Shown: positions 1-64,000, counted from the stretch's first letter. The stretch is DNA of 64,000 nucleotides from Halichondria panicea (GCF_963675165.1 NC_087378.1:206562-270561), one strand, 5' to 3'. Notes: a model not told the origin generated them from the letters alone. Made by a program: numbers and translations.

Positions 1-170
1 ATGATGTGCTCTGACACTAAGGAATATCCATTGAAACTCTCAGGATACTCTCCAGGGTACAAATCTAGGGTGTACATTCATATACCCTAGGGTACATGGC
101 TGTAGCTGCTTTACGTACATTGTAACAAATCTCACTAACTTTAACTAATCTTCTATTTTTGCTCCACTAG

Positions 171-392
171 GCTGATGTGTACATCAACTCCACCAATACC
201 AAACTCAACCTGAAGCATGGACAAGTGTCTCAGCTCCTACTAAAGACCAGTGGTGATGATCTACAGAAAGAGTGCTCAGTGCACGCTCCACTGAAGCCGG
301 GACAGGTGGCAGTCACGGGTGCCAAAAACTTGAAGTGTAATAAAATCTTTCACATTGCTCTGCCTAAGTACAAAACAGCCAATTCTGAGAGT
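171..392 (+). CDS. PARP14-like macro-PARP copy 1 (5' truncated by window): exon encoding first half of a macro domain
   Basis: Acceptor ccactag|GCT at 170/171 and donor GTGAGT at 393. The translation (ADVYINSTNTKLNLKHGQVSQLLLKTSGDDLQKEC...VAVTGAKNLKCNKIFHIALPKYKTANSES) is about 90% identical to the copy 2 exon at 16210-16431. It is a macro (ADP-ribose binding) fold. Confidence 0.75.
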
Positions 393-523
393 GTGAGTTG
401 TAGTCTCTCAACTAAAACCTTACATATATATTACACGTACATTGTACTAGGGGCTTCAAATAATCTATTTTACAACCAATTCTATAAGTGATGTGCATTT
501 TTTCGTTGCATCAGTGTGTACAG

Positions 524-787
524 GTTTTTCGAGAAACGGTTCGACAGATTCTTCGCATAGCCAGGAGCAGGAGTGTGTCCTCCATTGCCATCCCATCACT
601 CGGTGTGGCTAATCTCGGCTATCCTGAGAACGTGTCAGCTAAAATCCTGTTCCAAGAGGTCATCACTTTCCATTCCCAGTACCCAAGTTCCATTCAGAAG
701 TTCATCTTTGTAATCTATGAGAAGAATGTGTTCCAAGCATTCAGCAAAGAGTTCGCCCAGCAAATGAGTGGGGAAGCCACTGCACAG
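524..787 (+). CDS. PARP14-like copy 1: exon encoding second half of the macro domain
   Basis: Acceptor tgtacag|GTT, donor cag|GTATGT, both phase 0. VFRETVRQILRIARSRSVSSIAIPSLGVANLGYPENVSAKILFQEV... is near-identical to copy 2 exon 16527-16790. Confidence 0.75.
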
Positions 788-904
788 GTATGTGTGTTAG
801 CATTCATATTTGCTGTTGAATAGTTTATCGTAACTTATAGTAACCATAAAAATGTTGATCAATTATGTAGCCCTGAGAATATCTTAGTGAACCCCAAAAC
901 TTAG

Positions 905-1030
905 CTAATGGTAACAACTGGTGCAGTGGATTGCAGTGCACTTGCAACAGAGAATTGCCAAACAGCAGCAATTGTGGTTTTGCTGTTGGCAATTTTCTGT
1001 TGCGAGTGCACTGCAAGTCTACAACCCACT
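905..1030. repeat. Palindromic MITE-like element (perfect inverted repeat GCAGTGCACTTGCAACAGAGAATTGCCAAACAGCAGCAA / TTGCTGTTGGCAATTTTCTGTTGCGAGTGCACTGC) inside an intron of PARP14-like copy 1
   Basis: A self-complementary hairpin is directly visible. The same arm sequence (GTGGATTGCAGTGCACTTGCAACAGAGAATAGCCAAACAGCA) recurs at 63937-63985. Confidence 0.6.
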
Positions 1031-1077
1031 GTAAAGACAATATCTCTGGGTCATAATTATATGTATGTGGTAGGGGA

Positions 1078-1170
1078 AGAATAGGTGTGGCTTAGTGGTT
1101 AGGGTGGTGGCTTAGTAGATTACATAATAGATAAGGTTTGGGTTCGATTCCCGCTTGGGGATTTTTTCTT
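1078..1170 (+). other. tRNA-derived SINE/tRNA pseudogene-like relic
   Basis: TGGCTTAGTGGTTAGGGTGG resembles a D-arm and GGTTCGATTCCCGCTTGGGG resembles a T-arm, followed by a TTTTTT Pol III-like terminator. No canonical acceptor stem can be folded. Confidence 0.3.
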
Positions 1171-1189
1171 TATTCTCTAAATACATCAG

Positions 1190-1475
1190 CCGATGACCAG
1201 GATTGAAGTGGACTCAGGGACACCAGAGTATATAGAAGCAGTTAAAGAGTTTGAGGAGTCACTGAGAAAAGAAGGTGTCAAATACTCCATCGAGAAGGTT
1301 GAGAAGATTGAGAATATAACTGAGTATGTCAAACACGTTGCTTTAAAAGCCTCCATCAGAGTGAAGAACAAGAAAGACCCTCTAGTGAAGAGGCTGTTCC
1401 ATGGGTCCAGAAAGAAGAGCCTTGAACCGATTGCAGTGCAGGGATTCAACAGAAACTTTGCTGCTGATGCAAATG
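1190..1475 (+). CDS. PARP14-like copy 1: first PARP catalytic-domain exon (contains the H-G-S motif LFHGS)
   Basis: Acceptor catcag|CCG in phase 0 and donor aatg|GTAGAT. PMTRIEVDSGTPEYIEAVKEFEESLRKEGVKYSIEKVEKIENITEYVKHVALKASIRVKNKKDPLVKRLFHGSRKKSLEPIAVQGFNRNFAADANG. It joins exon 524-787 in frame, so this copy skips the macro3-plus-WWE exon that copy 2 has. Confidence 0.75.
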
Positions 1476-1784
1476 GTAGATGAAGTGCTAATTGCATGTA
1501 TAATCGCATGTTGTCCTATTATTTGCTGTGATTCGTACAGTGATTAATTGCGTATCAGTAATTGCACGTCGTCATTAACGACATGCAATTACTGCCTTGA
1601 CGACCGCACGTTTGACATAACTCATAACAAGCACTGGCAAGGTTAATAGCACTCGGCTGCGCCTCGTGCAATTAGTATATCCTTGCCATGCATTGCTTGT
1701 TACTCGTGCTATTAATCCCATATTGCACTCTTAGCCATGCAATTATATTATACCTGATTATACTAATTATCCATCTTTTTCCAG

Positions 1785-2077
1785 CTGCTCGCTTTGGGAG
1801 GGGAGTGTACTTTGCAGTGGAGTCTTCCTACTCTGCCCAGGACAAGTTTGCAGTACCTGACAAGAGTGGCCTCCGGTACATGTTTGTGTGTCGTGTGATC
1901 ATCGGAGAGTATACCCTCGGCAATAAAGGCATGAAGACAGCCCCTCCACTGACACCTGGCTCCAATGCATTTTTTGATACTTTAGTCGATAATGTGAAGT
2001 CTCCAACTATGTTCATAGCCTTAACTGATGCCCAGGCTTATCCCGAGTACCTTATCACATTCAAGAAACTTAAATAG
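1785..2077 (+). CDS. PARP14-like copy 1: terminal PARP catalytic exon with stop
   Basis: Acceptor tttttccag|C; AARFGRGVYFAVESSYSAQDKFAVPDKSGLRYMFVCRVIIGEYTLGNKGMKTAPPL...YPEYLITFKKLK followed by TAA. Matches the mono-ART type PARP catalytic fold. Confidence 0.75.
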
Positions 2078-2435
2078 GATTGTAATTATGTGTGTATATA
2101 GATCTATGTAGTGTGTGTAGATAGGTATAGAAACTGTTATTATAGTGTTAGATAATTATTAGGTACTATTTTGCACTCCTGACAATGTAGTCTATACATA
2201 TTCATTGTTTATAATTATGGCAATAACAATTTTTTTTGTACATTTTTTTGCAATTAATTTGCAATTTTGTCCTACGTAGACTAGAGTCTACCTACATAAT
2301 TATATGTACGTACGGTTAAAGAAAAATAGGCCTGGAACTGAAGGCTAATTGATTCACTTTCAGGATAGCCTTATAGCTGATCATGAAGCGATATGCATTT
2401 CCTGTCAATGGTACCAAAAGGGGTGGATGCATGGG

Positions 2436-2516
2436 CTAGGCTAGTGCTAGTCTCATGAATCAGCCGCACCATTGGTGTCAAAGGTGCGGCTGATTCATGA
2501 GACTAGGCTAGTGCAT
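2436..2516. repeat. Perfect hairpin / short foldback element (about 30-bp arms CTAGTCTCATGAATCAGCCGCACC ... GGTGCGGCTGATTCATGAGACTAG, 13-nt loop)
   Basis: The inverted repeat is directly visible. Confidence 0.55.
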
Positions 2517-2932
2517 GCTGTGGAGTTGAGTATCAATGCAATGCTAATGGTGGTTCCTCAAGGATGGCAGCCACGTAAAAAGCTCCCTGGATCATCAGAT
2601 AGACTTTACACTGTAATGAAAATCTATAGCTATAATATAATAGTCTATATATAATTATAGATCTATAATTTATATATATATAGTAGCAATGTTGCTTTCA
2701 AACTGTATATTTATGCCCAGTGCAGTGTCAAAGATTGTGGCGGAAGATGTTACCAGTATATATCGTGCATTAAAGTCACTAGAAGCACCGAATCAAGGAA
2801 CACAGTTATACATCTTGTAACTATTACAACGAACACCCTGCCGGCAAAGAAAGACAAATTGTTGATCAATCGTGAACTGATCACATGCAGTCAGATCACA
2901 TGTTTTTATATAGCCCCCCTTCAACTGTGGTC

Positions 2933-3017
2933 ATGATGATAGTTGTATTACTTTACTCTCTCTTTCTTCTCCTATTATTGGCTGGAGATGTGGAGCTAAA
3001 CCCTGGACCTAGACTGG
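2933..3017 (+). CDS. Putative first coding exon: hydrophobic leader plus 2A-like ribosome-skipping motif (MMIVVLLYSLFLLLLLAGDVELNPGPRL)
   Basis: ATG at 2933. The canonical 2A consensus LLxxAGDVExNPGP is present. A strong donor GTACGT lies at 3018, giving phase 1. Confidence 0.55.
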
Positions 3018-3119
3018 GTACGTTTCAATTTTCTGTTGAATAAAATATTATGGTCATATTATTGGTACGTTCACTTAATTTAAGTGAACCGATTACTATA
3101 TATAGTGAGTACTTTATAG

Positions 3120-4012
3120 TGAGTACTTTTCGGGGGGGGGGTAAATGTAAATATTCGTGGTTGAGAAATTTTTAACCACAAACGAAGCAATATACTTGCA
3201 GTACAAGTATACAGCTGTTTGCATAGACCTTGCAAAAATAATCAGCTCACTGCATTACCACAAAACCACAAAATCATCATACAATGTTGCTATGCAAACA
3301 ACATGCAGTCCTGAGCAATGATGGGTTCTAGAAGTTGTATATCGGGTACTTTTTGAGTAGACCCTTGAAAAGTACCTGCTATAAGGTGGTATCAAGAGTA
3401 ATGCTTTTATCTACTCTTGGTGGTATGGAAACTCATGTAATTATGGTGAGGTTTGAAGAAGTTTCAGGCTGAAGAAAGTGTTAGTACGAAGTACCTTAAA
3501 CACTAACAGATCACAAAATATTGTTTGGTGCTTATCTAGTAGAAAAATATGTTTGGACTTGATAGTCAAAACCGGTATACCGCAGTGAGCAAGTTAGTAG
3601 GTTCTTTAGCGGAACAATTTTTCTACAGCACAAGTCTCAGCGTAAGGCGTTGGTAAACCATTCTCTACTCAAATCCTCCCGGTTCTATGAGTCTCCATAG
3701 TCTATTCTAGAAGACATGCACCATTGGTCACTTTTTATTTAGTGTGAATGTACCCAATACTGCATAGCAACATTGTATGGTGGTTTTGTGGTAAGCAGTG
3801 GTATTTTGCAAGGTCTATGCAAACAGCTGTAGCAACCAGGAAAATAAGATCCATGAACTTGATTAAATATTGTGTTTTGGTGCTAGCATACTGGACATCT
3901 GTATAACAATAATAAATATGTGGAAGTACAGGTCAGGCTGGGTGTTTTAGTGAGAATTATGCTTATTCAATCACGAATATTTTGCCCCCAGGAAATTACC
4001 CGCTATACGGTA
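3120..4012. mobile_element. Composite MITE: outer element with TIR family TACCGTATAGCGGGTAATTTTCGTGG, carrying a nested foldback (about 100-bp inverted arms at 3195-3300 and 3755-3840)
   Basis: The right end CACGAATATTTTGCCCCCAGGAAATTACCCGCTATACGGTAT matches the ends of copies at 7195-7237 and 13345-13378. The internal arms are reverse complements (GCAGCTGTTTGCATAGACCTTGCAAAA...ATGTTGCTATGCA). Confidence 0.55.
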
Positions 4013-4034
4013 TGTTATTATCATTGTGATGCAG

Positions 4035-4304
4035 ATACTATTCTGACTCTTTCTGATCTCCTTGAGGTGTATGAGAAGGCGCGGAGTGCTGGTCCAAACT
4101 GGTTCAACTTGGGACTGGTGTTGAGGCTGAGTTACGGAAAGTTAACAAACTTCCGTGATACGTATCGTGACAATGATGTGTGCCTGCGTGAAGTCCTAGC
4201 ACATCGGCTACAGTCCGGTGGTACTCTAACTTGGGGAGACATGTGTACTGCTCTCAGGCACTCAACAGTGGAGAGAAATGATGCAGCTGAAGCGATAGAG
4301 GAAA
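4035..4304 (+). CDS. Death domain exon (DTILTLSDLLEVYEKARSAGPNWFNLGLVLRLSYGKLTNFRDTYRDNDVCLREVLAHRLQSGGTLTWGDMCTALRHSTVERNDAAEAIEE)
   Basis: Acceptor ttatcattgtgatgcag|AT in phase 1, compatible with the 2A exon, and donor GTAAGT at 4305. The W..LG..LG..LS, DW and LW spacing is typical of a death-domain six-helix fold. An alternative in-frame acceptor exists at 3950/3951. Confidence 0.55.
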
Positions 4305-4540
4305 GTAAGTGGCTGCATTTTATTCACTATTATGTATATATGCTATAGAGTATTTGATTTGAGCATGCATAACTTTATAATTCATGCTTCCCATAATGAT
4401 TACTGGATATTTACATACGCATGCACATAATTATAGGTTGTGAGAGAGAAGAATTTGAGGTAAGAAATTAAAATTAATATTGTTTTTCCGGGATACCTGA
4501 TAACATATCTGCATGTGTGACTATTATTATTGGTACAATA

Positions 4541-4700
4541 CCGTATAGCCGGTAATTCGGGGGACAAAATACTCTTGGTTTTCGTGGTTGAAGTTCTGAC
4601 CACGAATATTTTACCTACGATAAAGCGACCTTGACTATCTTTACCTGCAGTGCAATCAGCAACCACGAAAATATTATCCACGAAATGTTCATTATCATGC
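4541..4700. mobile_element. MITE copy (same family, 5' TIR CCGTATAGCCGGTAATTCGGGGGACAAAATACTCTTGGTTTTCGTGG), 3' truncated
   Basis: Shares the internal GACCACGAATATTTTACC...CTTTACCTGCAGTGCAA...CAACCACGAAAATATTA segment with the 7052-7237 copy. Confidence 0.55.
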
Positions 4701-6529
4701 CGTATAATCATGCGCTCATGCTTTGGTTTAAGAACATTATTGAAATGTTCATACGAATGCATTTTTCATAATGCTATCAGTGAAGTATCACAGGCTACAA
4801 TTAAGACTTGTATATATGAAAGCACCGCAGGTGCTGACGCCTCGGTGAATGTGTCAAAGTACAATCATGAACTAGGGAGTATGGTAATAGAACAGGCAAA
4901 TATTCAATGAACTCTAACACTGTAAAAGTATCAGGACTGTGACCTTACTCTGTGTGTGTGTGTGGGGGGGGGGGGGTACCTCTCTTGAGTCCCCTATAGT
5001 GTTGATGTCTAGCAGTATCTCTCTACAGCCACTCAGACAGTGGTATAAAGTTACTAGTTGTTGCCAATACACATAGCACATGCCACTGATGATGCATTAA
5101 TTTTGTTGTATGCTAATTTGTGTTTGCAGGAAAACGATTGATGCTAAAAATGATGCTAAAAGTACAAAGTCTAAAATAATGGCTGCATCAGTACACGTAC
5201 AGTAGCCTTGTGCAGCTCTCTTCTCACTCTTGTAGCTACCAATAGTTAGTGCAGAGCTAACTACTATAAGTAGAGTAGCAACACTTCATGGATAAGTGTT
5301 GCTACGAACTCTTCTGAAAAGGCTGCAATTAATGGTATTCCAAGTACTAAGCAAACTAGGCATAACTCGAGAACCATGTAAGCATTATTTTGCAAATCCA
5401 CGAATATAAAACATGACTAGAAGCCTATAGAAACTCTTACTTGGACATCATTGATCCTTAACGCATGAGCAGCTGTAGCAGTCTACACAGACACACACAC
5501 AAACACACTACCGTATACCTCACTTGCGCATGCATAATAAACCTTGGTACGAGACCGAGAGTATTTGCATGGTGGGCGTACTTTCGAGTAAAACCTCACC
5601 GTTTGAAATATATAATGTCCAGTCTTGTCTGTAATGGCTAAAGTTCTTGCACAAAAGGGTGGGCGTATTTTTGCGAGGCTACAGTAAATAATGTCATTAT
5701 CATTATCACCTCAGATCACATTGGCATATGCTTTCGTATGAAAATGTCTAGAGAGAAGCTTCAATTCTATGAGCATTCTAAAGCTGATCAAACTTAACTA
5801 TAAGGGTATATATTCTAGATCATGGTGCTGTTAGGGATAGTGGATAAAATGTATGCGTGCAGTCACTGTTTGTCCTTATACATGCACACAGATATCACGA
5901 AGCACAAATGCAAGTGAGACATCAAGCGGTAAGATGTTATACTATACTATATAAGCGTTAACATTAAGCCATGTAGATAATAATAAACGTATATATACCA
6001 GTCTACTATGTATGTAGCCTTAGCCTTGCGTCAAATCAATCGTAGGTAATATCAATATTATCCTGGTATATTGACCACATCCTGGGCGATATTTATAATT
6101 TATTACCAGGAGCATATGAGGAGGAGGATCAAGATGGGGCGGCTTACTACGTATTGCTAGGATATTTTGCTGGTGAAAAACCTTTGCGAATGAGCCAAAT
6201 CAGCAGAAAATTTGACCCTTTGCGATCTAACTATTGCGTTATGGCAAGGATCGTGTGTATTTACTAGTAATAATTTAGGTTTTACAGATTTTATTGTTGC
6301 AAATTGATCAACCATCGCAAATGTTTGATGCTCACTAGTAATATAGTATGTATGCAAACCGCCATATCATTTTATGATATTCACTATTATTAGATAAACG
6401 CATTATATATCATCCGCACATGTACAGAGCACTTAGCACATTACAAACAAGGAAATGTGGTTATACGATAGTGAATCCGCAATACTATGCATAGTATCAT
6501 TTGCTCTTGATATTACCCAGGCATGTACA

Positions 6530-6990
6530 ACAGTATTACCGTACTCTACCAAGATTACGCTCACCCTAATTGCATGCTACAAAACAGCTAGGTGGGATGG
6601 GCTTAATTTCGAAAACAGTGAGTTTTGCCTCGAAATTAAGCCCACTCATTAAGAAAAATACAAGTAATACATTGGTAAAGTAGCTAAGTATAAAGAGTCA
6701 AGATTCTGCATCAGAAGGTTGTTCCTTGTCACTGCCAGAGTCTTTAACAGAGATTCAGAGAAGATTGTCCTTGTCTCTTTATACTTGCAAATAGGATCTA
6801 GCTATATCTAGCTATATTCAGAGCTAACCAGCGTACACAATAAACTTTTTCTTGACAACTTGCTCACTGACAAATGCATCACTTCCTGGTGGGTGTATTC
6901 TCAAGGCAAATATGCAGGAGCTTTCGCTCAAAAGTTAGGGTGGGCGTAATTTCGGATGTGGGTGTAATCTCGGTAGAGTACGGTACGGTA
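6530..6990. repeat. Foldback-type repeat: inverted arms at about 6530-6575 and about 6945-6990, plus a local hairpin at 6590-6650 (GGGCTTAATTTCGAAAAC / CGAAATTAAGCCC)
   Basis: GTATTACCGTACTCTACCAAGATTACGCTCACCC is near the reverse complement of GGTGGGCGTAATTTCGG...GTGTAATCTCGGTAGAGTACGGTAC. Confidence 0.4.
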
Positions 6991-7051
6991 CAATCCTTTG
7001 ATGTTTGACCACAATGAATAATGAGCAAGCTTACCACTGCATGCATGCATA

Positions 7052-7237
7052 TAGAGGGTAATTTCATGGGGCAAAATATTCGTGGTTTTTGTGGTTGAAG
7101 GTCTGACCACGAATATTTTACCCACGAATGAAGTGACCTTGCTTACTTTTACCTGCAGTGCAAGCTCCAACCACGAAAATATTACCCACGAAATACTTCC
7201 CGAAAATTACCCGCTATAATTATACGGTATTAACTTT
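7052..7237. mobile_element. MITE copy with right TIR CGAAAATTACCCGCTATAATTATACGGTATT
   Basis: Same family as 4541-4700 and 13183-13378. Lies in the large intron upstream of exon 7334. Confidence 0.55.
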
Positions 7238-7333
7238 GCGGGTATACATAAATATCATTGTGCTATAGTATTATACATGCATTATACCACACAGTATTAT
7301 ATTATTGATACTTACACTTAAATTTTCATGCAG

Positions 7334-7896
7334 GTGCAAGCAGCCAACTTCAAGTCTCAAATATGCCTCCAGTAACAGACAATTTAGAACTAGATTCGAC
7401 ACAGATGGAAATCAAGTTCAACACTCTTGTGTGTCAGCTATGGGATTCACTTGAAACTCGTAGAATTGCAAAGGAATCTGTAGTTGCTTGCTTGATGGGG
7501 TTTAACTGTTTAAAGAAGGTGTTTTGTGGAAGAAATCAATGTGTTTTTAGAACTCAAAGAAGAAATCTAGATCAATGCTCAACTATCGCAGAAATTTTGC
7601 GAATTATTGCTGACTATTTCTCCTTCTTTGGCTATGATATTATTGAGCAGATTACAAACAAATTAGGAACGGACGAGGATAAAGACCATATGAAACTCTA
7701 CAAAACCAGTTTTATAAGGTATGCTAAGAGGCGAGTAGTGAAAGGGAATATTAGTTCAGGCTCCGGAGAAAATGTGATCGTAAAGCTTGATTCTACTTAC
7801 GACAATTGTGAAGTGAGTCGACTGAAGCTATTCGAGTGGAATTTATGCTCAATCTTGAACTTAAATGAGGGTGTTTTAAAGCTTTGTAAAAATTGA
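7334..7896 (+). CDS. C-terminal coding exon (about 187 aa, unknown domain; ...NMPPVTDNLELDSTQMEIKFNTLVCQLWDSLETRRIAKESVVACLMGFNCLKK...LKLCKN*)
   Basis: Acceptor tttcatgcag|GT. An open frame runs from the acceptor to a TGA at 7894. A phase-1 start makes it compatible with the phase-1 end of the death-domain exon at 4304. Confidence 0.4.
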
Positions 7897-9392
7897 AGAT
7901 GGCTGTGTCGAGCTTACATTTGTATTGCCGATTTTCATAACAAAGGATATCTTCCCACTAAAACCGGATCAAGAAAATGCACTACAGCGTCAAGGGGTCA
8001 TCGAGCTACGCTGTGGGAATACTTATAAAGCTGAGGTGATTTATACCTTAAATTGTTCTCAATTAGGGACGTAATATCTCGTATAATTATTGTCTGCAAC
8101 CTCCGATTCTATAGTAATATCTGATTCAATTATAAGGGGGATTTGTGAGCGTACATGCAAAGTGTAAGCTATAAATAATAGCTAAACCTGGTTTAATTAT
8201 GCCAGTGCATGGTGCCTATAAGTTATTATAACTGCATGCATGGACTATAGTATAGTGCAGTTGTGACAAAAATTAAGCAGCTAGTACAAGCCGTATATTG
8301 CATTGTGTTTCTAACTATCATGCGAAATTGTATGCCCATGCACGTACATGCATGCATGCTCACTCTTTGCGTGTCTTTTGTGTGTAATCTATACAAAAAC
8401 TCAAATAGCCTCGTATTTGAAACCCAGCATAATAATTATTTTGTAACAGTTTAGAATCTGCTGTAAACTAATAATTATACATGATAGCTTGATTCTGTAA
8501 TGCATCATTGCTCTGACACTTGTCTGCATGTTTCAAGCTTATACCATACACTGCATGCATGGGTACTAAATGTATAGTAACTCTCAATATATAAATGCTG
8601 TAGGGCTTAAAGGGTGAAGCTGGCAATGCGTCGCTTTCAGGTGAGTCTTTATATAGTATTGTTGACAGGATACTTTCGTGAACCTAATAGAGGTGGGATG
8701 AATTTGCCTCAATATTATAGACTGATTTGTTTTTTCATTGTGCTGATAACTGTAATATATCCGCCCTGGAAGCACCAAGAAACGCTCAGAAATGTATTAA
8801 GCTTGGTTAGAAGCATAAAGCATGCTCCAAATCTTTAATTGAAGCTGGAAGTTAACGCCTTCAAGTAGAAAGAAGAATGGCTGAGAAACGTAGTTGCTTA
8901 AAAAAGAGGAAAAATAGCCAGAGGAACATCATGCACGCTAGGCTAGAAATGCAGAAATTTTTTGATTGGATAGCAAAAGTTCTTGCAGAAACATTATAGA
9001 CTGAGCTACCAATACATCAGGATCACAGCAGACTCGACTATAGTAATTATAGCATCAGCGCTTAAGTAAATTAGCACTACATGTATAAATTATACTACTA
9101 GCAAAAATTGTCCGCTTTTAAATGAACACTCTGAACTCGTACACATGACAACTAGCTTTTATGTCATTATACCTGGAGTCAAGTGCCGTTTGACTCACAT
9201 TGAAGGCTGTTGCAGTCTCTTCATAGCATCATCCGTTCCTTCCAAAAAGTACTTCTTTTAGTACTTTTAGGCTAGTACTGCACTGCTGTACAGAAATTAA
9301 CCCTACAGTACAGATAATGCAGAACTCTAGGTGACAGTCCACTGCTGCATGCTGTACATTATTTAATATTAAAATAATCGACCCTTTTGCAG

Positions 9393-9692
9393 ATAAGGAC
9401 GTACCTGTGCAAAATTCCCCTCCACGCTCCAAGCCGAGGGTCTCCCGGCCTAGAACAGCACCCTCACAGCCTCTGCCCCCCTCACAAGTAGCACTACCCT
9501 CACAAGCCCCACCTCCACCCAGGCTAGGGGTGCTCGTGGAAGCAACCCAACCGATTACTACCAATGACAATGCTGGCATGCTTAGATGGCTTCTTGGAGG
9601 GAGGGTAGGTGGCGAGGACAGAGTGAGAGAGATCATTGTGTCTCAGGACAGGAGCAGGGCTATTGTGGAGTTTGTTAACCCAGACCCAGGAG
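9393..9692 (+). CDS. RRM-like repeat protein, exon 1 of visible part (Pro-rich, then RRM-like MLRWLLGGRVGGEDRVREIIVSQDRSRAIVEFVNPDPG)
   Basis: Acceptor cccttttgcag|AT and donor GTATGT at 9693. The motif resembles the N-terminal RRMs of PARP10, PARP14 and DTX3L. Confidence 0.55.
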
Positions 9693-9810
9693 GTATGTTG
9701 CTTTTAGAATATTGCACTGTATTATCGGCGGGGGAGGAGGGGGGTGTATATTGAAAGCTAGCTATGAATTTATATTTGCCATTGTTCATAACATAATTCA
9801 TCTCCTACAG

Positions 9811-10050
9811 TCATACAGCAGCTGGTATCCACCAGTGCTGACCTCCTTGACCCCCTCTCCAAGCAACCACTCCGTCTAACTCAGATCGACCTGACTACCC
9901 TCTGCCTCGTAGTTACAGGCTTTCCACCATTTGTCTATGAGTCAGCTCTAGAGAGCCACTTCCGAAGAGAAGCTGATGGCCAACAGATACATTCTGTACA
10001 GATGTCAGCTGACAAAGAGTCTGCAATGATCACCTTCATGTGTCCTACAT
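9811..10050 (+). CDS. RRM-like repeat protein exon (second RRM-like: LCLVVTGFPPFVYESALESHFRREADGQQIHSVQMSADKESAMITF)
   Basis: Acceptor tctcctacag|TC, donor GTGAGG at 10051, phase 1 to 1. Confidence 0.5.
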
Positions 10051-10099
10051 GTGAGGGCTGTTCTTATGCTATAATTTATTTCACTGAGCATCTATGCAG

Positions 10100-10384
10100 T
10101 TGCCATGGAATTGGCTGGAAAGAAAACACAGCTGTTTGGTTTTAATCTCCATCTTGAGCTTGGCTGCAATAGTACTACAAACAGTTCTCCAGCTTATCCT
10201 ACCTCGACAGCTGTACACAGCTCTATTGCTCTGTGTGTGCAAGGACTCCCTGAGACCATGCTGAACAACCTACATATTTTGTCAGAGGCTTTAAAATATT
10301 TTATCAAACAGGGCACAGGTTTTGAGGCAGCTGACTGTAGCATTGTGCAAGGACTGGGTTATCTGACATTCACCGATCCATCAG
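10100..10384 (+). CDS. RRM-like repeat protein exon
   Basis: Acceptor tctatgcag|T, donor GTAAGT at 10385. FAMELAGKKTQLFGFNLHLELG...GLPETMLNNLHILSEALKYFIKQGTGFEAADCSIVQGLGYLTFTDPS. Confidence 0.5.
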
Positions 10385-10451
10385 GTAAGTGGGTGACTAC
10401 AATATCAAAACCCATTAATTTTGCATCTCTGCATGTACGTGTACGTTACAG

Positions 10452-11021
10452 CTGTACAAGCCATTGTGAACAACCCACCCACCCAAAACTTCATGTTTGA
10501 CAGTATCCTGCACATGTCTGCAACTTCACAACCTCTTGCTCCGTCTCAAGTCCCCCCTACTGCTCCGAGGGAGGCTTGGGGGGTACATGACACACCCATT
10601 GACAGGCAACTCCCAGGAAATACATCTCCTCACTTGGAGAGACCACCTGTGAGACCCACGAACAGACCACCAGTACCACACCGAAGGCGTTTTGCAAGTG
10701 AGGGAATTGATGGCCCATCACCAAGCAATAGAAGACAGCACATCCACCCTAGGAATCAACCTCAATGGCATTATCAAGGAGACCAATATCCTCATCACCA
10801 GGGACCACAACAACACCAGTCTTACTATGGGCCCATGCATCATAGTGCATCCTATCCTGATAGTATGGGGACCACTACTCCAACATCGTACGGTCAGCAG
10901 CTGCCCTATCCCCCCTACGGATATCCCCCCTATTCTGGCCAGCCTCAGTGGGGGGGACAGGACGCAACCATCGCTGTGCAGTCTGGGGCACCTCAGGTGC
11001 GTGTACAAGGCAGCCAACACG
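10452..11021 (+). CDS. RRM-like repeat protein exon: long Pro/Gln/Tyr/His-rich low-complexity region (...PYPPYGYPPYSGQPQWGGQD...)
   Basis: Acceptor gttacag|CT, donor GTATGT at 11022. It is a 190-codon open frame of strongly biased composition. Confidence 0.5.
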
Positions 11022-11195
11022 GTATGTTTGATGTTTATCATTAAAATTAATGATTATTGTAGTGTTGGGGGGAATTCCCTGGTAAAGTCCCTAGGCTACC
11101 AACATTCCTGCGTACCAATTTTGGTATTGTGGTAATACCCATTACATGACTTGCTTCATTATGCCTCGGTGCGCATGCGCAAGCAAGGTATACGG

Positions 11196-11197
<2 letters not shown>

Positions 11198-11252
<55 letters not shown>
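11198..11252. repeat. (TG)n microsatellite (about 27 units) in an intron
   Basis: Direct observation. Confidence 0.9.
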
Positions 11253-11253
<1 letters not shown>

Positions 11254-11798
11254 ACTGCTACAGCTGCTCAAGGATCAATGAAGTGCAAGTAAGAGTTTCT
11301 ATAGGCTTCTAGTTATGTTTTCTTGGATTTTGATTCGTGGATTTGCAAAATAATGCTTCGTTCTCGAGTTATGCCTAGTTTTGCTTACTTGGAATGCCAT
11401 TGCAGCCTTTTCGGAAGAGCACGTAGCCAAACTTGTTTACCGAGTGTTGCTACTCTACTTAGTAGTTAGGTCTGTACTAGAACGCTAGCTATTGGTAGCT
11501 GCAAGAGTGAGAAGAGAGCTGCAAGGCTCTGCTGATGGCAGCCATTAATTTTAGACTTGAACTTTGGCATCGATCGTTTTTAACAACAATCATGGTCGAT
11601 CATTACCCACTCTTTGAGTTTGCGTGCAGACATGCAAATTAAAAAATGTTCATCATGTGTATAAAATTCAGCTTTATGTTATGTAGTTTTGGCATCTCCA
11701 CCGAGGCATCAGCACCTGCGGTGCTTCATTCTCTACTGTTTTGTTATAATGTTGTAACCTGTGGTTATGTTTTCACTGAGTGTTTTTTCTTATTCCAG

Positions 11799-12040
11799 GC
11801 CCACAGAAGGTTGCCCACCACCACCCGCCAGCAAATGCCATGGCTACAGCACCAACTGGTTTGTGTCGGAAGGTTAAAGTCAACGATCTCCCTAAAGAAG
11901 CTAGAAACCAGACTGTTCTGAAGTTGTATATCCAATCCCTAGCAGGCCTAGGGTCGTCGGTTGCCAGCGTGGAAATGTTTAACCCTTTCCTTGCCATTCG
12001 TGAAATCTGGAACAGGAGCGTCTTTAGGTCGATCAATTAG
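11799..12040 (+). CDS. RRM-like repeat protein terminal exon (RRM-like KVKVNDLPKEARNQTVLKLYIQSLAGLGSSVASVEMFNPFLAIREIWNRSV), stop TAG at 12038
   Basis: Acceptor tttcttattccag|GC in phase 1, continuing from 11021. Confidence 0.5.
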
Positions 12041-12704
12041 TGTGGATCCGGCCTCACCACGCCTCCAAGTCATTCTATTAGTCTAGATCCGGCTAGCAAT
12101 TCTAGCTGGGACTCCCAGTTCTAGCTCCTTTTGTTTAGCGTGTCAGAGACTGGGAGAAGATGATTGGCACTCCCTGGCTCCTTTGGATGTACAGCTGTCC
12201 AGATCCCTAGAACATACCCTCCATTCTGACGAGTTATCAGTGCATAGGGTGCTTACTAGATTCTTGCCAGCCAGTACAGTTCAAGCTACACACAGCACCG
12301 CTCAACTATTCTCTACCCCATTATCTAGCTAAATCTGGTCCAACTAGACAGCAGACACAGCTAGTTAATTCAGTAAAGCCAGGGGTAGCCCTACTTCTAC
12401 GGTTGTTCAGTACCCACGGTAACAATTCCTCTGGGCTGGGCTAACTAGTTGAGCCACGCCTCCCAATTCTCAAGGCTAGGTACATGTCTCTGTCTAGCTG
12501 CTTCTTCAGCTTCTTGCTCAGTTTTGTGGCTTAGAGAAAGGCCAGCTACTCAGGGGGAAGAGTCCAGATGAAAGTCTGGCAGCCAGGTGACGTCCAAACG
12601 GTCAGTTATTCTTTCCACCAACTTTTTAATCTAGTCTAGTCCTGCTTGCACTGCTACTACTACTGCTGCCTACTGCTGCTACTCTTCCTAGCTAGTCAAA
12701 GGTT

Positions 12705-12731
12705 TCTTTTTTTTTTTTTTTTTTTTTTATA
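12705..12731. repeat. poly(T) run of about 27 nt
   Basis: Direct observation. Confidence 0.9.
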
Positions 12732-13182
12732 ACTACATATGCACAAAGAGACATCAAAGCTTACATCAAAGGACACAGATTTTTAGCCTACTTGACTGAT
12801 AAGGCGGTTACCTAGACTACAGTTTGTTTGTCAGGGAGGAGCTCACATACAACTTCATCTAATTCATCATAACGATTCCTTACCCATTGTTGTAATTTCT
12901 ACAACAGATTGCCAAGGAAAGAGATAGGACAGTGCTGTTATCACTTTGGAAAATCTTACAAGTTAGTTACTCATAAATTGTGCACACATGCAATGTACAC
13001 AGCATTCTCTGACCAGTATGACCAGTACAATTAAAGTGGTTAGGTCGCATAAGGTATCTTTGCAGTAGTTGGTGTCTATAATTATGCTGTGCCCCTTTTG
13101 TCTTCTACATGTATAAGGTATCTTTGTGTACATACATGTAATAGTACATGCACATATACATGTATAATTATAATATATATAC

Positions 13183-13378
13183 CGTATAGCGGGTAATTTT
13201 CGTGGGATAAAAAATTTGGAAAACGGTGGTTTTCGTGAGTAAAAATTTCGTTGCCTGCACTGCATTCATATGTTCCGGTAAGCCACGCCTACGTTAAAAT
13301 TTCGTGGAGGTCATCTTGCCCACGAAAAAAACGAATTTTTTACCCCACGAAAATTACCTGCTATACGGTAATTATATT
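13183..13378. mobile_element. Complete MITE (about 195 bp) with 26-bp terminal inverted repeats TACCGTATAGCGGGTAATTTTCGTGG ... CCACGAAAATTACCTGCTATACGGTA, about 70 bp upstream of the first coding exon of PARP14-like copy 2
   Basis: Both TIRs are visible. The internal sequence is AT-rich with repeated TTTCGTG motifs. Confidence 0.7.
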
Positions 13379-13445
13379 CATGCACACTTCTGATAATATA
13401 ATTGCTATAATTACATACAGTCAGATAATTATCTTGATCTTGCAG

Positions 13446-13676
13446 ATATGAACAGGGTTCTCGAGTTGTCTAGGACGAACCCATTGGAGGGTGTGGTCCT
13501 TGCCCTGTCTGCCCTCGAGCCATCAGATACAGTCCTCGTCTCTGGCCTCAATGACACCACTCAAGATGTCCTCGTCAAGTTGATGCTGGCTGATTATATC
13601 AAGCAACACGACTCTGTTGAATCTGTGAAGCGGATCTCTCCCACCCACGCATTGGTCATCTTCAAGTCCCCTAACA
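13446..13676 (+). CDS. PARP14-like copy 2, first coding exon (ATG at about 13448; RRM-like MNRVLELSRTNPLEGVVLALSALEPSDTVLVSGLNDTTQDVLVKLMLADYIKQHDSVESVKRISPTHALVIFKSPN)
   Basis: An acceptor (cttgcag|AT) lies immediately upstream, so a 5' UTR exon is likely. Donor GTGAGT at 13677. Confidence 0.7.
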
Positions 13677-13730
13677 GTGAGTCACACTGAAAGCTTAAAC
13701 TGTTTAGCAATTAAAAACAATCCATTACAG

Positions 13731-14779
13731 GTGTTCAGAAAATGATAAGCATGACAAGCACTCCACTAATTGAAGTTGAAGGATTGCAACTTTATGTGAA
13801 GGAGCACTATCCGTTTATGGACATTAGTGAAATACTTGACCCATCCTCAACAAAACAAGATGATCCTCTGAAGCCTAACGATCCCCCCACCCCCACCAGT
13901 ACCCAGGTGGTGGTACACAGTTCACAGAGGGACCCACTCACGGAAGAGAAACACTTTTATCTGAAGAACAGCCTCCCTGAGTTCAACGATGCTCTGCAAT
14001 CACTGAAAGCGTGTGCTGATATTGAGAAAGTTGGGAAGGAATATTTTGTGGTGATTTCACCTCTTAAAGGCTCTGGCAGTATTGATGAATGGAAGGACAA
14101 AGTTGCTGCAGCTCTACAAAAACACTTCGAAGAATTATCGATTGAGACGATTAATTTTCCAAATAAGGAGGCAATGGCAGATGTCTTAGTTTTAATTTAC
14201 GATCAAAGAGATTCGGTTCTAGTCGCTGAGAAGAATCCCAACTCCTTTGTTATAGCTGGTCACAAAGAAAATATTATCAACGTTTATGAGAAAGCAACAG
14301 AAATTTGTAAACAATATCAAGTTACTATTCGTGTGATAGAGCTCCCTCGGAAACGTGTGAAATTCTTGGAAAAGTTCTACCACCACGAGTTCCAGAAACT
14401 AGTTAATAAAACAAGTGTTCATGCCATTCAGTTCAACACAGACAATGGATTGATTACTGTAACAGCCAATCCCCCCGGCCACACCGAAGTTGACGAAGTG
14501 GTTGAGCAAAAGAACACACCAGAAGAGAAATCGTTACAGATGTCTCAGATGGCCTATAAACTACTTTCCTCTCAAAAAGGTGCGGAAAAGTTAAATAGTA
14601 TCTCTGGTCGACAAATTGTGTACCATATGGAACAAGTTCAAATCCCAGGTGATGTGCAGTATTATATTCGCTTTCTCTCTAAGGATGTGGAGGTTCTAAA
14701 GAAGGTTAAGGAAAGTGTGAAGTTGTATGTCCATGAGGTGGCGTTTGAAACGAGGCCTGCTAAGATACGAGTGTCATAG
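13731..14779 (+). CDS. PARP14-like copy 2 large exon (KH-like/linker region), ends at an in-frame TAG at 14777 because of an apparent frameshift
   Basis: Acceptor ccattacag|GT in phase 1. A 349-codon open frame. Confidence 0.7.
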
Positions 14780-16011
14780 CCACACTCAGTGAAAAGCATT
14801 TTGTGTCCGTTACTGCTCAAGAAGCTTCAAGCTCGATTATCGTTACCGGTGAAAAACTTGCCTGTAATGACATCAGTAAAAAGGTACAGAGCTTTCTAGA
14901 GAAGCACACTAACATTGAGGAGTGTGTGACAGTCAGTCAGAGCGAATGGTTTGTTGTAAAGGGAAATTTTTGCAACGAGGTTAAAGAAATAAACGATCAA
15001 TTGAAGAAGAAGCAAGTCAAAATCGAGTGGCCTAAACCTAATCTTAATGTGTCTTCCCTTCCGATTGTTATCTCTGGAGAGCCTGGGGTGGTGGACGACA
15101 TTAAGGAACAAATATCACTTCTCTTAAAGAAGGTGTGCAAGAAGGAGTCACGCATCACTGGTGTGCCAGCTGCCGTGCATGTGCTCGAGAGTATGGAAGA
15201 CAAACGGGGTCTCCTAGAATCAGATGAGAAAGTTCAGATCGAAGTAACTCTTGAAAATGATGATACTAACGAGGAGCTAGAGGCAGCTGCTCAAGTGGAA
15301 GGTGAACTCCCCCGGCAAGTGTGCGCTGGGACTTCCCCCAGTGGATCACGGGTGTCCGTTTACACTGGAGACTTTGCCCAAAATGCTCCCGTAGGAGTTA
15401 TTGTGAATTTCATCACGTCTGATCCAAACACACAAGTTGGATGCCTCAAACATCTCCTTGAATCTGGAGGAGCTGATGCAATGGAAGATTTTAAACGAAA
15501 AGTATTGCAATGCATGAAGCTTAAACCTGGTAAGGTGTTCAGGACACGTCATGGGCAGCTTAAGTGCTCACAGCTGGTTCACTGCGTCTTGCCATCTTGG
15601 AGAACTGCTACAGAGACTGAAGCTAACAAAGAGTACTTCCTCGAAGAAGCTTTGTACGATGTTATGAAAGACACTGCACACACTGGGTCTATTCTGATCA
15701 TCCCTCTGACCTCTGCCCCCCTCCACTATCCTGTCAACACGTTTGTACGACTCGTCATGGATGCTGCTACTCACCAAACTAGTTCAAATCTGCAAGTCTC
15801 CGTCTATGTCGAGGAATTTCATCATGCCAACGAGTTTCAGGGTGCTTTTCAGACAAGGAAGTACCAAATTCATCAGAAGGTACCACTGGGTTCACCATTG
15901 CTGGCTGCTAAGAAGGAAAGACCTTCCCCTCTGGCTGCTAGTGTCAAGACAATCGCCAGTAACCTTGGTAACTTCATCACTATAGTCAACGGAGACCTGC
16001 TACAACAACAG
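14764..16011 (+). CDS. PARP14-like copy 2: continuation in the +1 frame; contains macro domain 1 (APVGVIVNFITSDPNTQVGCLKHLLESGGADAMEDFKRK...GKVFRTRHGQLKCSQLVHCVLPSW)
   Basis: The frame is open from 14764 with no internal ATG for 120 codons, so it must be read through from the upstream frame. Donor cag|GTACAC at 16012. Confidence 0.65.
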
Positions 16012-16209
16012 GTACACTGACTGAGAGGGCTTGTACTGTGAAATTACTGTTAGATTCATTTGTACCATGATATTATTATATAATGATATAATATTGTGTT
16101 AGTGAGTATATATAGCGCCAAGAGAACTATGTTGTTAGCATTACAATTATTTGAGGTATGTACCAATTTCACTAACTCTAACGTTAATATTTAATTACTG
16201 TTCCACTAG

Positions 16210-16431
16210 GCTGATGTGTACATCAACTCCACCAATACCACACTCAACCTGAAGCAAGGACAGTTGTCCCAGATCCTACTAAAGACCTGTGGTGATGAAT
16301 TACAGACAGAGTGCTCAGAGTATGCTCCACTGAAGCCGGGGCAGGTGGCAGTCACAGGCGCCAAAAACTTGAAGTGCAATCAACTCTTTCACATTGCTCT
16401 GCCTGATTACAAAACAGCCAATTCTGAGAGG
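16210..16431 (+). CDS. PARP14-like copy 2: macro domain 2, first exon
   Basis: Acceptor ttccactag|GCT, donor GTGAGT. Paralogous to 171-392. Confidence 0.8.
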
Positions 16432-16526
16432 GTGAGTTGTAGCCTCCGGAATAAAGCCCCTCATACATCTATATATGCTAGGTATAGGGGCGATTCTAAT
16501 GGTACACTGTTTTTCATTGTGTACAG

Positions 16527-16790
16527 GTTTTTCGAGAAACGGTTCGACAGATTCTTCGCATAGCCAAGAGCAGCAGTGTGTCCTCCATTGCTATCCCATC
16601 ACTCGGTGTGGCTAATCTTGGCTACCCTGAGAACGTGTCAGCTAAAATCCTGTTCCAAGAAGTCATCGCTTTCCATTCCCAGTACCCAAGTTCCATTCAG
16701 AAGTTCATCTTTGTAATCTATGAGAAGAATGTGTTCCAAGCGTTCAGCAAAGAGTTCGCCCAGCAAATGAGTGGGGAATCGACTGTACAG
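16527..16790 (+). CDS. PARP14-like copy 2: macro domain 2, second exon
   Basis: Acceptor gtgtacag|GTT, donor GTATGT at 16791. Paralogous to 524-787. Confidence 0.8.
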
Positions 16791-16950
16791 GTATGTTAAC
16801 ATACATGTACAATTGTAAGCAACCATTTGATCGATGGCCCTGAACACTGGTAATTAACTGTGCAGAGATGTACATGCATGCAAATTGTTTAGAGTAAACC
16901 ACAAGTCTTGTTAATGGTTCTCGTGTCAACTGCACATGACTTTTACACAG

Positions 16951-18214
16951 GCATCTCCAATGGCTTCTCTCCCAGTAACCCCGCCCATTGGGAGCACCAC
17001 CCTCATAATAGCTCAGGGAAATATTGCCGAGGAGTCGACTGACATCATCGTTAACACTACCTCTGAGGATATGACACTCAACAAATCCGCCGTTTCCAAG
17101 GCAATTCTTGAGAAGGCTGGTGATGAGCTACAGAAGATATGCAAACAGTATGTTGAAAATGGAATGCGATTGGATCACGGGCAAATTGTTGTTACATCAG
17201 CTGTTGGGAAGCTCCGCTGTAGAAAGATAATCCATGCCCACGTACCTCACCAAGGGTCAATAGCAATGTCATCCACTCACCACTGCCAGCTCATTGAGAA
17301 GATTGTTATTGACTGTCTACAAAAAGCCGAACACGAGAAAACAAAATCGATATCTTTCCCAGCCTTTGGTTTGGGAGGGGGTGGTTATTCGGTTGAGCAA
17401 GTAGCCGAGCCGATGCTCAAAGCCTTTCAGAAGTTTGGGCAGACACATCCACAATCTGTGAAATTGATAAGAGTAGTTCTTTACGATCCAGAACTGTACA
17501 AGCAGTTCAATGATTTCTACTACAAATTCTTTGGTCGCAGTCCATTAGATCCCAGTCCACCACCCCCTATAGCTAGTTGGTGGAACCCCTTTGCCAGTGG
17601 TAGTCATAAGGTCAACAGCGAGGGTCAAGAGATTCAGGCAGGAGGTGTGGCTTCACTTAAGGCTCCACTCCTTCCACAATCCATACCAAACTCCACAGTT
17701 ATCTTCACAATTTTTGCTGCCTCCGATGCCCACTGTGATAAAATTGAGAAAGATTTTACAAAGTTAATCAAAGAAAACTACACAACGAAAAAAATTGTGA
17801 GTACCCACATTGAACAGCTGATTGATGACGATTTTAAAAATATATTTCAAATCGGGAAACAGCATGGCGTTCAAGTGAAAATGGTGGTCAAAATAAATGA
17901 GATTCACATTTCTGGGGAGATATCTAAAGTTAAGGAAGCTCACAGTGAGATTCAACAGATTTTGAGGGATTTCTCCATGATTGAGCTTTGTGATTTTGAG
18001 TGGTTGAGTGTAGACGATGATGGGAGGTATAACGCCTACCCCCCAGCGGCTAACATGAAACTAGAGCGTGCCTTTAACAAGGATCTGAATGCTATTGAAC
18101 TGATTGTGAACAATGTTGTCGTGGTAATTGATATCCAAAACAAAATGGAAACGGACAAGACAACTGGAAAGAGAAGGAATATTATGCGTGCTAAGAATGT
18201 TATGGCATCAGTTG
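16951..18214 (+). CDS. PARP14-like copy 2: macro domain 3 plus WWE domain exon
   Basis: Macro: IIAQGNIAEESTDIIVNTTSEDMTLNKSAVSKAILEKAGDELQKICKQY...GQIVVTSAVGKLRCRKIIHAHVP. WWE: IELCDFEWLSVDDDGRYNAYPPAANMKLERAFNKDLNAIELIVNNVVVVIDIQNKMETDKTTGKRRNIMR. Donor GTGAGT at 18215. This exon is absent from copy 1. Confidence 0.8.
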
Positions 18215-18369
18215 GTGAGTGAGTCTATGCATGTGTGTTTGTTCCAGTAAATTTCTGTTATTCTCTCATGTTACTCCCCTCCTCTGGTAGCTACTAGCTA
18301 ATATTATAATAATTATTTTGTGCTCCCTAAATAAATTATAAAATGTCCTACGCTTGTTTAATTATACAG

Positions 18370-18705
18370 ACTTCCCCCCCACATGGGAGACCCCCCACAG
18401 CACGGGTGGTAAGAGAGAGCCAATGACCAGGATTGAAGTGGACTCAGGGACACCAGAGTATATAGAGGCAGTCAAAGAGTTTGAAGAGTCACTGAGAAAA
18501 GGAGGTGTCAAATACTCCATCGAGAAGGTTGAGAGGATTGAGAATATAACTGAGTATGCCAAACACGTTGCCTTGAACGACTCCATCAGAGTGAAACACA
18601 AGAAAGACCCTCTAGTGAAGAGGCTGTTTCATGGGTCCAAGAAAGATAGCATTGTACGAATTGCAGTACAGGGATTCAACAGAAACTTTGCTGCCGATGC
18701 AAATG
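18370..18705 (+). CDS. PARP14-like copy 2: PARP catalytic exon 1 (LFHGS)
   Basis: Acceptor aattatacag|AC in phase 1, donor aatg|GTAATT. Confidence 0.8.
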
Positions 18706-18793
18706 GTAATTAGATTATTAAAGTGTTGAAGTGAAAAATTTTACATACTCTAAATGCATACTTAATTTTTCTCTCGATCTATATATTTTCCAG

Positions 18794-19086
18794 CTGCTTA
18801 CTACGGGACGGGAGTGTACTTTGCAGTGGAGTCTTCCTACTCTGCCCAGAACAAGTATTCAGTACCTGACTCGAGTGGCCTCCGGTACATGTTTGTGTGT
18901 CATGTGATCATCGGAGAGTATACCCTAGGCAACAAAGACATGAAGATAGCCCCTCCACTGACACCTGGCTCCAATGCAGTTTTTGATACTTTAGTCAATC
19001 ATATGAAGCCTCCAACTATTTTTGTAGCCTTGACTGATGCCCAGGCTTATCCCGAGTACCTTATCACATTCAAAAAACTTAAATAA
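18794..19086 (+). CDS. PARP14-like copy 2: terminal PARP catalytic exon; TAA at 19084 overlaps the AATAAA signal
   Basis: AAYYGTGVYFAVESSYSAQNKYSVPDSSGLRYMFVCHVIIGEYTLGNK...YPEYLITFKKLK*. Confidence 0.8.
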
Positions 19087-19087
19087 A
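19082..19087 (+). terminator. AATAAA polyadenylation signal overlapping the stop codon of PARP14-like copy 2
   Basis: The string cttaaATAAAgtg is directly visible. The convergent whirlin-like gene has its own signal (TTTATT on plus) at about 19205. Confidence 0.5.
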
Positions 19088-19273
19088 GTGTCTCTAGGTT
19101 TTATAGGTAAAGTAGGTATATAGAGACTGTTTAGTGGAACTAATTTCTAGCCTGAGGCCGTTGACTGAATTTATGTTGGTACAAGTACAATCTATGTAGT
19201 AAGATTTTATTGATAAAATACTTGTCCATTCATATATACTGCAGCTGCCACTTTCGTACAAAAAACAAACACG

Positions 19274-22200
19274 CTAGTGTGGTATGGATCCTGGAATGAC
19301 AATTAGTTTAATAGTAGGGGTGTCACTGTTATAAGCCTCAGCTATGGCCTCCATTGCCTCAGTGTATGTCCTCCCTCTGATTCTCTGCTCATCAACTTGC
19401 ACCACTTCATAACCAGGCTGCACGGGATTGAGGACATTAATTAGGCTGGTAAAACACACCAAGGGATAGAATTAACTATAACCTAATAATGGACAGAGAA
19501 TATAATTACAAAAAATAATTAAAAATGATCGTGGACCAAATAATATATATTTATAGTAATTAAGCAGCAGATTGAGTACTTTACAACCAGCTGGCTGTAC
19601 CTGTACGAACCCATCCTTGTGAACTGCCCCTCCCTCTCTCAACTCTCGGACGTACACATTCTTGTAGGGTGTGTCCGAGCCACCTTTGATGGCCATACCT
19701 AGAGTGTATTTAAACCGAGTAAAGTAAATTCTGTAAGCATGAGACATTTCTAGCAACTAATATTTTGCAGTATAACTAGGGCTATGGTTCTTACCTAGAA
19801 ACGCTGACTCTTTTGGTATCTCCACGACAATAGGTGTGTGCTTAATGAGAGGGTAGACTCTTGCTTGGTCGTTACCCCTCTGATCATGTGATCTTCCGTC
19901 AGTTTGGTCCTCACCACCACCGGACAGATACGACTCACGAGGCTTTAGTCCAGATAGGTTGGGGTCACTGCATTAATTGTTATGACATTTATACATGGCA
20001 TTGTGTTTTGTAAAAATGTAAAAATTGACTTACAAATAATTATATACAGAAACTCAGATTCTTATGCATAATAATAGTGGGGAGCAGAGGATTATATAGA
20101 AGGTACAATTTAATAGTGTACATTGCGTGTATGTAGTGTCTTTGGACGGCCATAATTTGGGTTTGGATGGTCCAATTTCAATTATTTTTTGGTAGCTTGA
20201 AGTAAGCTCTTTCAGATGGCATATTAAAATCAAGTCATTTTTGAGGCCATTTTCAACAAAAAAGCGTGAGGTGGGGGAAAAGTGTATGTTTCAAGACACA
20301 GTGCACACCTGCTTGTTACATGAGATCCCTTCTGTAGAGCAGCTGCATGCTTGGGACCTCCTAATGTTCCAAGGTCAGGCAATGATGGCTTCTTGTTGGC
20401 TGACTGAAGTGGGGCAAGCATCGGCCATCGCTGCTCTGCATAACAAACCATCAATCACTGTGTTTACTAGGCACATTACATTATGACATAACAATCATTT
20501 TTAACTAATAAGGCGTATATAATATTTGCAATGAATCAAGTGAAATTCTAACCATTTTCATTTCATCTACACTCACTTTGTGTTGATGCCATCACAGCGT
20601 TGTAATCAAGCAGCATATCTGTGTAGGTATGACACATACAGTTATGTGTTGGCTCCAGTGTAGAGCTATTCCTCCACTCACTCACCTTCATCTGAACTAC
20701 CAGACTCAGTATCTGATGACTTGTTCATTGCCTCCACCTCCAGAGGGGACACCATCTCGTCAAACACAACAAGGTGGGCGGGGCTAAGCACGGATCTATG
20801 GGAAATCAGAGAAAATAAAGCAGTGATTAGAATGGTCGAGTGAGTATACCTGACGTCATTGAGCAGCCTCAGTTTATCAGGAGTGTTCAAGAGTGGAATT
20901 AGTTCATCAACAAACTCTGTTATGTCATCGTCTTGTTCGTACTGCGTGCATAACAAAGTGTTGATATTAAACATATTCATCATGATAGAATAACTAAACA
21001 ATATTCACTAGGCTGTTTACCACACACAAACCAACAACACTGCAGCTCATACTATTATTGTACCTGCTCAAGACTTTCTCTCAGTTTAGCCACATCCACC
21101 TCCCGCATCATTCTTCGAGCGTGATCGAGTAGCAATTCCTTTGCTTGACTGGACATAGACGCCAGCATAACCTGAGTGCCCACTCCCCTCTCAAAGAACT
21201 TGGGTACGACAGAGGTGGGGCTAGTGAAGGAGGAGGAACGAACAGCTCTTGACTCATGGGTAGCTAATGGAGACACCACCATTGGCTTCCTCCGACTTGG
21301 TGCACTGTTGACTCCTGCACATAATTATAGTTATTATACTACAGTCCAATTAGCCTACTGTAATTTTGAGTGCATATTATATATAATGTATGGCTGCACA
21401 CACAGTATATACCTGAGGAACTTGGTCTCCCCGGGGGGCCTCCGTAATCTACTGAATCTGTCCCCCCACCAGGGGGCATTGACCTCCTCTCACTCTGAGA
21501 GCGTCTAACTTGTCTCCTTGTTACAGGTGTGGTGGTGTTGTCTTCTCTGCTCTTGGACGTTGGGGAGCTGTTATTCTCTAGTGTGGAACCAAATCTCCTC
21601 GGTAGGGTGAATGATTTTGATCTCTCTTTTCGGTCACCTGGTGGAGCATGTGATAAAAGCATGACAGTACTTAGTGAGATATTCTGCAGGTGTATGTATG
21701 AAAGGTACCTTCTTGAGCATCTGATGCGAGTTTTGGTAGTTTACCTAACGACTATAGATAAAGTGTGAGAGTGGTCAAGTGAAATTAGCACATTAAATTT
21801 TCGGTAGTTAATTACTCTTTACCTTGATGGTCATGATTAGTGTGGGGTAGGATCGAAGGATGTAGACTGCTTCTTGGTGGAAGATGGACGCAAAGCTGTG
21901 TCCATTGATGTCCATTATTTGATCACCAACTTTCAGTCCACTCTCTTCAGAAGGAGAACCTTTGTCCACCCTGCACATATAATACGATGCAATGTTATGG
22001 ATAGAACTGAACAATGTAGAGTGCTGTACATGTAAAGCCTTGATTGCTACCTGCTGACTCACATTGAGACATATATCCCCAGGCTGTACTCTGCCCCTCC
22101 CCTCACACTGAACCCAAGAGACCGCTTCTTGTCGGTGTGCAGTACAATCTTGTGCTTGTCTGCACTGCTAAGCAATCTGTTCCCAGACTCACCATCTCTC

Positions 22201-23067
22201 TGCAAGTTAGTCTCTATCTCATATCCGCCATTCACAGTATACAAACATGTCATTGCATACCTCTTCAGTTCTTTGTATTCGCTGTTCCAAATCTTGTTGC
22301 TGCTCGTCCAACTGGTTACCCGAAGAGTCCACCCTATGAACAAAATTAATATTCCAATAATTGTCACCATGGTATATAAATGGCTAGGGAACCACTTACC
22401 ATATAAAGGAGTTTCTTCCCAGCTTCTGACCTGGTACACAGCCCATGTGCTTCACCTCAATCTTCAAGTTGTCATGTGATTTGAGGACCAAGACGGCCGA
22501 GCTGTGAGAGAGCCGATCGAAGCTGATCCCGTTCACACACACGATTTGGTCCCCGGTTTCCAACCCACTTTGTTCTGCTACTGAGAATGCATCTACGTGT
22601 GATACAAATATCCCGAGATTGTGCTCCCTGCCTCCCCTGATACTGAACCCCAGTGATGAGCCAGGACTACGCTGAAGAGTGATAATCCTTGAAGATGGAG
22701 ACTCTTGCGTCTGCAAACCTCCATTGCCACTCGCAACTCTGCCGTTGACTGGTTTGCCCAGCAAGTCATTTGATTTTCGGTCCACTTTGTGAGGATGTGC
22801 CATTCGATTATACGGAGCAAGATTGTCAAATCGTTTTTTGTCGTGCTTAGGAATAAGGTCTCTGACATATGGCAGAAGGTCCAACTTGTCTGGTGTATCG
22901 AGGCAAGAATTGAGAGCTAGCATCAGTTTGGCCACGCTCTTGTAAGTGTTGTACTCCTTCATAGCATAGAACAGGTAGTCCTTGTCTTCAGGTGTGAGCA
23001 GCTGGTCGACTGTTCTCTGGAATTCCCGTATGTGGACAGCCTTCTCAACATCTTTACGGGCAGACAT
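19274..23067 (-). CDS. WHRN: Whirlin-like scaffold gene (HHD1-PDZ1-PDZ2-HHD2-Pro/Ser-rich-PDZ3), multi-exon, gene span
   Basis: ATG at 23067 on the minus strand. First exon 22400-23067 encodes the HHD1 domain (YNTYKSVAKLMLALNSCLDTPDKLDLLPYVRDLIP) followed by PDZ1 (RIITLQRSPGSSLGFSIRGGREHNLGIFVSHVDAFSVAEQSGLETGDQIVCVNG). PDZ2 exons lie at about 21817-22200 (RSLGFSVRGGAEYSLGIYVS | RVDKGSPSEESGLKVGDQIMDINGHSF). The Pro/Ser-rich region is at about 21339-21640, and HHD2-like exons at about 20690-21282 (DITEFVDELIPLLNTPDKLRLLNDVR). The PDZ3 exons are 19795-19967, 19601-19698 (MAIKGGSDTPYKNVYVRELREGGAVHKDGFVQ) and 19274-19417 (PGYEVVQVDEQRIRGRTYTEAMEAI...*). The domain order matches whirlin/PDZD7. 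Confidence 0.7.
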
Positions 23068-23343
23068 TGCTGTGCAAAGAGAAAGAGCCCCACCCCTTTA
23101 CTTGTGTTGTGAAAAATGCAAATTATGGCCACACAGTCTAGTCTAGAGAGCTAATCAGAGAGTGCTTGCTAGACCTAGTTGAGTAGTTGGCTACAAGAAT
23201 AATGCACAGTCAAACTTACCTTGAATCTTGCCTCTCTTTGCTAGAATATGAAACTTGCTTGCAGAAAAGGGGTGTGTCTTGTTAGCTGCAGCAACTCCAA
23301 AAGGAGGTGGGGCTCGTTCTTACTAGTCACATGATAGAGAAAG

Positions 23344-25887
23344 ATGGCAAGCAAGTGGCTGCTCTTCACTGCTCTTATTCTTGCTCTTAACAGCTTCAGC
23401 TATGCTGCAGAATGCAGTGGGAAGGTAGATAATTTGCTCATTCATTGGCTAGAAATAATTGTCTTGAACATGTGAAGTTGTTAATTTTTTGCTAAACCTA
23501 TCTACCTCAGCTCTGCTATTTTTCTGCAGCCTAGCCCCACTGCTCAGCCCAATGTGAACCCAATACAAACTGCTCCTCCAAAGTTTGTCAAGAGTGTTAA
23601 GAATGGGAAGCTGTACACGGTTGGAGTTGGAGAGGACATGATCAACGTGGTGCATGTCTGGGGTACGGTATGTAGCTCTGGATGCCAGTAACTACTAACA
23701 TGCAAAATAGTGTGTACTCTACATTGCTAGCTAATCTGTAATGTTCTTGCAAAAACCTGTTTTGAACAGAAAACGTACCAGATAAAATCAGATAACAATA
23801 GTTTTCTAATGCATGTGTTCGTTCTTTAGGTACTCCTTATGAAATGGGCTATGCACATGGAGAGCTGTTGACAGAGAAGGCACAAAGCATGCTCAACAGT
23901 GTGTGGGGGTATCTGGAGCAACAAATAGTAAGTTCTCACTCACTCTTACACTCAGACCGGCCGTCTACTGATATTTAGAGTTAATAACTGTCTTACAATT
24001 TTAGAAAGATGCAATTGATGGGAAAGTTGATTTCATCCCAAAGTGGTTCCTCAATGATGTTGCCAACTTGGGGTGAGTTGCCCCTCTATGTCTAATTATT
24101 GAGCGACAACTGTGCACACTCTGTGTCTGCAGATTGGACGCAGCCTTGGGCCTCGAGTATGAGATCACCAACCATTACACTGGCAAGTACTTTGAGGAGG
24201 AGATCCAGGGACTGGCAGCTGCTTCTGGAGTTGACGTGAAGGTAAGAACCAATCGAGTCTCAATACTTCATACTTCAAATGTCTGTTAATTATTTCAGAA
24301 AATCCGTGATATTCACATGATTGGAGAGCTAACGTGAGTCTATGCCTACAGAGTTTTTTGGATCACAATACTGTGTCCCCATTCCAGGAAGGGGTCTTGT
24401 TCCATGTTTGGTGCCAATGGTTCAGCCACACCTGATGGTGGGCTACTGCAGCTCAGAGCACTAGACTGGAATGTGGACGGTAAGTGTATGGTTATCGGAC
24501 ATCTGGACTTATTTCGACTACTGCCCCCCCCCAGGTCCATTCAAGAACTACCCCCAAATCACTGTGTACCATCCCAATGTTGGAAATGGTCATGCCTTTG
24601 CTAACATTGGATGGACAGGCTGGATTGGATCAATCACTGGTGATTTTGCAAAATTAATGCTATCACTACTGTCATCACTCATTGCCTACTCTGATCTGAA
24701 GGTGTTTCCTCTGAGAAGATAGCTATCTCAGAGATTGGAGTGTCTTTTCCTGACGATACTTTCGGAAAGGAATCGAGATTTGGCATCCCCTTCACAGTGA
24801 GTGTGTGGTGCTGCCTCTTGATCGTTTTTTGCATGCTAATTTTATTCTCATTTCTTATTTCCCTTTTAGTATATCTTGAGGGATATTCTTCAGTTTGACG
24901 TTAGCCTTCAGGATGCCATGAAGAGACTGTCCTCAGCTGATCGCACATGTGATCTTATTCTGGGTGTGGGAGATGGAAAGGTTTGTGTGTGTGGCTGAAT
25001 ATCTTAATGGTCAAGTGCTTGTCTGTATGCTGCTGATAAAGACTACAGTCATGACTCTATAGAGAAGTTAATCAGGTTGTCAGACCTTTACAGCTAAGAG
25101 GGGTCTAATTTTGCTCCCCCCCCCCCTCCAGGATAGCGAGTTCCGTGGTGTAGAGTACTCTCATTCTGTGGCCAACTTCTTCACCTCTGACAACCTCAAA
25201 CCCACTGCTGACTGGCACCCCATGATCAGAGATATCGTCTACTGGGGTACGTGCATGCATGCACAGGTGGAATGATGGGCGCCCTGTAGCCACTAGTAGT
25301 TCTGATTCTGTACAAATAATTCCAAGTATCTTATCAGCAAAGACAATCAGTGTCTCTCTTAGGATCCTAGTTAATGTGTTGTTCACACCTTTTCAGATAC
25401 CCATTCCAACCTAATCACACAGCTATCTTTGCCTACGTATGTAGTTACTACAAAATTACCACTTATTTGACTTTACTTGTATGTAGGAATGGACTGGTTG
25501 TGTCCTGGCTACAGCGTAGTGCTGGCCAGGCAACTCACTGCCTACCATGGCAACATCACAGCTGCTAACACTATTCAATACGTGGTACCCATCGTACAGA
25601 CGGGGGACCTTCACGTTGCAGTGTACGACCTGCCCAACGAGGTGCTGTATGTGGCCAACGCTAGAGCTGATGATGAGACTGGACCCAACATGGCCTATGA
25701 CAGGTGCGTATAAGTATTGTATTAACGTGAGTCATGTGATGTAATCATAATTATGCATGCTACATTGTAGCTGCTGTGTATCGTACAGCCTTTGTGTTAA
25801 TACCCCCCCTCCCTTCCTTCCTCATGCAGAGCCTTCATTCGAATGGACATGGCCACAGTGTTCAGTGAGCAGCCACCGTCCCCCTGA
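23344..25887 (+). CDS. Secreted N-terminal-nucleophile hydrolase, peptidase C45 / acyl-CoA:6-APA acyltransferase-like (Cys nucleophile in KGSCSMFGANG); 13 exons
   Basis: Signal peptide MASKWLLFTALILALNSFSYA. Exons at about 23344-23424, 23530-23662, 23830-23927, 24005-24072, 24133-24241, 24299-24333, 24388-24477, 24535-24639, 24702-24796, 24870-24980, 25132-25246, 25496-25703 and 25830-25887, all with GT-AG boundaries and consistent phases. The YEMGYAHGELL motif fits the AAT/C45 family. Confidence 0.6.
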
Positions 25888-26056
25888 ACTCTGAACTTTA
25901 TATAATTATAATGACTAAATTGTTATAATTTGACAGTAAGACAGGTTGCCATGGTAATTTAAATAATTTGTTTTTTACTTGATTGTGTTTATTTCAAAAA
26001 CAAAGTATGACACACTACTGGTGATATATAGATTGTTCACATGATAAGTTCTGTTG

Positions 26057-28346
26057 TCAAAGTGTTAGTCTCCGAATGAAATTGCTCGAAATCTGTACAC
26101 AAGGAAAATGAGCATCACAATTATAAATGAATACAGTACGTGCATTAGAGTCACCTTTTAGGGGGGGGTGGTCCATCGAGTGCGAGTGATGAGAAATCGT
26201 TGGTGCTCCCCTCCAGAGATTCCTGGTCCAGAAACTGAGAAAAGCCTGCAACTGTGGGACAAACAGACAGTCAGCTACTAGCACTATATGATTATGGTAG
26301 AACATTACCTGGACCTTCCAAATCTGGTGTTCTTAACTGTAGGAGGAAAACAATAAATCATACTAGGTAGATGAGATGATGTTGATTCAGTAGCTAAGAG
26401 ATGGTGTATTGTACACATCCACTCACAGGTAAGACATTGTCCGTGTTGGTGTGCTCCAGTACTGTGTCCAATGAGATCTCCTGTTCTCCAGTGCTCTCAG
26501 GGTCAAGGTCCGGAGGCCAAAGGTCAGGAGACTCGCTCCTTCTCTGCTTCTTTGATGCTGGAGCTTTGTTGGGTGGATTCTGCAGAGACAGAGATAATAA
26601 CACTAGCCTTAGGGCAACAATACATAAAGCTAGAAAAACACGAACGCACAATATAAGTCGTCACAGGAGAACACGTAGACAAACATAAACCCTGGTAAGA
26701 CTATTCTGATACCATACAAGAAAGTGTGTAAATAAGAGATTTGGACATTACAGCTCTTAAGAGCTTCAGAATGTCAGACACCAAATCATTGGAGCCTTAC
26801 ATAATCACTCACCGTTAGTCTCTGGTACTCGTGAGTGGTCTCGCTAATCTCCTCCTGCAAGTAGCGGACGAACCCCTGTACACTGTCCTGCCAGTACTTG
26901 TCCAGACCTCTCCTCCCCCTCACTCCGATCTGGTGCAGAGACTGATCCAATACGTCTGCAAAGGCAGTCCCTCCGTTCTCCAGAGCCTGGTCAGCATTAA
27001 CTCGCATGACTTTAGTGAGGTTCTGCAGGCAGTCTCCAAGCACAGTAGACAATGTGTCCAATGCTTGAGAGGAGGAATCTGCAAGTATGTAGTGCAGTAC
27101 ATACCATTACAATAACAGCTAGGATCACAAGTATGCAACGTGGACTTAGCATTTTGGTTAGCATGACAACAACCATATTTGAACACTCAAAGTAAAATTA
27201 GTAAGTAATTTATTTGGAGGCTAGTTGGTAAAAATATCATTGTCCACAAGGTACGTGTACTTACCGTCATATCCGGAGTAAGCACAGGTGGCAGCTGTAG
27301 CCTTCCTCAAGAGCTTGTGCAAAGATTGCTCATCCAGTGGAACAGCCTCCACTCTAGGAGGCGGGGTTTCCGTGCAACCTCTCTTAGACACAAGTGAGGC
27401 AGGATGGTAGAATCGGACTGGGGCTTCTGGAATGGAGTCAACGAATACTTTGGAATGAGCATCTGAGAGTACTGACTTGACGTGTCTGTTGTGTAGTTGA
27501 AGATCTATACAGTGAAGGGGCAGGTTAGAGCCATGTCTGTCTCGGGGGAAGTCACAGGAGCTCACTGCACTGTAGGGAGGGGTAGGCAGTTATGGTAGAC
27601 GGCATACATTCAACTACCATAACAAGCATAGAAAAGTAGGGATAGTCTGAAAGTAAGTATCATGTGGACTGAGATTTTGTACTTCTTTCTGTTACAGAGG
27701 CTGTACTTTTTGGAAGGCTCTCCTATTGATTTGGAGTGTGTCGTGGGTGTATGTAGTTTAGGCACAGCACAGACCAGTTTGCCTGCCCTCCAGCCGTTAC
27801 GCCACAACGGTTTAGTGTCCTGCCTCCCTCCTGAGTCCACACCCGCCAGTACAAACCCACCTAAGTAGAGCACACAGTGGACACAATATAACAACGAGTT
27901 AGTGATGTGTGCATACATATCACATTAGCAAGTGGATGATAACAAAACGACTTAATTGCAGAGCAATAAGTTGGGAGCATAGTTCAAAGGTACACCAGCT
28001 ATAATATTTACAAACATTGTCCATTGAGTTTTGCAAAGCAACCATGAGAACGGAATGTGCTAGTTGCAAAGAATGCTACCACGCAAACATCACCACACTG
28101 TGTCAGTGAACACATACCCGGCGGCCTTGTGTTAAGTGTGGGAGGCTTAACACTGGTCATTGACGTGTCTCTATGTGCTGTGGGCATTCGGGTGGTTTGT
28201 GGTAATGGAGCACTCTCAAAAATTATAGTTCCCACGGCTGGATTGCTTGGTTCCCTAGTGAGCTCCTTCTCCCTTCTCTTGTGACCACTCTTGTGAGCGT
28301 GAGGTCCCCCATGGTCTTGACGGTAGCTACTGCCTCCTCCATACAT
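26057..28346 (-). CDS. Multi-exon gene of unknown function (exons about 28113-28346, about 27263-27580, about 26815-27073, about 26432-26578, about 26057-26260)
   Basis: Minus-strand open frames are joined by GT-AG sites (donors ccgg|GTATGT, atgacg|GTAAGT, taacg|GTGAGT, ttacct|GTGAGT). Peptides include MYGGGSSYRQDHGGPHAHKSGHKRREKELTREPSNPAVGTIIFES... and ...DTLSTVLGDCLQNLTKVMRVNADQALENGGTAFADVLDQSLHQIGV... No family was recognised. Confidence 0.4.
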
Positions 28347-28525
28347 CTCCTCTCTGGGATTAGGTTTTCAATATTTCTTGAACTTTGGAGACTGGTGACG
28401 AATAATTAGGGATTAAGTCAGTAGTCGACCTTTACCAGGTGTACTATCATGTAATGTGTGTGTGTACGTGTGTGTGTCCATAGATCTATGGTGTGTCTCT
28501 GTGTGTGTACGACAGAAGACTGTTG

Positions 28526-28848
28526 ATGGCCTCTCCTAGAACTCCAGAGAATAATATCACCCCTCCTCCATTTCCCAAGGTCAGGAAGCAAAAGTCTCCA
28601 AGTGCTTGCACTCCAAGTGATTTTGAAACTTCAGAAGAAAAAAAGATAACAAATTATGTTCAAGCGATACTGGAAGATGTGATGATTGATTATCAGGTAT
28701 TATTAAAATGTCAAACTCATTCTATGGGGTCGTATTTTAATTCCATATAGGCGAACATTGCGGCTTTTGGTGATTGTGAAAAGAAAGCGTCAAGAAAAAG
28801 AATAAAAGCTATTGCTGACCAAATGGAAGAGGACTCGTGGATGTACTA
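28526..28848 (+). CDS. Small 2-exon gene (exons 28526-28696 and 28751-28848) encoding an acidic protein of about 89 aa (MASPRTPENNITPPPFPKVRKQKSPSACTPSDFETSEEKKITNYVQAILEDVMIDYQ|ANIAAFGDCEKKASRKRIKAIADQMEEDSWMY*)
   Basis: ATG at 28526, donor cag|GTATTA, acceptor ccatatag|GCG, TAA at 28846. Confidence 0.45.
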
Positions 28849-29990
28849 ACTATGTTATGTGTGTGTGTGGGTGTGTCTCTGTTCACTTATAAATTATCTA
28901 TATTATCTATTATCTGGTTGTGAACAAAAAATTAATAATAATTACTGATTTCACATGTTTGACATTTCGTGTCTACGTATAATTGGATAATTGACAAAGA
29001 ATTTTGGTATTAGGTTTTGTAACAGAAAATGTTGCAGCTAAGATGAAGCTTTCTAGCTAGCTAAGAGGTGTCTATGTGTATCAGAGAAATCCAAAGAAAT
29101 CATAGTATTGCTACCACTGAGTTATTACCTATCAGAGAGAGTACCAATCGCCGAATATCTGTGCGTACGTACAGAGAGCTAGAGACTAAACTGAGCTAAG
29201 AAGTGAGTTGAGTTGCAGGTGTAGCTAGCTACTGCATGAGCTACTAAACTAACTGTATGTATTCAATAGTGCTAATGGCTGTAATCTGAACCACTAACGT
29301 GATGGTATTATTTGTGGCTAGATTGGCTGTTTGAGCTTATAGCTTTGTTTATTAAAATAGAGACGAGGCTAGGCTAGGCTGTGAGTAGTTGATTTTGCAT
29401 CCATGCATTCAAGATTGCTTGTACTGCAATGCACCCACTAGCTAGCTGCACACTGCATTGCATGCGTACAAGAACATTAATATGGTGGGTCAGTATTGTA
29501 GCATTGTTGCATGGTGTTTCCAAGGTGGATTGATTCAATGTGTTAATGTGACATCAAAGTAAGGTGTATGATTCTAGTGTGTTCATTGGTATTAATATGA
29601 ATCATTTGCATTGTTCTAGGGAAATAATTATGATAATGGTGATTATGTTCGCATGTTAGATCGTGCCATGTTGACACTAACTATAGGCTAGGCTGTGCTC
29701 AGAAACATGGCTCTTAGACTAGCGCTATAGTACTAGTGAGTAGGTTGTCGCCTTTGTCTGAAAACACGGTGACAAACTTCCGCTCACTCACGTTATGCAT
29801 ACCACAAACCATGTTCACATTCTGCATACATAACAACACTCTGTTAGTGGGATTGCTCTCCCATGTTGCGTACACATTTCTGGCATTTTCCTTGAGTTCC
29901 TAAGTCAGTTAGCCGTAGAGATAGTCATGTACAACTAGTTACCAGTTCTCGGTTCACTGCTACTATTTCTCGTGCTCTAGGCTGCCTATC

Positions 29991-30183
29991 ATGGAACTAA
30001 TGATGAGAAGAGCGGCTCAGGTCCACAACAGAGGAGGGTCACAGAGCCCCAGGGTTGAGTACTTGGAACAGACAGCCCATTCCGTTGAAGTACGGAGAGA
30101 GATGACTGAGAAAGGAGACTTAGGGAGCTATGGATTCATCCTGGTCCAAGAGAGACCTCCCATTGTGGGCACCATTGTACCAG
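29991..30183 (+). CDS. RGS12: RGS12-like exon 1: start codon and N-terminal half of the PDZ domain (DLGSYGFILVQERPPIVGTIVPG)
   Basis: ATG at 29991, donor cag|GTAAGC in phase 1. Confidence 0.7.
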
Positions 30184-31418
30184 GTAAGCAATGACTGGGT
30201 CATGTGGAATGCTTTAGTCTGCATAGTTGATTGTGTGTGTGCAATTCTCCCTAAATTGCAATGAGCTAAGCTAGCCATGAAAGGTTTTGTATTAAGCTTG
30301 TGTGAATGGAGACAATTACTACGTTAGGTGTTCCTTGAATCAACACTTTGAGTGCTGAGTGCATTTGGGATGCTGTGTTCATGTTTCACTTGCCCTTTCC
30401 ATTCCTGTAACCCGTGTGTACTGTAGTGACCGTTTTATGGTCAGCTTTGCAGTGCACACTCCTTTTGTGGCAAGACCATCTAGAACTTTGCGTTTAGTTG
30501 ATTAGACCACTTGTTCCTTGTTAGGAGTCCATTTCTCTGCAGCTCTTCTTGTAGCCACAACAGAGCGTGCATTCTTGTGGCTTTATAGCAACTGCTCCTA
30601 TAATAGGATTTATGTGCACATCAAAGGATTTGAGTAAAAATGGTCATCCCTTGATTAGATTTACAGTTCCACTGTGGCACTTCAAAGGACTTGTGGTTTG
30701 CATTGCATATAAGTACTGAGTATATAATCAGGGACTCCAAGAGGCATATATACCATTGCTTTGATGTGGTTGTTTACCTACTTGTAGCTGGCAGGATATG
30801 ATAATAACTTCTTTATTAGTGGGTAATGTCTTAACTAGCTGCCAAGCTTGTACTGAAACATAGGGTTTGATCAGTTAGTATTATTTTCAGCAGCACTTTA
30901 GTGTTTATGGGTGTGTATATTGAGCAATTAAAATGTAGTGCCTAGAGAATTCTTGTCTTGTATGTTTTTTGCACGTGACATATGCCATACCATTGTAGGG
31001 TGTTGGTACTCAGCAATGGGCCATTAAGCACTTACCACATACCCCCCTGCTTGAGTGGCTTGGGAAAGCTGTACACCAGAGTGGTGTTGGGTGTTATAGC
31101 ATCATATAGCTCCGGCCCACTCAACTATAGCCTCTGTGTGTGTGTGTGTGTGTATGTGTGCAGTGTTTGTGTGTATGGAGTGTTTGTTATTGGCCACTGC
31201 ATATATTCTATAGGTAAAGGTAAAGAGTACATTCTTTATTATGTATGTGTGCATTCTGAATGATGTGTGGGCTACTGTATTGGTAGCTATGAAAGGACAG
31301 ACAAGATAAACAATTTTCTGCTTTGAAGTTGAACCTTATCACTTCACTGTTACACCACAAATGTAGCGTAACAAGCTGAATACATTATCATATGTTATGT
31401 TACCCCCCCCCCTTCCAG

Positions 31419-33409
31419 GTGGCCCCGCTGACAGAGCTGGTCTCAAAAAGAATGAAGTGGTCGTCGCAGTCAACAACAATGACATTACAAACTTTTCCCA
31501 TCAAGATGTCGTCGGTCTGATAGCCAACAACCCTAGTCCCGGTATCTGGCTGACCGTCTGTGAGCCTGTTGAAGCACCTCGAATGAATGTCCGCCATTAC
31601 GACACTCCCCCTCAAGCTCCATCATTTGGCCGAGTGTCTAGTCTGGGCACGCTCTCCATGAGTCAGAGCACACCCATGATCAATAGAGGTAACTTCTCCG
31701 AGCCTCGAAGGATCTATGCGAACGATGACTCCCCCCCTCCGAGGTATTCTGAAACCCCCATGAACCAGCCGCGTGTCATGAACAAATCTCCACACTCAGT
31801 GACAGCATCTTCCATCAATGTGTCCCCGCTAACGCACGTGTACAAGTCAAATGGTTTGAGCAGCAGCGACCAAAGCTTCCCCCAGCGCATCTCCTCCCCC
31901 ACACCTTCCCCCAGTGCTTTCACAAGTGCCAATGTCCTCGTGCTATACATAGGAGCGGTCGAGATTCCCCTGACCTGGAGAGTACGAGAACTAAGCTCAA
32001 GATGCTTGCAAGAGTGCACACGACAATTGCTGAGTCAGCGACAAGAGTTCCTCGAAGTTTTCCTCGAAGTGAATTTGAAATCGCTTAAAGTTTTGAAAGT
32101 CGATCAAATGCCGTTGTTTGTTCATCCCAGAGAGGAACTGTTCTATTGTGGAGTTTGCACAAACGATGAGCAATACTTTGGTGTGGTCACCAAGAAGGAA
32201 CAGAAAGGGAGCAGAAAGGGCAACCAGAGCAATGGCCAACAACCCAGGGCTCACATGTGCCATGTCTTCAAAGTCATGCAGTCAAAGAGCGTGCTCGTCC
32301 TTAAAACAGGAGACCAAAAATCCAATCAAAAAAGCAAAACAATTCCAATGACTACAGTCAAGCCCAAGACCATTCCAATCGTGTCTTGTGTAACCATCAT
32401 CAATGCTCTACAAGGCCTCTTCACCTCCAACGATCTAGGCGGTAGCAAGTTATTCTCTGAGTCATCTTCTCTTCGTGGCAGTACTTCTGATCAGAGCCTC
32501 AAAGTTGGCCCAAGTCTCTCTTCTTTCAGTTCTGGAGGCAGCAGCAGTGAGAGCATATCAAGCCATGACAAGTTGAAAACGAAATTAGATGTTGTTGATT
32601 TGCGGCCAGCGGCTTTCTCCCCGAAATCACGCTCACTCCTCACCCAGTCTCTGCCAACGTCTAACCCAAACATGTACGTCGCCCCCCCTCAACATTCACG
32701 CACATTCAGTAAAGAAGAGTTCCTCCCAGCCCCTGTGACTAACTCCCCCTTGATTAACCAAAGACGAAATAGTTCGCAACACACTCGCTCTTTCAGTAAA
32801 GAGGACTTCCCCCTAGCCTCTGTGGCTACCCCGGCCTTTATTAACCAACGACGAAACAGTAGTGCTGGAAGCTGGTACACTGCTGACTCACCTAAAGAGA
32901 ATCACCATTCAAGAGAAAACAGTTGGGAGTCAAAAGACAGACCCACCTCAGGAAACTATGAAAAGTACACAGTCCATGTGCCCCAAACACAGTACACAAC
33001 GAGTGGGTCCTCTGGAGGGAGGACCAGTGGTGGCTCTGGAAAGCAGAATTTCGGAACTCAGGGCTTTGATCATCTCTCAAGAAAAGTTTCTGATGATAGC
33101 AGTATATCATTAAGTCTCTCTGACCCTCGGGACAGCCCCACAAAACTCGGATTCAAGTCTCGAAGTCGGTCTGGATCTCCCAGTCCCCCTCAAAGCCTCA
33201 GCTACTCGTCAGGCAGTGGTTCCCCTACTCCATTGAGAAGACAACGCTCCCCAAGCCCTGGCCCTGTACCTCATGCTCCTCGCTATCATACCCCGGCTGT
33301 TTCCAAGCTGTCGTCAGGCCTAGCATTGGAGAGCTCACGATCAAGGCTCTACCGACCTGTCAGTCCAGTGGGATCTTATCGAGGCTCCAGGATGCCTCTT
33401 AAGAGACAG
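31419..33409 (+). CDS. RGS12: RGS12-like exon 2 (about 2 kb): second PDZ half, PTB/PID-like domain, long Ser/Pro-rich disordered region
   Basis: Acceptor ccttccag|GT in phase 1. GPADRAGLKKNEVVVAVNNNDITNFSHQDVVGLIAN completes the PDZ domain. The PTB-like segment reads ...LYIGAVEIPLTWRVRELSSRCLQECTRQLL...HMCHVFKV... Donor cag|GTGAGT at 33410. Confidence 0.75.
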
Positions 33410-35462
33410 GTGAGTTGCGGCACTATACTCGTGCTCGTGTAAATGTAGAATTCCTTTAATTAGAGCGTTGAATGTAGCCATGAACATATAATTGTCGTGC
33501 GTAATAAGTGTGTGTGATGCTAATACCTGAACCTCGTCATATGTAGCTATGACAAGAATGCGCTCTGTCAATACGCACTTCCCTTTTCAATCAAGAGCAT
33601 TATCGTGTTATCTGCATATGTGTCGCTAATGTCATATCATGTTGCTAGGCTCTGTGATAGCTAAGGGCTATTGTTCTCACCACTGTCTTACAGATAAGCT
33701 GTGTTTTGTTACTGTATTGGTATATCCATAGCTACATGTGTTCGTATCTGGTGGGTGTTGCGTGGGTGTATGTACCAGCCTTGTGTACCCTAATACAGTG
33801 TCTGCAACATGTACATGTACAGCTTTAATATGCTTTGATAGACATTGTATATTAGGAGGTGAAGGCGATGTGTTGTTTGTTAATTCCCTTATAATTATGC
33901 CTCGAGGCGATTAATCTTATAAGCTGTATAGTGTCTGCTATAATATTTGCTGTGCCTGGTCTCGAACCATTGATGGCTCACGTCCTTAAGTGTGAAACCC
34001 ATCAGCTGCATATTAACATTCCTGTCTATTCTGTCTATTCTGGCTCACCTTGGTGACGACCTTGACTGCCATTGAAAGCTGGCTCTATAGCTATTCAAAA
34101 TAGTTGTCTTGTCTTTCCTCTCGAATGATAATGATCCTACTAAGAAACTATTGCTGTTGACTGTTGTTCGATCAACAAAGGCCCACGTAGTTTGAACCGT
34201 GTGTACAGACCGAGAAATAGTTTTAAATTACCAAATTGATGTTATCAGTACCCCCCTAAGTCAGGAATGCATAGGAATGATAACTCTAGGGTATCCGACC
34301 TTACTGTTTGGTGAGCGACCTATCAAATTGCAGTCCTTGCTTATGTAGTCACATCTAGTGTGTTTGCGTCCGCTTGCATTCTACCTCAGGCAAATTTGAG
34401 ATAGTCAAAACTAATTGTGTTATGGTCTATTGAGATCTGTGTAGGATAAGTTGTTTGATTAATAGCCATAGCGATTTTGGAACAGGCATGCTGTGGGAGC
34501 CATACACCCACACTATAATATAACAATGGTAGGAACCTAGGGTTGTCATATCCTTACCTATTTCCAATCATCAGTGCTTTTCTGTGAACTCTCACCCACA
34601 CTGTCAGCTGTGTGTATAGCCAATGATTTCCTGTCATGATTCCCTTGCTGACCATTTGTTGGTACAAGATACTTTACACTACAAAGCTTAGTGCAAGGGT
34701 CAGGGGAAATGGAAGTGTTGGTTTGAAGCTTATAAAGCCCTGTTAGGAGAAGCTAGTTAGTTTGGGCTGTTTTACTCAAGATTGAAACTGAGTATATAAT
34801 GGAATTTTTCGTTTACTTCAAGGTTTGTATATAATGTGTGTACTGTGTTTGCAATGTATTGACCCAACTTATTTTTATCCTCTCCAGGGATCTGATAGCT
34901 CGATAATGGAAGCTCACGGTGAGTTCAAAAAATATGTTACGCAATGTGTGTGTGTGTAGCTTCTCCACATTTTTTTAATTATATGGTTACCAAGGGAAAA
35001 CTGTTACTGTTGGGAACCAGTTATTAGGACTTCTGTGTGTGTAATGTTAAAATTCCAAGCACTTGGCATGTGTATAATGGTATGTGTGTAGATCCTTAGT
35101 TATTGGAAAAAATGCCTTGGCTAGTGTTCAGGTATTTCATTGACGCTCGTGTCTTTGTACAGCATCTTTAGGTCAGCAAAACAAATTGTGAATCTTATTA
35201 AAGAGTGTCCCAAGATGTGGTGTTTTGGGTTATTCATTCGTGTTTATGGTTATTTATGAGTTGTATTAATGATATTCATATCCGAGCCTGTAAAGTGGGT
35301 GTTGGAGTGGAGTGTCACACGATGAATATGACAAATGTAAACAATAAAGACGTGTAATTAGTCACCAGGTGTGGGGGTGCTTGAACTGTTAATGACCCAA
35401 GATTAGAATATCATTACCGTGTGCACACACCCCCACACACACACTCACCCACACCCCCCCCC

Positions 35463-35465
<3 letters not shown>

Positions 35466-35539
<74 letters not shown>

Positions 35540-35547
35540 ACACACAG
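35466..35547. repeat. (CA)n microsatellite (about 40 units) in an RGS12-like intron
   Basis: Direct observation. Confidence 0.9.
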
Positions 35548-35576
35548 ATTATTCGTACCGTACGTCCATGCCACAG

Positions 35577-35735
35577 AAGAACACAGCACTGACTTCAAGC
35601 TTTGGTAGTGTTGCTACTCTCACCACTATAGCTGACGAGGAGGTCAATGATCCAGACGAGTGTGGTCGTGTTGGAGGCTGGGTGGCCTCCTTTGACAAGC
35701 TCCTTGAGGACCCCATGGGAGTGCAGTGTCTGCTG
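35577..35735 (+). CDS. RGS12: RGS12-like: RGS domain exon a (WVASFDKLLEDPMGVQCLL)
   Basis: Acceptor ccacag|AAG, donor ctg|GTGAGC. Confidence 0.75.
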
Positions 35736-37735
35736 GTGAGCTGGTAGTATGGGGAGGGGGTATTTTAAGTACTTGGGAGCTAGTCTTACACTGTTATGGT
35801 TACCTGTCAGCATTATGACTATTATGCTGTATTTGTCGCTGTGTTGTTACACAGTGTGTTCAATGGAGCATACTGATAACTTCCCCTAGAGCAGCAGTGA
35901 GCGTGTGTGTGTGTGTGTCCTCAGCGTCTCCTTATAGTAAACAAGATTAGTTACTTGAACTTGTTAGGTCGACCCAATTTGGACGAGCTGATTGTTTAAC
36001 CTGACAACATTGAATTAGCGTTACATTGTTGTGTTATTGTTATTTCTAGCGCGTGTTATTCGCCCAGTGAAGCCCACAATGAGCTAGCCCTTGGAGACAG
36101 CATACCTGGACCTTAATCATATTTGTAGGCTTGTTTATACACGACCGGAGACAGTAGAAGGTCTCAACTATTCGTGTTTCTAAATTATGTACAAGGAGGC
36201 TCAATTCTTATCATTAATTTCTACAGGTTTTAGATTCCCCTCGTGTCTTTGTATGCGAGTTATTTAGGTTGCCATGAGAGATACTTCACTTAGCTATCAT
36301 GTGTTTTGATAGTGTCTGTGTGTGTGTGTATGATAAATGCATGACATTCCAAATTTATGTCTGAAGTCATTTGCTGTTGCCTTAGAAACATCGTCAAGAT
36401 TGCGTACTATTAAAGCCAGTAGTTTTTATGCAGCTGTACAAATTCTCCTTCCTGCAGTTCTAGGACCTGTGTAATATGGTAGGCCTTCAGACACAATAGA
36501 CGGTGTGTTCAGTCTGTCTGAATCTGAAACTGTCTTCTTTCTTAGAAATTATGTCCCCCTCCCTTTCATAGGCTCTTTGATGTGGTCAATGAGTTAATTT
36601 AGTGCCCAATTCTGGTATGATTAGCAGATGCAAGTTATGGTCCATTATGAAAGATGGTGTGTGTGATTGTTGACACACGCTTCATTAACACTTTCCATTG
36701 CATGTTTCTGAGTTCCCTAATGTTGCTGGGTTTACTGTCGGCCATTATCTAATGTACCCTAATACCGGCGACACACACACAGTAAATATCTCAAGGTCAA
36801 TTGCATTTTGTGTACAGTAAAACAGGTGTGATACTTGATCCAGCAATGTAGACATACTCAGACTGACCTAACAATGGTGATCATTTATTACATGTATTGT
36901 TACTGTAATTACAAGTGGATGTTTTGTGTACTGCCTGAGGGCACAAAGCTGAGTGCATATTGGAAGGACTCTATATATATAATAGACTAAGTGCATATGC
37001 CCACATCTGGTGTTGTGCTTGGTGATGGTTTCCCTGTCAGTCATCAACAATGGGGGAGAGATGTGCTCTGTTAGTGGAACACAAGACTATAGTGTCTCTT
37101 CCCTTTGATGTACCAGACAATCCTTGGATCCTTCTTTTAGGAGTACCATATACTTTGAAGTATATGGGACATCTTTATAGCCATACTTGTGGTATGATGT
37201 ACCGCTTCATGCAAACTAGGTGTTGTCCCAGTGTGTGCACTAAAGGAACTTGTTTGTGGTTGGCTGTTTACGTGTGGTATGTAGATTATGTACATGATGT
37301 AATGTATTGGGCATGTAGCGTGGAGAGGTGTTTATCTCTGTCCATGATCTTAGGGGTAGTTATCATGACTGCTATTTTGGAGCACATTCTAATTTGTTTT
37401 CACAACATGGCTAATTATTGAAGCCTATATATATTGGTGTAGCAATTTCCTCTTGCGTTCTTTGCATGCATGACTAGCATATGTGCTTACCAAGGCAGAA
37501 AATGGACTGGATTTAATTAGTAACTAAGTGCCAATGTCAGAATGTGTTGAGGGCTGATGGTAACACAGTGGGCTTGTTTCTATGGGATCTGTATCAGCTG
37601 CATCTTAGTGTGGCCAGCTGCCAGTAATTAGTGGTCGCCTCAGGTTGTACTGTGGATAGTTTACTACCTCATTACACGTGTGCACACTTAGAAATGATAC
37701 ACTCATAATTATTCACAAACTGTTTCTAATTGCAG

Positions 37736-37825
37736 CACTTTCTAGAGAAGATCCATTGTGAAGAGAACATCTTATTCTGGAGAGAGGCACAGGTCTTGAA
37801 ACAGAACGCTCCACAAGCCTCAAAT
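37736..37825 (+). CDS. RGS12: RGS12-like: RGS domain exon b (HFLEKIHCEENILFWREAQVLK)
   Basis: Acceptor aattgcag|CAC, donor aat|GTAAGT. Confidence 0.75.
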
Positions 37826-37997
37826 GTAAGTTAGTCTGTATGTACCCATATCACACACATATCACATATCACACACACATATCACACACATATCACACAC
37901 CACTCGTCCGGTTTTCTGAGAAACAATTACCATCTCATTAATTATAATTATAACATTACTCACAATCTGTACACAAACTACACCCCACCCCACACAG

Positions 37998-38144
37998 TAC
38001 CTGGAGGCAGTAAAGAAGATCTACGACCAGTACCTCTCCGCCACTTCCCCCTCCACTGTCAACGTGGACGACAGAGTGCTCAAGGCAGTCGAGTCACGCC
38101 TCGCCAACCCTCCCCTCAACATATTCAATGAAGCCCAGGAACAG
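37998..38144 (+). CDS. RGS12: RGS12-like: RGS domain exon c (YLEAVKKIYDQYLSATSPSTVNVDDRVLKAVESRL)
   Basis: Acceptor cacacag|TAC, donor cag|GTACGA. Confidence 0.75.
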
Positions 38145-38717
38145 GTACGAAAATAAATGGCTAGCTATCTTTAGGGTCACGTAATTTAAGAATGGATTAT
38201 CCAATTCCTAAAGCAAAACTGACCTTCTGTAGCTCTCAGTGAGCTTTTTCATGTGGTTAATTAATATATCTGTTGCATTCTAAAATTCATTGAGTGCTAG
38301 ATAATGTTTTCAGTGCTGGTTATGCATTGTCCTATAAGCATAGCCCATAACCTTACATCATGGTGTTTTCATATGCTCAAAGGGACTAGAATGGTAACCA
38401 GACAAAGTTGATGTGCAAACAAGAATGCAGTTTTTCACCCCGTGGCAGTGTTGCTATAGTGATATCAAGTAGCCTACCCTTTAATGGTGCTGTGTGTGTA
38501 TTCACGGCTAGTGTCAAGCACAGCTGCTAACTTACTAATCACTCATTAAGAATTTATTTCGTAAACTAGAGGACATGAAGAATTTTTCACATCTTTGAAG
38601 TATAGCTGTATTAATTGTAGCCAAAATTTAATGGCTATCAATCTCAAGTAGAATTCCTGGCGCACACATTTTAACCTTAAATGCACTGTGATGAATTAGG
38701 TGTGTTTGTTTCTTTAG

Positions 38718-38885
38718 ATCTATCGCCTCATGAAGATGGACTGTTATCCTCGCTTCAAGAAGTCAGAGATTGTTAAGCAGTGTCTGATAGCTGAGATGGA
38801 GGGGAAACCCCTACCAATTGACCCCACCCCTCACGAGAAGGCAACAGAGAGTCAACAGTTTAATGGCATCTGGAAAAAACAAAGA
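38718..38885 (+). CDS. RGS12: RGS12-like: RGS domain exon d (IYRLMKMDCYPRFKKSEIVKQCL)
   Basis: Acceptor tctttag|ATC, donor aga|GTAAGA. Confidence 0.75.
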
Positions 38886-39108
38886 GTAAGAAAGACACAC
38901 ACACTCATTGCTCTGTACGTAACAGTAGCTATGTAAGGAGAGCTTTGACCACGCTCTTTATATGTACAGTACATGAGTGGCTAGACTACACACAAGAACC
39001 AGGTCATGAAAACTCTTACACATAGAGACAATTTGAAGGCTGCCCTCGCCCTATAAATATTATACATGTGATTTGATTATTGATGACTGCTCATTATTGC
39101 TTCTCCAG

Positions 39109-39247
39109 GAGCGCGGTTTTTATCGGTCGTTCTTCAACAAGATTGGTCGTAAGGTACACCAAGAGCAGCAGCCCTCAGCCGTCGAGCCTGTGTGGGGTGT
39201 GGCCGTCCCGGACAAGTCACCTGACTCTGGCAAGAAGAAGAAGAAAG
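39109..39247 (+). CDS. RGS12: RGS12-like linker exon (ERGFYRSFFNKIGRK...KKKKK)
   Basis: Acceptor ttctccag|GAG, donor aaag|GTACGT in phase 1. Confidence 0.65.
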
Positions 39248-39505
39248 GTACGTGTTGTGTATGTAACTATAGTCTACCATTTTGGGTTGTGTTTAGTGTT
39301 TAGTTAGCTTAATCAGTTGTTATAAACTCATGCTTGCTTTGAGAGACAAATTTGGATTTGGATGAGGTGGGTTAGTGGTAGTGGGGGGTATTAGACTGTG
39401 GGGGGTAACTGGTAAACAAGTTATTGTAGGGAATCTGTGTCATGCACAACTAACTGTTGTGATAGTGTGTATATCTCCTACTGCTTTTTGTAGACAAAGT
39501 AGACG

Positions 39506-39539
<34 letters not shown>

Positions 39540-39570
39540 CCCCTCCCACCCACCCACCACACACACACAG

Positions 39571-39680
39571 ACTCTCAGAGGAGGTCCACGGGCAAGGACA
39601 GTGTTTCCAAGGCCTCTGATGGACGGGCCAAAAAGTCCAATCCCGACAATGGAGCAGCTGAGGATGTGCGGCCGGAAGAT
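39571..39680 (+). CDS. RGS12: RGS12-like Ser-rich linker exon
   Basis: Phase-1 acceptor after the (CA)n tract (cacacag|AC), donor gat|GTGAGT. Confidence 0.6.
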
Positions 39681-39762
39681 GTGAGTAGATCTTGACCCGA
39701 TATTATATGCAGTATATATAGCATGTGTATGCATTACCTGACTGCGTGTGGTCCCTCTGCAG

Positions 39763-39942
39763 CACTTGGATATATTCCAGACCCACAAGAGGAACGTATT
39801 CGAGGTGAACCTGCCCAACAAAGTCACCAAGATCATGCAAGTGCCAGACAGAGGCACTGTTAGGGACGCTATACAACCAGTCCTCAAGAAGTACGGCTAC
39901 AGCTTTGACATCATGGAATTGAGATTTGCCCAGAATTTCAGA
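39763..39942 (+). CDS. RGS12: RGS12-like: Ras-binding domain 1 (RBD) exon (VFEVNLPNKVTKIMQVPDRGTVRDAIQPVLKKYGYSFDIMELRF)
   Basis: Acceptor ctctgcag|CAC, donor aga|GTAAGC. Confidence 0.75.
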
Positions 39943-40265
39943 GTAAGCTTTGCAATAATTCGTTTGACTGGTTTCCCGGTAAATATCTAAGTAATGAATG
40001 TACAGTAGCTATGGATTAATCCGGTCATGTTTCAGTATGTGGTTCGTGTAGCTTTGTTTAGGCACATTAATTTTCCCAAACCCTCCCCCAGTTGAACTCT
40101 GTAAGATAAGGAATTGCAGCTGTGTCACATAATCACATCACAACTTGCTAGTATTCATCGTAATTATGTAGTCATAATAATTATTAATCTTGTTGTTGTA
40201 CATGTCTTACTATCGTGCGTTGTTTTGTATGATATTTTTTACTTTTTCTCTTTCTTGTTCTACAG

Positions 40266-40342
40266 TCTGTCAATTTGGATCTTTCAGCGGAGATTTTGAT
40301 TGGACAGCACATTCTTGTCGCCAAGTCAAAGAACACCTTCAT
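40266..40342 (+). CDS. RGS12: RGS12-like: RBD1/RBD2 junction exon
   Basis: Acceptor ttctacag|TCT, donor cat|GTGAGG, ending in phase 2. Confidence 0.6.
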
Positions 40343-40503
40343 GTGAGGCTCTTGTAATTACACTCAATTTGTGCCTACCTTTTTCGTCTAGTTATTGCAT
40401 TCCAATTTTGTGGGAAATAGTGCACCAATCATCACTCCACTTGTATGACAAAAAAATCATTGATGAGCATTTTCAGAAATCAGCTGCATTACCCAAAAAG
40501 CAT

Positions 40504-40504
<1 letters not shown>

Positions 40505-40570
<66 letters not shown>
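40505..40570. repeat. (CA)n microsatellite (about 33 units) in an RGS12-like intron; a shorter (CA)14 lies at 39508-39536
   Basis: Direct observation. Confidence 0.9.
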
Positions 40571-40572
<2 letters not shown>

Positions 40573-40631
40573 GTTTTGAGAAATCTATAGTTCCCAGGCA
40601 TTACCCAGACCACACCCACACACACGTACAG

Positions 40632-40840
40632 TGCTGCGTTCCCTGACCAGCTGGACAAGATCTTGCCTGCTGATGGCTCCAAAACTGTTGGAGAACTTTT
40701 TGTGAGAGTCTTAAAAGAAATGGACAAACTTCAAAACTTTCAGATATACTGTGAGGGTTCTCGAGTGCCCCTAGAGTTAAGTGTGGACACGTCCGTGCTG
40801 GTGGGACAGAGGGTCATTGTCAAGTACCTACCAGGACCTT
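40632..40840 (+). CDS. RGS12: RGS12-like: RBD2 exon (GSKTVGELFVRVLKEMDKLQNFQIYCEGSRVPLELSVDTSVLVGQRVIVKY)
   Basis: Acceptor cgtacag|T, donor cctt|GTAAGT. Confidence 0.7.
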
Positions 40841-41304
40841 GTAAGTGGGTGTGGGGTGGTCGTTTGGTAATGGTTGACGTTTACTCAGTCGTGTGTACGT
40901 GCTTGTGAGATCTAATGTTTGTGCTATGTGATGTCACTGTGTGTGATGTGTGTGCTTTGTGATGTGTGCGCTAGCTATGTGATGTGTGTGTTTGTCACTG
41001 CGTGTGTGCATATGCTTGATGATTGCGTGTTTATGGTTGGGATATCCTGGTAGCATTGATGAACATGTTTGTACTTTGTCACAAATAGATTATCTCTGTC
41101 CATGGGACATTCTAGACTTTGGTCTGCTACTTTGTAGATTCTTATATATGGCAGTGAATTGATGTGTAAAGGCATCCTAGGAATCTACCCTTGAAGTGAT
41201 TCATAATGTCGTGCTGTTTGGCATTAGAGAACTAGTTGCCTACAATGTGTTGTGCATGTACAGTTTCTACTGTGGCTTTTATTGGGGCAATCCTTCCTCT
41301 GCAG

Positions 41305-41382
41305 GCACGTTCCAACCCCCCCTTGTCATCAAGCCCACTCTGGAGGCTAGCAGCTCTAAGAACGACTTAGAAGGCATGGATG
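41305..41382 (+). CDS. RGS12: RGS12-like small exon preceding the GoLoco motif
   Basis: Acceptor cctctgcag|GC, donor gatg|GTAAGT. Confidence 0.6.
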
Positions 41383-41511
41383 GTAAGTCAACCAACTGCT
41401 AGTAATACACCTCTATAGCTTGTCTATGAAATCATCAACCCAAGTTGTGTACTTGCACGTTGTATTGCGTTAATTAACTATCCTTTCTCTGGTCTCCCCA
41501 TCACACAACAG

Positions 41512-42740
41512 ATCTCTTCTCAAAGATAGCCCAGCTTCAGTCAGACACACTATCAGATCAACGCACGTCGCCCACCCCCCACACGACCCCTGAACCCGGC
41601 GGACATAGCCCGCTCTCTTCAGGGAATAGCTCTCGTGCCAGGTCATCAGAGGACCTCCTCGATGGCTCCCCTGGCTCAAGAAGACGAACTGCTAGTACTG
41701 GAAAACGCTCCAACGGACATGATCACAAGATGCTGACAGTGAGCAAGTCTATTGGCATGCTGCATCACGGATCGGAGCGACATCACCATAGAGACGAGCG
41801 ACATCACCATAGAGACGAGAGCCATCGTGGGAGCTCGTCCAGAACACAATTCAAGCGTGTACAAAGTGGGTCTTCAATTTCAAGCTCTCAGAGGTCCATT
41901 CACGTTCCAATGAACCGCTCTGTTTCTCCACCAGCTAGTATCGGATACGATGAGGGAAGACGTACTTCCCCTCCTCCACCCACATCCAAACCACCACCCC
42001 TTCCGAGAGAAGTTAAGAGATTGAATAGAGGCAATCAGAATCCTCGTTGGCCGGCTAATGCCAAGACTGACTCTGTGTCTAGTGACGACTCTGATCACAG
42101 TCGCAGTGATCGGCATCGTAGCTCACGACCAGCTAACGATTCTGACCCCAGGCATCGTCAAGCAAAATCTAACAGCACGTCTGATCATATCTACGAGAAC
42201 AGGAAAGCCGACGCACCACAGTACTTCCCACAAGCACACCCCAATCATGTCGATGGCCCAGTGTACGTGAATGGTAGTCAAGAGAGAGCAAAGTCATATG
42301 CTAGAAATAGGCCGGTTAATCTGTCCAGTCTGTCCAAGGAAAGGAACCCACGGCCGAGCATGATGCCCTCTCCCCCACGAGATGACCACCCTCTGGATAA
42401 TGTGGTCAACGACGCCGCGCATTCTCAACGAAAACCTGCTCATCCGGGACAAAAGAAGCACATACAACCCACCAACTTGTCGAGTTATCCCTGGCATCAA
42501 GCGCATGCACGAAAGCAGCCTGGTGCAGGCAATCTCACGTCGTCTAGAAGAAGAAAAGACTTGACTGAAAACTCAGAACTGATTCAACGTGGGAATGACA
42601 TTATTAAAAAGGACATGGACGACTTCCATTCCCATTCTGATCTATCGTCTACGCACTCCAGTGGTAAGGCTCCTCCTCTCTCCCCCTCCACACACACACT
42701 CACGTTACCTGAAGAATCTGGATGCGAAACATTTGTTTGA
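41512..42740 (+). CDS. RGS12: RGS12-like terminal exon: GoLoco/GPR motif (DLFSKIAQLQSDTLSDQRTS) followed by a long Ser/Arg/His-rich tail; stop at 42738
   Basis: Acceptor cacaacag|AT in phase 1. A 409-codon open frame. Confidence 0.75.
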
Positions 42741-43267
42741 TTTGATCGTACGCACGTGCGTGCATGTCCATTTTTTGAAATCATTAATTTTTCTTTTTTC
42801 TACACTGACTATTCGTATCACTGGCAATTTCATACACGATATGTTGTTTTGTTGTTTTGTACATGTATAGATCATTTCACAAGTATAGCCAATCATTCTG
42901 TACTTGGATGGACACTCACACTCCTAGCAACTGTTTTTTTTTTTTTTACCATGATTGTTTTTCTTTTATGCCTGTAGATTTAAAAAGTGATCATCCCTGG
43001 TCATGTGTTTATTGATCAGAATTATTTATACTTGTCTAATACATGTTTCATTTTAACTCAAATTAATGTGATGACAAAGTTGAATAGGTATTATTATAAA
43101 CACTGGATTATAGATGATTTGGCAAGGAGTGTTTATTTGACTTATGAAAATAGGGAAAGGATCATCTTTATAAGAAATAGCAAACGCTCTTCATAATGAT
43201 AATCATTATTCATAAGTTCTGTTAACACTCTTTACCACATACATAATTATTACAACAACAAAAAACT

Positions 43268-46600
<3,333 letters not shown>

Positions 46601-47064
46601 CACAGACTTCAATCATCAAACTGCCATCGAACGTTAATAATTATACAATCATGATATTATGTTATTAATGACAATCTATGTATATCATACGTACTTGTAC
46701 TGTCTTTAAAAATTTGATAAAATTTAAGAAATGTTGTTATAATTATAATGATACTGACAATGATAATGATACTGACAATGATACGAGAGTCTGTATACTT
46801 TGTAGATAATACACAATGTTGGAGTATGCATGTCACAGCTTCACGTCTTTCTCACTTCCCTCTAAGCCAACACTTCCCTCTAGATCTGAGTCGTCTTCCA
46901 ACTTGTTCAGCTCTTCCTTATCTTTCTCCTGTGCTCTTCGGTTGGCGTCTTTCATGTACATGAGCCCAGCAGTCAGACCCACCGACACAACCATGCTCAC
47001 AACTGCATGGTGTACATACATGATGTCAACACAGGCTGTATTGTATGTAGTAGATATTGTATGC

Positions 47065-48906
47065 CTAACCTAATTTACTGATAATGCTTAACTCACATAT
47101 AGACACTAAAAATGCTGAAATGGGCACACTTGTCGTCGGTTTCTGTTTTCTGATAAACGAGCATTGTCCTTCGATTACACGTACTTCTGATTTATTTATT
47201 TTTTGACCCAATACTATCTTGTCCAAGTCTTGTTCAGTTATACCAATCTCACTCTGTCTCTCTGCAAAAGACGTATCCTCCAGTTTTGAAACTCTTGCAT
47301 ATTTTTTATTTGGGCCACCTTCTGCTTTGAGAAAAAATGTTAGTGGTTGTCTGATCCTATTGAAAACTTCAGTCCCTCCATCTTTATGGTGATGGTAGCT
47401 GTTCCCCGCTTTAGGTACATTGAAGTAGAGAATGTTTTCAGGGGTTAGTTGAAGTGTTTTGGTGAGAAGTTGTAACACCCACTGTGTGTAGTCGTGTGCA
47501 TCCATCAGGGGGAGGTAGAAATTGTCTAATTCACCGTTGTCAATATAGTACTTCTGAGACATGTACAATCCTCTGCTGGCTGGTTCAGAGGCTAGGGTAT
47601 TAGTCAAGTTTTGTATAAGTCTTCCAATTCCTTCATTGTTTCGATTAGCTATCTTGGTGTCATGTCCCAGTGGCCATTGAAATGGAGCTGAAAGACAGGC
47701 AGCATTAACATAATACATGGGTCGCGAGAGTGCTGCAAAACACGCCAACAGACCAGCACCACTGAATCCAATTACTGACATTCGCTGTTTGGGGAAATCC
47801 AGTTGTAATCGATTTTGTGTTCGTTTCTGCAATTCAAGTATGAGCGTGTCTTCTATAAAGTCAAGAATGTCACTAGCAGATCCACTGCATGCATATTTAG
47901 CCAGACAAATGTTTGCTTGGGCTATGAACTCTTTAGGAGAACACTTGGTGGGTCTTAGGGGGTCCCAACAGTTCTGACACAAAGTACACCTTTTGCCTCT
48001 TACCCTACAGTTCCAAATCGTATTACCTTCAGTCAAACTCATTATGTTGTTGAATGGATTGAGTCTACAGAAAGGGGCCTTGTCAAGGTAATGTATGGAG
48101 ACAACCACAGCTTCCTTAATGCTAGCTTCATGCACGTACATGTGCTCCAGTGAAGGTGCAATATGAGATGACTCATTGGTTCCAAACATTACAATCAACG
48201 GGTACTTTCTAATAACGTTGTAATCAAAACTTGGTGGATAAAGAATCGTAGATGTGATAGAAACCGTTTCATCTGCTCTAAAAATATAAGAATTGAAGGA
48301 TAGTTGAACAACTTCACTTCTCACACTAGTACCATCAAACCAAGGGTGTATATAAACTCGAGGCGGTACAAAGCCAATGGCTCCACTCATTGAGTTTGAA
48401 ACAGGAAGAGGGATATAAATGTTAGGTCCTTTCATATCATCATTGGTAAACTCATCTCTGTACACACGCAGCTCCAGAGCTTGCTGATTCAGGCTGCAAT
48501 AGGAGCTGTTCAAACAGAGTAGAGCGTTAGAATCAGAGGCATAAGATATCTCTATTATCCAAGTGCTGATACTCCGTGCAGACTTCTTCATTGGTTTAGG
48601 CTTGTCCCAACTAAGGCTAGGTCCAGATCCGCACACCCAGAGGGTCTTGATTGACTCTGCATCTTTCTGCTGTATATCGGCCACCAATTTGAATTTGAAG
48701 GAGGTTGTATCAGGAACGTGACAAGCCGGAGACTTTGAAGGCTCTTTAATACAAACACCATCATACTGCCAGTGAGCACCAGGTTGAGAGCATCGACTAC
48801 CTTGGACATTCGAAACACAAGGACCAATTGTTTTGGCTTCAGCAAATCCAAACAGTAGATGTAGTAGCAATGATATCGAGAGGGAGACTGGTTGACTGAG
48901 TTTCAT
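47065..48906 (-). CDS. Intronless gene: secreted CBM20 starch-binding domain plus putative esterase (alpha/beta-hydrolase, GFSGAG serine motif), 613 aa
   Basis: A single 1842-nt open frame. N-terminal signal peptide MKLSQPVSLSISLLLHLLFGFAEA. CBM20-like segment TLWVCGSGPSLSWDKPKPMKK. Esterase-like segment PLIVMFGTNE...MSVIGFSGAGLLACFAALSRP. Confidence 0.6.
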   Translation of the reverse strand: MKLSQPVSLSISLLLHLLFGFAEAKTIGPCVSNVQGSRCSQPGAHWQYDGVCIKEPSKSPACHVPDTTSFKFKLVADIQQKDAESIKTLWVCGSGPSLSWDKPKPMKKSARSISTWIIEISYASDSNALLCLNSSYCSLNQQALELRVYRDEFTNDDMKGPNIYIPLPVSNSMSGAIGFVPPRVYIHPWFDGTSVRSEVVQLSFNSYIFRADETVSITSTILYPPSFDYNVIRKYPLIVMFGTNESSHIAPSLEHMYVHEASIKEAVVVSIHYLDKAPFCRLNPFNNIMSLTEGNTIWNCRVRGKRCTLCQNCWDPLRPTKCSPKEFIAQANICLAKYACSGSASDILDFIEDTLILELQKRTQNRLQLDFPKQRMSVIGFSGAGLLACFAALSRPMYYVNAACLSAPFQWPLGHDTKIANRNNEGIGRLIQNLTNTLASEPASRGLYMSQKYYIDNGELDNFYLPLMDAHDYTQWVLQLLTKTLQLTPENILYFNVPKAGNSYHHHKDGGTEVFNRIRQPLTFFLKAEGGPNKKYARVSKLEDTSFAERQSEIGITEQDLDKIVLGQKINKSEVRVIEGQCSFIRKQKPTTSVPISAFLVSICELSIISKLG

Positions 48907-49138
48907 TGCAATGATGAGAATTCACCTGCATAATCCAACATGAAGAACTAGCTATACAGAAATGAACTATCACCTTGAGTCGAGTGCCAGTGAAATCCTC
49001 ACCACCAGCTGCACACAGTGCAGTGGAGCATACACAGTGCAGTGGAGCATACAGTTACATTGTAACTGCAGCTCTGAGCCCAACCCCCATAATAATTATA
49101 GTAACTGCAAAAGATGGGCGTGGTTTAATATAGGAAGT

Positions 49139-49170
49139 GCTTTCTCTAGCTAGCTAGCTAGCTAGCTCTA
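49139..49170. repeat. (CTAG)n palindromic tetranucleotide repeat upstream of KCTD9
   Basis: The string ctagctagctagctagctagctctagatc is directly visible. Confidence 0.8.
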
Positions 49171-49260
49171 GATCTATTCATTGTATTTGTCATGACCACA
49201 GCTCTACTCAACTCTGTCTAGCTTAGCTCTGTGTCCGTCTGTCTAGACATCAGTACCAGT

Positions 49261-52003
49261 ATGGCAAGTCCTCCAGTAAGGCTAAACGTCTTCAGAAGTT
49301 CAGATGAGATAGTCAAGAGGTGTGGAAAGGTAAGTAGATGACATGTAATGTGCTAGCTAGTTCACATGACCTCGGCCTCGTAGGTGATGGTTGCTGGGCC
49401 CACTCTAGAGGCCACCCTCAAACTGGTCAGTGACAAGTATGGAGAGAAAGTGTTGGAGCTGCAGACAGTACGAGGGAGCACCATTGATGACCTCACTGTA
49501 TTGAGGTATATAGCTATGACATCATGTACTAGCTGGCTACACGTTTATGGTGCTATGTGTGTGTTGTCCTTTGCAGGGATTGGGATTACGTGATTGCTAT
49601 GATTAAAGGTAAGTTGTGACACATTTGGTGTTTTGATTGCTTTCCTTTGAGTATCATTTTTACCTTATATGGCCCTACTGTTCGTATCAGCTAACCCTGT
49701 CCGCATAGACCACCAAGACCTCACCAATACTCTGTGTGTGTCTCCTCCTAGGCACAGAATCAGAGGAGCCTCACTCATCACCACACACCCCATTGGAGCT
49801 GGACTCTGTCTCTATCAGCTCTGCCCCCTCCAGCAACCCCCCAACACCAGACCTCAATAGGGACAGGGGAGAGGCCAATGCTAGAGTTAGAGAACCGACT
49901 GATTTCTCTCTTCGAAGGACCACCTTATTGTCCACACCTGAAGCACCTTCTCGTAATGACTGGGTCAGACTGAATGTCGGTGGCAAGATCTTTGCTACCA
50001 CGAGGTAATAATGGCATTGTGTTGTGTAGTCATATATTTATAAGAATCATTATTTAAAATATTGCCTTTTTTGTCCCAATGACATGCAGGGCCACACTAA
50101 CATCCGATTCTAACTCAATGCTAGCAAGAATGTTTGAGTCATCAGGTATGCTACTAAAAATAGACTACTGCTGTATTATGTATAAATGTATTCATATATC
50201 TCAGGTTGGTTGAGTGCGACCGACTCCACTGGAGCTTACCTTATTGATAGATCACCTGACTATTTTGAGCCACTGCTCAACTTTCTTAGACACGGAAAAC
50301 TCCTTCTGAACGAAGGAATCAACCCACAGGGTAAGTGTTAGAAATTGCTTCCCTGTGACTTCACACACACACACGCCATTACAGGGGTTCTTGAAGAGGC
50401 AAAGTTCTTTGGCATATCTAAAGCGACTGAACGTTTGGAGGGGATGGTGGCCACTGAAGAGCTCTCTATAAGCGGCCACTTCACTCGCAAGGAGTTCCTT
50501 CGAATGCTCTCCATTACCTCTTCCTCAACTATTCTACGGTGTCAGGTACGCCTCTGAGGGTGTTCTGTTTAGAGAGGTATATAGTCAGCTAGTGAGAAAC
50601 CTTTGTAGCCTCCAGTATTGTATTATCGTCACTAGTATAGTATACATGTCGTATGCTAATTGACATGGACTTGTTATTGCTCTTAGCCTATAATCATTTA
50701 TGTAAAGGCTTGTGCATTTGTAACTTCTCTATGTATTATCTGATGGACTTTATCGTACCCACCCACTCAGGGCATCAACATGGAGGGGGTGGATCTTTCG
50801 AACCTTGACCTGCGGAACATCAACTTCAAGTGTGCCACTCTGCGTGGCTGCAACCTCTCCAATAGTGACCTCACTAACTGTGTTTTTGAAAGAGCTGATC
50901 TCACAAAGGCTACCCTCGATGTAAGTACAATACCTCCTAGTTGGTCTGGAATGGAACGCCTTGTATCTTGCAATAATAATGTCCCTCATCATACAACCTT
51001 TGCCCCCCTCCCAGAATGCAGTGATCCAATGTGTGCACATGCCGAGGGTGAATCTCGAGGGGGCCACTCTCAAGGGCTGCAGTATGGACGAGAGACTCAA
51101 CAAGTGCACCAACCTCGAAGGTAACAAAGTACCAGTAGAGCTTGTGCAATTATGTATTATGTTTGTTATACTCTAAGGCTGTTTTTTCGCCTCTGCATAG
51201 TTTTAAAGTAATTTTGTTCATCTGTCTCCAGGAGCCAATCTGAAAGGTATAAATTGTGACAACAGTCAAATGAATGGAGTCAATTTTCGTCTGGCCAGTC
51301 TGAAAGGAGCTTCACTTCGTTCCTGTAACCTGAGACACGCTATCATGGCAGGCACTGACTTAGAGGTGAGTAGTTTACAATGGCCTGCTGGGTAGGTAGG
51401 TAAATTAATTTTCTGTTGTCCTTTTCATTTTAAGGCTTTTGTAAGCTCCCATATTCCACTCGCCTTGTTTTGCATCCCTATATTGTAGCTATCATTGAGA
51501 TGCATTTCACCTCTCTTAGGACTGTGACTTGGAGGGCAGTGACTTGCAGCATGCTAACCTGAGAGGAGCCAATATAGAGGGCACCAATTTCCAAGATGTG
51601 GCAGTGTAACGGCCTTTATTGATTTGGTAGGCTTGAGTAGTACTAGTCAGAGCTTAAGTTAAATGGTCTGTCACTGCCCTCTCAGGTTAAAGGTTAAAGC
51701 TTGCTACTAATTGAAGTTTGCTAATAATTATACTTTTTCTTTTGTCCACACACACAGAACAGTGATTTGACTGGTTGCGATCTTCAGTATGCCAATCTAA
51801 GAGGGTCCAATCTAGCAGGTGCCGTGCTGGAGGATATCACTGCTCCTCTACACATGTCGCAAACTGTCAATGTTACAACTGTGCACACTAATCTTAGCAA
51901 TGGAGGGGTCATTGTAAATCAAGCAGCTGTGTTAGCAGGGGCCCCCTTAAACCCATCACAAGCACAAGAACAAGTCTTACTTAGAACGAACAGTGCACAA
52001 TAA
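49261..52003 (+). CDS. KCTD9: KCTD9 (KHA domain, BTB/POZ, pentapeptide repeats), 12 exons, gene span
   Basis: Exons at about 49261-49329, 49384-49505, 49577-49608, 49752-50004, 50090-50145, 50205-50330, 50385-50545, 50771-50920, 51015-51120, 51232-51365, 51520-51603 and 51758-52003. BTB segment: [88 protein letters not shown]. Pentapeptide repeats: [45 protein letters not shown]... Confidence 0.8.
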
Positions 52004-52553
52004 AACTGTGTGTGTGTGTGTGTGTTGTGTGCATTATTGTCTATGCAAGCCGCGGCTTGATTTCAATTCATAAGAATGAATATCATAACTGGCTGTGCGC
52101 GCAGTGAATGATGAAAACCACTAATAAGATAGAATGTTACTGTGGAATATAAATAGTCAAGCTATTTTATTACTGAGTAAGCTAGATGCGATGCCTCACT
52201 CAGAATCCCCTCCGAGCTCGCAGCTCTGTCGACAGGGTCGAGGGTCGAGCTGATGGAACGTGCCGTTTAGCGTAAACATAGATTCGGTGCCTCGCTCACG
52301 TACCTGTAAGCCTCCTCGCATGCACGGAGCTTGTACAAAGGCCGTCTATTTTTGTTTTTGTTTTGTCTGGTTCTGAGACTTTCTCTAATTTTTGTCAGCT
52401 TCAGGTGTTTCAATAAATGTATTACAATTTCTGAACAATCTGACGAGACAGGAAGGAATACATGCACAAGCAGGTACATACATACAGTGTATGAGTATAC
52501 AAAGACCAAGACAGACAGAACTAGTGATTTGTATGATGGGTGGGTGTGGTGAG

Positions 52554-55455
52554 CTACGACACTGTTCTCGTACTGCTATCTGATTGGTCAGTTTCCATGG
52601 GGGCAGGTGGACCTTCCGGGTCCAGGAAGTCCCAGATAAGAATGGTATCGTCATGAGAGCTGCTCACTATTTGGAAGTCATCAAACTGAAGTCTGAACAC
52701 TCGACCAGTGTGCTCTTGCTGTGAGGGGTGTGTGTGTGTGAGATGTGTGTGTGTGGAGGGGGTGTGAGGTGTGAGTGGAGGGAGTGGGGAGTTAAGGTAA
52801 GTAGAAGGTATACACACACACATACATGTAGCCTACAGACGGACACAATGATAACCTCACCACGAGTGTTCTGAGACAGATGGCGTCTGCAGGAGTGCGT
52901 GGGTCCAGTGCAGCCTGGAAGTCCCACACCTTGATGGCACTGGAGGGGCAGTAAAATAATGTCATGTAGTAATGAGAATAATTATTTGAATTTTCCACAA
53001 TCTCACTAGACTAGTAAAATTGAAGCACACAAAAAACAACATAAACTGCCCTTTAGATACATAAACATTTCCCCTTCCCAGCTAAAAATCTTGTATGTAC
53101 TACTTTGCCTGGCTCACCCGTCATAAGCTCCACTGACAATCCTCTTGTCATCGAAGCGTATGCACCTGACCAAGTCGTCGTGGCCCTCTAACAGCCGCAG
53201 ACACGCCCCCAACTCAATGTCCCATATCCTGATGGTATTGTCGGATGACCCACTCACTACGTGGTTGCCACGGTACTGTAGACAAGCTATCCCTCTTCTG
53301 TGTCCATGAAGAGTCCGCACAAACTCACTAGTAGACGTCCGCCAAACCTGAGTTTTGAATTTGAATTCGAAAAGTTTATCCCAAAAGGAAAGGGTTGGGG
53401 GGCAGCAAGGTGAGCCAACCAACACATGGCCACATTAGACCACTAGTAACAGTACAGGTACATACCTTGATGGTTCTGTCTCCAGAGGCAGACACAATAT
53501 ATCGGTCATCAAAGTCCACCACATTGACTGCTGCCCTGTGCCCCACGAGAACTCTCCTCAGAACAATGTCCTTGGTACTGCGCATGTCCCACACGGCAAT
53601 GGTACGATCCTGTGGGGAGAGAGAGCAGTGTTTAATCAGCAACAAGAAACTGACTTATAAGACGATAATTATAGCTATTCAGTATCTTACCTTTGAGCAG
53701 GTGACCATTGTCTTGTTGCAGAACCTCAGATGGAGCACAGCCTCGCAATGATGGACCAGAGTGTTGAGCATTGTACCACTGGCCACATCCCACACACTGT
53801 ACACAATACACACACATTGACCACCTATACACTTGAGGTCCAGCTACCCTCACCGTATGGTTGAATCACTGGACCCCGTGACAACAACGTCCTCATCATA
53901 CTGGAGACAGAGTACAGAGCCAGTGTGGCCTTGAAGGATACGAATACACTCCAGAGTATGCCTGTTCCACACCTACGAGGTAAGAGGGGGGAGATCACAT
54001 GACTGAGAGTATGGATTATCAGCTCCACAAGAGAGATAACATATCCTACCAACTACATGTACTGTGTGTGCTACTAAGGCAGCACAGTATTATATATAAA
54101 TTATAACAGTATAATTGTACTGGTGGGTACGGGGACGTGGGCTGTGGGGAGCATTTTTGTGGGCATTGAACCAGGGAGAGTACACACACACAAGGTTATA
54201 AAACAAAGGAAGTGCTAATCAAGAAAGGAAGTGCTAATCAAGAAAGGAGACTTTGAGGCTGTGTACTCACCTTGATGGTGTTGTCTCTGAGCCCACTCAC
54301 GATCTTCTTGTCATCGTACTGCAGACAATAGACTCCCTTGCTGTTCTCACTGTGACACTCAATCCGGGTGAGAGAATGGTGTCCATTCTTCCAGTTAGCC
54401 ACCATCCTCTGAAAGGTAGGGAGGGCACAATCAAACACAGAGTTTGCTGTTAACTAATGTACATGCACAATGCAAAGTTACATTTTGCATACCGTGACTT
54501 GATATAATTACGCATAATTATTTGTAATCATATAAACTGATCTATTTATGCATATTGGATACTGACATGCGTATAATTATAATTATATCCGCCCACTCCT
54601 TAGCAAGCTTCTCAGGCCAAAACTTAATTGGCAGACTCCCCTGACTACCACTGACCCCTAACCATCACTGACCCCTAACCACTGACTATCTGATATTATA
54701 GACCTCATAGACCTCACCTCTATGTCCTTGATAATGGCAGGGTATAGCTTGCGGTAGTACTGGTGGGCCAACCCCTCTGATTGGGGTACATGACGAAACA
54801 AGTACTTGGACCACCCCCTGCGCTCAGATAGACCCTTGTATACGGTATCTGTGGCAACCTTCATCTCGATAATTTTCTTCCACAGCAGTCCGTCCTCGAC
54901 AACACGAAACCATTCAGTGCACACCAGCTCAGCTCTACACAGAGACTTGGCATCGAGATAGGATAGGATCTTGTAGGCTATGTGGTGAAGGCCCTTGCCT
55001 ACAATGGGGGGTAGATGATTGCTATCAGTACTATATAATAGAGCCTGTTGTTAGGGGTAGTAGCGTGTACTGCAATGACATACTTGTAGTAATGAATTGC
55101 TCGGACAATATAATGTGATCAACAGATATTCCACACACAACCACTTACTAGGCAGGACGGTGATGAAGTCACGTTGGAGCATGGGCATTAGAATGGTGTA
55201 CAGATGCTCGTGTTGGTTGAAGCTCATGCGTGCAATCACTTGCTCCACAAACTCTGTCTGTCGTGTTTGGGCCCACGTCTCAAACATCCGTAGACACATC
55301 TCCGTCTCTTGGTCGTGTTGTTCCCGTGGTGACATGGAGAACTGTGAAGAGTCCTCGTCCCCATCACGTCCCACCATCATCTCCACGCTCTCTCGCTTGA
55401 GCTCCTCAAGGTCCAGGTTGAACTGAAGTGCGTTGCCTTCAGATGATAACGCCAT
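52554..55455 (-). CDS. BTRC: beta-TrCP (F-box/WD40 repeat protein 1A/11), gene span
   Basis: Minus-strand exons at about 55151-55455 (D-domain, [20 protein letters not shown]...[12 protein letters not shown]), 54718-55007 (F-box, [44 protein letters not shown]...), 54271-54408, about 53868-53986, about 53690-53796, about 53470-53613, about 53123-53349, about 52853-52932 and 52554-52718 (WD40 blades, for example [50 protein letters not shown]). Near-colinear with human BTRC. Confidence 0.85.
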
Positions 55456-55980
55456 ACTGTATGTGTATGTATGTGTGTGTGAGGTGTGACTATGTATGTG
55501 TGTGTGAGGTGTGACTATGTGTGTGTGTGTGCGGACGTCTGTGTGCGTGTGTGTGTGAGGTGTGTGTACGTCTGTGTATGTGTAAGCAACTGACCCAATA
55601 CCACTAAACAACCACACCTCTAGCTACTATGGTACACTGTCTATAAAGGAAGTAGTCTCCCTATTAAACACACAGTACATGAAGCCCTTATCTTTCACCT
55701 TTATACAAGAGTTAAGTTGTAGATGTATGATCAGCTAGGGTCCAACTTGTTTACAGAGCAGTCGCCTCCTTGTGCAATGCAGCAATCAGCCTAGTCTTCT
55801 ACGGAGACGCTATTGCATAGTTTGGAAATCCCCGAGGGTGCTCAGAATGAGTCAGCAAATTCACATAAAGAGAATGACACAGCACTTTTTAGCGTTTTAG
55901 CGGAGGTCAGAGGTCATATTTAGTGGGCGTGCATTTGGTGGGCGTGCCAGAAGAAAGCAAAATCCACGTGGAACTGAAAG

Positions 55981-56983
55981 ATGGCTAGTTTGGAAGAGCA
56001 GTTGTCTGCTTTGGTGAGCGTTCAAGTGATATTTAATGTTCTCTTTGTGCTAGTAATGTTCTACTGTAGGGGGTGGAGGGGGTCCAACCCGTGGGGGGTA
56101 TGTTGTCTGGTGCCAAGGCTGAGGACTTTGAAAACAATGTGAGTTGTGAGTACATTTTAATATTAGACATGCCCCCGGGTGACTCTCACTCGTACTTGTA
56201 GCCCGTGCTGGAGCAGATGTGGGCCATGCAAGCATTCAAGTATGCTGAGACACACTTCACTGTGAGTTGAAACTATTGCTACAATTATGTCGTATTATTA
56301 TAAAGTAGTGTTCTCGTGTATACAGCTCATCCAGAGCAGGGATGCCAAGGAGTTCCAACTGACCAGGTACAGTGTCAGAGTGTCCATATGGTGTGTCTAT
56401 ATGGTGTTGTGTTTAATAGCAGAGTGTCTTGTTCACAGGGTGGACGATGAGCTGTACGAGGCAGTCCGGGAGAGGTTTAAGGAGCTCAAGGTATCAGACA
56501 GTGGTTCAATCCACTTACGTACGTACACAGATCTAGCTGTATGGTCCAATGCACACAGATCTAGCTGTATGGTTCAACACAGGTGGACGTGATTGACGTG
56601 GAGAGTATCAAGTCACCAGCTGGGAAGGAGGTTGTTTACACTGTGTGTGTGTGTGTCAGTCAGTGCAGTGTGTTGCTGTGTGTAGGTATGGCGACAGTTC
56701 TGTAATGACTTCAGGGAGAAGGTGCATGACTTCAACTTTGCCACCCTCCTAAGGTAACCACTCTTGTCATGGGGTGTGTGTGAATGTATTATATTGTCCC
56801 ACAGAATTGACTCATCTAAAGAATACGATGAAGCCAACACTGTCATTGGTGAGTAGCAATGTTCATTGACTGATCTAACCGCTGACCCCCCATATAGTTC
56901 CACGTGCCCAGTTCCTTGCTATTGAAGTGGTCAGAAACAGACAAGGGCTTAACTCTATGCACTCTAAAAAGACTACTAGCTAA
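55981..56983 (+). CDS. PBDC1: PBDC1 (polysaccharide biosynthesis domain-containing 1) homolog, 9 small exons
   Basis: Exons at about 55981-56013, 56070-56138, 56202-56261, 56336-56376, 56439-56490, 56583-56630, 56686-56753, 56805-56848 and 56898-56983. PVLEQMWAMQAFKYAETHFTLIQSRDAKEFQLTRVDDELYEAVRERFKELK...VWRQFCNDFREKVHDFNFATLLRIDSSKEYDEANTVI aligns to human PBDC1 (DIEMAWAMRAMQHAEVYYKLISSVDPQFLKLTKVDDQIYSEFRKNFETLRIDV...KWRPFCLKFNGIVEDFNYGTLLRLDCSQGYTEENTIF). Confidence 0.75.
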
Positions 56984-57172
56984 ACTGTGTTTGTTTGTTT
57001 GTTTGTTATTGGCTACATGCATGGCTGTGTTGAATGAACAGCATACTTATCAGAGTGTTGCATCTCAAACAGAATGCAGTCTATAGCAGGTGTTGCACAA
57101 ATAAGGAAACTGAATTGGCTTCTGGGAACAAAGAAAGCTAGCTTGCACGTTGGCTAAGCTGTAATAGAGAAA

Positions 57173-58208
57173 ATGGAGTTTAAGACGCTGACACTAATTC
57201 TGTTGTTCCTGTGTGCAGGGAAAGGGCTCGGGCAAACTAATACTAGTAATAGTAAGTGAATTGTCAGTGCCATGCCAGTGGCCTAAGCTAGCTAACCATA
57301 ATAATTATTAGATACATATATGCTATGCTATTCTCCCTGTACACAATAGGTACCACTGGTGCTCCAACTACACAAGTACCAACAACTACAATACCGTCAA
57401 CCACCGAGACAACTACCACTGTGCCAACTACCATCGAGCCAGCTGCCACTGAGCCGCCAGCAACCACTGGACCAGCTACCAATGTTACTGAGCTAGCTAC
57501 CAATGTTACTGAGCTAGCAACCACTGGACCAGCTACCACTGTTCCTGAGCCGCCAGCAACCACTGGACCAGCTACCACTGTTAACGTTACTGAGCTAGCT
57601 ACCATTGTTACTGAGCTAGCAACCACTGGACCAACTACCACTGTTACTGAGCTAGCTACCACTGTTACTGAGCTAGCTACCACTGTTACTGAGCTAGCTA
57701 CCACTGTTACTGAGCTAGCTACCACTGGACCAGCTACCACTGTTACTGAGCTAGCAACCACTGGACCAGCTACCACTGTTACTGAGCTAGCAACCACTGG
57801 ACCAGCTACCACTGAGCCAGCTGGAGGATCTGGGCGTCCTTCGCAAGAGTTTGTGGTGGCCATGAGCATCATCGGTACCTTCCTTGTCGTCTTCCTTCTC
57901 CTTATTTGCGGCCTCAGCCTGATCCTCTACATAATCTGTAAAAGTGAGTGTGTCTATTCTTGCAGTTTAGTCACTCTGTGTGCGTGTGTGTACGTGCAGG
58001 GCGTGTGTCTCGTCTCAAGGATGAGGTTGTGTGGGTGGACACTGAACATTGTGAGCAGTCCTGTAATGTTGTGCTCACTGATGTCAAAGAAACACCAGCC
58101 ACACCCACATCACCAGTGAAGGAAGGAAAGAACGAGAGCGACGCTGCACTCACTGCCTGCACATTTGGCTTTGAAGGGGAGATCGTAAAGAGTGAGGAGA
58201 TGAGCATG
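57173..58208 (+). CDS. Mucin-like type I membrane protein: signal peptide exon (57173-57251), Thr/Pro-rich tandem-repeat ectodomain plus TM exon (57350-57943), cytoplasmic exon (58000-58208)
   Basis: Signal peptide MEFKTLTLILLFLCAGKGLGQ. Ectodomain (TELATTV / GPATTV)n. TM helix VVAMSIIGTFLVVFLLLICGLSLILYIICK. Tail with the CTFGFEGEIVKSEEM motif. Confidence 0.65.
57460..57830 (+). repeat. Coding tandem repeat (21-bp GTTACTGAGCTAGCTACCACT and 15-bp GGACCAGCTACCACT units, about 36-bp composite, about 10 copies) encoding a VTELATT/GPATT array
   Basis: Direct observation. Gives an O-glycosylation-type Thr-rich repeat. Confidence 0.85.
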
Positions 58209-58462
58209 GTACGTCATTACCCTGTGTGAGAGTGTGGCTATCATGTGTATCGTTTCACAGAGCAAATTCAACGAAGAAGTTTGAGTACTAAACATTCAAA
58301 AACTAGACTATTTATGTATTTCCTTGCCATTATTTACTCAATATACAGATGTTTATATAGATGTATACTTCCTGTTTTCATTGAAACGTTCCCTATAAAT
58401 ACATCTCTCAGTAGCAACAGTAGCCAGCTAGCTAGTGTGTGGTATGTAGCTCTGTGGAATTA

Positions 58463-60125
58463 ATGGCTACTGTCACAATTAATGGAGTAAGTTTTCCCCT
58501 CGAGGCCATTTACATCGTTGGTGCTCTCTGTGGTCTGATTGTTATCTTCCTCTTCTTTATTTCCTGCCTCTCGTGCATCCTCTGTGCCCTGCCGCGACGT
58601 AAGCCACACACACCACACACACCACACTCACCACCCACTCCTCCTCTTGCAGGATCAGAGAGCCCCCGGGACAAGACAGAACCTCTAGTCCTCAAGTGGG
58701 CTGACACTGAACCTGGAAACGTGGAACTGCTGGCAATGAGAACTCTCTCTGAGACAATATTAGAGCCAGCTACGACCACAGCGGACGAAACAAAGAGTGA
58801 GAATAGCGATGAGGAGGTCACTGCTGGGACATTTGGCTTTCAGGGAGAGATTGTCAAGAACCAGGAGATAGTAACGGTATTGTGTAATGCTGTTTTGGTG
58901 TGCTAACTATCTTGAGTGTGAGTAGGTGGAGTGCAACGATGAAGACACAGATACAAAGCAACAAGTTGAAGAAAGCCAGCCAGCGACTAGTGTGAGTCTA
59001 TTAGCCTGCTAGCTGAGTGAGTGTGTGTGTGGGTGGGTATTGCCACTAATGCTTGACAAACATTCTATGTCGCAGAACAAGCTTTAAATTGTTGATTTGA
59101 AGTGTTTACTTTCTGTAATGTAATCATTCATTTTAGTACTCTACATTAGTGATTGCTTTTATTGCTGCATGGACTGCTGCCACTGTTTGCATTCACTAAC
59201 AGCCTTGTTCATATAATGCAGACCTTTGGTGTCCTCTCTGACAAGCAACCTCTCGGCAGTGTCCAGAAGGTGCATGAACTCACTACATTAATAGCTAACA
59301 CTGTCTGTATTACTGTTCATATTATTGTGCAGCCTGACCTTGTCCTGAGTACACCTGTGGTGATAGTCCTGGAAGAGGCCACACCCACTAAGCCCCCCTC
59401 TGATGACAAGCCCACACTTGACGAGCACACCACCCTCATGTCTGATACCATTGAACCCCATGAACCCATTGTAGATACTGCCAAGTAAGCCTTCACAATT
59501 AACGTACTGTCCGTGTGTTTAAAGTCATTACTGTCCTTTATTGCTATTCTTTTATGCTCACAAGTTGCTGACATTGGCATATTATTCTTTTCAAATTGCC
59601 TATTATTCTTTTCAAATCGCCACATTATTCCTCCAAAGCACAACATAGACCCCATGTTGTCGCACAAGTAACATTAAACTATAAATAATGGCCACACGAC
59701 TCCACCTATTAGCACTAATGTAGAATGCCAAGGAGATATAATCATCCACCAGTACTTCCATCAGGCCTACAAATGTTTATACTATAATTCGTACTGACCT
59801 GTTTTTCCAAAACCTACCTTAATTGTTATATAAAGGTGCCTAGTATGCCAGCATAATTCTCACCCAAAAAATGTGCCTATTATGCTTAAAATTATGCCAG
59901 CATAATCTACTAACCCCTATCCCTTGTCCATTTCCCCATGCAAGGCCTACTGCAGCCAACAAGTCAACAGAAGAGATCACTAGTAATAGTACAGCTGCTG
60001 ACACTGGCAAGAGCCTCGAACAACCCAACAGCCCAAACATATTGTTCATGGACGATATTGACAAAGCTTTGGGGATGAGCCCATTGGACATGCAGTTGAT
60101 GGACATCCCGGGAACTTCCCTCTAG
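58463..60125 (+). CDS. Second TM-plus-cytoplasmic-tail unit (58463-58878) and downstream exons (about 58926-58989 and 59945-60125), paralogous to the 57900-58208 unit; either further exons of the mucin-like gene or a tandem paralog
   Basis: MATVTINGVSFPLEAIYIVGALCGLIVIFLFFISCLSCILC, then a PHTPHTPHSPPTPP tail ending TAGTFGFQGEIVKNQEIVT (the same motif as TACTFGFEGEIVKSEEMSM). Terminal exon ...ILFMDDIDKALGMSPLDMQLMDIPGTSL*. Confidence 0.45.
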
Positions 60126-60339
60126 AACTCATAATTAGAGCATAGCTATAGCGTTTGTTATGATAGCGTTTGTTGTTCAAGCGTTTTGTTGTTCACAGGT
60201 GTTTAGTAATAAAACAGATTGTTTGTAAAAACATTATGAACATAATAAATTATTGTATGATGGGATATAAAATGACTGTTCTAAAAATGGCACACTACAT
60301 ATATATATATATAGAGTCTGGCTACATGTCACACATTGT

Positions 60340-63300
60340 TGATCATTCTATTGTAAAGTTAACGGTACGGCGAATTCTCCTGGCACAGGCATCACCATTA
60401 GGCCGAACCTTGAATGCATAAACTCCAGCTACCAGGTTACCAAGGTTAGAGGGAGATGTGCCTGCAAGAGAAAAAAGTGTACGGATATTGTCACAGGGTT
60501 ATATAGAAATTCAAAAATGACCATAAAATGACACTAAGTCATGTGATACTCACATGGTACATACTCTCCGACAGCCCCATTGATGGTGAGACGACACTCA
60601 GTGTCGGTGACTGGTCCAATCTCATTCCACTCTATTTGTACGAACCCAGCTTCGTCCACGACAACCACATCCTCTTGTGCAGCATTAACAAACACCACAG
60701 AACAGTCCATGTTGAACCCTACAGGGAAAGGGGTGTGGCATTCAGTAACTATAGAGACACACTAGCCACTCCACCTACCTAGTCGCACTTGTCTGGTTAT
60801 GTTGGCAATCTCCAATCCCTGAGAATCAAAGGCAGTCACTATGAATGTATATGGTTCTTGTCGATCCGGTGGCAGGCCAAAGAAGGTCACAGTCCTTGAT
60901 GAACCTGGAGGGGGCGGGGCATGTGTTAGGGGGGGTGGTCTGAGGCTAGTGTACATGCTCACAATCTACGGGTCCAAGGGTGCCGAGTTGACACAAGGCT
61001 GAGGCAACATCACTACGCAGAGTGAAATCTACGAGCACAGAAGCGGAGGTTGGGCTGTCCAGAGTCACTCTCGGTGTGTCGTTGATGATGACTATCCCAG
61101 GGGACACTGTACATGGCAACACAGTGTGTGTGTATGGTGTGGTAGCTGGACTATGTATCAACACAGTGTGTGTATATGGTGCGGTAGCGGGACTATGTAT
61201 CAACACAATGTGTGTGTATGGTGTGGTAGCGGGACTATGTATCAACACAGTGTGTGTGTATGGTGTGGTAGCGGGACTATGTATCAACACAGTGTGTGTG
61301 TATGGTGTGGTAGCGGGACTATGTATCAACACAGTGTGTGTGTATGGTGTGGTAGGGGACTATATATGTATCAACGCAGTGTGTGTGTGTGTGTGGTGTG
61401 GTAGCGGGGACTATGTACAGTGTGTGTGTGTGTGTGGTGTGGTAGCGGGACTATATATGTACAGTGTGTGTGGAAAACATGTGGGAGAAAACAATACAAG
61501 TAACTGATGGGAGGGAATTAAAATTTGTTGGTGTGTACACAAAGAAGAAAGCCTAGCTGTTAGTCAGATGTATATGGTGTTGCCTATGTGACATGTATAT
61601 ACGTATATACCTTCATCATCATCAATAATAACCACTGTGGCTGTGTTGGGGGAGAGGGTGACAGGAAGACCCCCCGCGGAGACAGAGACTAAGAAGCTCT
61701 CCGTAGAGGATTCAGGGAGGTCATTCCCCACAATGGTGTACATAGCACACTGCGTGGTAGCCCCCCCGGACACAAAGGACACAATACGATCACCACCGAT
61801 GTAGTCAGAGCCATCTACAGAAAGGGATCAATCATATGTACAAGGTGCACTCAACAACACAGCCAACTACACTGTGTAATGAGGTCAACCTACACCTACA
61901 CTCACCGAGAGCAGAGCCTTGGATTGTTGATACGGTGAAGTCCAGCTGCCCTGAAAGAGGTGCTTCAGAGATGGTGAGGCACACAGGGACAACGGCCTGG
62001 GACTCCCCCTCCAACACAGAGAAACTAGGATCACTGAATCCAACAACCGTCGCTACTATAGGAGCTGTGTGTGTGTGTGTGGGGGGGGAGGGGGCAGTCA
62101 AAGGGTGGTTATTATCTGAGCTCCACAGTGCACTTACGGTCATCATCAATGATGGTAATAGAGGCAGACTGACGGAAGAACACAACAGCTGAGTCGGTGG
62201 TTGACAGGTCAGCAAAGAACATCTCTGTTGGTTCGTTGATTACGTCGTTGATGAGAGTGATGAACTCACAGATGAACGGTTCCGTGTTGATGGGACTAAA
62301 GGTGACCGTAACAGTCTCCGCTACGAAATCCTGGCCAGCTGGAGGACAATGGACAATACAGAGAGAGAACAGTTAATAAACAACCCATACAAAGCACATC
62401 ATGTCTTAGAGCTATACACAATGGCCCCACCCACTCACCCAGCGCACTGCCCGCCCTCAGTGTGAGCGTGAGGATGACATCTCTGTTGACAACATTGTTT
62501 GTAAGGTCCACACACACCATCAAGTTAGTGGCGTCTTCGTTCTCATTGAATGTGTAGCTGAGTTGACTCAAGCCGACTGAAACAGTATTGTCTGTGAGAG
62601 GGGAGGGGTTTATACACAACAACCTAATCACCAGCTGTTACATACCGAGCGTGTCGAGTATAGAGACAATGGCAGGTGAACCCAATGACCCCGGGAAGTC
62701 CCCACTTGTTAGTGAGATGCTGAATGTTTCAGTGCCCTCCTGTACAGTATCCTCCAAGATGGTAACCGTGGTGCACTGTCGTCTTGGCCCACTCGGAGTG
62801 AACATGAGCAGCGTGGTGAGGGGAGCATAGTCAAAGCCAGCTGAAGGGGGGGGGAGTAATAGCATTGTGTAAATTAACACAATCATAATAATACCATTTG
62901 CTGTGATGTCATTTGCTGTCACAGTGATGGTTGTGGGGGCGGTGAGTTGAGCTCCATTGACCACAATACACACACTTAAACTGCCGTCTTCTTCATTCAC
63001 AGAGTATGTACTCATCTCCACAGCAATGGTGGCTGGGAGGGGATCGTCACTGATGATGGTAACCAGAACAGTCTGATCTGGTTGGCCAGTTTGTTGTAGT
63101 CGGATGGTAAACAATTCGTTAGATTCAAAGAAGGAATCATCGATGATATCGAGAGGTAGACATATTCTAGTGGGAGAGGTGGAGGTGAAGGAGATCTCTC
63201 CAATCTTGTCCACATAGTCATCACCAGCTGCATAGGGGGCAAAGGTTATGTCGCCCACACACACACACTGACTGACTCACCTGTGGCTGTGTTGGCTACA

Positions 63301-64000
63301 GTATCGTATGTTGCCGTGACAGTCTGTCCAGGTGGTGGTAGGGTGTCGATACTTAAACACACCTCAGCACTTGGACCACCCTCTGTCAGTGACAGCTGTA
63401 GGGGACCCTCAAATGATATCAGTGGATCCACAGCACCGTCAGAAGCTGTGGGGGGTAATGTGTGGGGTAAGGGGTGTGTGTGTGGGGGGTGGTACTCACC
63501 GAATATTGTGACTGTGGAAGTGGGTGTGATTATAGAGCACCCTCCCTGGGGGTCACTAAGGTCAACTAAGAAGCTCTCGTCAGGCTCGGCTAAATTGTCG
63601 TCAATGAATTCAACACGTGGACACTGCACATCGATGCCAAATAGAGAGGGTCCAAAGTTCACACTCACAGAGCTTGCCACATAGTCACTACCAGCTGTAG
63701 GAACGGACATAGTGTCATGTGATGTATGACAGGTATCATGAGGTGATCAACGTACCCATGGCTGTTCCATCTCTGGTAGAGAAGACGAGACTAGTGGCTG
63801 TCGTGGTTATCCCATCGAGCTGCACACACACAGAGAAGAAACCAGCGCTTTCAGGTCCAGAGTAGCTACTCTGAATGAACTGGAAGCTACAGTCAGCGGG
63901 GGTTCCATCTGAGGGGGATGGGGGATGGGATAGTAACAGTGGATTGCAGTGCACTTGCAACAGAGAATAGCCAAACAGCACAACCGCAAATTAGATAATA
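60340..64000 (-). CDS. Calx-beta repeat protein gene (multi-exon, 5' end beyond the window)
   Basis: Minus-strand exons encode several Calx-beta motifs: AGDDYVDKIGEISFTSTSPTRICLPLDIIDDSFFESNELFTIRLQ (62638-63264), AGSDYVASSVSVNFGP...VEFIDDNLAEPDESFLVDLSD (63246-63710), and ...VTLSPNTATVVIIDDDEG (61564-61782). Confidence 0.6.
61113..61460. repeat. 42-bp minisatellite (about 8 copies; unit about GGTGTGGTAGCGGGACTATGTATCAACACAGTGTGTGTGTAT) in an intron of the Calx-beta gene
   Basis: Direct observation. It produces periodic spurious open frames on both strands. Confidence 0.85.

Follow-up and report, generated by a model that had tools for sequence, protein, structure and literature searches.

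The window analysed here, a 64,000-nucleotide stretch of Halichondria panicea DNA, carries two PARP14-like genes, copy 1 and copy 2, which lie on the same strand and have four exons in common (171-2077 versus 16210-19086). They probably represent a tandem birth-and-death family of PARP14-like genes whose copies were damaged differently after duplication, copy 1 being read via a new splice acceptor and copy 2 having become a young pseudogene.

Two PARP14-like copies on one strand

The presence of two same-strand macro-PARP copies in tandem, proposed in an earlier note on this DNA, is borne out by domain searches and by blocks of DNA homology that pair 125-793 with 16162-16796 (84%, intron included), 1188-1478 with 18418-18708 (92%) and 1777-2076 with 18786-19085 (92%). 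No third copy of the gene was found within the window. The exon coordinates assigned in that note are correct, every exon in the two models being bounded by GT/AG. Over the common exons the copies share 92.1% of their nucleotides and 87.0% of their amino acids (309/355; 88.9% in the macro part, 85.5% in the catalytic part), so the figure of more than 90% once given for amino acids is reached by nucleotides only. The dS between the copies is ~0.15, and either copy has 89% nucleotide identity to L001, a contig from a related sponge, compared with the 92.1% between the copies. Judged by these identities, the duplication took place after this lineage and that of the related sponge assembly had separated. 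The window starts 170 nt upstream of the first visible exon of copy 1, which is therefore seen in part only, and the coding sequence for the first beta-strand of its macrodomain must lie further upstream, beyond the window. The features of the two copies are as follows.

Copy 1
171-392, + strand: macrodomain exon a, PARP14 macro2-like, begins ADVYINSTN; AG acceptor, GTGAGT donor; Pfam Macro
524-787, + strand: macrodomain exon b, phase 0 end (…GEATAQ); splice sites conserved
809-1187, no strand: replacement (filler) segment, ~0.38 kb in place of ~1.6 kb of copy 2
1190-1475, + strand: truncated ART (PARP catalytic) exon a with the triad histidine (LFHGS); candidate new acceptor
1785-2077, + strand: ART exon b and stop codon; triad tyrosine (GVYFA), methionine as third residue (PTMFIAL)

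Copy 2
9393-11044 (approximate), + strand: N-terminal exons 1-4, RRM-like repeats and a Pro/Gln-rich segment
11789-12962, + strand: exon 5, RRM-like, split by a ~0.94-kb insertion
13446-13676, + strand: exon 6, 81% amino-acid identity to L001 and L002; splice sites read from the sequence
13731-16011, + strand: large exon 7, KH-like region, macro1 and first strand of macro2
16210-16431 and 16527-16790, + strand: macro2 exons (gene model, Pfam, PDB)
16951-18214 (1264 bp), + strand: macro3, KH-like and WWE exon, absent from copy 1
18370-18705 and 18794-19086, + strand: ART exons, triad H-Y-I (PDB matches, gene model)

Exon by exon, the nucleotide identity of copy 1 to copy 2 is 90.1% (171-392 with 16210-16431), 95.8% (524-787 with 16527-16790) and 91.3% (1190-1475 with 18420-18705). 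The best PDB match of macrodomain exon a of copy 1 is PARP14 macro2 (3q71, 2e-23), and the macrodomain in exon 7 of copy 2 matches PARP14 (3vfq, 2e-14). Pfam PARP is found in the two copies at 7e-18 and 1e-17, and the best PDB matches of the ART domain place it closest to PARP15 (2.8e-35) and PARP14 (6.8e-34), followed by PARP10 (~1e-25). Copy 2 has a second Pfam Macro and a WWE beyond the domain set of copy 1 in the shared-exon model; its exon 16951-18214 scores 4e-19 for Macro and 2.4e-8 for WWE, its PDB matches are PARP14 macro2/3 and PARP15 macro2 (~1e-17), and ORFs 75% identical to its own occur in related sponge contigs. Towards the N-terminus, 9393-11044 has 79% nucleotide identity to 670-2306 and 10363-11918 of L002, also from a related sponge, and RRM_PARP14_3 is matched at 9792-10070 (26.6 bits, cutoff 24), while the KH_PARP14_5 matches are weak (15-21 bits, below the cutoff of 23). 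In all, the window shows one macrodomain for copy 1 and three for copy 2, and the WWE between the last macrodomain and the ART domain is present in copy 2 and absent from copy 1. By its domain content, copy 1 is PARP14-derived but not of PARP14 architecture.

PARP14 and PARP15 carry a C-terminal ART domain with an H-Y-hydrophobic triad that moves single ADP-ribose units from NAD+; their macrodomains bind or remove ADP-ribose, and their WWE, KH and RRM modules make further ligand and RNA contacts. Aligned to PARP15, the triad consists here of the H in LFHGS, the Y in GVYFA and a third residue: copy 2 and L001 share an I there (PTIFVAL), copy 1 has an M, and the I-to-M change falls on the copy 1 branch. 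The triad, whose identity the earlier note had wished to see checked, is thus H-Y-I in copy 2 and H-Y-M in copy 1, and since it has no catalytic glutamate, mono-ADP-ribosyl transfer is predicted for the ART domains of both copies. In the alignment to PARP15 structures, the ART core of copy 1 is kept from beta-strand 1 onward. An immune or antiviral role of the sponge copies, and with it the evolving immune locus and the interferon-type link drawn in the earlier note, may be supposed only by analogy with vertebrate macro-PARPs (PMC4038475, PMC13224862); no interferons are known from sponges.

The common exons of both copies are under purifying selection. The copy 1 branch shows 16 synonymous and 26 nonsynonymous changes (omega 0.47, P=0.016) and the copy 2 branch 18 and 20 (omega 0.32, P=0.0006). 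Between the copies there are no indels in 1065 coding nt, whereas two of the introns hold 13 and 23 gap events. If the deletion in copy 1 is recent, the signal of purifying selection could pre-date it.

The lost exon and candidate acceptor of copy 1

Copy 1 does lack the 1.26-kb macro3-plus-WWE exon, as had been claimed. A divergent macro3/WWE segment in 788-1189, which would have spoken against that claim, was sought by tblastn and blastn and no remnant was found, the best tblastn E being ~1 and the blastn hits just chance matches of 9-15 nt. Homology of copy 1 to L001 stops at ~808 and restarts at 1188, which lies 48 nt past the original start of the catalytic exon (the copy 2 exon begins at 18370, the homology at 18418). 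The stretch replaced corresponds to ~16799-18417 of copy 2 and comprises an intron, the macro3 and WWE exon, another intron and 48 nt at the start of the ART exon; the ancestral ART acceptor and 16 codons (DFPPTWETPHSTGGKRE) are thereby gone as well. To describe copy 1 as having cleanly lost an exon and as no degraded pseudogene, as was done earlier, goes beyond what the sequence shows, since the original acceptor and those catalytic-exon codons were deleted too, and talk of domain reshuffling was overstated, deletion alone being seen. What had been called an isoform or paralog is a paralogue and not a splice isoform, because the difference between the copies is genomic. The filler contains a hairpin at 931-1016 with arms of 31 nt that are 94% complementary, and the arm is found again at 63937-63989 of the same window. 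No tRNA was found in the filler.

The candidate acceptor AG at 1188-1189 sits in former exon sequence and keeps the reading frame of the exon 524-787. With a slash marking the candidate junction, copy 1 …tctctaaatacatcag/CCGATGACC aligns to exonic gagag/CCAATGACC in copy 2 and caagag/CCGATGACC in L001. With the ancestral acceptor deleted, an acceptor at 1190 would be new. It consists of a CAG behind a T-rich tract and is not weaker than the remaining acceptors of the gene, and no other splice site of copy 1 is damaged. By chance alone, one AG in three would fall in frame.

The exon 524-787 can indeed be joined in frame to 1190, as had been suggested, and the join gives a predicted open product of 354 aa with Pfam Macro and PARP. 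Vertebrate WWE-less macro-ART proteins align over 99% of this model, which has ~30% amino-acid identity to vertebrate PARP15-like proteins. No protein with the 787/1190 junction was found in a collection of 5.8 billion proteins that includes transcript assemblies and from which the source genome is seemingly absent.

Lesions in the N-terminal half of copy 2

Copy 2 had been taken as the intact reference, which it is not when compared with its relatives. At 9395-9397 it has AAG in place of the ATG start found in both genes of L002, a comparison that covers two genes from one genome. Exon 5 is interrupted by an insertion of ~0.94 kb (~11982-12926), across whose site L001 and L002 are contiguous. 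The insertion ends in TA and has 20-nt imperfect terminal inverted repeats (arms 11980-11999 and 12907-12926), and read-through into it meets a stop after 17 codons. In exon 7, a 25-bp deletion at 14774/14775 shifts the frame and leads to a premature TAG at 14777-14779. The missing 25 nt are present in L001, L002 and L003 in a multiple alignment, and the ORF of exon 7, which is single and 772-785 aa long in L001, L002, L003 and L004, is split into 345 and 405 aa in copy 2. We examined 311 GT..AG combinations as possible introns restoring the frame at this deletion, and none has a pyrimidine-rich acceptor.

These lesions suggest that copy 2 has only lately become a pseudogene, or that the most it can still encode is a protein shortened at its N-terminus. 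The C-terminal half (14803-19086) is open throughout, with good splice sites. Of the two marks of a pseudogene considered, lesions that disrupt the frame relative to intact relatives are present, and relaxed selection with omega near 1 is not seen. An omega of 0.32 in the C-terminal exons implies that the lesions are recent or that the C-terminal part is still used, and the stronger constraint on copy 2 fits poorly with a long-standing pseudogene.

History of the locus and related families

We propose that duplication was followed by separate damage to each copy. In copy 1, ~1.6 kb was swapped for ~0.38 kb of unrelated sequence, with loss of the macro3-WWE exon, the inner ends of the flanking introns and 16 ART codons. 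An in-frame exonic AG behind a T-rich stretch of the filler may then serve as acceptor and fuse macro2 straight to the ART core, yielding a WWE-less, PARP15-like reader-writer enzyme. Copy 2 kept the C-terminal set (macro1-3, WWE, ART), its N-terminal half being hit by loss of the start, a transposon-like insertion and the 25-bp frameshift.

It seems somewhat unlikely that the deletion simply killed copy 1, the in-frame AG at 1188-1189 being coincidental and the exons looking intact only because the lesion is young. Such an outcome would agree with the loss of the native ART acceptor, with a filler whose repeat and hairpin sequence is typical of non-functional DNA, with a stop at 821-823 on read-through from 787, with the higher omega and altered third triad residue of the copy 1 branch and with the lack of transcript support in the protein collection. 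L003, a paralogue from a related sponge without the macro2 and ART exons, also shows that disabling-looking exon-scale losses happen in the family. However, the four exons are open and free of indels that are frequent in the introns, their GT/AG sites are conserved, omega on the branch is significantly below 1, the candidate acceptor is at least as strong as the others of the gene and the ART core is retained.

At the other extreme both copies might be functional, the lesions of copy 2 being bypassed by an upstream start exon, removal of the insertion as an intron, cryptic splicing or an internal start past the frameshift, or being assembly- or haplotype-specific errors. The strongest purifying signal in the common exons does belong to copy 2, its C-terminal half is wholly open, an acceptor upstream of the AAG makes an upstream exon possible, and GT..AG pairs that restore the frame exist. 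We nevertheless regard this as quite improbable: the three lesions are independent and, for each, two to four relatives lack it; consensus errors do not typically take the form of a 25-bp deletion or of a 0.94-kb insertion flanked by inverted repeats; and any rescue, besides relying on introns without a pyrimidine-rich acceptor, would delete conserved KH or RRM sequence. Hardly credible is an assembly artefact, in which haplotypes or a collapsed or expanded repeat were laid in tandem. Although 92% similarity in the same orientation is what might raise the suspicion, and collapsed duplicates had been named as a danger by the earlier note, the copies differ at 8% of coding nucleotides, by many intron indels and by a 1.6-kb structural difference; their 3′ flanks are unrelated and 7.3 kb of unique sequence separates them. 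Moreover, L002 independently has one complete gene and, 1.1 kb on, the start of a second, which points to a tandem family.

The two neighbours have close parallels. In early-branching metazoans and amphioxus, PARP14-like genes are often duplicated and close together on the chromosome, and Amphimedon queenslandica has six PARP14-like proteins with one to three macrodomains, and WWE or RRM in some only (Perina et al. 2014, PMC4245714; reviewed by Kar et al. 2026, PMC13224862). Sponges and amphioxus already offer published cases of PARP14-like paralogues that lie in tandem and differ in domain content, and the present neighbours, with their unequal domain sets, resemble those families. They differ in belonging to another sponge lineage, near Halichondria, in that events are visible at the nucleotide level (deletion and filler, candidate acceptor, frameshift, insertion) and in that one member at least resembles a pseudogene. 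The host is placed among the demosponges, near Halichondria, by the beta-TrCP of the window, which has 91% identity to Halichondria panicea and 72% to Ephydatia. Human PARP14 is a mono-ART of the order RRM-KH-macro1-3-WWE-ART whose macro1 has hydrolase activity (PMC10499325). This order, with RRM-like, KH-like, three macrodomains, WWE and ART, recurs in copy 2 and its relatives, but the triad is H-Y-I instead of H-Y-L, the KH matches are under the Pfam cutoffs, and identity to annotated animal PARP14-like proteins is just ~28% overall.

Mammalian PARP15 was born by partial duplication of PARP14, in a family with recurrent gain and loss (Daugherty et al. 2014, PMC4038475). Like PARP15, a tandem neighbour of PARP14, copy 1 has a macrodomain straight before an H-Y-hydrophobic ART domain and no WWE. 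The losses differ, however: in PARP15 it is the N-terminus that is gone, with macro2 and macro3 retained, while in copy 1 an internal stretch with macro3 and WWE is missing. The third triad residue is Leu in PARP15 and Met in copy 1. We considered and rejected copy 1 as an orthologue of PARP15: it is independent in origin and closest to copy 2 (92% in nucleotides, against ~30% in amino acids to vertebrate PARP15-like proteins). Since PARP15 arose within mammals (PMC4038475), the likeness is architectural only.

What is new here is the finding of three N-terminal lesions in the seemingly complete copy 2, and the locus is an ordinary case of the gain-and-loss evolution already described for the PARP14-like family. 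We would suggest only tentatively, at less than an even chance, that copy 1 is an expressed and active WWE-less macro-ART, independent of mammalian PARP15 and made possible by an acceptor that the deletion created from an exonic AG. If true, a compact reader-writer effector of ADP-ribosylation would have arisen convergently at opposite ends of the animal tree, and would have been caught here soon after the event.

Two PARP14-like genes and their sponge relatives

The window DNA is eukaryotic, with short GT/AG introns, and contains two same-strand PARP14-like genes (copy 1, common exons at 171-2077; copy 2, 16210-19086) and no third copy. Self-comparison aligns 125-793 with 16162-16796 (84%, intron included), 1188-1478 with 18418-18708 (92%) and 1777-2076 with 18786-19085 (92%). 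The exon coordinates proposed in the earlier note were borne out for both copies, with an AG acceptor and a GT donor at every exon, and the models translate without stops into 354 aa for the portion of copy 1 inside the window and 792 aa for the C-terminal part of copy 2. Pfam recognizes Macro and PARP in the former, and two Macro domains, WWE and PARP in the latter. Over the 1065 nt of common coding sequence the copies are 92.1% identical at the nucleotide level and 87.0% at the amino acid level; the earlier figure of >90% amino acid identity was thus overstated. Collapsed assembly duplicates are rejected by the 8% coding divergence, the many intron indels and the 1.6-kb structural change between the copies, and also by unrelated 3′ flanks and the 7.3 kb of unique DNA separating them.

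The PARP catalytic (ART) domain matches the human structures of PARP15 (2.8e-35), PARP14 (6.8e-34) and PARP10 (~1e-25). Alignment to these structures, which provided the triad check proposed earlier, gives H (LFHGS), Y (GVYFA) and I (PTIFVAL) in copy 2 and in the related sponge contig L001, while copy 1 has the same H and Y with M as the third residue (PTMFIAL). According to the established H-Y-E rule a triad without glutamate marks a mono-ADP-ribosyltransferase, and both copies are therefore predicted to be such enzymes. The macrodomain common to both copies is nearest to PARP14 macro2 (2e-23), and the exon absent from copy 1 encodes a macrodomain resembling PARP14 macro2/3 and PARP15 macro2, plus WWE. 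These matches to solved PARP14/15 domains are conclusive as to fold. A large upstream exon of copy 2 contributes an additional macrodomain and weak KH_PARP14 matches, and one N-terminal exon passes the RRM_PARP14_3 cutoff; together with the WWE and ART matches this would give copy 2 the domain order of PARP14. The first strand of the common macrodomain is encoded in copy 2 at the 3′ end of the exon before (…ITIVNGDLLQQQ/ADVYINSTN, the slash marking the exon boundary here and below), so that a functional copy 1 would need one or more additional exons upstream of position 1.

Unannotated sponge-type assemblies contain ORFs with 60-75% identity to the macro3-WWE exon, and an exact-protein look-up gave no record of the window's own macro3-WWE ORF. 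Four contigs were compared, L001, L002 and L003 from the same assembly and L004 from a second, and the exon order of copy 2 recurs in L001, L002 and L004 within each contig's extent. Two of these contigs bear on the organization of the family:

L002 (GCA_022075345.1 JAKCWI010001171.1), 670-9261 and 10363-11918: tandem PARP14-like array
L003 (GCA_022075345.1 JAKCWI010008260.1), 2476-3601 and 4838-5566: paralogue without the macro2 exons between macro1 and macro3

L002 holds one complete gene, and a second begins 1.1 kb past the first stop. The L003 gene ends after its WWE exon, without ART exons, with the start of the next gene ~0.7 kb on; it is another exon-scale domain-loss variant or a pseudogene. 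Judging from these contigs, tandem arrays and exon-scale losses are general in the PARP14-like family. The inter-gene spacer of L002 also holds a copy of window 19220-19768, a segment 3′ of copy 2 with minus-strand exons of the PDZ gene. Since copies 1 and 2 share 92.1% nt identity and each shares 89% with L001, the duplication would be later than the split from L001, or else the copies have been homogenized by gene conversion.

The deletion in copy 1 and its candidate acceptor

A divergent macro3/WWE remnant, which would have contradicted the reported absence of this segment from copy 1, was sought in 788-1189 by sensitive tblastn and blastn, and nothing beyond chance was found (best protein E ~1). 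The absence thus stands, but not as the clean exon loss that had been described. Similarity between copy 1 and L001 extends up to 808 and resumes from 1188, and the catalytic exon in copy 2 and L001 starts 48-54 nt upstream of the point matching 1188 (18370 in copy 2, …tatacag/ACTTCCCCC…). Because homology resumes inside the ancestral catalytic exon, copy 1 has lost not only the last part of the intron before the 1264-bp macro3-WWE exon, that exon itself and the next intron but also the original acceptor together with 16 codons (DFPPTWETPHSTGGKRE). The lost DNA is replaced by 379 nt of unrelated sequence, which includes a hairpin with 31-nt arms at 931-1016 that occurs a second time at 63937-63989. 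The filler also has a tRNA-like stretch at ~1085-1160, for which a tRNA or SINE identity was not upheld: ARAGORN predicts no tRNA anywhere in the window, and Rfam returns only sub-threshold hairpin/miRNA matches.

The AG at 1188-1189 corresponds to an AG that is exonic in the relatives (gagAG/CCAATGACC, caagAG/CCGATGACC) and is preceded in copy 1 by a T-rich stretch of filler. We infer that it serves as the splice acceptor. A 787-to-1190 splice joins two phase 0 boundaries and would keep the ancestral frame (…GEATAQ/PMTRIEVDSG…), an outcome with a one-in-three chance for any one AG. The retained ART sequence begins at the same place as the alignment to the PARP15 and PARP14 crystal constructs, and the catalytic core is thus complete. 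No protein spanning the junction was found among transcript-derived proteins, in a collection that seems to lack this species' own proteins, the nearest match being a genomic ORF of another species (73% identical); JGI metagenome contigs, scanned for relatives of copy 1, yielded one distant match only, at 26% identity.

Lesions in copy 2 and selection on both copies

Relative to its relatives, the N-terminal half of copy 2 carries three lesions. At 9395-9397, where both L002 genes have an ATG directly past the acceptor, it reads AAG, and no in-frame ATG lies upstream in the same exon. The RRM-like exon 5 is interrupted by an insertion of ~0.94 kb (~11982-12926) at a place where L001 and L002 are contiguous. 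It has 20-nt imperfect terminal inverted repeats (TAACCCTTTCCTTGCCATTC and GATTGCCAAGGAAAGAGATA) with TA ends and no second copy in the window, and looks like a small DNA transposon in a coding exon; reading through it meets a stop after 17 codons. Finally, a 25-bp deletion at 14774/14775, inside the KH5-like match and not seen in L001, L002 or L003, shifts the frame into a TAG at 14777-14779, splitting into 345 + 405 aa an exon that in four relatives is a single ORF of 772-785 aa. Rescue of this frameshift by a cryptic intron is unsupported, as the 311 frame-restoring GT..AG combinations are at chance level and none has a pyrimidine-rich acceptor. The C-terminal half (14803-19086) is still open. 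Most simply, copy 2 would be a young pseudogene or a gene restricted to an N-terminally truncated product.

The pairwise comparison of the copies gives dN/dS 0.41 (dS 0.153). With changes polarized by L001, 16 synonymous and 26 nonsynonymous changes fall on the copy 1 branch (omega ~0.47, one-sided binomial P=0.016) and 18 and 20 on the copy 2 branch (omega ~0.32, P=0.0006). The 1065 coding nt contain no indel between the copies, against 13 and 23 gap events in the two introns. These patterns indicate that both copies were under purifying selection over much of the time since duplication; they give no date for the lesions. On the copy 2 branch, four nonsynonymous changes fall in five codons (326-330 of the common alignment; 19000-19030; DNVKS to NHMKP) just ahead of the third triad residue, the residue that the copy 1 branch alters from I to M. 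Such changes may be a sign of diversification at the rim of the active site, but are too few for a test.

Surroundings of the locus and relation to known macro-PARPs

Other features in the window are:

2880-3030, +: 2A-like motif region, between copy 1 and the death-domain-like ORF
3920-4348, +: ORF with a weak Death-domain match, below cutoff (Pfam E=0.041, 14.5 bits)
7363-7896, +: ORF of 177 aa, no Pfam match
19274-23067, -: harmonin (USH1C)-like gene, N-terminal harmonin domain and PDZ; its location 3′ of the PARP14-like gene is kept in L001
43300-44100: (CA/TG)n dinucleotide microsatellite of ~800 bp, with a GC-skew dip of -0.44 in the composition profile
~52500-55400, -: beta-TrCP (F-box/WD40) gene, rough exon assembly
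57288-58119 and 62638-63710, -: Thr/Pro-rich mucin-like tandem-repeat ORF (TVTELATTGPATT units), then a transmembrane-like segment; Calx-beta repeat exons at the window end

The canonical 2A-like 'ribosome skipping' motif (…LLLLAGDVELNPGP) lies at ~2999, immediately after a hydrophobic signal-peptide-like stretch (VVMMIVVLLYSLFLLLLLAG), and its NPGP is the only one in all six frames of the window. The related contigs, where tandem copies lie ~1 kb apart, have nothing equivalent to the 7.3-kb spacer between copies 1 and 2. The 931-1016 element and its recurrence at 63937-63989 are 97.7% identical over 44 nt; they and the further short near-perfect palindromic hairpins at 2439-2513 and 1556-1594 are probably MITE-like repeats, and the hairpin at 2439-2513 matches miRNA families only below threshold (mir-138, 35 bits; cutoff 50). 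A second, shorter (CA)n run lies at ~11230-11270. The beta-TrCP gene is 91% identical to a Halichondria panicea beta-TrCP-like protein, 72% to that of Ephydatia muelleri and ~65% to bilaterian and cnidarian proteins, which places the host among the demosponges, near Halichondria.

PARP14-like genes are often duplicated and frequently adjacent on the chromosome, and Amphimedon queenslandica has six such proteins with one to three macrodomains and WWE or RRM in some only (Perina et al. 2014, PMC4245714; restated by Kar et al. 2026, PMC13224862). PARP15 was born of a partial duplication of PARP14, and PARP14/15 have been recurrently gained and lost (Daugherty et al. 2014, PMC4038475). An alignment of vertebrate macro-ART proteins lacking WWE spans 99% of the copy 1 model. 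Given these precedents, the two-copy locus is one more case of a pattern already described. Its particular features are that the divergence of the domain sets can be followed at nucleotide level and that the 'complete' copy bears the clear disabling lesions. The earlier observation is real with the corrections made here, and its interpretation is supported in part; an immune role, and any tie to the neighbouring 2A/death-domain ORFs, would stand by analogy.

For annotation, the locus is a warning: of two paralogues, the longer and seemingly complete one may be the one that is broken. Since PARP14-like tandem duplicates differing in their domain sets are already published for sponges, it otherwise adds little unless copy 1 is expressed. 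If it is, the locus would provide a nucleotide-resolution record of a macro-PARP shedding reader domains with its frame kept, and an independent parallel in the sponge lineage to the mammalian PARP14-to-PARP15 transition. It would then back a rapid turnover of the macro-PARP family across animals, possibly from pathogen pressure.

What the first reader, a model, noticed from the sequence alone, without database searches (positions are those of the whole stretch)
2933..7896. Candidate gene with an N-terminal 2A-like ribosome-skipping leader fused to a death domain
The exon at 2933-3017 encodes MMIVVLLYSLFLLLLLAGDVELNPGPRL. This is a hydrophobic leader ending in the canonical 2A motif (LLxxAGDVExNPGP), followed by a consensus donor GTACGT. 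A phase-compatible acceptor at 4034 opens a clean death-domain exon (4035-4304) ending in GTAAGT. That in turn is phase-compatible with a 187-codon exon at 7334-7896. Cellular 2A-like N-termini have been reported on echinoderm NLR/death-domain immune receptors, where they act as recoding and targeting signals. The locus sits between two macro-PARP (PARP14-like) paralogs, suggesting an innate-immunity gene cluster. The C-terminal exon domain is not recognisable and could be novel.
Basis: partly seen in the sequence, partly recalled or inferred. Interest (0 to 1): 0.85.

Follow-up and report, generated by a model that had tools for sequence, protein, structure and literature searches.

The report
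Sponge death-domain gene with 2A leader
The window (from the sponge Halichondria panicea) holds a partial, frameshifted copy of a death-domain gene whose first exon ends in a virus-type "2A" ribosome-skipping peptide; this leader turns out to be a shortened version of a leader also found on jumping genes and on many sponge death-domain genes.

Summary
Exon 1 (2933-3017) encodes MMIVVLLYSLFLLLLLAGDVELNPGPRL. The 2A motif occurs once in 64 kb against 0 expected. The GT/AG sites and phases of the 3017>4035>4304>7334 chain are correct.

The window is Halichondria panicea DNA. The locus (2493-8793) is a 5' partial duplicate of a RefSeq 'sacsin-like' gene with the same exons. Six loci from four assemblies share leader-2A then death domain; four of them also show the next module.

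Corrections:
- Pfam gives no direct Death hit. A family profile does reach the FADD, PIDD and RIPK1 death domains, and 43 of 108 relatives hit PF00531.
- Exon 3 is not terminal. It carries a 1-nt insertion in an A5 run that causes the stop at 7896. In relatives it continues to a donor at 8035, a mini-exon (8604-8640) and sacsin repeats, which are absent here.
- The 26-aa leader is the tail of a ~90-180-aa leader (M-x-I-D-x-E-x-WRARIGLFN...TM...2A). That leader also heads an APE/RT non-LTR retrotransposon.

No transcript or activity data were available.

The parts
2493..2932 (+). 5' flank: a decayed upstream part of the family leader. It still resembles the leader ORF of paralogues but carries a frame change and in-frame stops (..IVDQS*TDH..).
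   Evidence: It matches L004 7013-7421 at 94% identity excluding gaps. The stops are shared with L004. tblastn to P0018 and P0351 runs across the stop.
2933..3017 (+). Exon 1: ATG ATG start, a 16-residue hydrophobic stretch and then the 2A sequence. The donor G|GTACGT is in phase 1.
   Evidence: The same exon occurs in L004 at 7422-7503.
2981..3010 (+). 2A core AGDVELNPGP. The predicted StopGo site lies between GGA (3005-3007, Gly) and CCT (3008-3010, Pro).
   Evidence: The motif is unique in the window with 0 expected by chance. The peptide is identical in five of six loci (L004 has I for L at the free x position) while the codons vary synonymously. 112 of 117 family leaders carry [DGNE][VIL]ExNPGP.
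3018..4034 (+). Intron 1 (1017 nt here; 282 nt in L004; 51-54 nt in L001 and L002). It is enlarged by a MITE-like insert at 3210-3831 bounded by inverted repeats.
4035..4304 (+). Exon 2: a divergent death domain (about 89 aa). Acceptor CAG|, donor A|GTAAGT, phase 1 at both ends.
   Evidence: There is no direct Pfam hit. An exhaustive search finds 369 relative clusters. 43 of 108 relatives hit PF00531. The family profile hits the FADD and PIDD death domains at E 2.5e-4 to 2.5e-3 (RIPK1 at E ~0.9, not significant).
4305..7333 (+). Intron 2, containing two copies of a ~130-nt SINE-like unit (4556-4686 and 7063-7194).
7334..8035 (+). Exon 3: the family 'X' module. It is interrupted by a 1-nt insertion in the A5 run at 7888-7892, which produces the TGA at 7894-7896. 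The homologous reading frame continues to the conserved donor GAG|GTGATT at 8035/8036.
8604..8640 (+). Conserved mini-exon 4 (GLKGEAGNASLS plus one base), flanked by TAG| and |GTGAGT. It corresponds to residues 227-238 of RefSeq sacsin-like isoform X2.
8641..8793 (+). Last stretch homologous to the parent-type locus. Beyond 8793 no sacsin (SACS/HATPase) exon is found in the window.

Best explanation
Window 2493-8793 is a partial paralogue (the first four exons only) of a Halichondria panicea 'sacsin-like' death-fold gene.

Inferred mechanism. While translating ...AGDVELNPG|P the ribosome fails to form the Gly-Pro bond. It releases the leader and continues with Pro-Arg-Leu-Asp-(death domain). 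This yields a cytosolic death-fold protein without the leader. When skipping fails, the hydrophobic leader stays attached and should act as a signal or anchor sequence. That is the dual-targeting logic shown experimentally for sea urchin NLR 2A leaders.

Origin of the leader. It is homologous over its whole length, not only the 2A, to the leader at the start of an APE/RT non-LTR retrotransposon ORF. It is therefore most likely a domesticated transposon 5' module. In the lineage of the window and its nearest paralogue, the upstream ~100 codons of that leader have decayed. Translation would now start at the ATG ATG at 2933, giving a 26-aa N-terminal 2A leader.

State of the window copy. It has lost the sacsin body. 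It also carries one frameshifting A insertion in exon 3. As assembled, it encodes at most a 305-aa product: leader, death domain and an X module truncated at its C-terminus.

Shown: the sequence anatomy, the conservation, the paralogy and the family memberships. Inferred: splicing, StopGo activity, targeting and transposon origin.
For: - Sequence and phases. The motif is non-random.
- Organism: RefSeq PARP14-like maps at 100% on exons and the window ORFs are on ENA contig ctg14895.
- Nearest paralogue L004 has the same 2A exon (MMIVVLLFSLFHLLLAGDVEINPGP), death domain, X module and mini-exon, followed by PF25794 SACS ORFs. Its X-to-SACS link is in RefSeq XP_064387032.1.
- Homology between the window and L004 ends at 8793.
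- Exon structure and phases are conserved in L001, L002, L004 and the window, with intron 1 only 51-54 nt in L001 and L002. Leader-2A followed by a death domain is also seen in L005 and L007, from other assemblies, and in ORF P0339.
- The 2A peptide is conserved while its codons change synonymously.
- All positions reported as critical are present: L6, L7, G11, D12, E14, N16 and PGP (preprint 10.64898/2026.09.24.754024). 12 of the last 14 residues match FMDV 2A.
- Death domain.
- Leader family: 740 clusters; 103 of 121 carry the N-terminal [WY]R[AV]x[IV]G motif, and in 98 it is followed by a 2A.
- The same leader lies directly upstream of Exo_endo_phos_2 and RVT_1 ORFs in L006. This matches the position described for 2A in APE-type non-LTR elements (PMC3708506).
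- Selection: overall dN/dS is 0.42 against L004, and derived changes are symmetric (7 vs 11 in X, 7 vs 10 in the death domain).
- Frameshift.
- Sea urchin precedent: PMC4981915.
Against: - No transcript evidence was available for exon 1 or for any of the splice junctions.
- The RefSeq isoform X2 of the nearest paralogue starts at the first Met of exon 3 and omits the 2A and death-domain exons.
- Exon 1 is no better conserved than its non-coding flank (both 94%). Constraint on the short leader in this sub-lineage is therefore not demonstrated.
- Direct Pfam detection of the death domain fails, and its AF2 model is poor (pLDDT 46).
- The frameshift may be an assembly error. Symmetric substitution rates argue that the copy was under selection until recently, so 'decaying copy' is uncertain.
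- The transposon-to-gene direction rests on one transposon locus read in detail (L006).
Confidence: 0.68

Rival explanations
1. The gene is intact. A three-exon gene encodes a 305-aa protein with an N-terminal 2A leader, a death domain and a novel C-terminal domain that ends at the TGA at 7896.
For: The ORF chain is open and phase-compatible. The copy shows purifying selection (dN/dS 0.42) and no excess of derived changes compared with its paralogue.
Against: The stop arises from a single-base insertion relative to all 13 or more homologues. It removes the last ~49 residues of a domain that is otherwise conserved to a splice donor at 8035. The sequence after the frameshift is still conserved in the shifted frame (dN/dS 0.27). 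A conserved downstream mini-exon follows.
Confidence: 0.12
2. The frameshift is an assembly or consensus error, or a minor allele. The real gene reads through to 8035 and 8640 and then splices to unknown downstream exons. Candidates are the unassigned + strand ORFs at 9.4-11.1 kb or the PARP14-like gene, which would give a new 2A-death-domain-X fusion.
For: The indel lies in a homopolymer. Substitution rates are symmetric and dN/dS after the frameshift is low. The donors at 8035 and 8640 are intact. ORFs without a Pfam hit lie on the same strand before the annotated PARP14-like start at 13448.
Against: The contig has ~91x coverage according to its name. The exact 177-aa truncated ORF is what the assembly encodes. 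No homology or annotation links exon 4 to anything downstream.
Confidence: 0.15
3. The 2A exon is only a retrotransposon fragment that happens to lie upstream of a death-domain gene. It is not part of the gene, and transcription starts downstream of it.
For: The leader is homologous to a non-LTR retrotransposon leader. The RefSeq model of the paralogue omits it. Exon 1 is no more conserved than its flank.
Against: The same orientation, adjacency and phase-1 GT..AG junction to the death-domain exon recur in six loci from four assemblies, with leaders only ~30% identical. Ten ORF-level read-through fusions of leader-2A to death domain exist. No APE or RT follows the leader at these loci. The 2A peptide is kept through synonymous change.
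Confidence: 0.1
4. The leader works only as a signal or anchor peptide. The NPGP motif is a non-functional relic of its transposon origin, so no ribosome skipping occurs.
For: Some non-LTR 2A-like sequences are inactive (PMC3708506). The leader is very hydrophobic: mean Kyte-Doolittle score 2.7 over residues 1-18.
Against: The inactive examples carry substitutions in the core motif. Here every critical position is intact, and it is kept in 112 of 117 family members.
Confidence: 0.15

Closest known systems
N-terminal 2A-like signal sequences of Strongylocentrotus purpuratus NLRs (SpNLR2A; Roulston et al. 2016, PMC4981915)
   Same: Both are 26-aa N-terminal leaders: a hydrophobic stretch followed by GDVExNPGP, placed directly in front of a DEATH-type domain of a putative innate-immunity protein. 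15 of 26 positions are identical to SpNLR2A6 without gaps. [quoted passage not shown]
   Different: The phylum is Porifera, not Echinodermata. The downstream body is death domain, X module and sacsin-like repeats (or a subtilase in L005), not NACHT-LRR. Here the leader is demonstrably the remnant of a ~90-180-aa leader with a conserved WRARIG-type N-terminal motif shared with a retrotransposon. Activity and targeting were tested in the sea urchin case and not here.
2A-like sequences in the N-terminal region of ORF2 of APE-type non-LTR retrotransposons (Odon et al. 2013, PMC3708506)
   Same: The leader type is the same. L006 carries M-G-V-N-L-E-M-Y-R-A-R-I-G-L-F-N, a transmembrane stretch and CGDVELNPGP about 60 aa from the start, directly before APE and RT ORFs. 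This is the position described in the paper.
   Different: The window locus has no APE or RT. The leader is spliced, by inference, to host death-fold exons. Sponges are not among the taxa listed in that paper.
Viral class A 2A peptides (FMDV F2A, E2A, P2A, T2A)
   Same: The C-terminal 14 residues LLLLAGDVELNPGP match F2A LLKLAGDVESNPGP at 12 of 14 positions. All residues reported as essential are present.
   Different: This is a cellular or transposon context at the start of an ORF, not between domains of a viral polyprotein. Viral contigs match only the 2A core and not the rest of the leader.
Sacsin-like proteins of H. panicea (XP_064387032.1, XP_064387031.1, XP_064385917.1)
   Same: The nearest paralogue of the window locus is the 5' end of such a gene. 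Exon 3 is 80% identical to the N-terminus of XP_064387032.1.
   Different: The window copy lacks all SACS/HATPase repeats. The RefSeq models do not include the 2A and death-domain exons.

Membership tests
Class A 2A / StopGo peptide | C-terminal motif D(V/I)ExNPGP | tested here: met
   DVELNPGP lies at 2987-3010. It occurs once in the window against 0 expected.
Class A 2A / StopGo peptide | Upstream context: Gly before the Asp (G11) and a Leu-rich hydrophobic cluster (L6, L7) | tested here: met
   The sequence is ..SLFLLLLLAGDVELNPGP. The criteria come from the preprint 10.64898/2026.09.24.754024. 12 of 14 positions match F2A.
Class A 2A / StopGo peptide | Selection acts on the peptide rather than on the nucleotide sequence | tested here: met
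   AGDVE[LI]NPGP is kept in six loci while the Ala, Gly, Val, Glu, Leu, Asn and Pro codons differ synonymously. 112 of 117 leaders keep the motif.
Class A 2A / StopGo peptide | Ribosome skipping that yields two separate products | not testable with these tools
   This needs in vitro translation or a reporter assay.
SpNLR2A-type N-terminal 2A signal sequences (sea urchin NLRs) | 2A at the extreme N-terminus (about 26 aa) of the protein | tested here: inconclusive
   The feature is met if translation starts at ATG 2933 (26 aa to the final Pro), here and in L004. In L001, L005, L007 and most family members the 2A ends a 90-180-aa leader. The start codon in use is unverified.
SpNLR2A-type N-terminal 2A signal sequences (sea urchin NLRs) | Followed by a DEATH domain | tested here: met
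   See the Death domain rows.
SpNLR2A-type N-terminal 2A signal sequences (sea urchin NLRs) | Followed by a NACHT-LRR body | tested here: not met
   There is no NACHT or LRR in the window copy. The paralogue continues into SACS repeats. Some relatives of the death domain do precede NACHT-LRR (P0183, P0128), but no 2A was shown for them.
SpNLR2A-type N-terminal 2A signal sequences (sea urchin NLRs) | The leader acts as a co-translational signal sequence when not cleaved | not testable with these tools
   Only hydrophobicity was computed (mean Kyte-Doolittle 2.7). No SignalP run or localisation assay was possible.
Death domain (Pfam PF00531, death-fold superfamily) | Direct match of the window sequence to the Pfam Death model | tested here: not met
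   No family was reported at E<=10 for the spliced protein, and none at E<=0.01 for the exon alone.
Death domain (Pfam PF00531, death-fold superfamily) | Homology to recognised or solved death domains through the family | tested here: met
   43 of 108 relatives hit PF00531. P0162 scores 49.5 bits over the same stretch. The family profile's top 13 PDB hits are FADD and PIDD death domains at E from 2.5e-4 to 0.018; RIPK1 death domains appear lower in the list at E ~0.9.
Death domain (Pfam PF00531, death-fold superfamily) | Six-helix bundle fold | tested here: inconclusive
   The AF2 model has six helices, but its mean pLDDT is 45.6 from a 6-sequence alignment. No fold search was justified.
APE-type non-LTR retrotransposon | Leader-2A followed in the same ORF by APE endonuclease and reverse transcriptase | tested here: not met
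   No APE or RT lies next to the window leader or in L001, L002 or L004. The feature is met only at L006. The window locus is therefore not a transposon, although its leader is homologous to a transposon leader.
Sacsin-like gene | SACS / HATPase-like repeat region (PF25794) | tested here: not met
   tblastn with XP_064387032.1 residues 227-606 finds nothing in the window beyond the mini-exon. The repeats are present in paralogue L004.

The most novel reading that the evidence does not exclude
Sponges have domesticated the 5' leader module of APE-type non-LTR retrotransposons. That module comprises a start codon, a conserved WRARIG-type N-terminal motif, a membrane segment and a StopGo 2A. It would serve as a portable first exon for a large family of death-fold genes whose effector bodies vary (sacsin-like, subtilase and others).

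Sea urchin NLRs use the same 2A-then-DEATH arrangement. The recruitment of transposon 2A leaders to death-domain immune genes would then be either ancient in Metazoa or strikingly recurrent. It would also give cellular 2A leaders a traceable origin, which the field has regarded as untraceable (PMC4981915).
Probability: 0.4. Interest if true: 0.8.

Novelty: new variant of a known kind. Interest (0 to 1): 0.6.

Why it matters
Cellular use of 2A (StopGo) recoding is considered rare. The known cases are non-LTR retrotransposons and one experimentally studied host family, the sea urchin NLRs.

This locus opens onto a second host family, in the early-branching animal phylum Porifera. In it a 2A leader again precedes a death domain. 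Here the leader is long enough to show homology to a retrotransposon leader beyond the 2A motif itself.

If expression is confirmed, this bears on three questions:
- where cellular 2A leaders come from;
- whether StopGo-based dual targeting is a general device of invertebrate death-fold immune genes;
- how transposon 5' ends can supply a first exon whose peptide detaches from the host protein.

It also flags that RefSeq models of these sponge genes probably miss their first exons. The window copy itself is of limited importance, because it is a partial and possibly disabled paralogue.

Tried and rejected
- Direct Pfam scan of the spliced protein and of exon 2 gave nothing.
- The afdb50 fold library was unavailable.
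- I looked for a RefSeq isoform containing the 2A and death-domain exons. XP_064387032.1 could not be located by exact look-up. Isoform X1 turned out to be a non-overlapping 788-aa downstream fragment.
- Literature searches for 2A in sponges, and for the WRARIG motif, found nothing relevant.
- A viral origin of the whole leader is rejected. IMG/VR contigs match only the 2A core, residues ~116-142 of the profile.
- Relaxed constraint in the window copy is not supported by a relative-rate count. I therefore do not call it an old pseudogene.
- Programmed +1 frameshifting on the A5 run was considered (note). It is judged unlikely because no stimulatory feature is evident.
- An 'immune gene cluster' beyond the two PARP14-like genes is not supported. 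The other ORFs are PDZ/harmonin-like, beta-TrCP and Calx-beta.

Full report

Yes. Positions 2933-3016 translate to MMIVVLLYSLFLLLLLAGDVELNPGPRL. One further base (3017) precedes GTACGT. The acceptor AG at 4033-4034 opens exon 2 (4035-4304). In phase 1 it reads D-TILTLSDLLEVYEKARSAGPNWFNLGLVLRLSY...AEAIEE and ends before GTAAGT. The acceptor CAG at 7331-7333 opens exon 3 (7334 onward), again in phase 1. The three pieces give one 305-codon ORF ending at the TGA at 7894-7896.

The degenerate DNA pattern for D[VIM]ExNPGP (its RTN codon also admits Met) matches once in the window, against 0.00 expected in 100 shuffles. NPGP occurs only once in six frames.

**2. Where is this?**

The window is Halichondria panicea (breadcrumb sponge) DNA.
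- Its ORFs are found verbatim on ENA ERZ26868619 ctg14895.
- RefSeq 'PARP14-like' XP_064383380.1 maps at 100% identity on long exons within 13448-19086.
- A second PARP14-like gene ends at 2077, with Macro and PARP hits.

The rest of the window holds ordinary genes.

**3. The locus is a partial paralogue of a larger gene.**

A search with the spliced protein found 18 clusters. Thirteen cover exon 3 and five cover leader plus death domain. The best exon 3 hit (80% identity) clusters with RefSeq 'sacsin-like isoform X2' XP_064387032.1.

At that locus (L004) I found the same parts in order:
- a 2A exon (MMIVVLLFSLFHLLLAGDVEINPGP);
- the death-domain exon;
- exon 3;
- a 37-nt mini-exon (GLKGEAGNALLS);
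- ORFs with the SACS repeat, PF25794.

DNA homology between L004 and the window covers 2493-3042, the death-domain exon, 7317-8173 and 8484-8793. It then stops. The window keeps the mini-exon at 8604-8640 but has no sacsin exons.

**4. Exon 3 is frameshifted.**

tblastn with every homologue switches frame at about 7889. Aligned to L004, exon 3 has four indels. Three are triplets. The fourth is a single extra A in the run at 7888-7892.

In the corrected frame the sequence continues ..LKLCKIEDGCVELTFVLP...CGNTYKAE. It runs to a donor GAG|GT at 8035/8036 that is conserved in all four loci examined.

The copy does not look like an old pseudogene.
- dN/dS against L004 is 0.42 overall, and 0.27 after the frameshift.
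- Derived amino-acid changes are no more frequent in the window copy than in L004: 7 vs 11 in X, and 7 vs 10 in the death domain.

The insertion is therefore either recent, allelic or an assembly error.

**5. Is exon 2 a death domain?**

The family-level evidence says otherwise.
- An exhaustive phmmer search finds 369 representative clusters.
- 43 of 108 of them hit PF00531 at E<=0.01.
- P0162 scores 49.5 bits over the very stretch that aligns to the query.
- A profile of the family has FADD and PIDD death domains as its top 13 PDB hits (E from 2.5e-4 to 0.018); RIPK1 death domains appear lower in the list at E ~0.9.
- Relatives sit in front of NACHT-LRR (P0183, P0128) and next to TPR-CHAT (P0084).

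The AF2 model shows six helices but is unreliable, with pLDDT 46. I accept a divergent death domain.

**6. What is exon 3?**

It is a member of an unannotated family of at least 120 clusters, most of them without any source name. It has no Pfam match and no PDB sequence match.

Foldseek finds nothing significant. 'Not recognisable' is fair. A second death-fold (death-effector-like) domain followed by a ferredoxin-like domain is a lead, not a result.

**7. The leader is the main surprise.**

In the more distant paralogues (P0014-18, L001, L002) the 2A is not N-terminal. It ends a ~130-150-aa ORF: MGIGVELWRARIGLFNGGRGG...hydrophobic...LLLLAGDVELNPGP. A 51-54-nt GT..AG intron and the death domain follow.

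A profile search with this leader returns 740 clusters at E<=10.
- Of the 117 read, 112 keep [DGNE][VIL]ExNPGP.
- 103 of 121 carry an N-terminal [WY]R[AV]x[IV]G motif, and in 98 it is followed by a 2A, at a median of 110 residues to the end of NPGP.

Loci from other assemblies show the same order, with leaders only ~30% identical:
- L007 has leader-2A, death domain and X module.
- L005 has leader-2A and death domain, followed by a 1011-aa subtilase ORF.

The peptide AGDVELNPGP is kept while its codons differ synonymously.

The same leader also heads a retrotransposon. In L006, MGVNLEMYRARIGLFN...LLCGDVELNPGP runs into an APE-type endonuclease start. Exo_endo_phos_2 and RVT_1 ORFs follow it. 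This is the position described for 2A in APE-type non-LTR elements (PMC3708506). Viral contigs match only the 2A core.

In the window and in L004 the upstream part of the leader is still recognisable but is broken by a frame change and shared stops (..IVDQS*TDH..). The first usable start is therefore the ATG ATG at 2933. This gives a 26-aa leader, the same length as the sea urchin NLR leaders.

**8. Mechanism (inferred).**

The leader carries every residue reported as critical for class A 2A: L6, L7, G11, D12, E14, N16 and PGP. It matches FMDV 2A at 12 of 14 positions.

I therefore expect StopGo at Gly 3005-3007 | Pro 3008-3010. It would release the hydrophobic leader and a cytosolic Pro-Arg-Leu-Asp-(death domain) protein. 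The unskipped fraction would keep a signal- or anchor-like N-terminus. This is the dual targeting shown for SpNLR2A6 (PMC4981915).

The leader most likely derives from a non-LTR retrotransposon 5' module.

**9. What is missing.**

There are no transcript data. The RefSeq model of the paralogue begins at the first Met of exon 3. That fits either a 5'-incomplete model or non-use of exons 1-2. 'Isoform X1' is merely a non-overlapping downstream fragment.

Exon 1 is no better conserved than its flank. Both are 94% identical to L004, which is higher than exon 2 (~80%) or exon 3 (~86%) and suggests gene conversion.

**10. Verdict.**

The kind of feature, a cellular 2A leader before a DEATH domain, is known from sea urchin. 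New here are the phylum, the gene body and the extended leader shared with a retrotransposon. I found no report of 2A leaders in sponges.

The window copy itself is a truncated, possibly disabled paralogue. Its interest lies in the family it exposes.

Noticed in passing
window 43361-44103: A perfect (CA)n microsatellite of about 371 units. It explains the GC-skew and AT-skew spike at 42-44 kb and the overlapping ORFs on both strands there.
   Followed up: yes
window 3210-3831: A MITE-like insert bounded by 57-nt inverted repeats (77% complementary) lies inside intron 1. It accounts for most of the intron's growth from 282 nt in L004 to 1017 nt here.
   Followed up: partly
window 4556-4686 and 7063-7194: Two copies (85-88% identical) of a ~130-nt SINE-like unit lie in intron 2. 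Similar 'CCACGAATATTTTACC...' strings occur near 3960-4010.
   Followed up: no
window 6150-6333 vs L004 7546-7725: An 86%-identical segment lies in intron 1 of the paralogue but in intron 2 of the window copy. It is either a rearrangement or an independently inserted mobile element.
   Followed up: no
window 2493-3042 vs exons 4035-4304 and 7334-8035: Divergence from L004 is mosaic. The 5' block is 94% identical. The death-domain exon is ~80% identical (dS 0.46) and the X exon ~86% (dS 0.24). This suggests gene conversion or recombination among paralogues.
   Followed up: partly
window 9229-11135: Plus-strand ORFs (Pro/Gln-rich, with RRM-like strings such as VREIIVSQDRSRAIVEFVNPD) have no Pfam hit. 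They lie between the death-domain gene copy and the annotated start of PARP14-like at 13448. They could be unannotated 5' exons of the PARP14-like gene or of another gene.
   Followed up: partly
L005 9950-15990 (ENA ERZ25070530): In another sponge-derived assembly, the leader-2A and death-domain ORFs are followed by a 1011-aa Peptidase_S8 (subtilase) ORF instead of the X module and sacsin repeats. This suggests that the leader and death-domain head is combined with different effector bodies.
   Followed up: partly
L002 13843-15576: A second, more distant death-domain ORF (33% identical to the window's) has no 2A leader. It sits directly upstream of a Kelch-type beta-propeller ORF, 3 kb downstream of the leader-death-domain-X gene.
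   Followed up: no
L004 10049-18273 (paralogue locus): RefSeq 'sacsin-like isoform X1' (788 aa, equal to the single ORF 15907-18270) and 'X2' (606 aa, ending at 15374) do not overlap. More SACS ORFs follow. The annotation seems to split one giant gene and to omit its 2A and death-domain exons.
   Followed up: partly
window 7885-7896: A +1 slip of tRNA-Lys on the A5 run (AAA re-pairing with AAA) would restore the conserved frame (..LKLCK|IEDGCVELTF). No stimulatory element was seen, so it is probably just an indel.
   Followed up: no
window 22396-23067 (-), 31397-33442 (+), 55051-55617 (-), 62638-63264 (-): Other coding pieces in the window are a harmonin-N plus PDZ ORF, a second PDZ ORF, a beta-TrCP D-domain ORF and a Calx-beta ORF. 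None is immune-related.
   Followed up: partly
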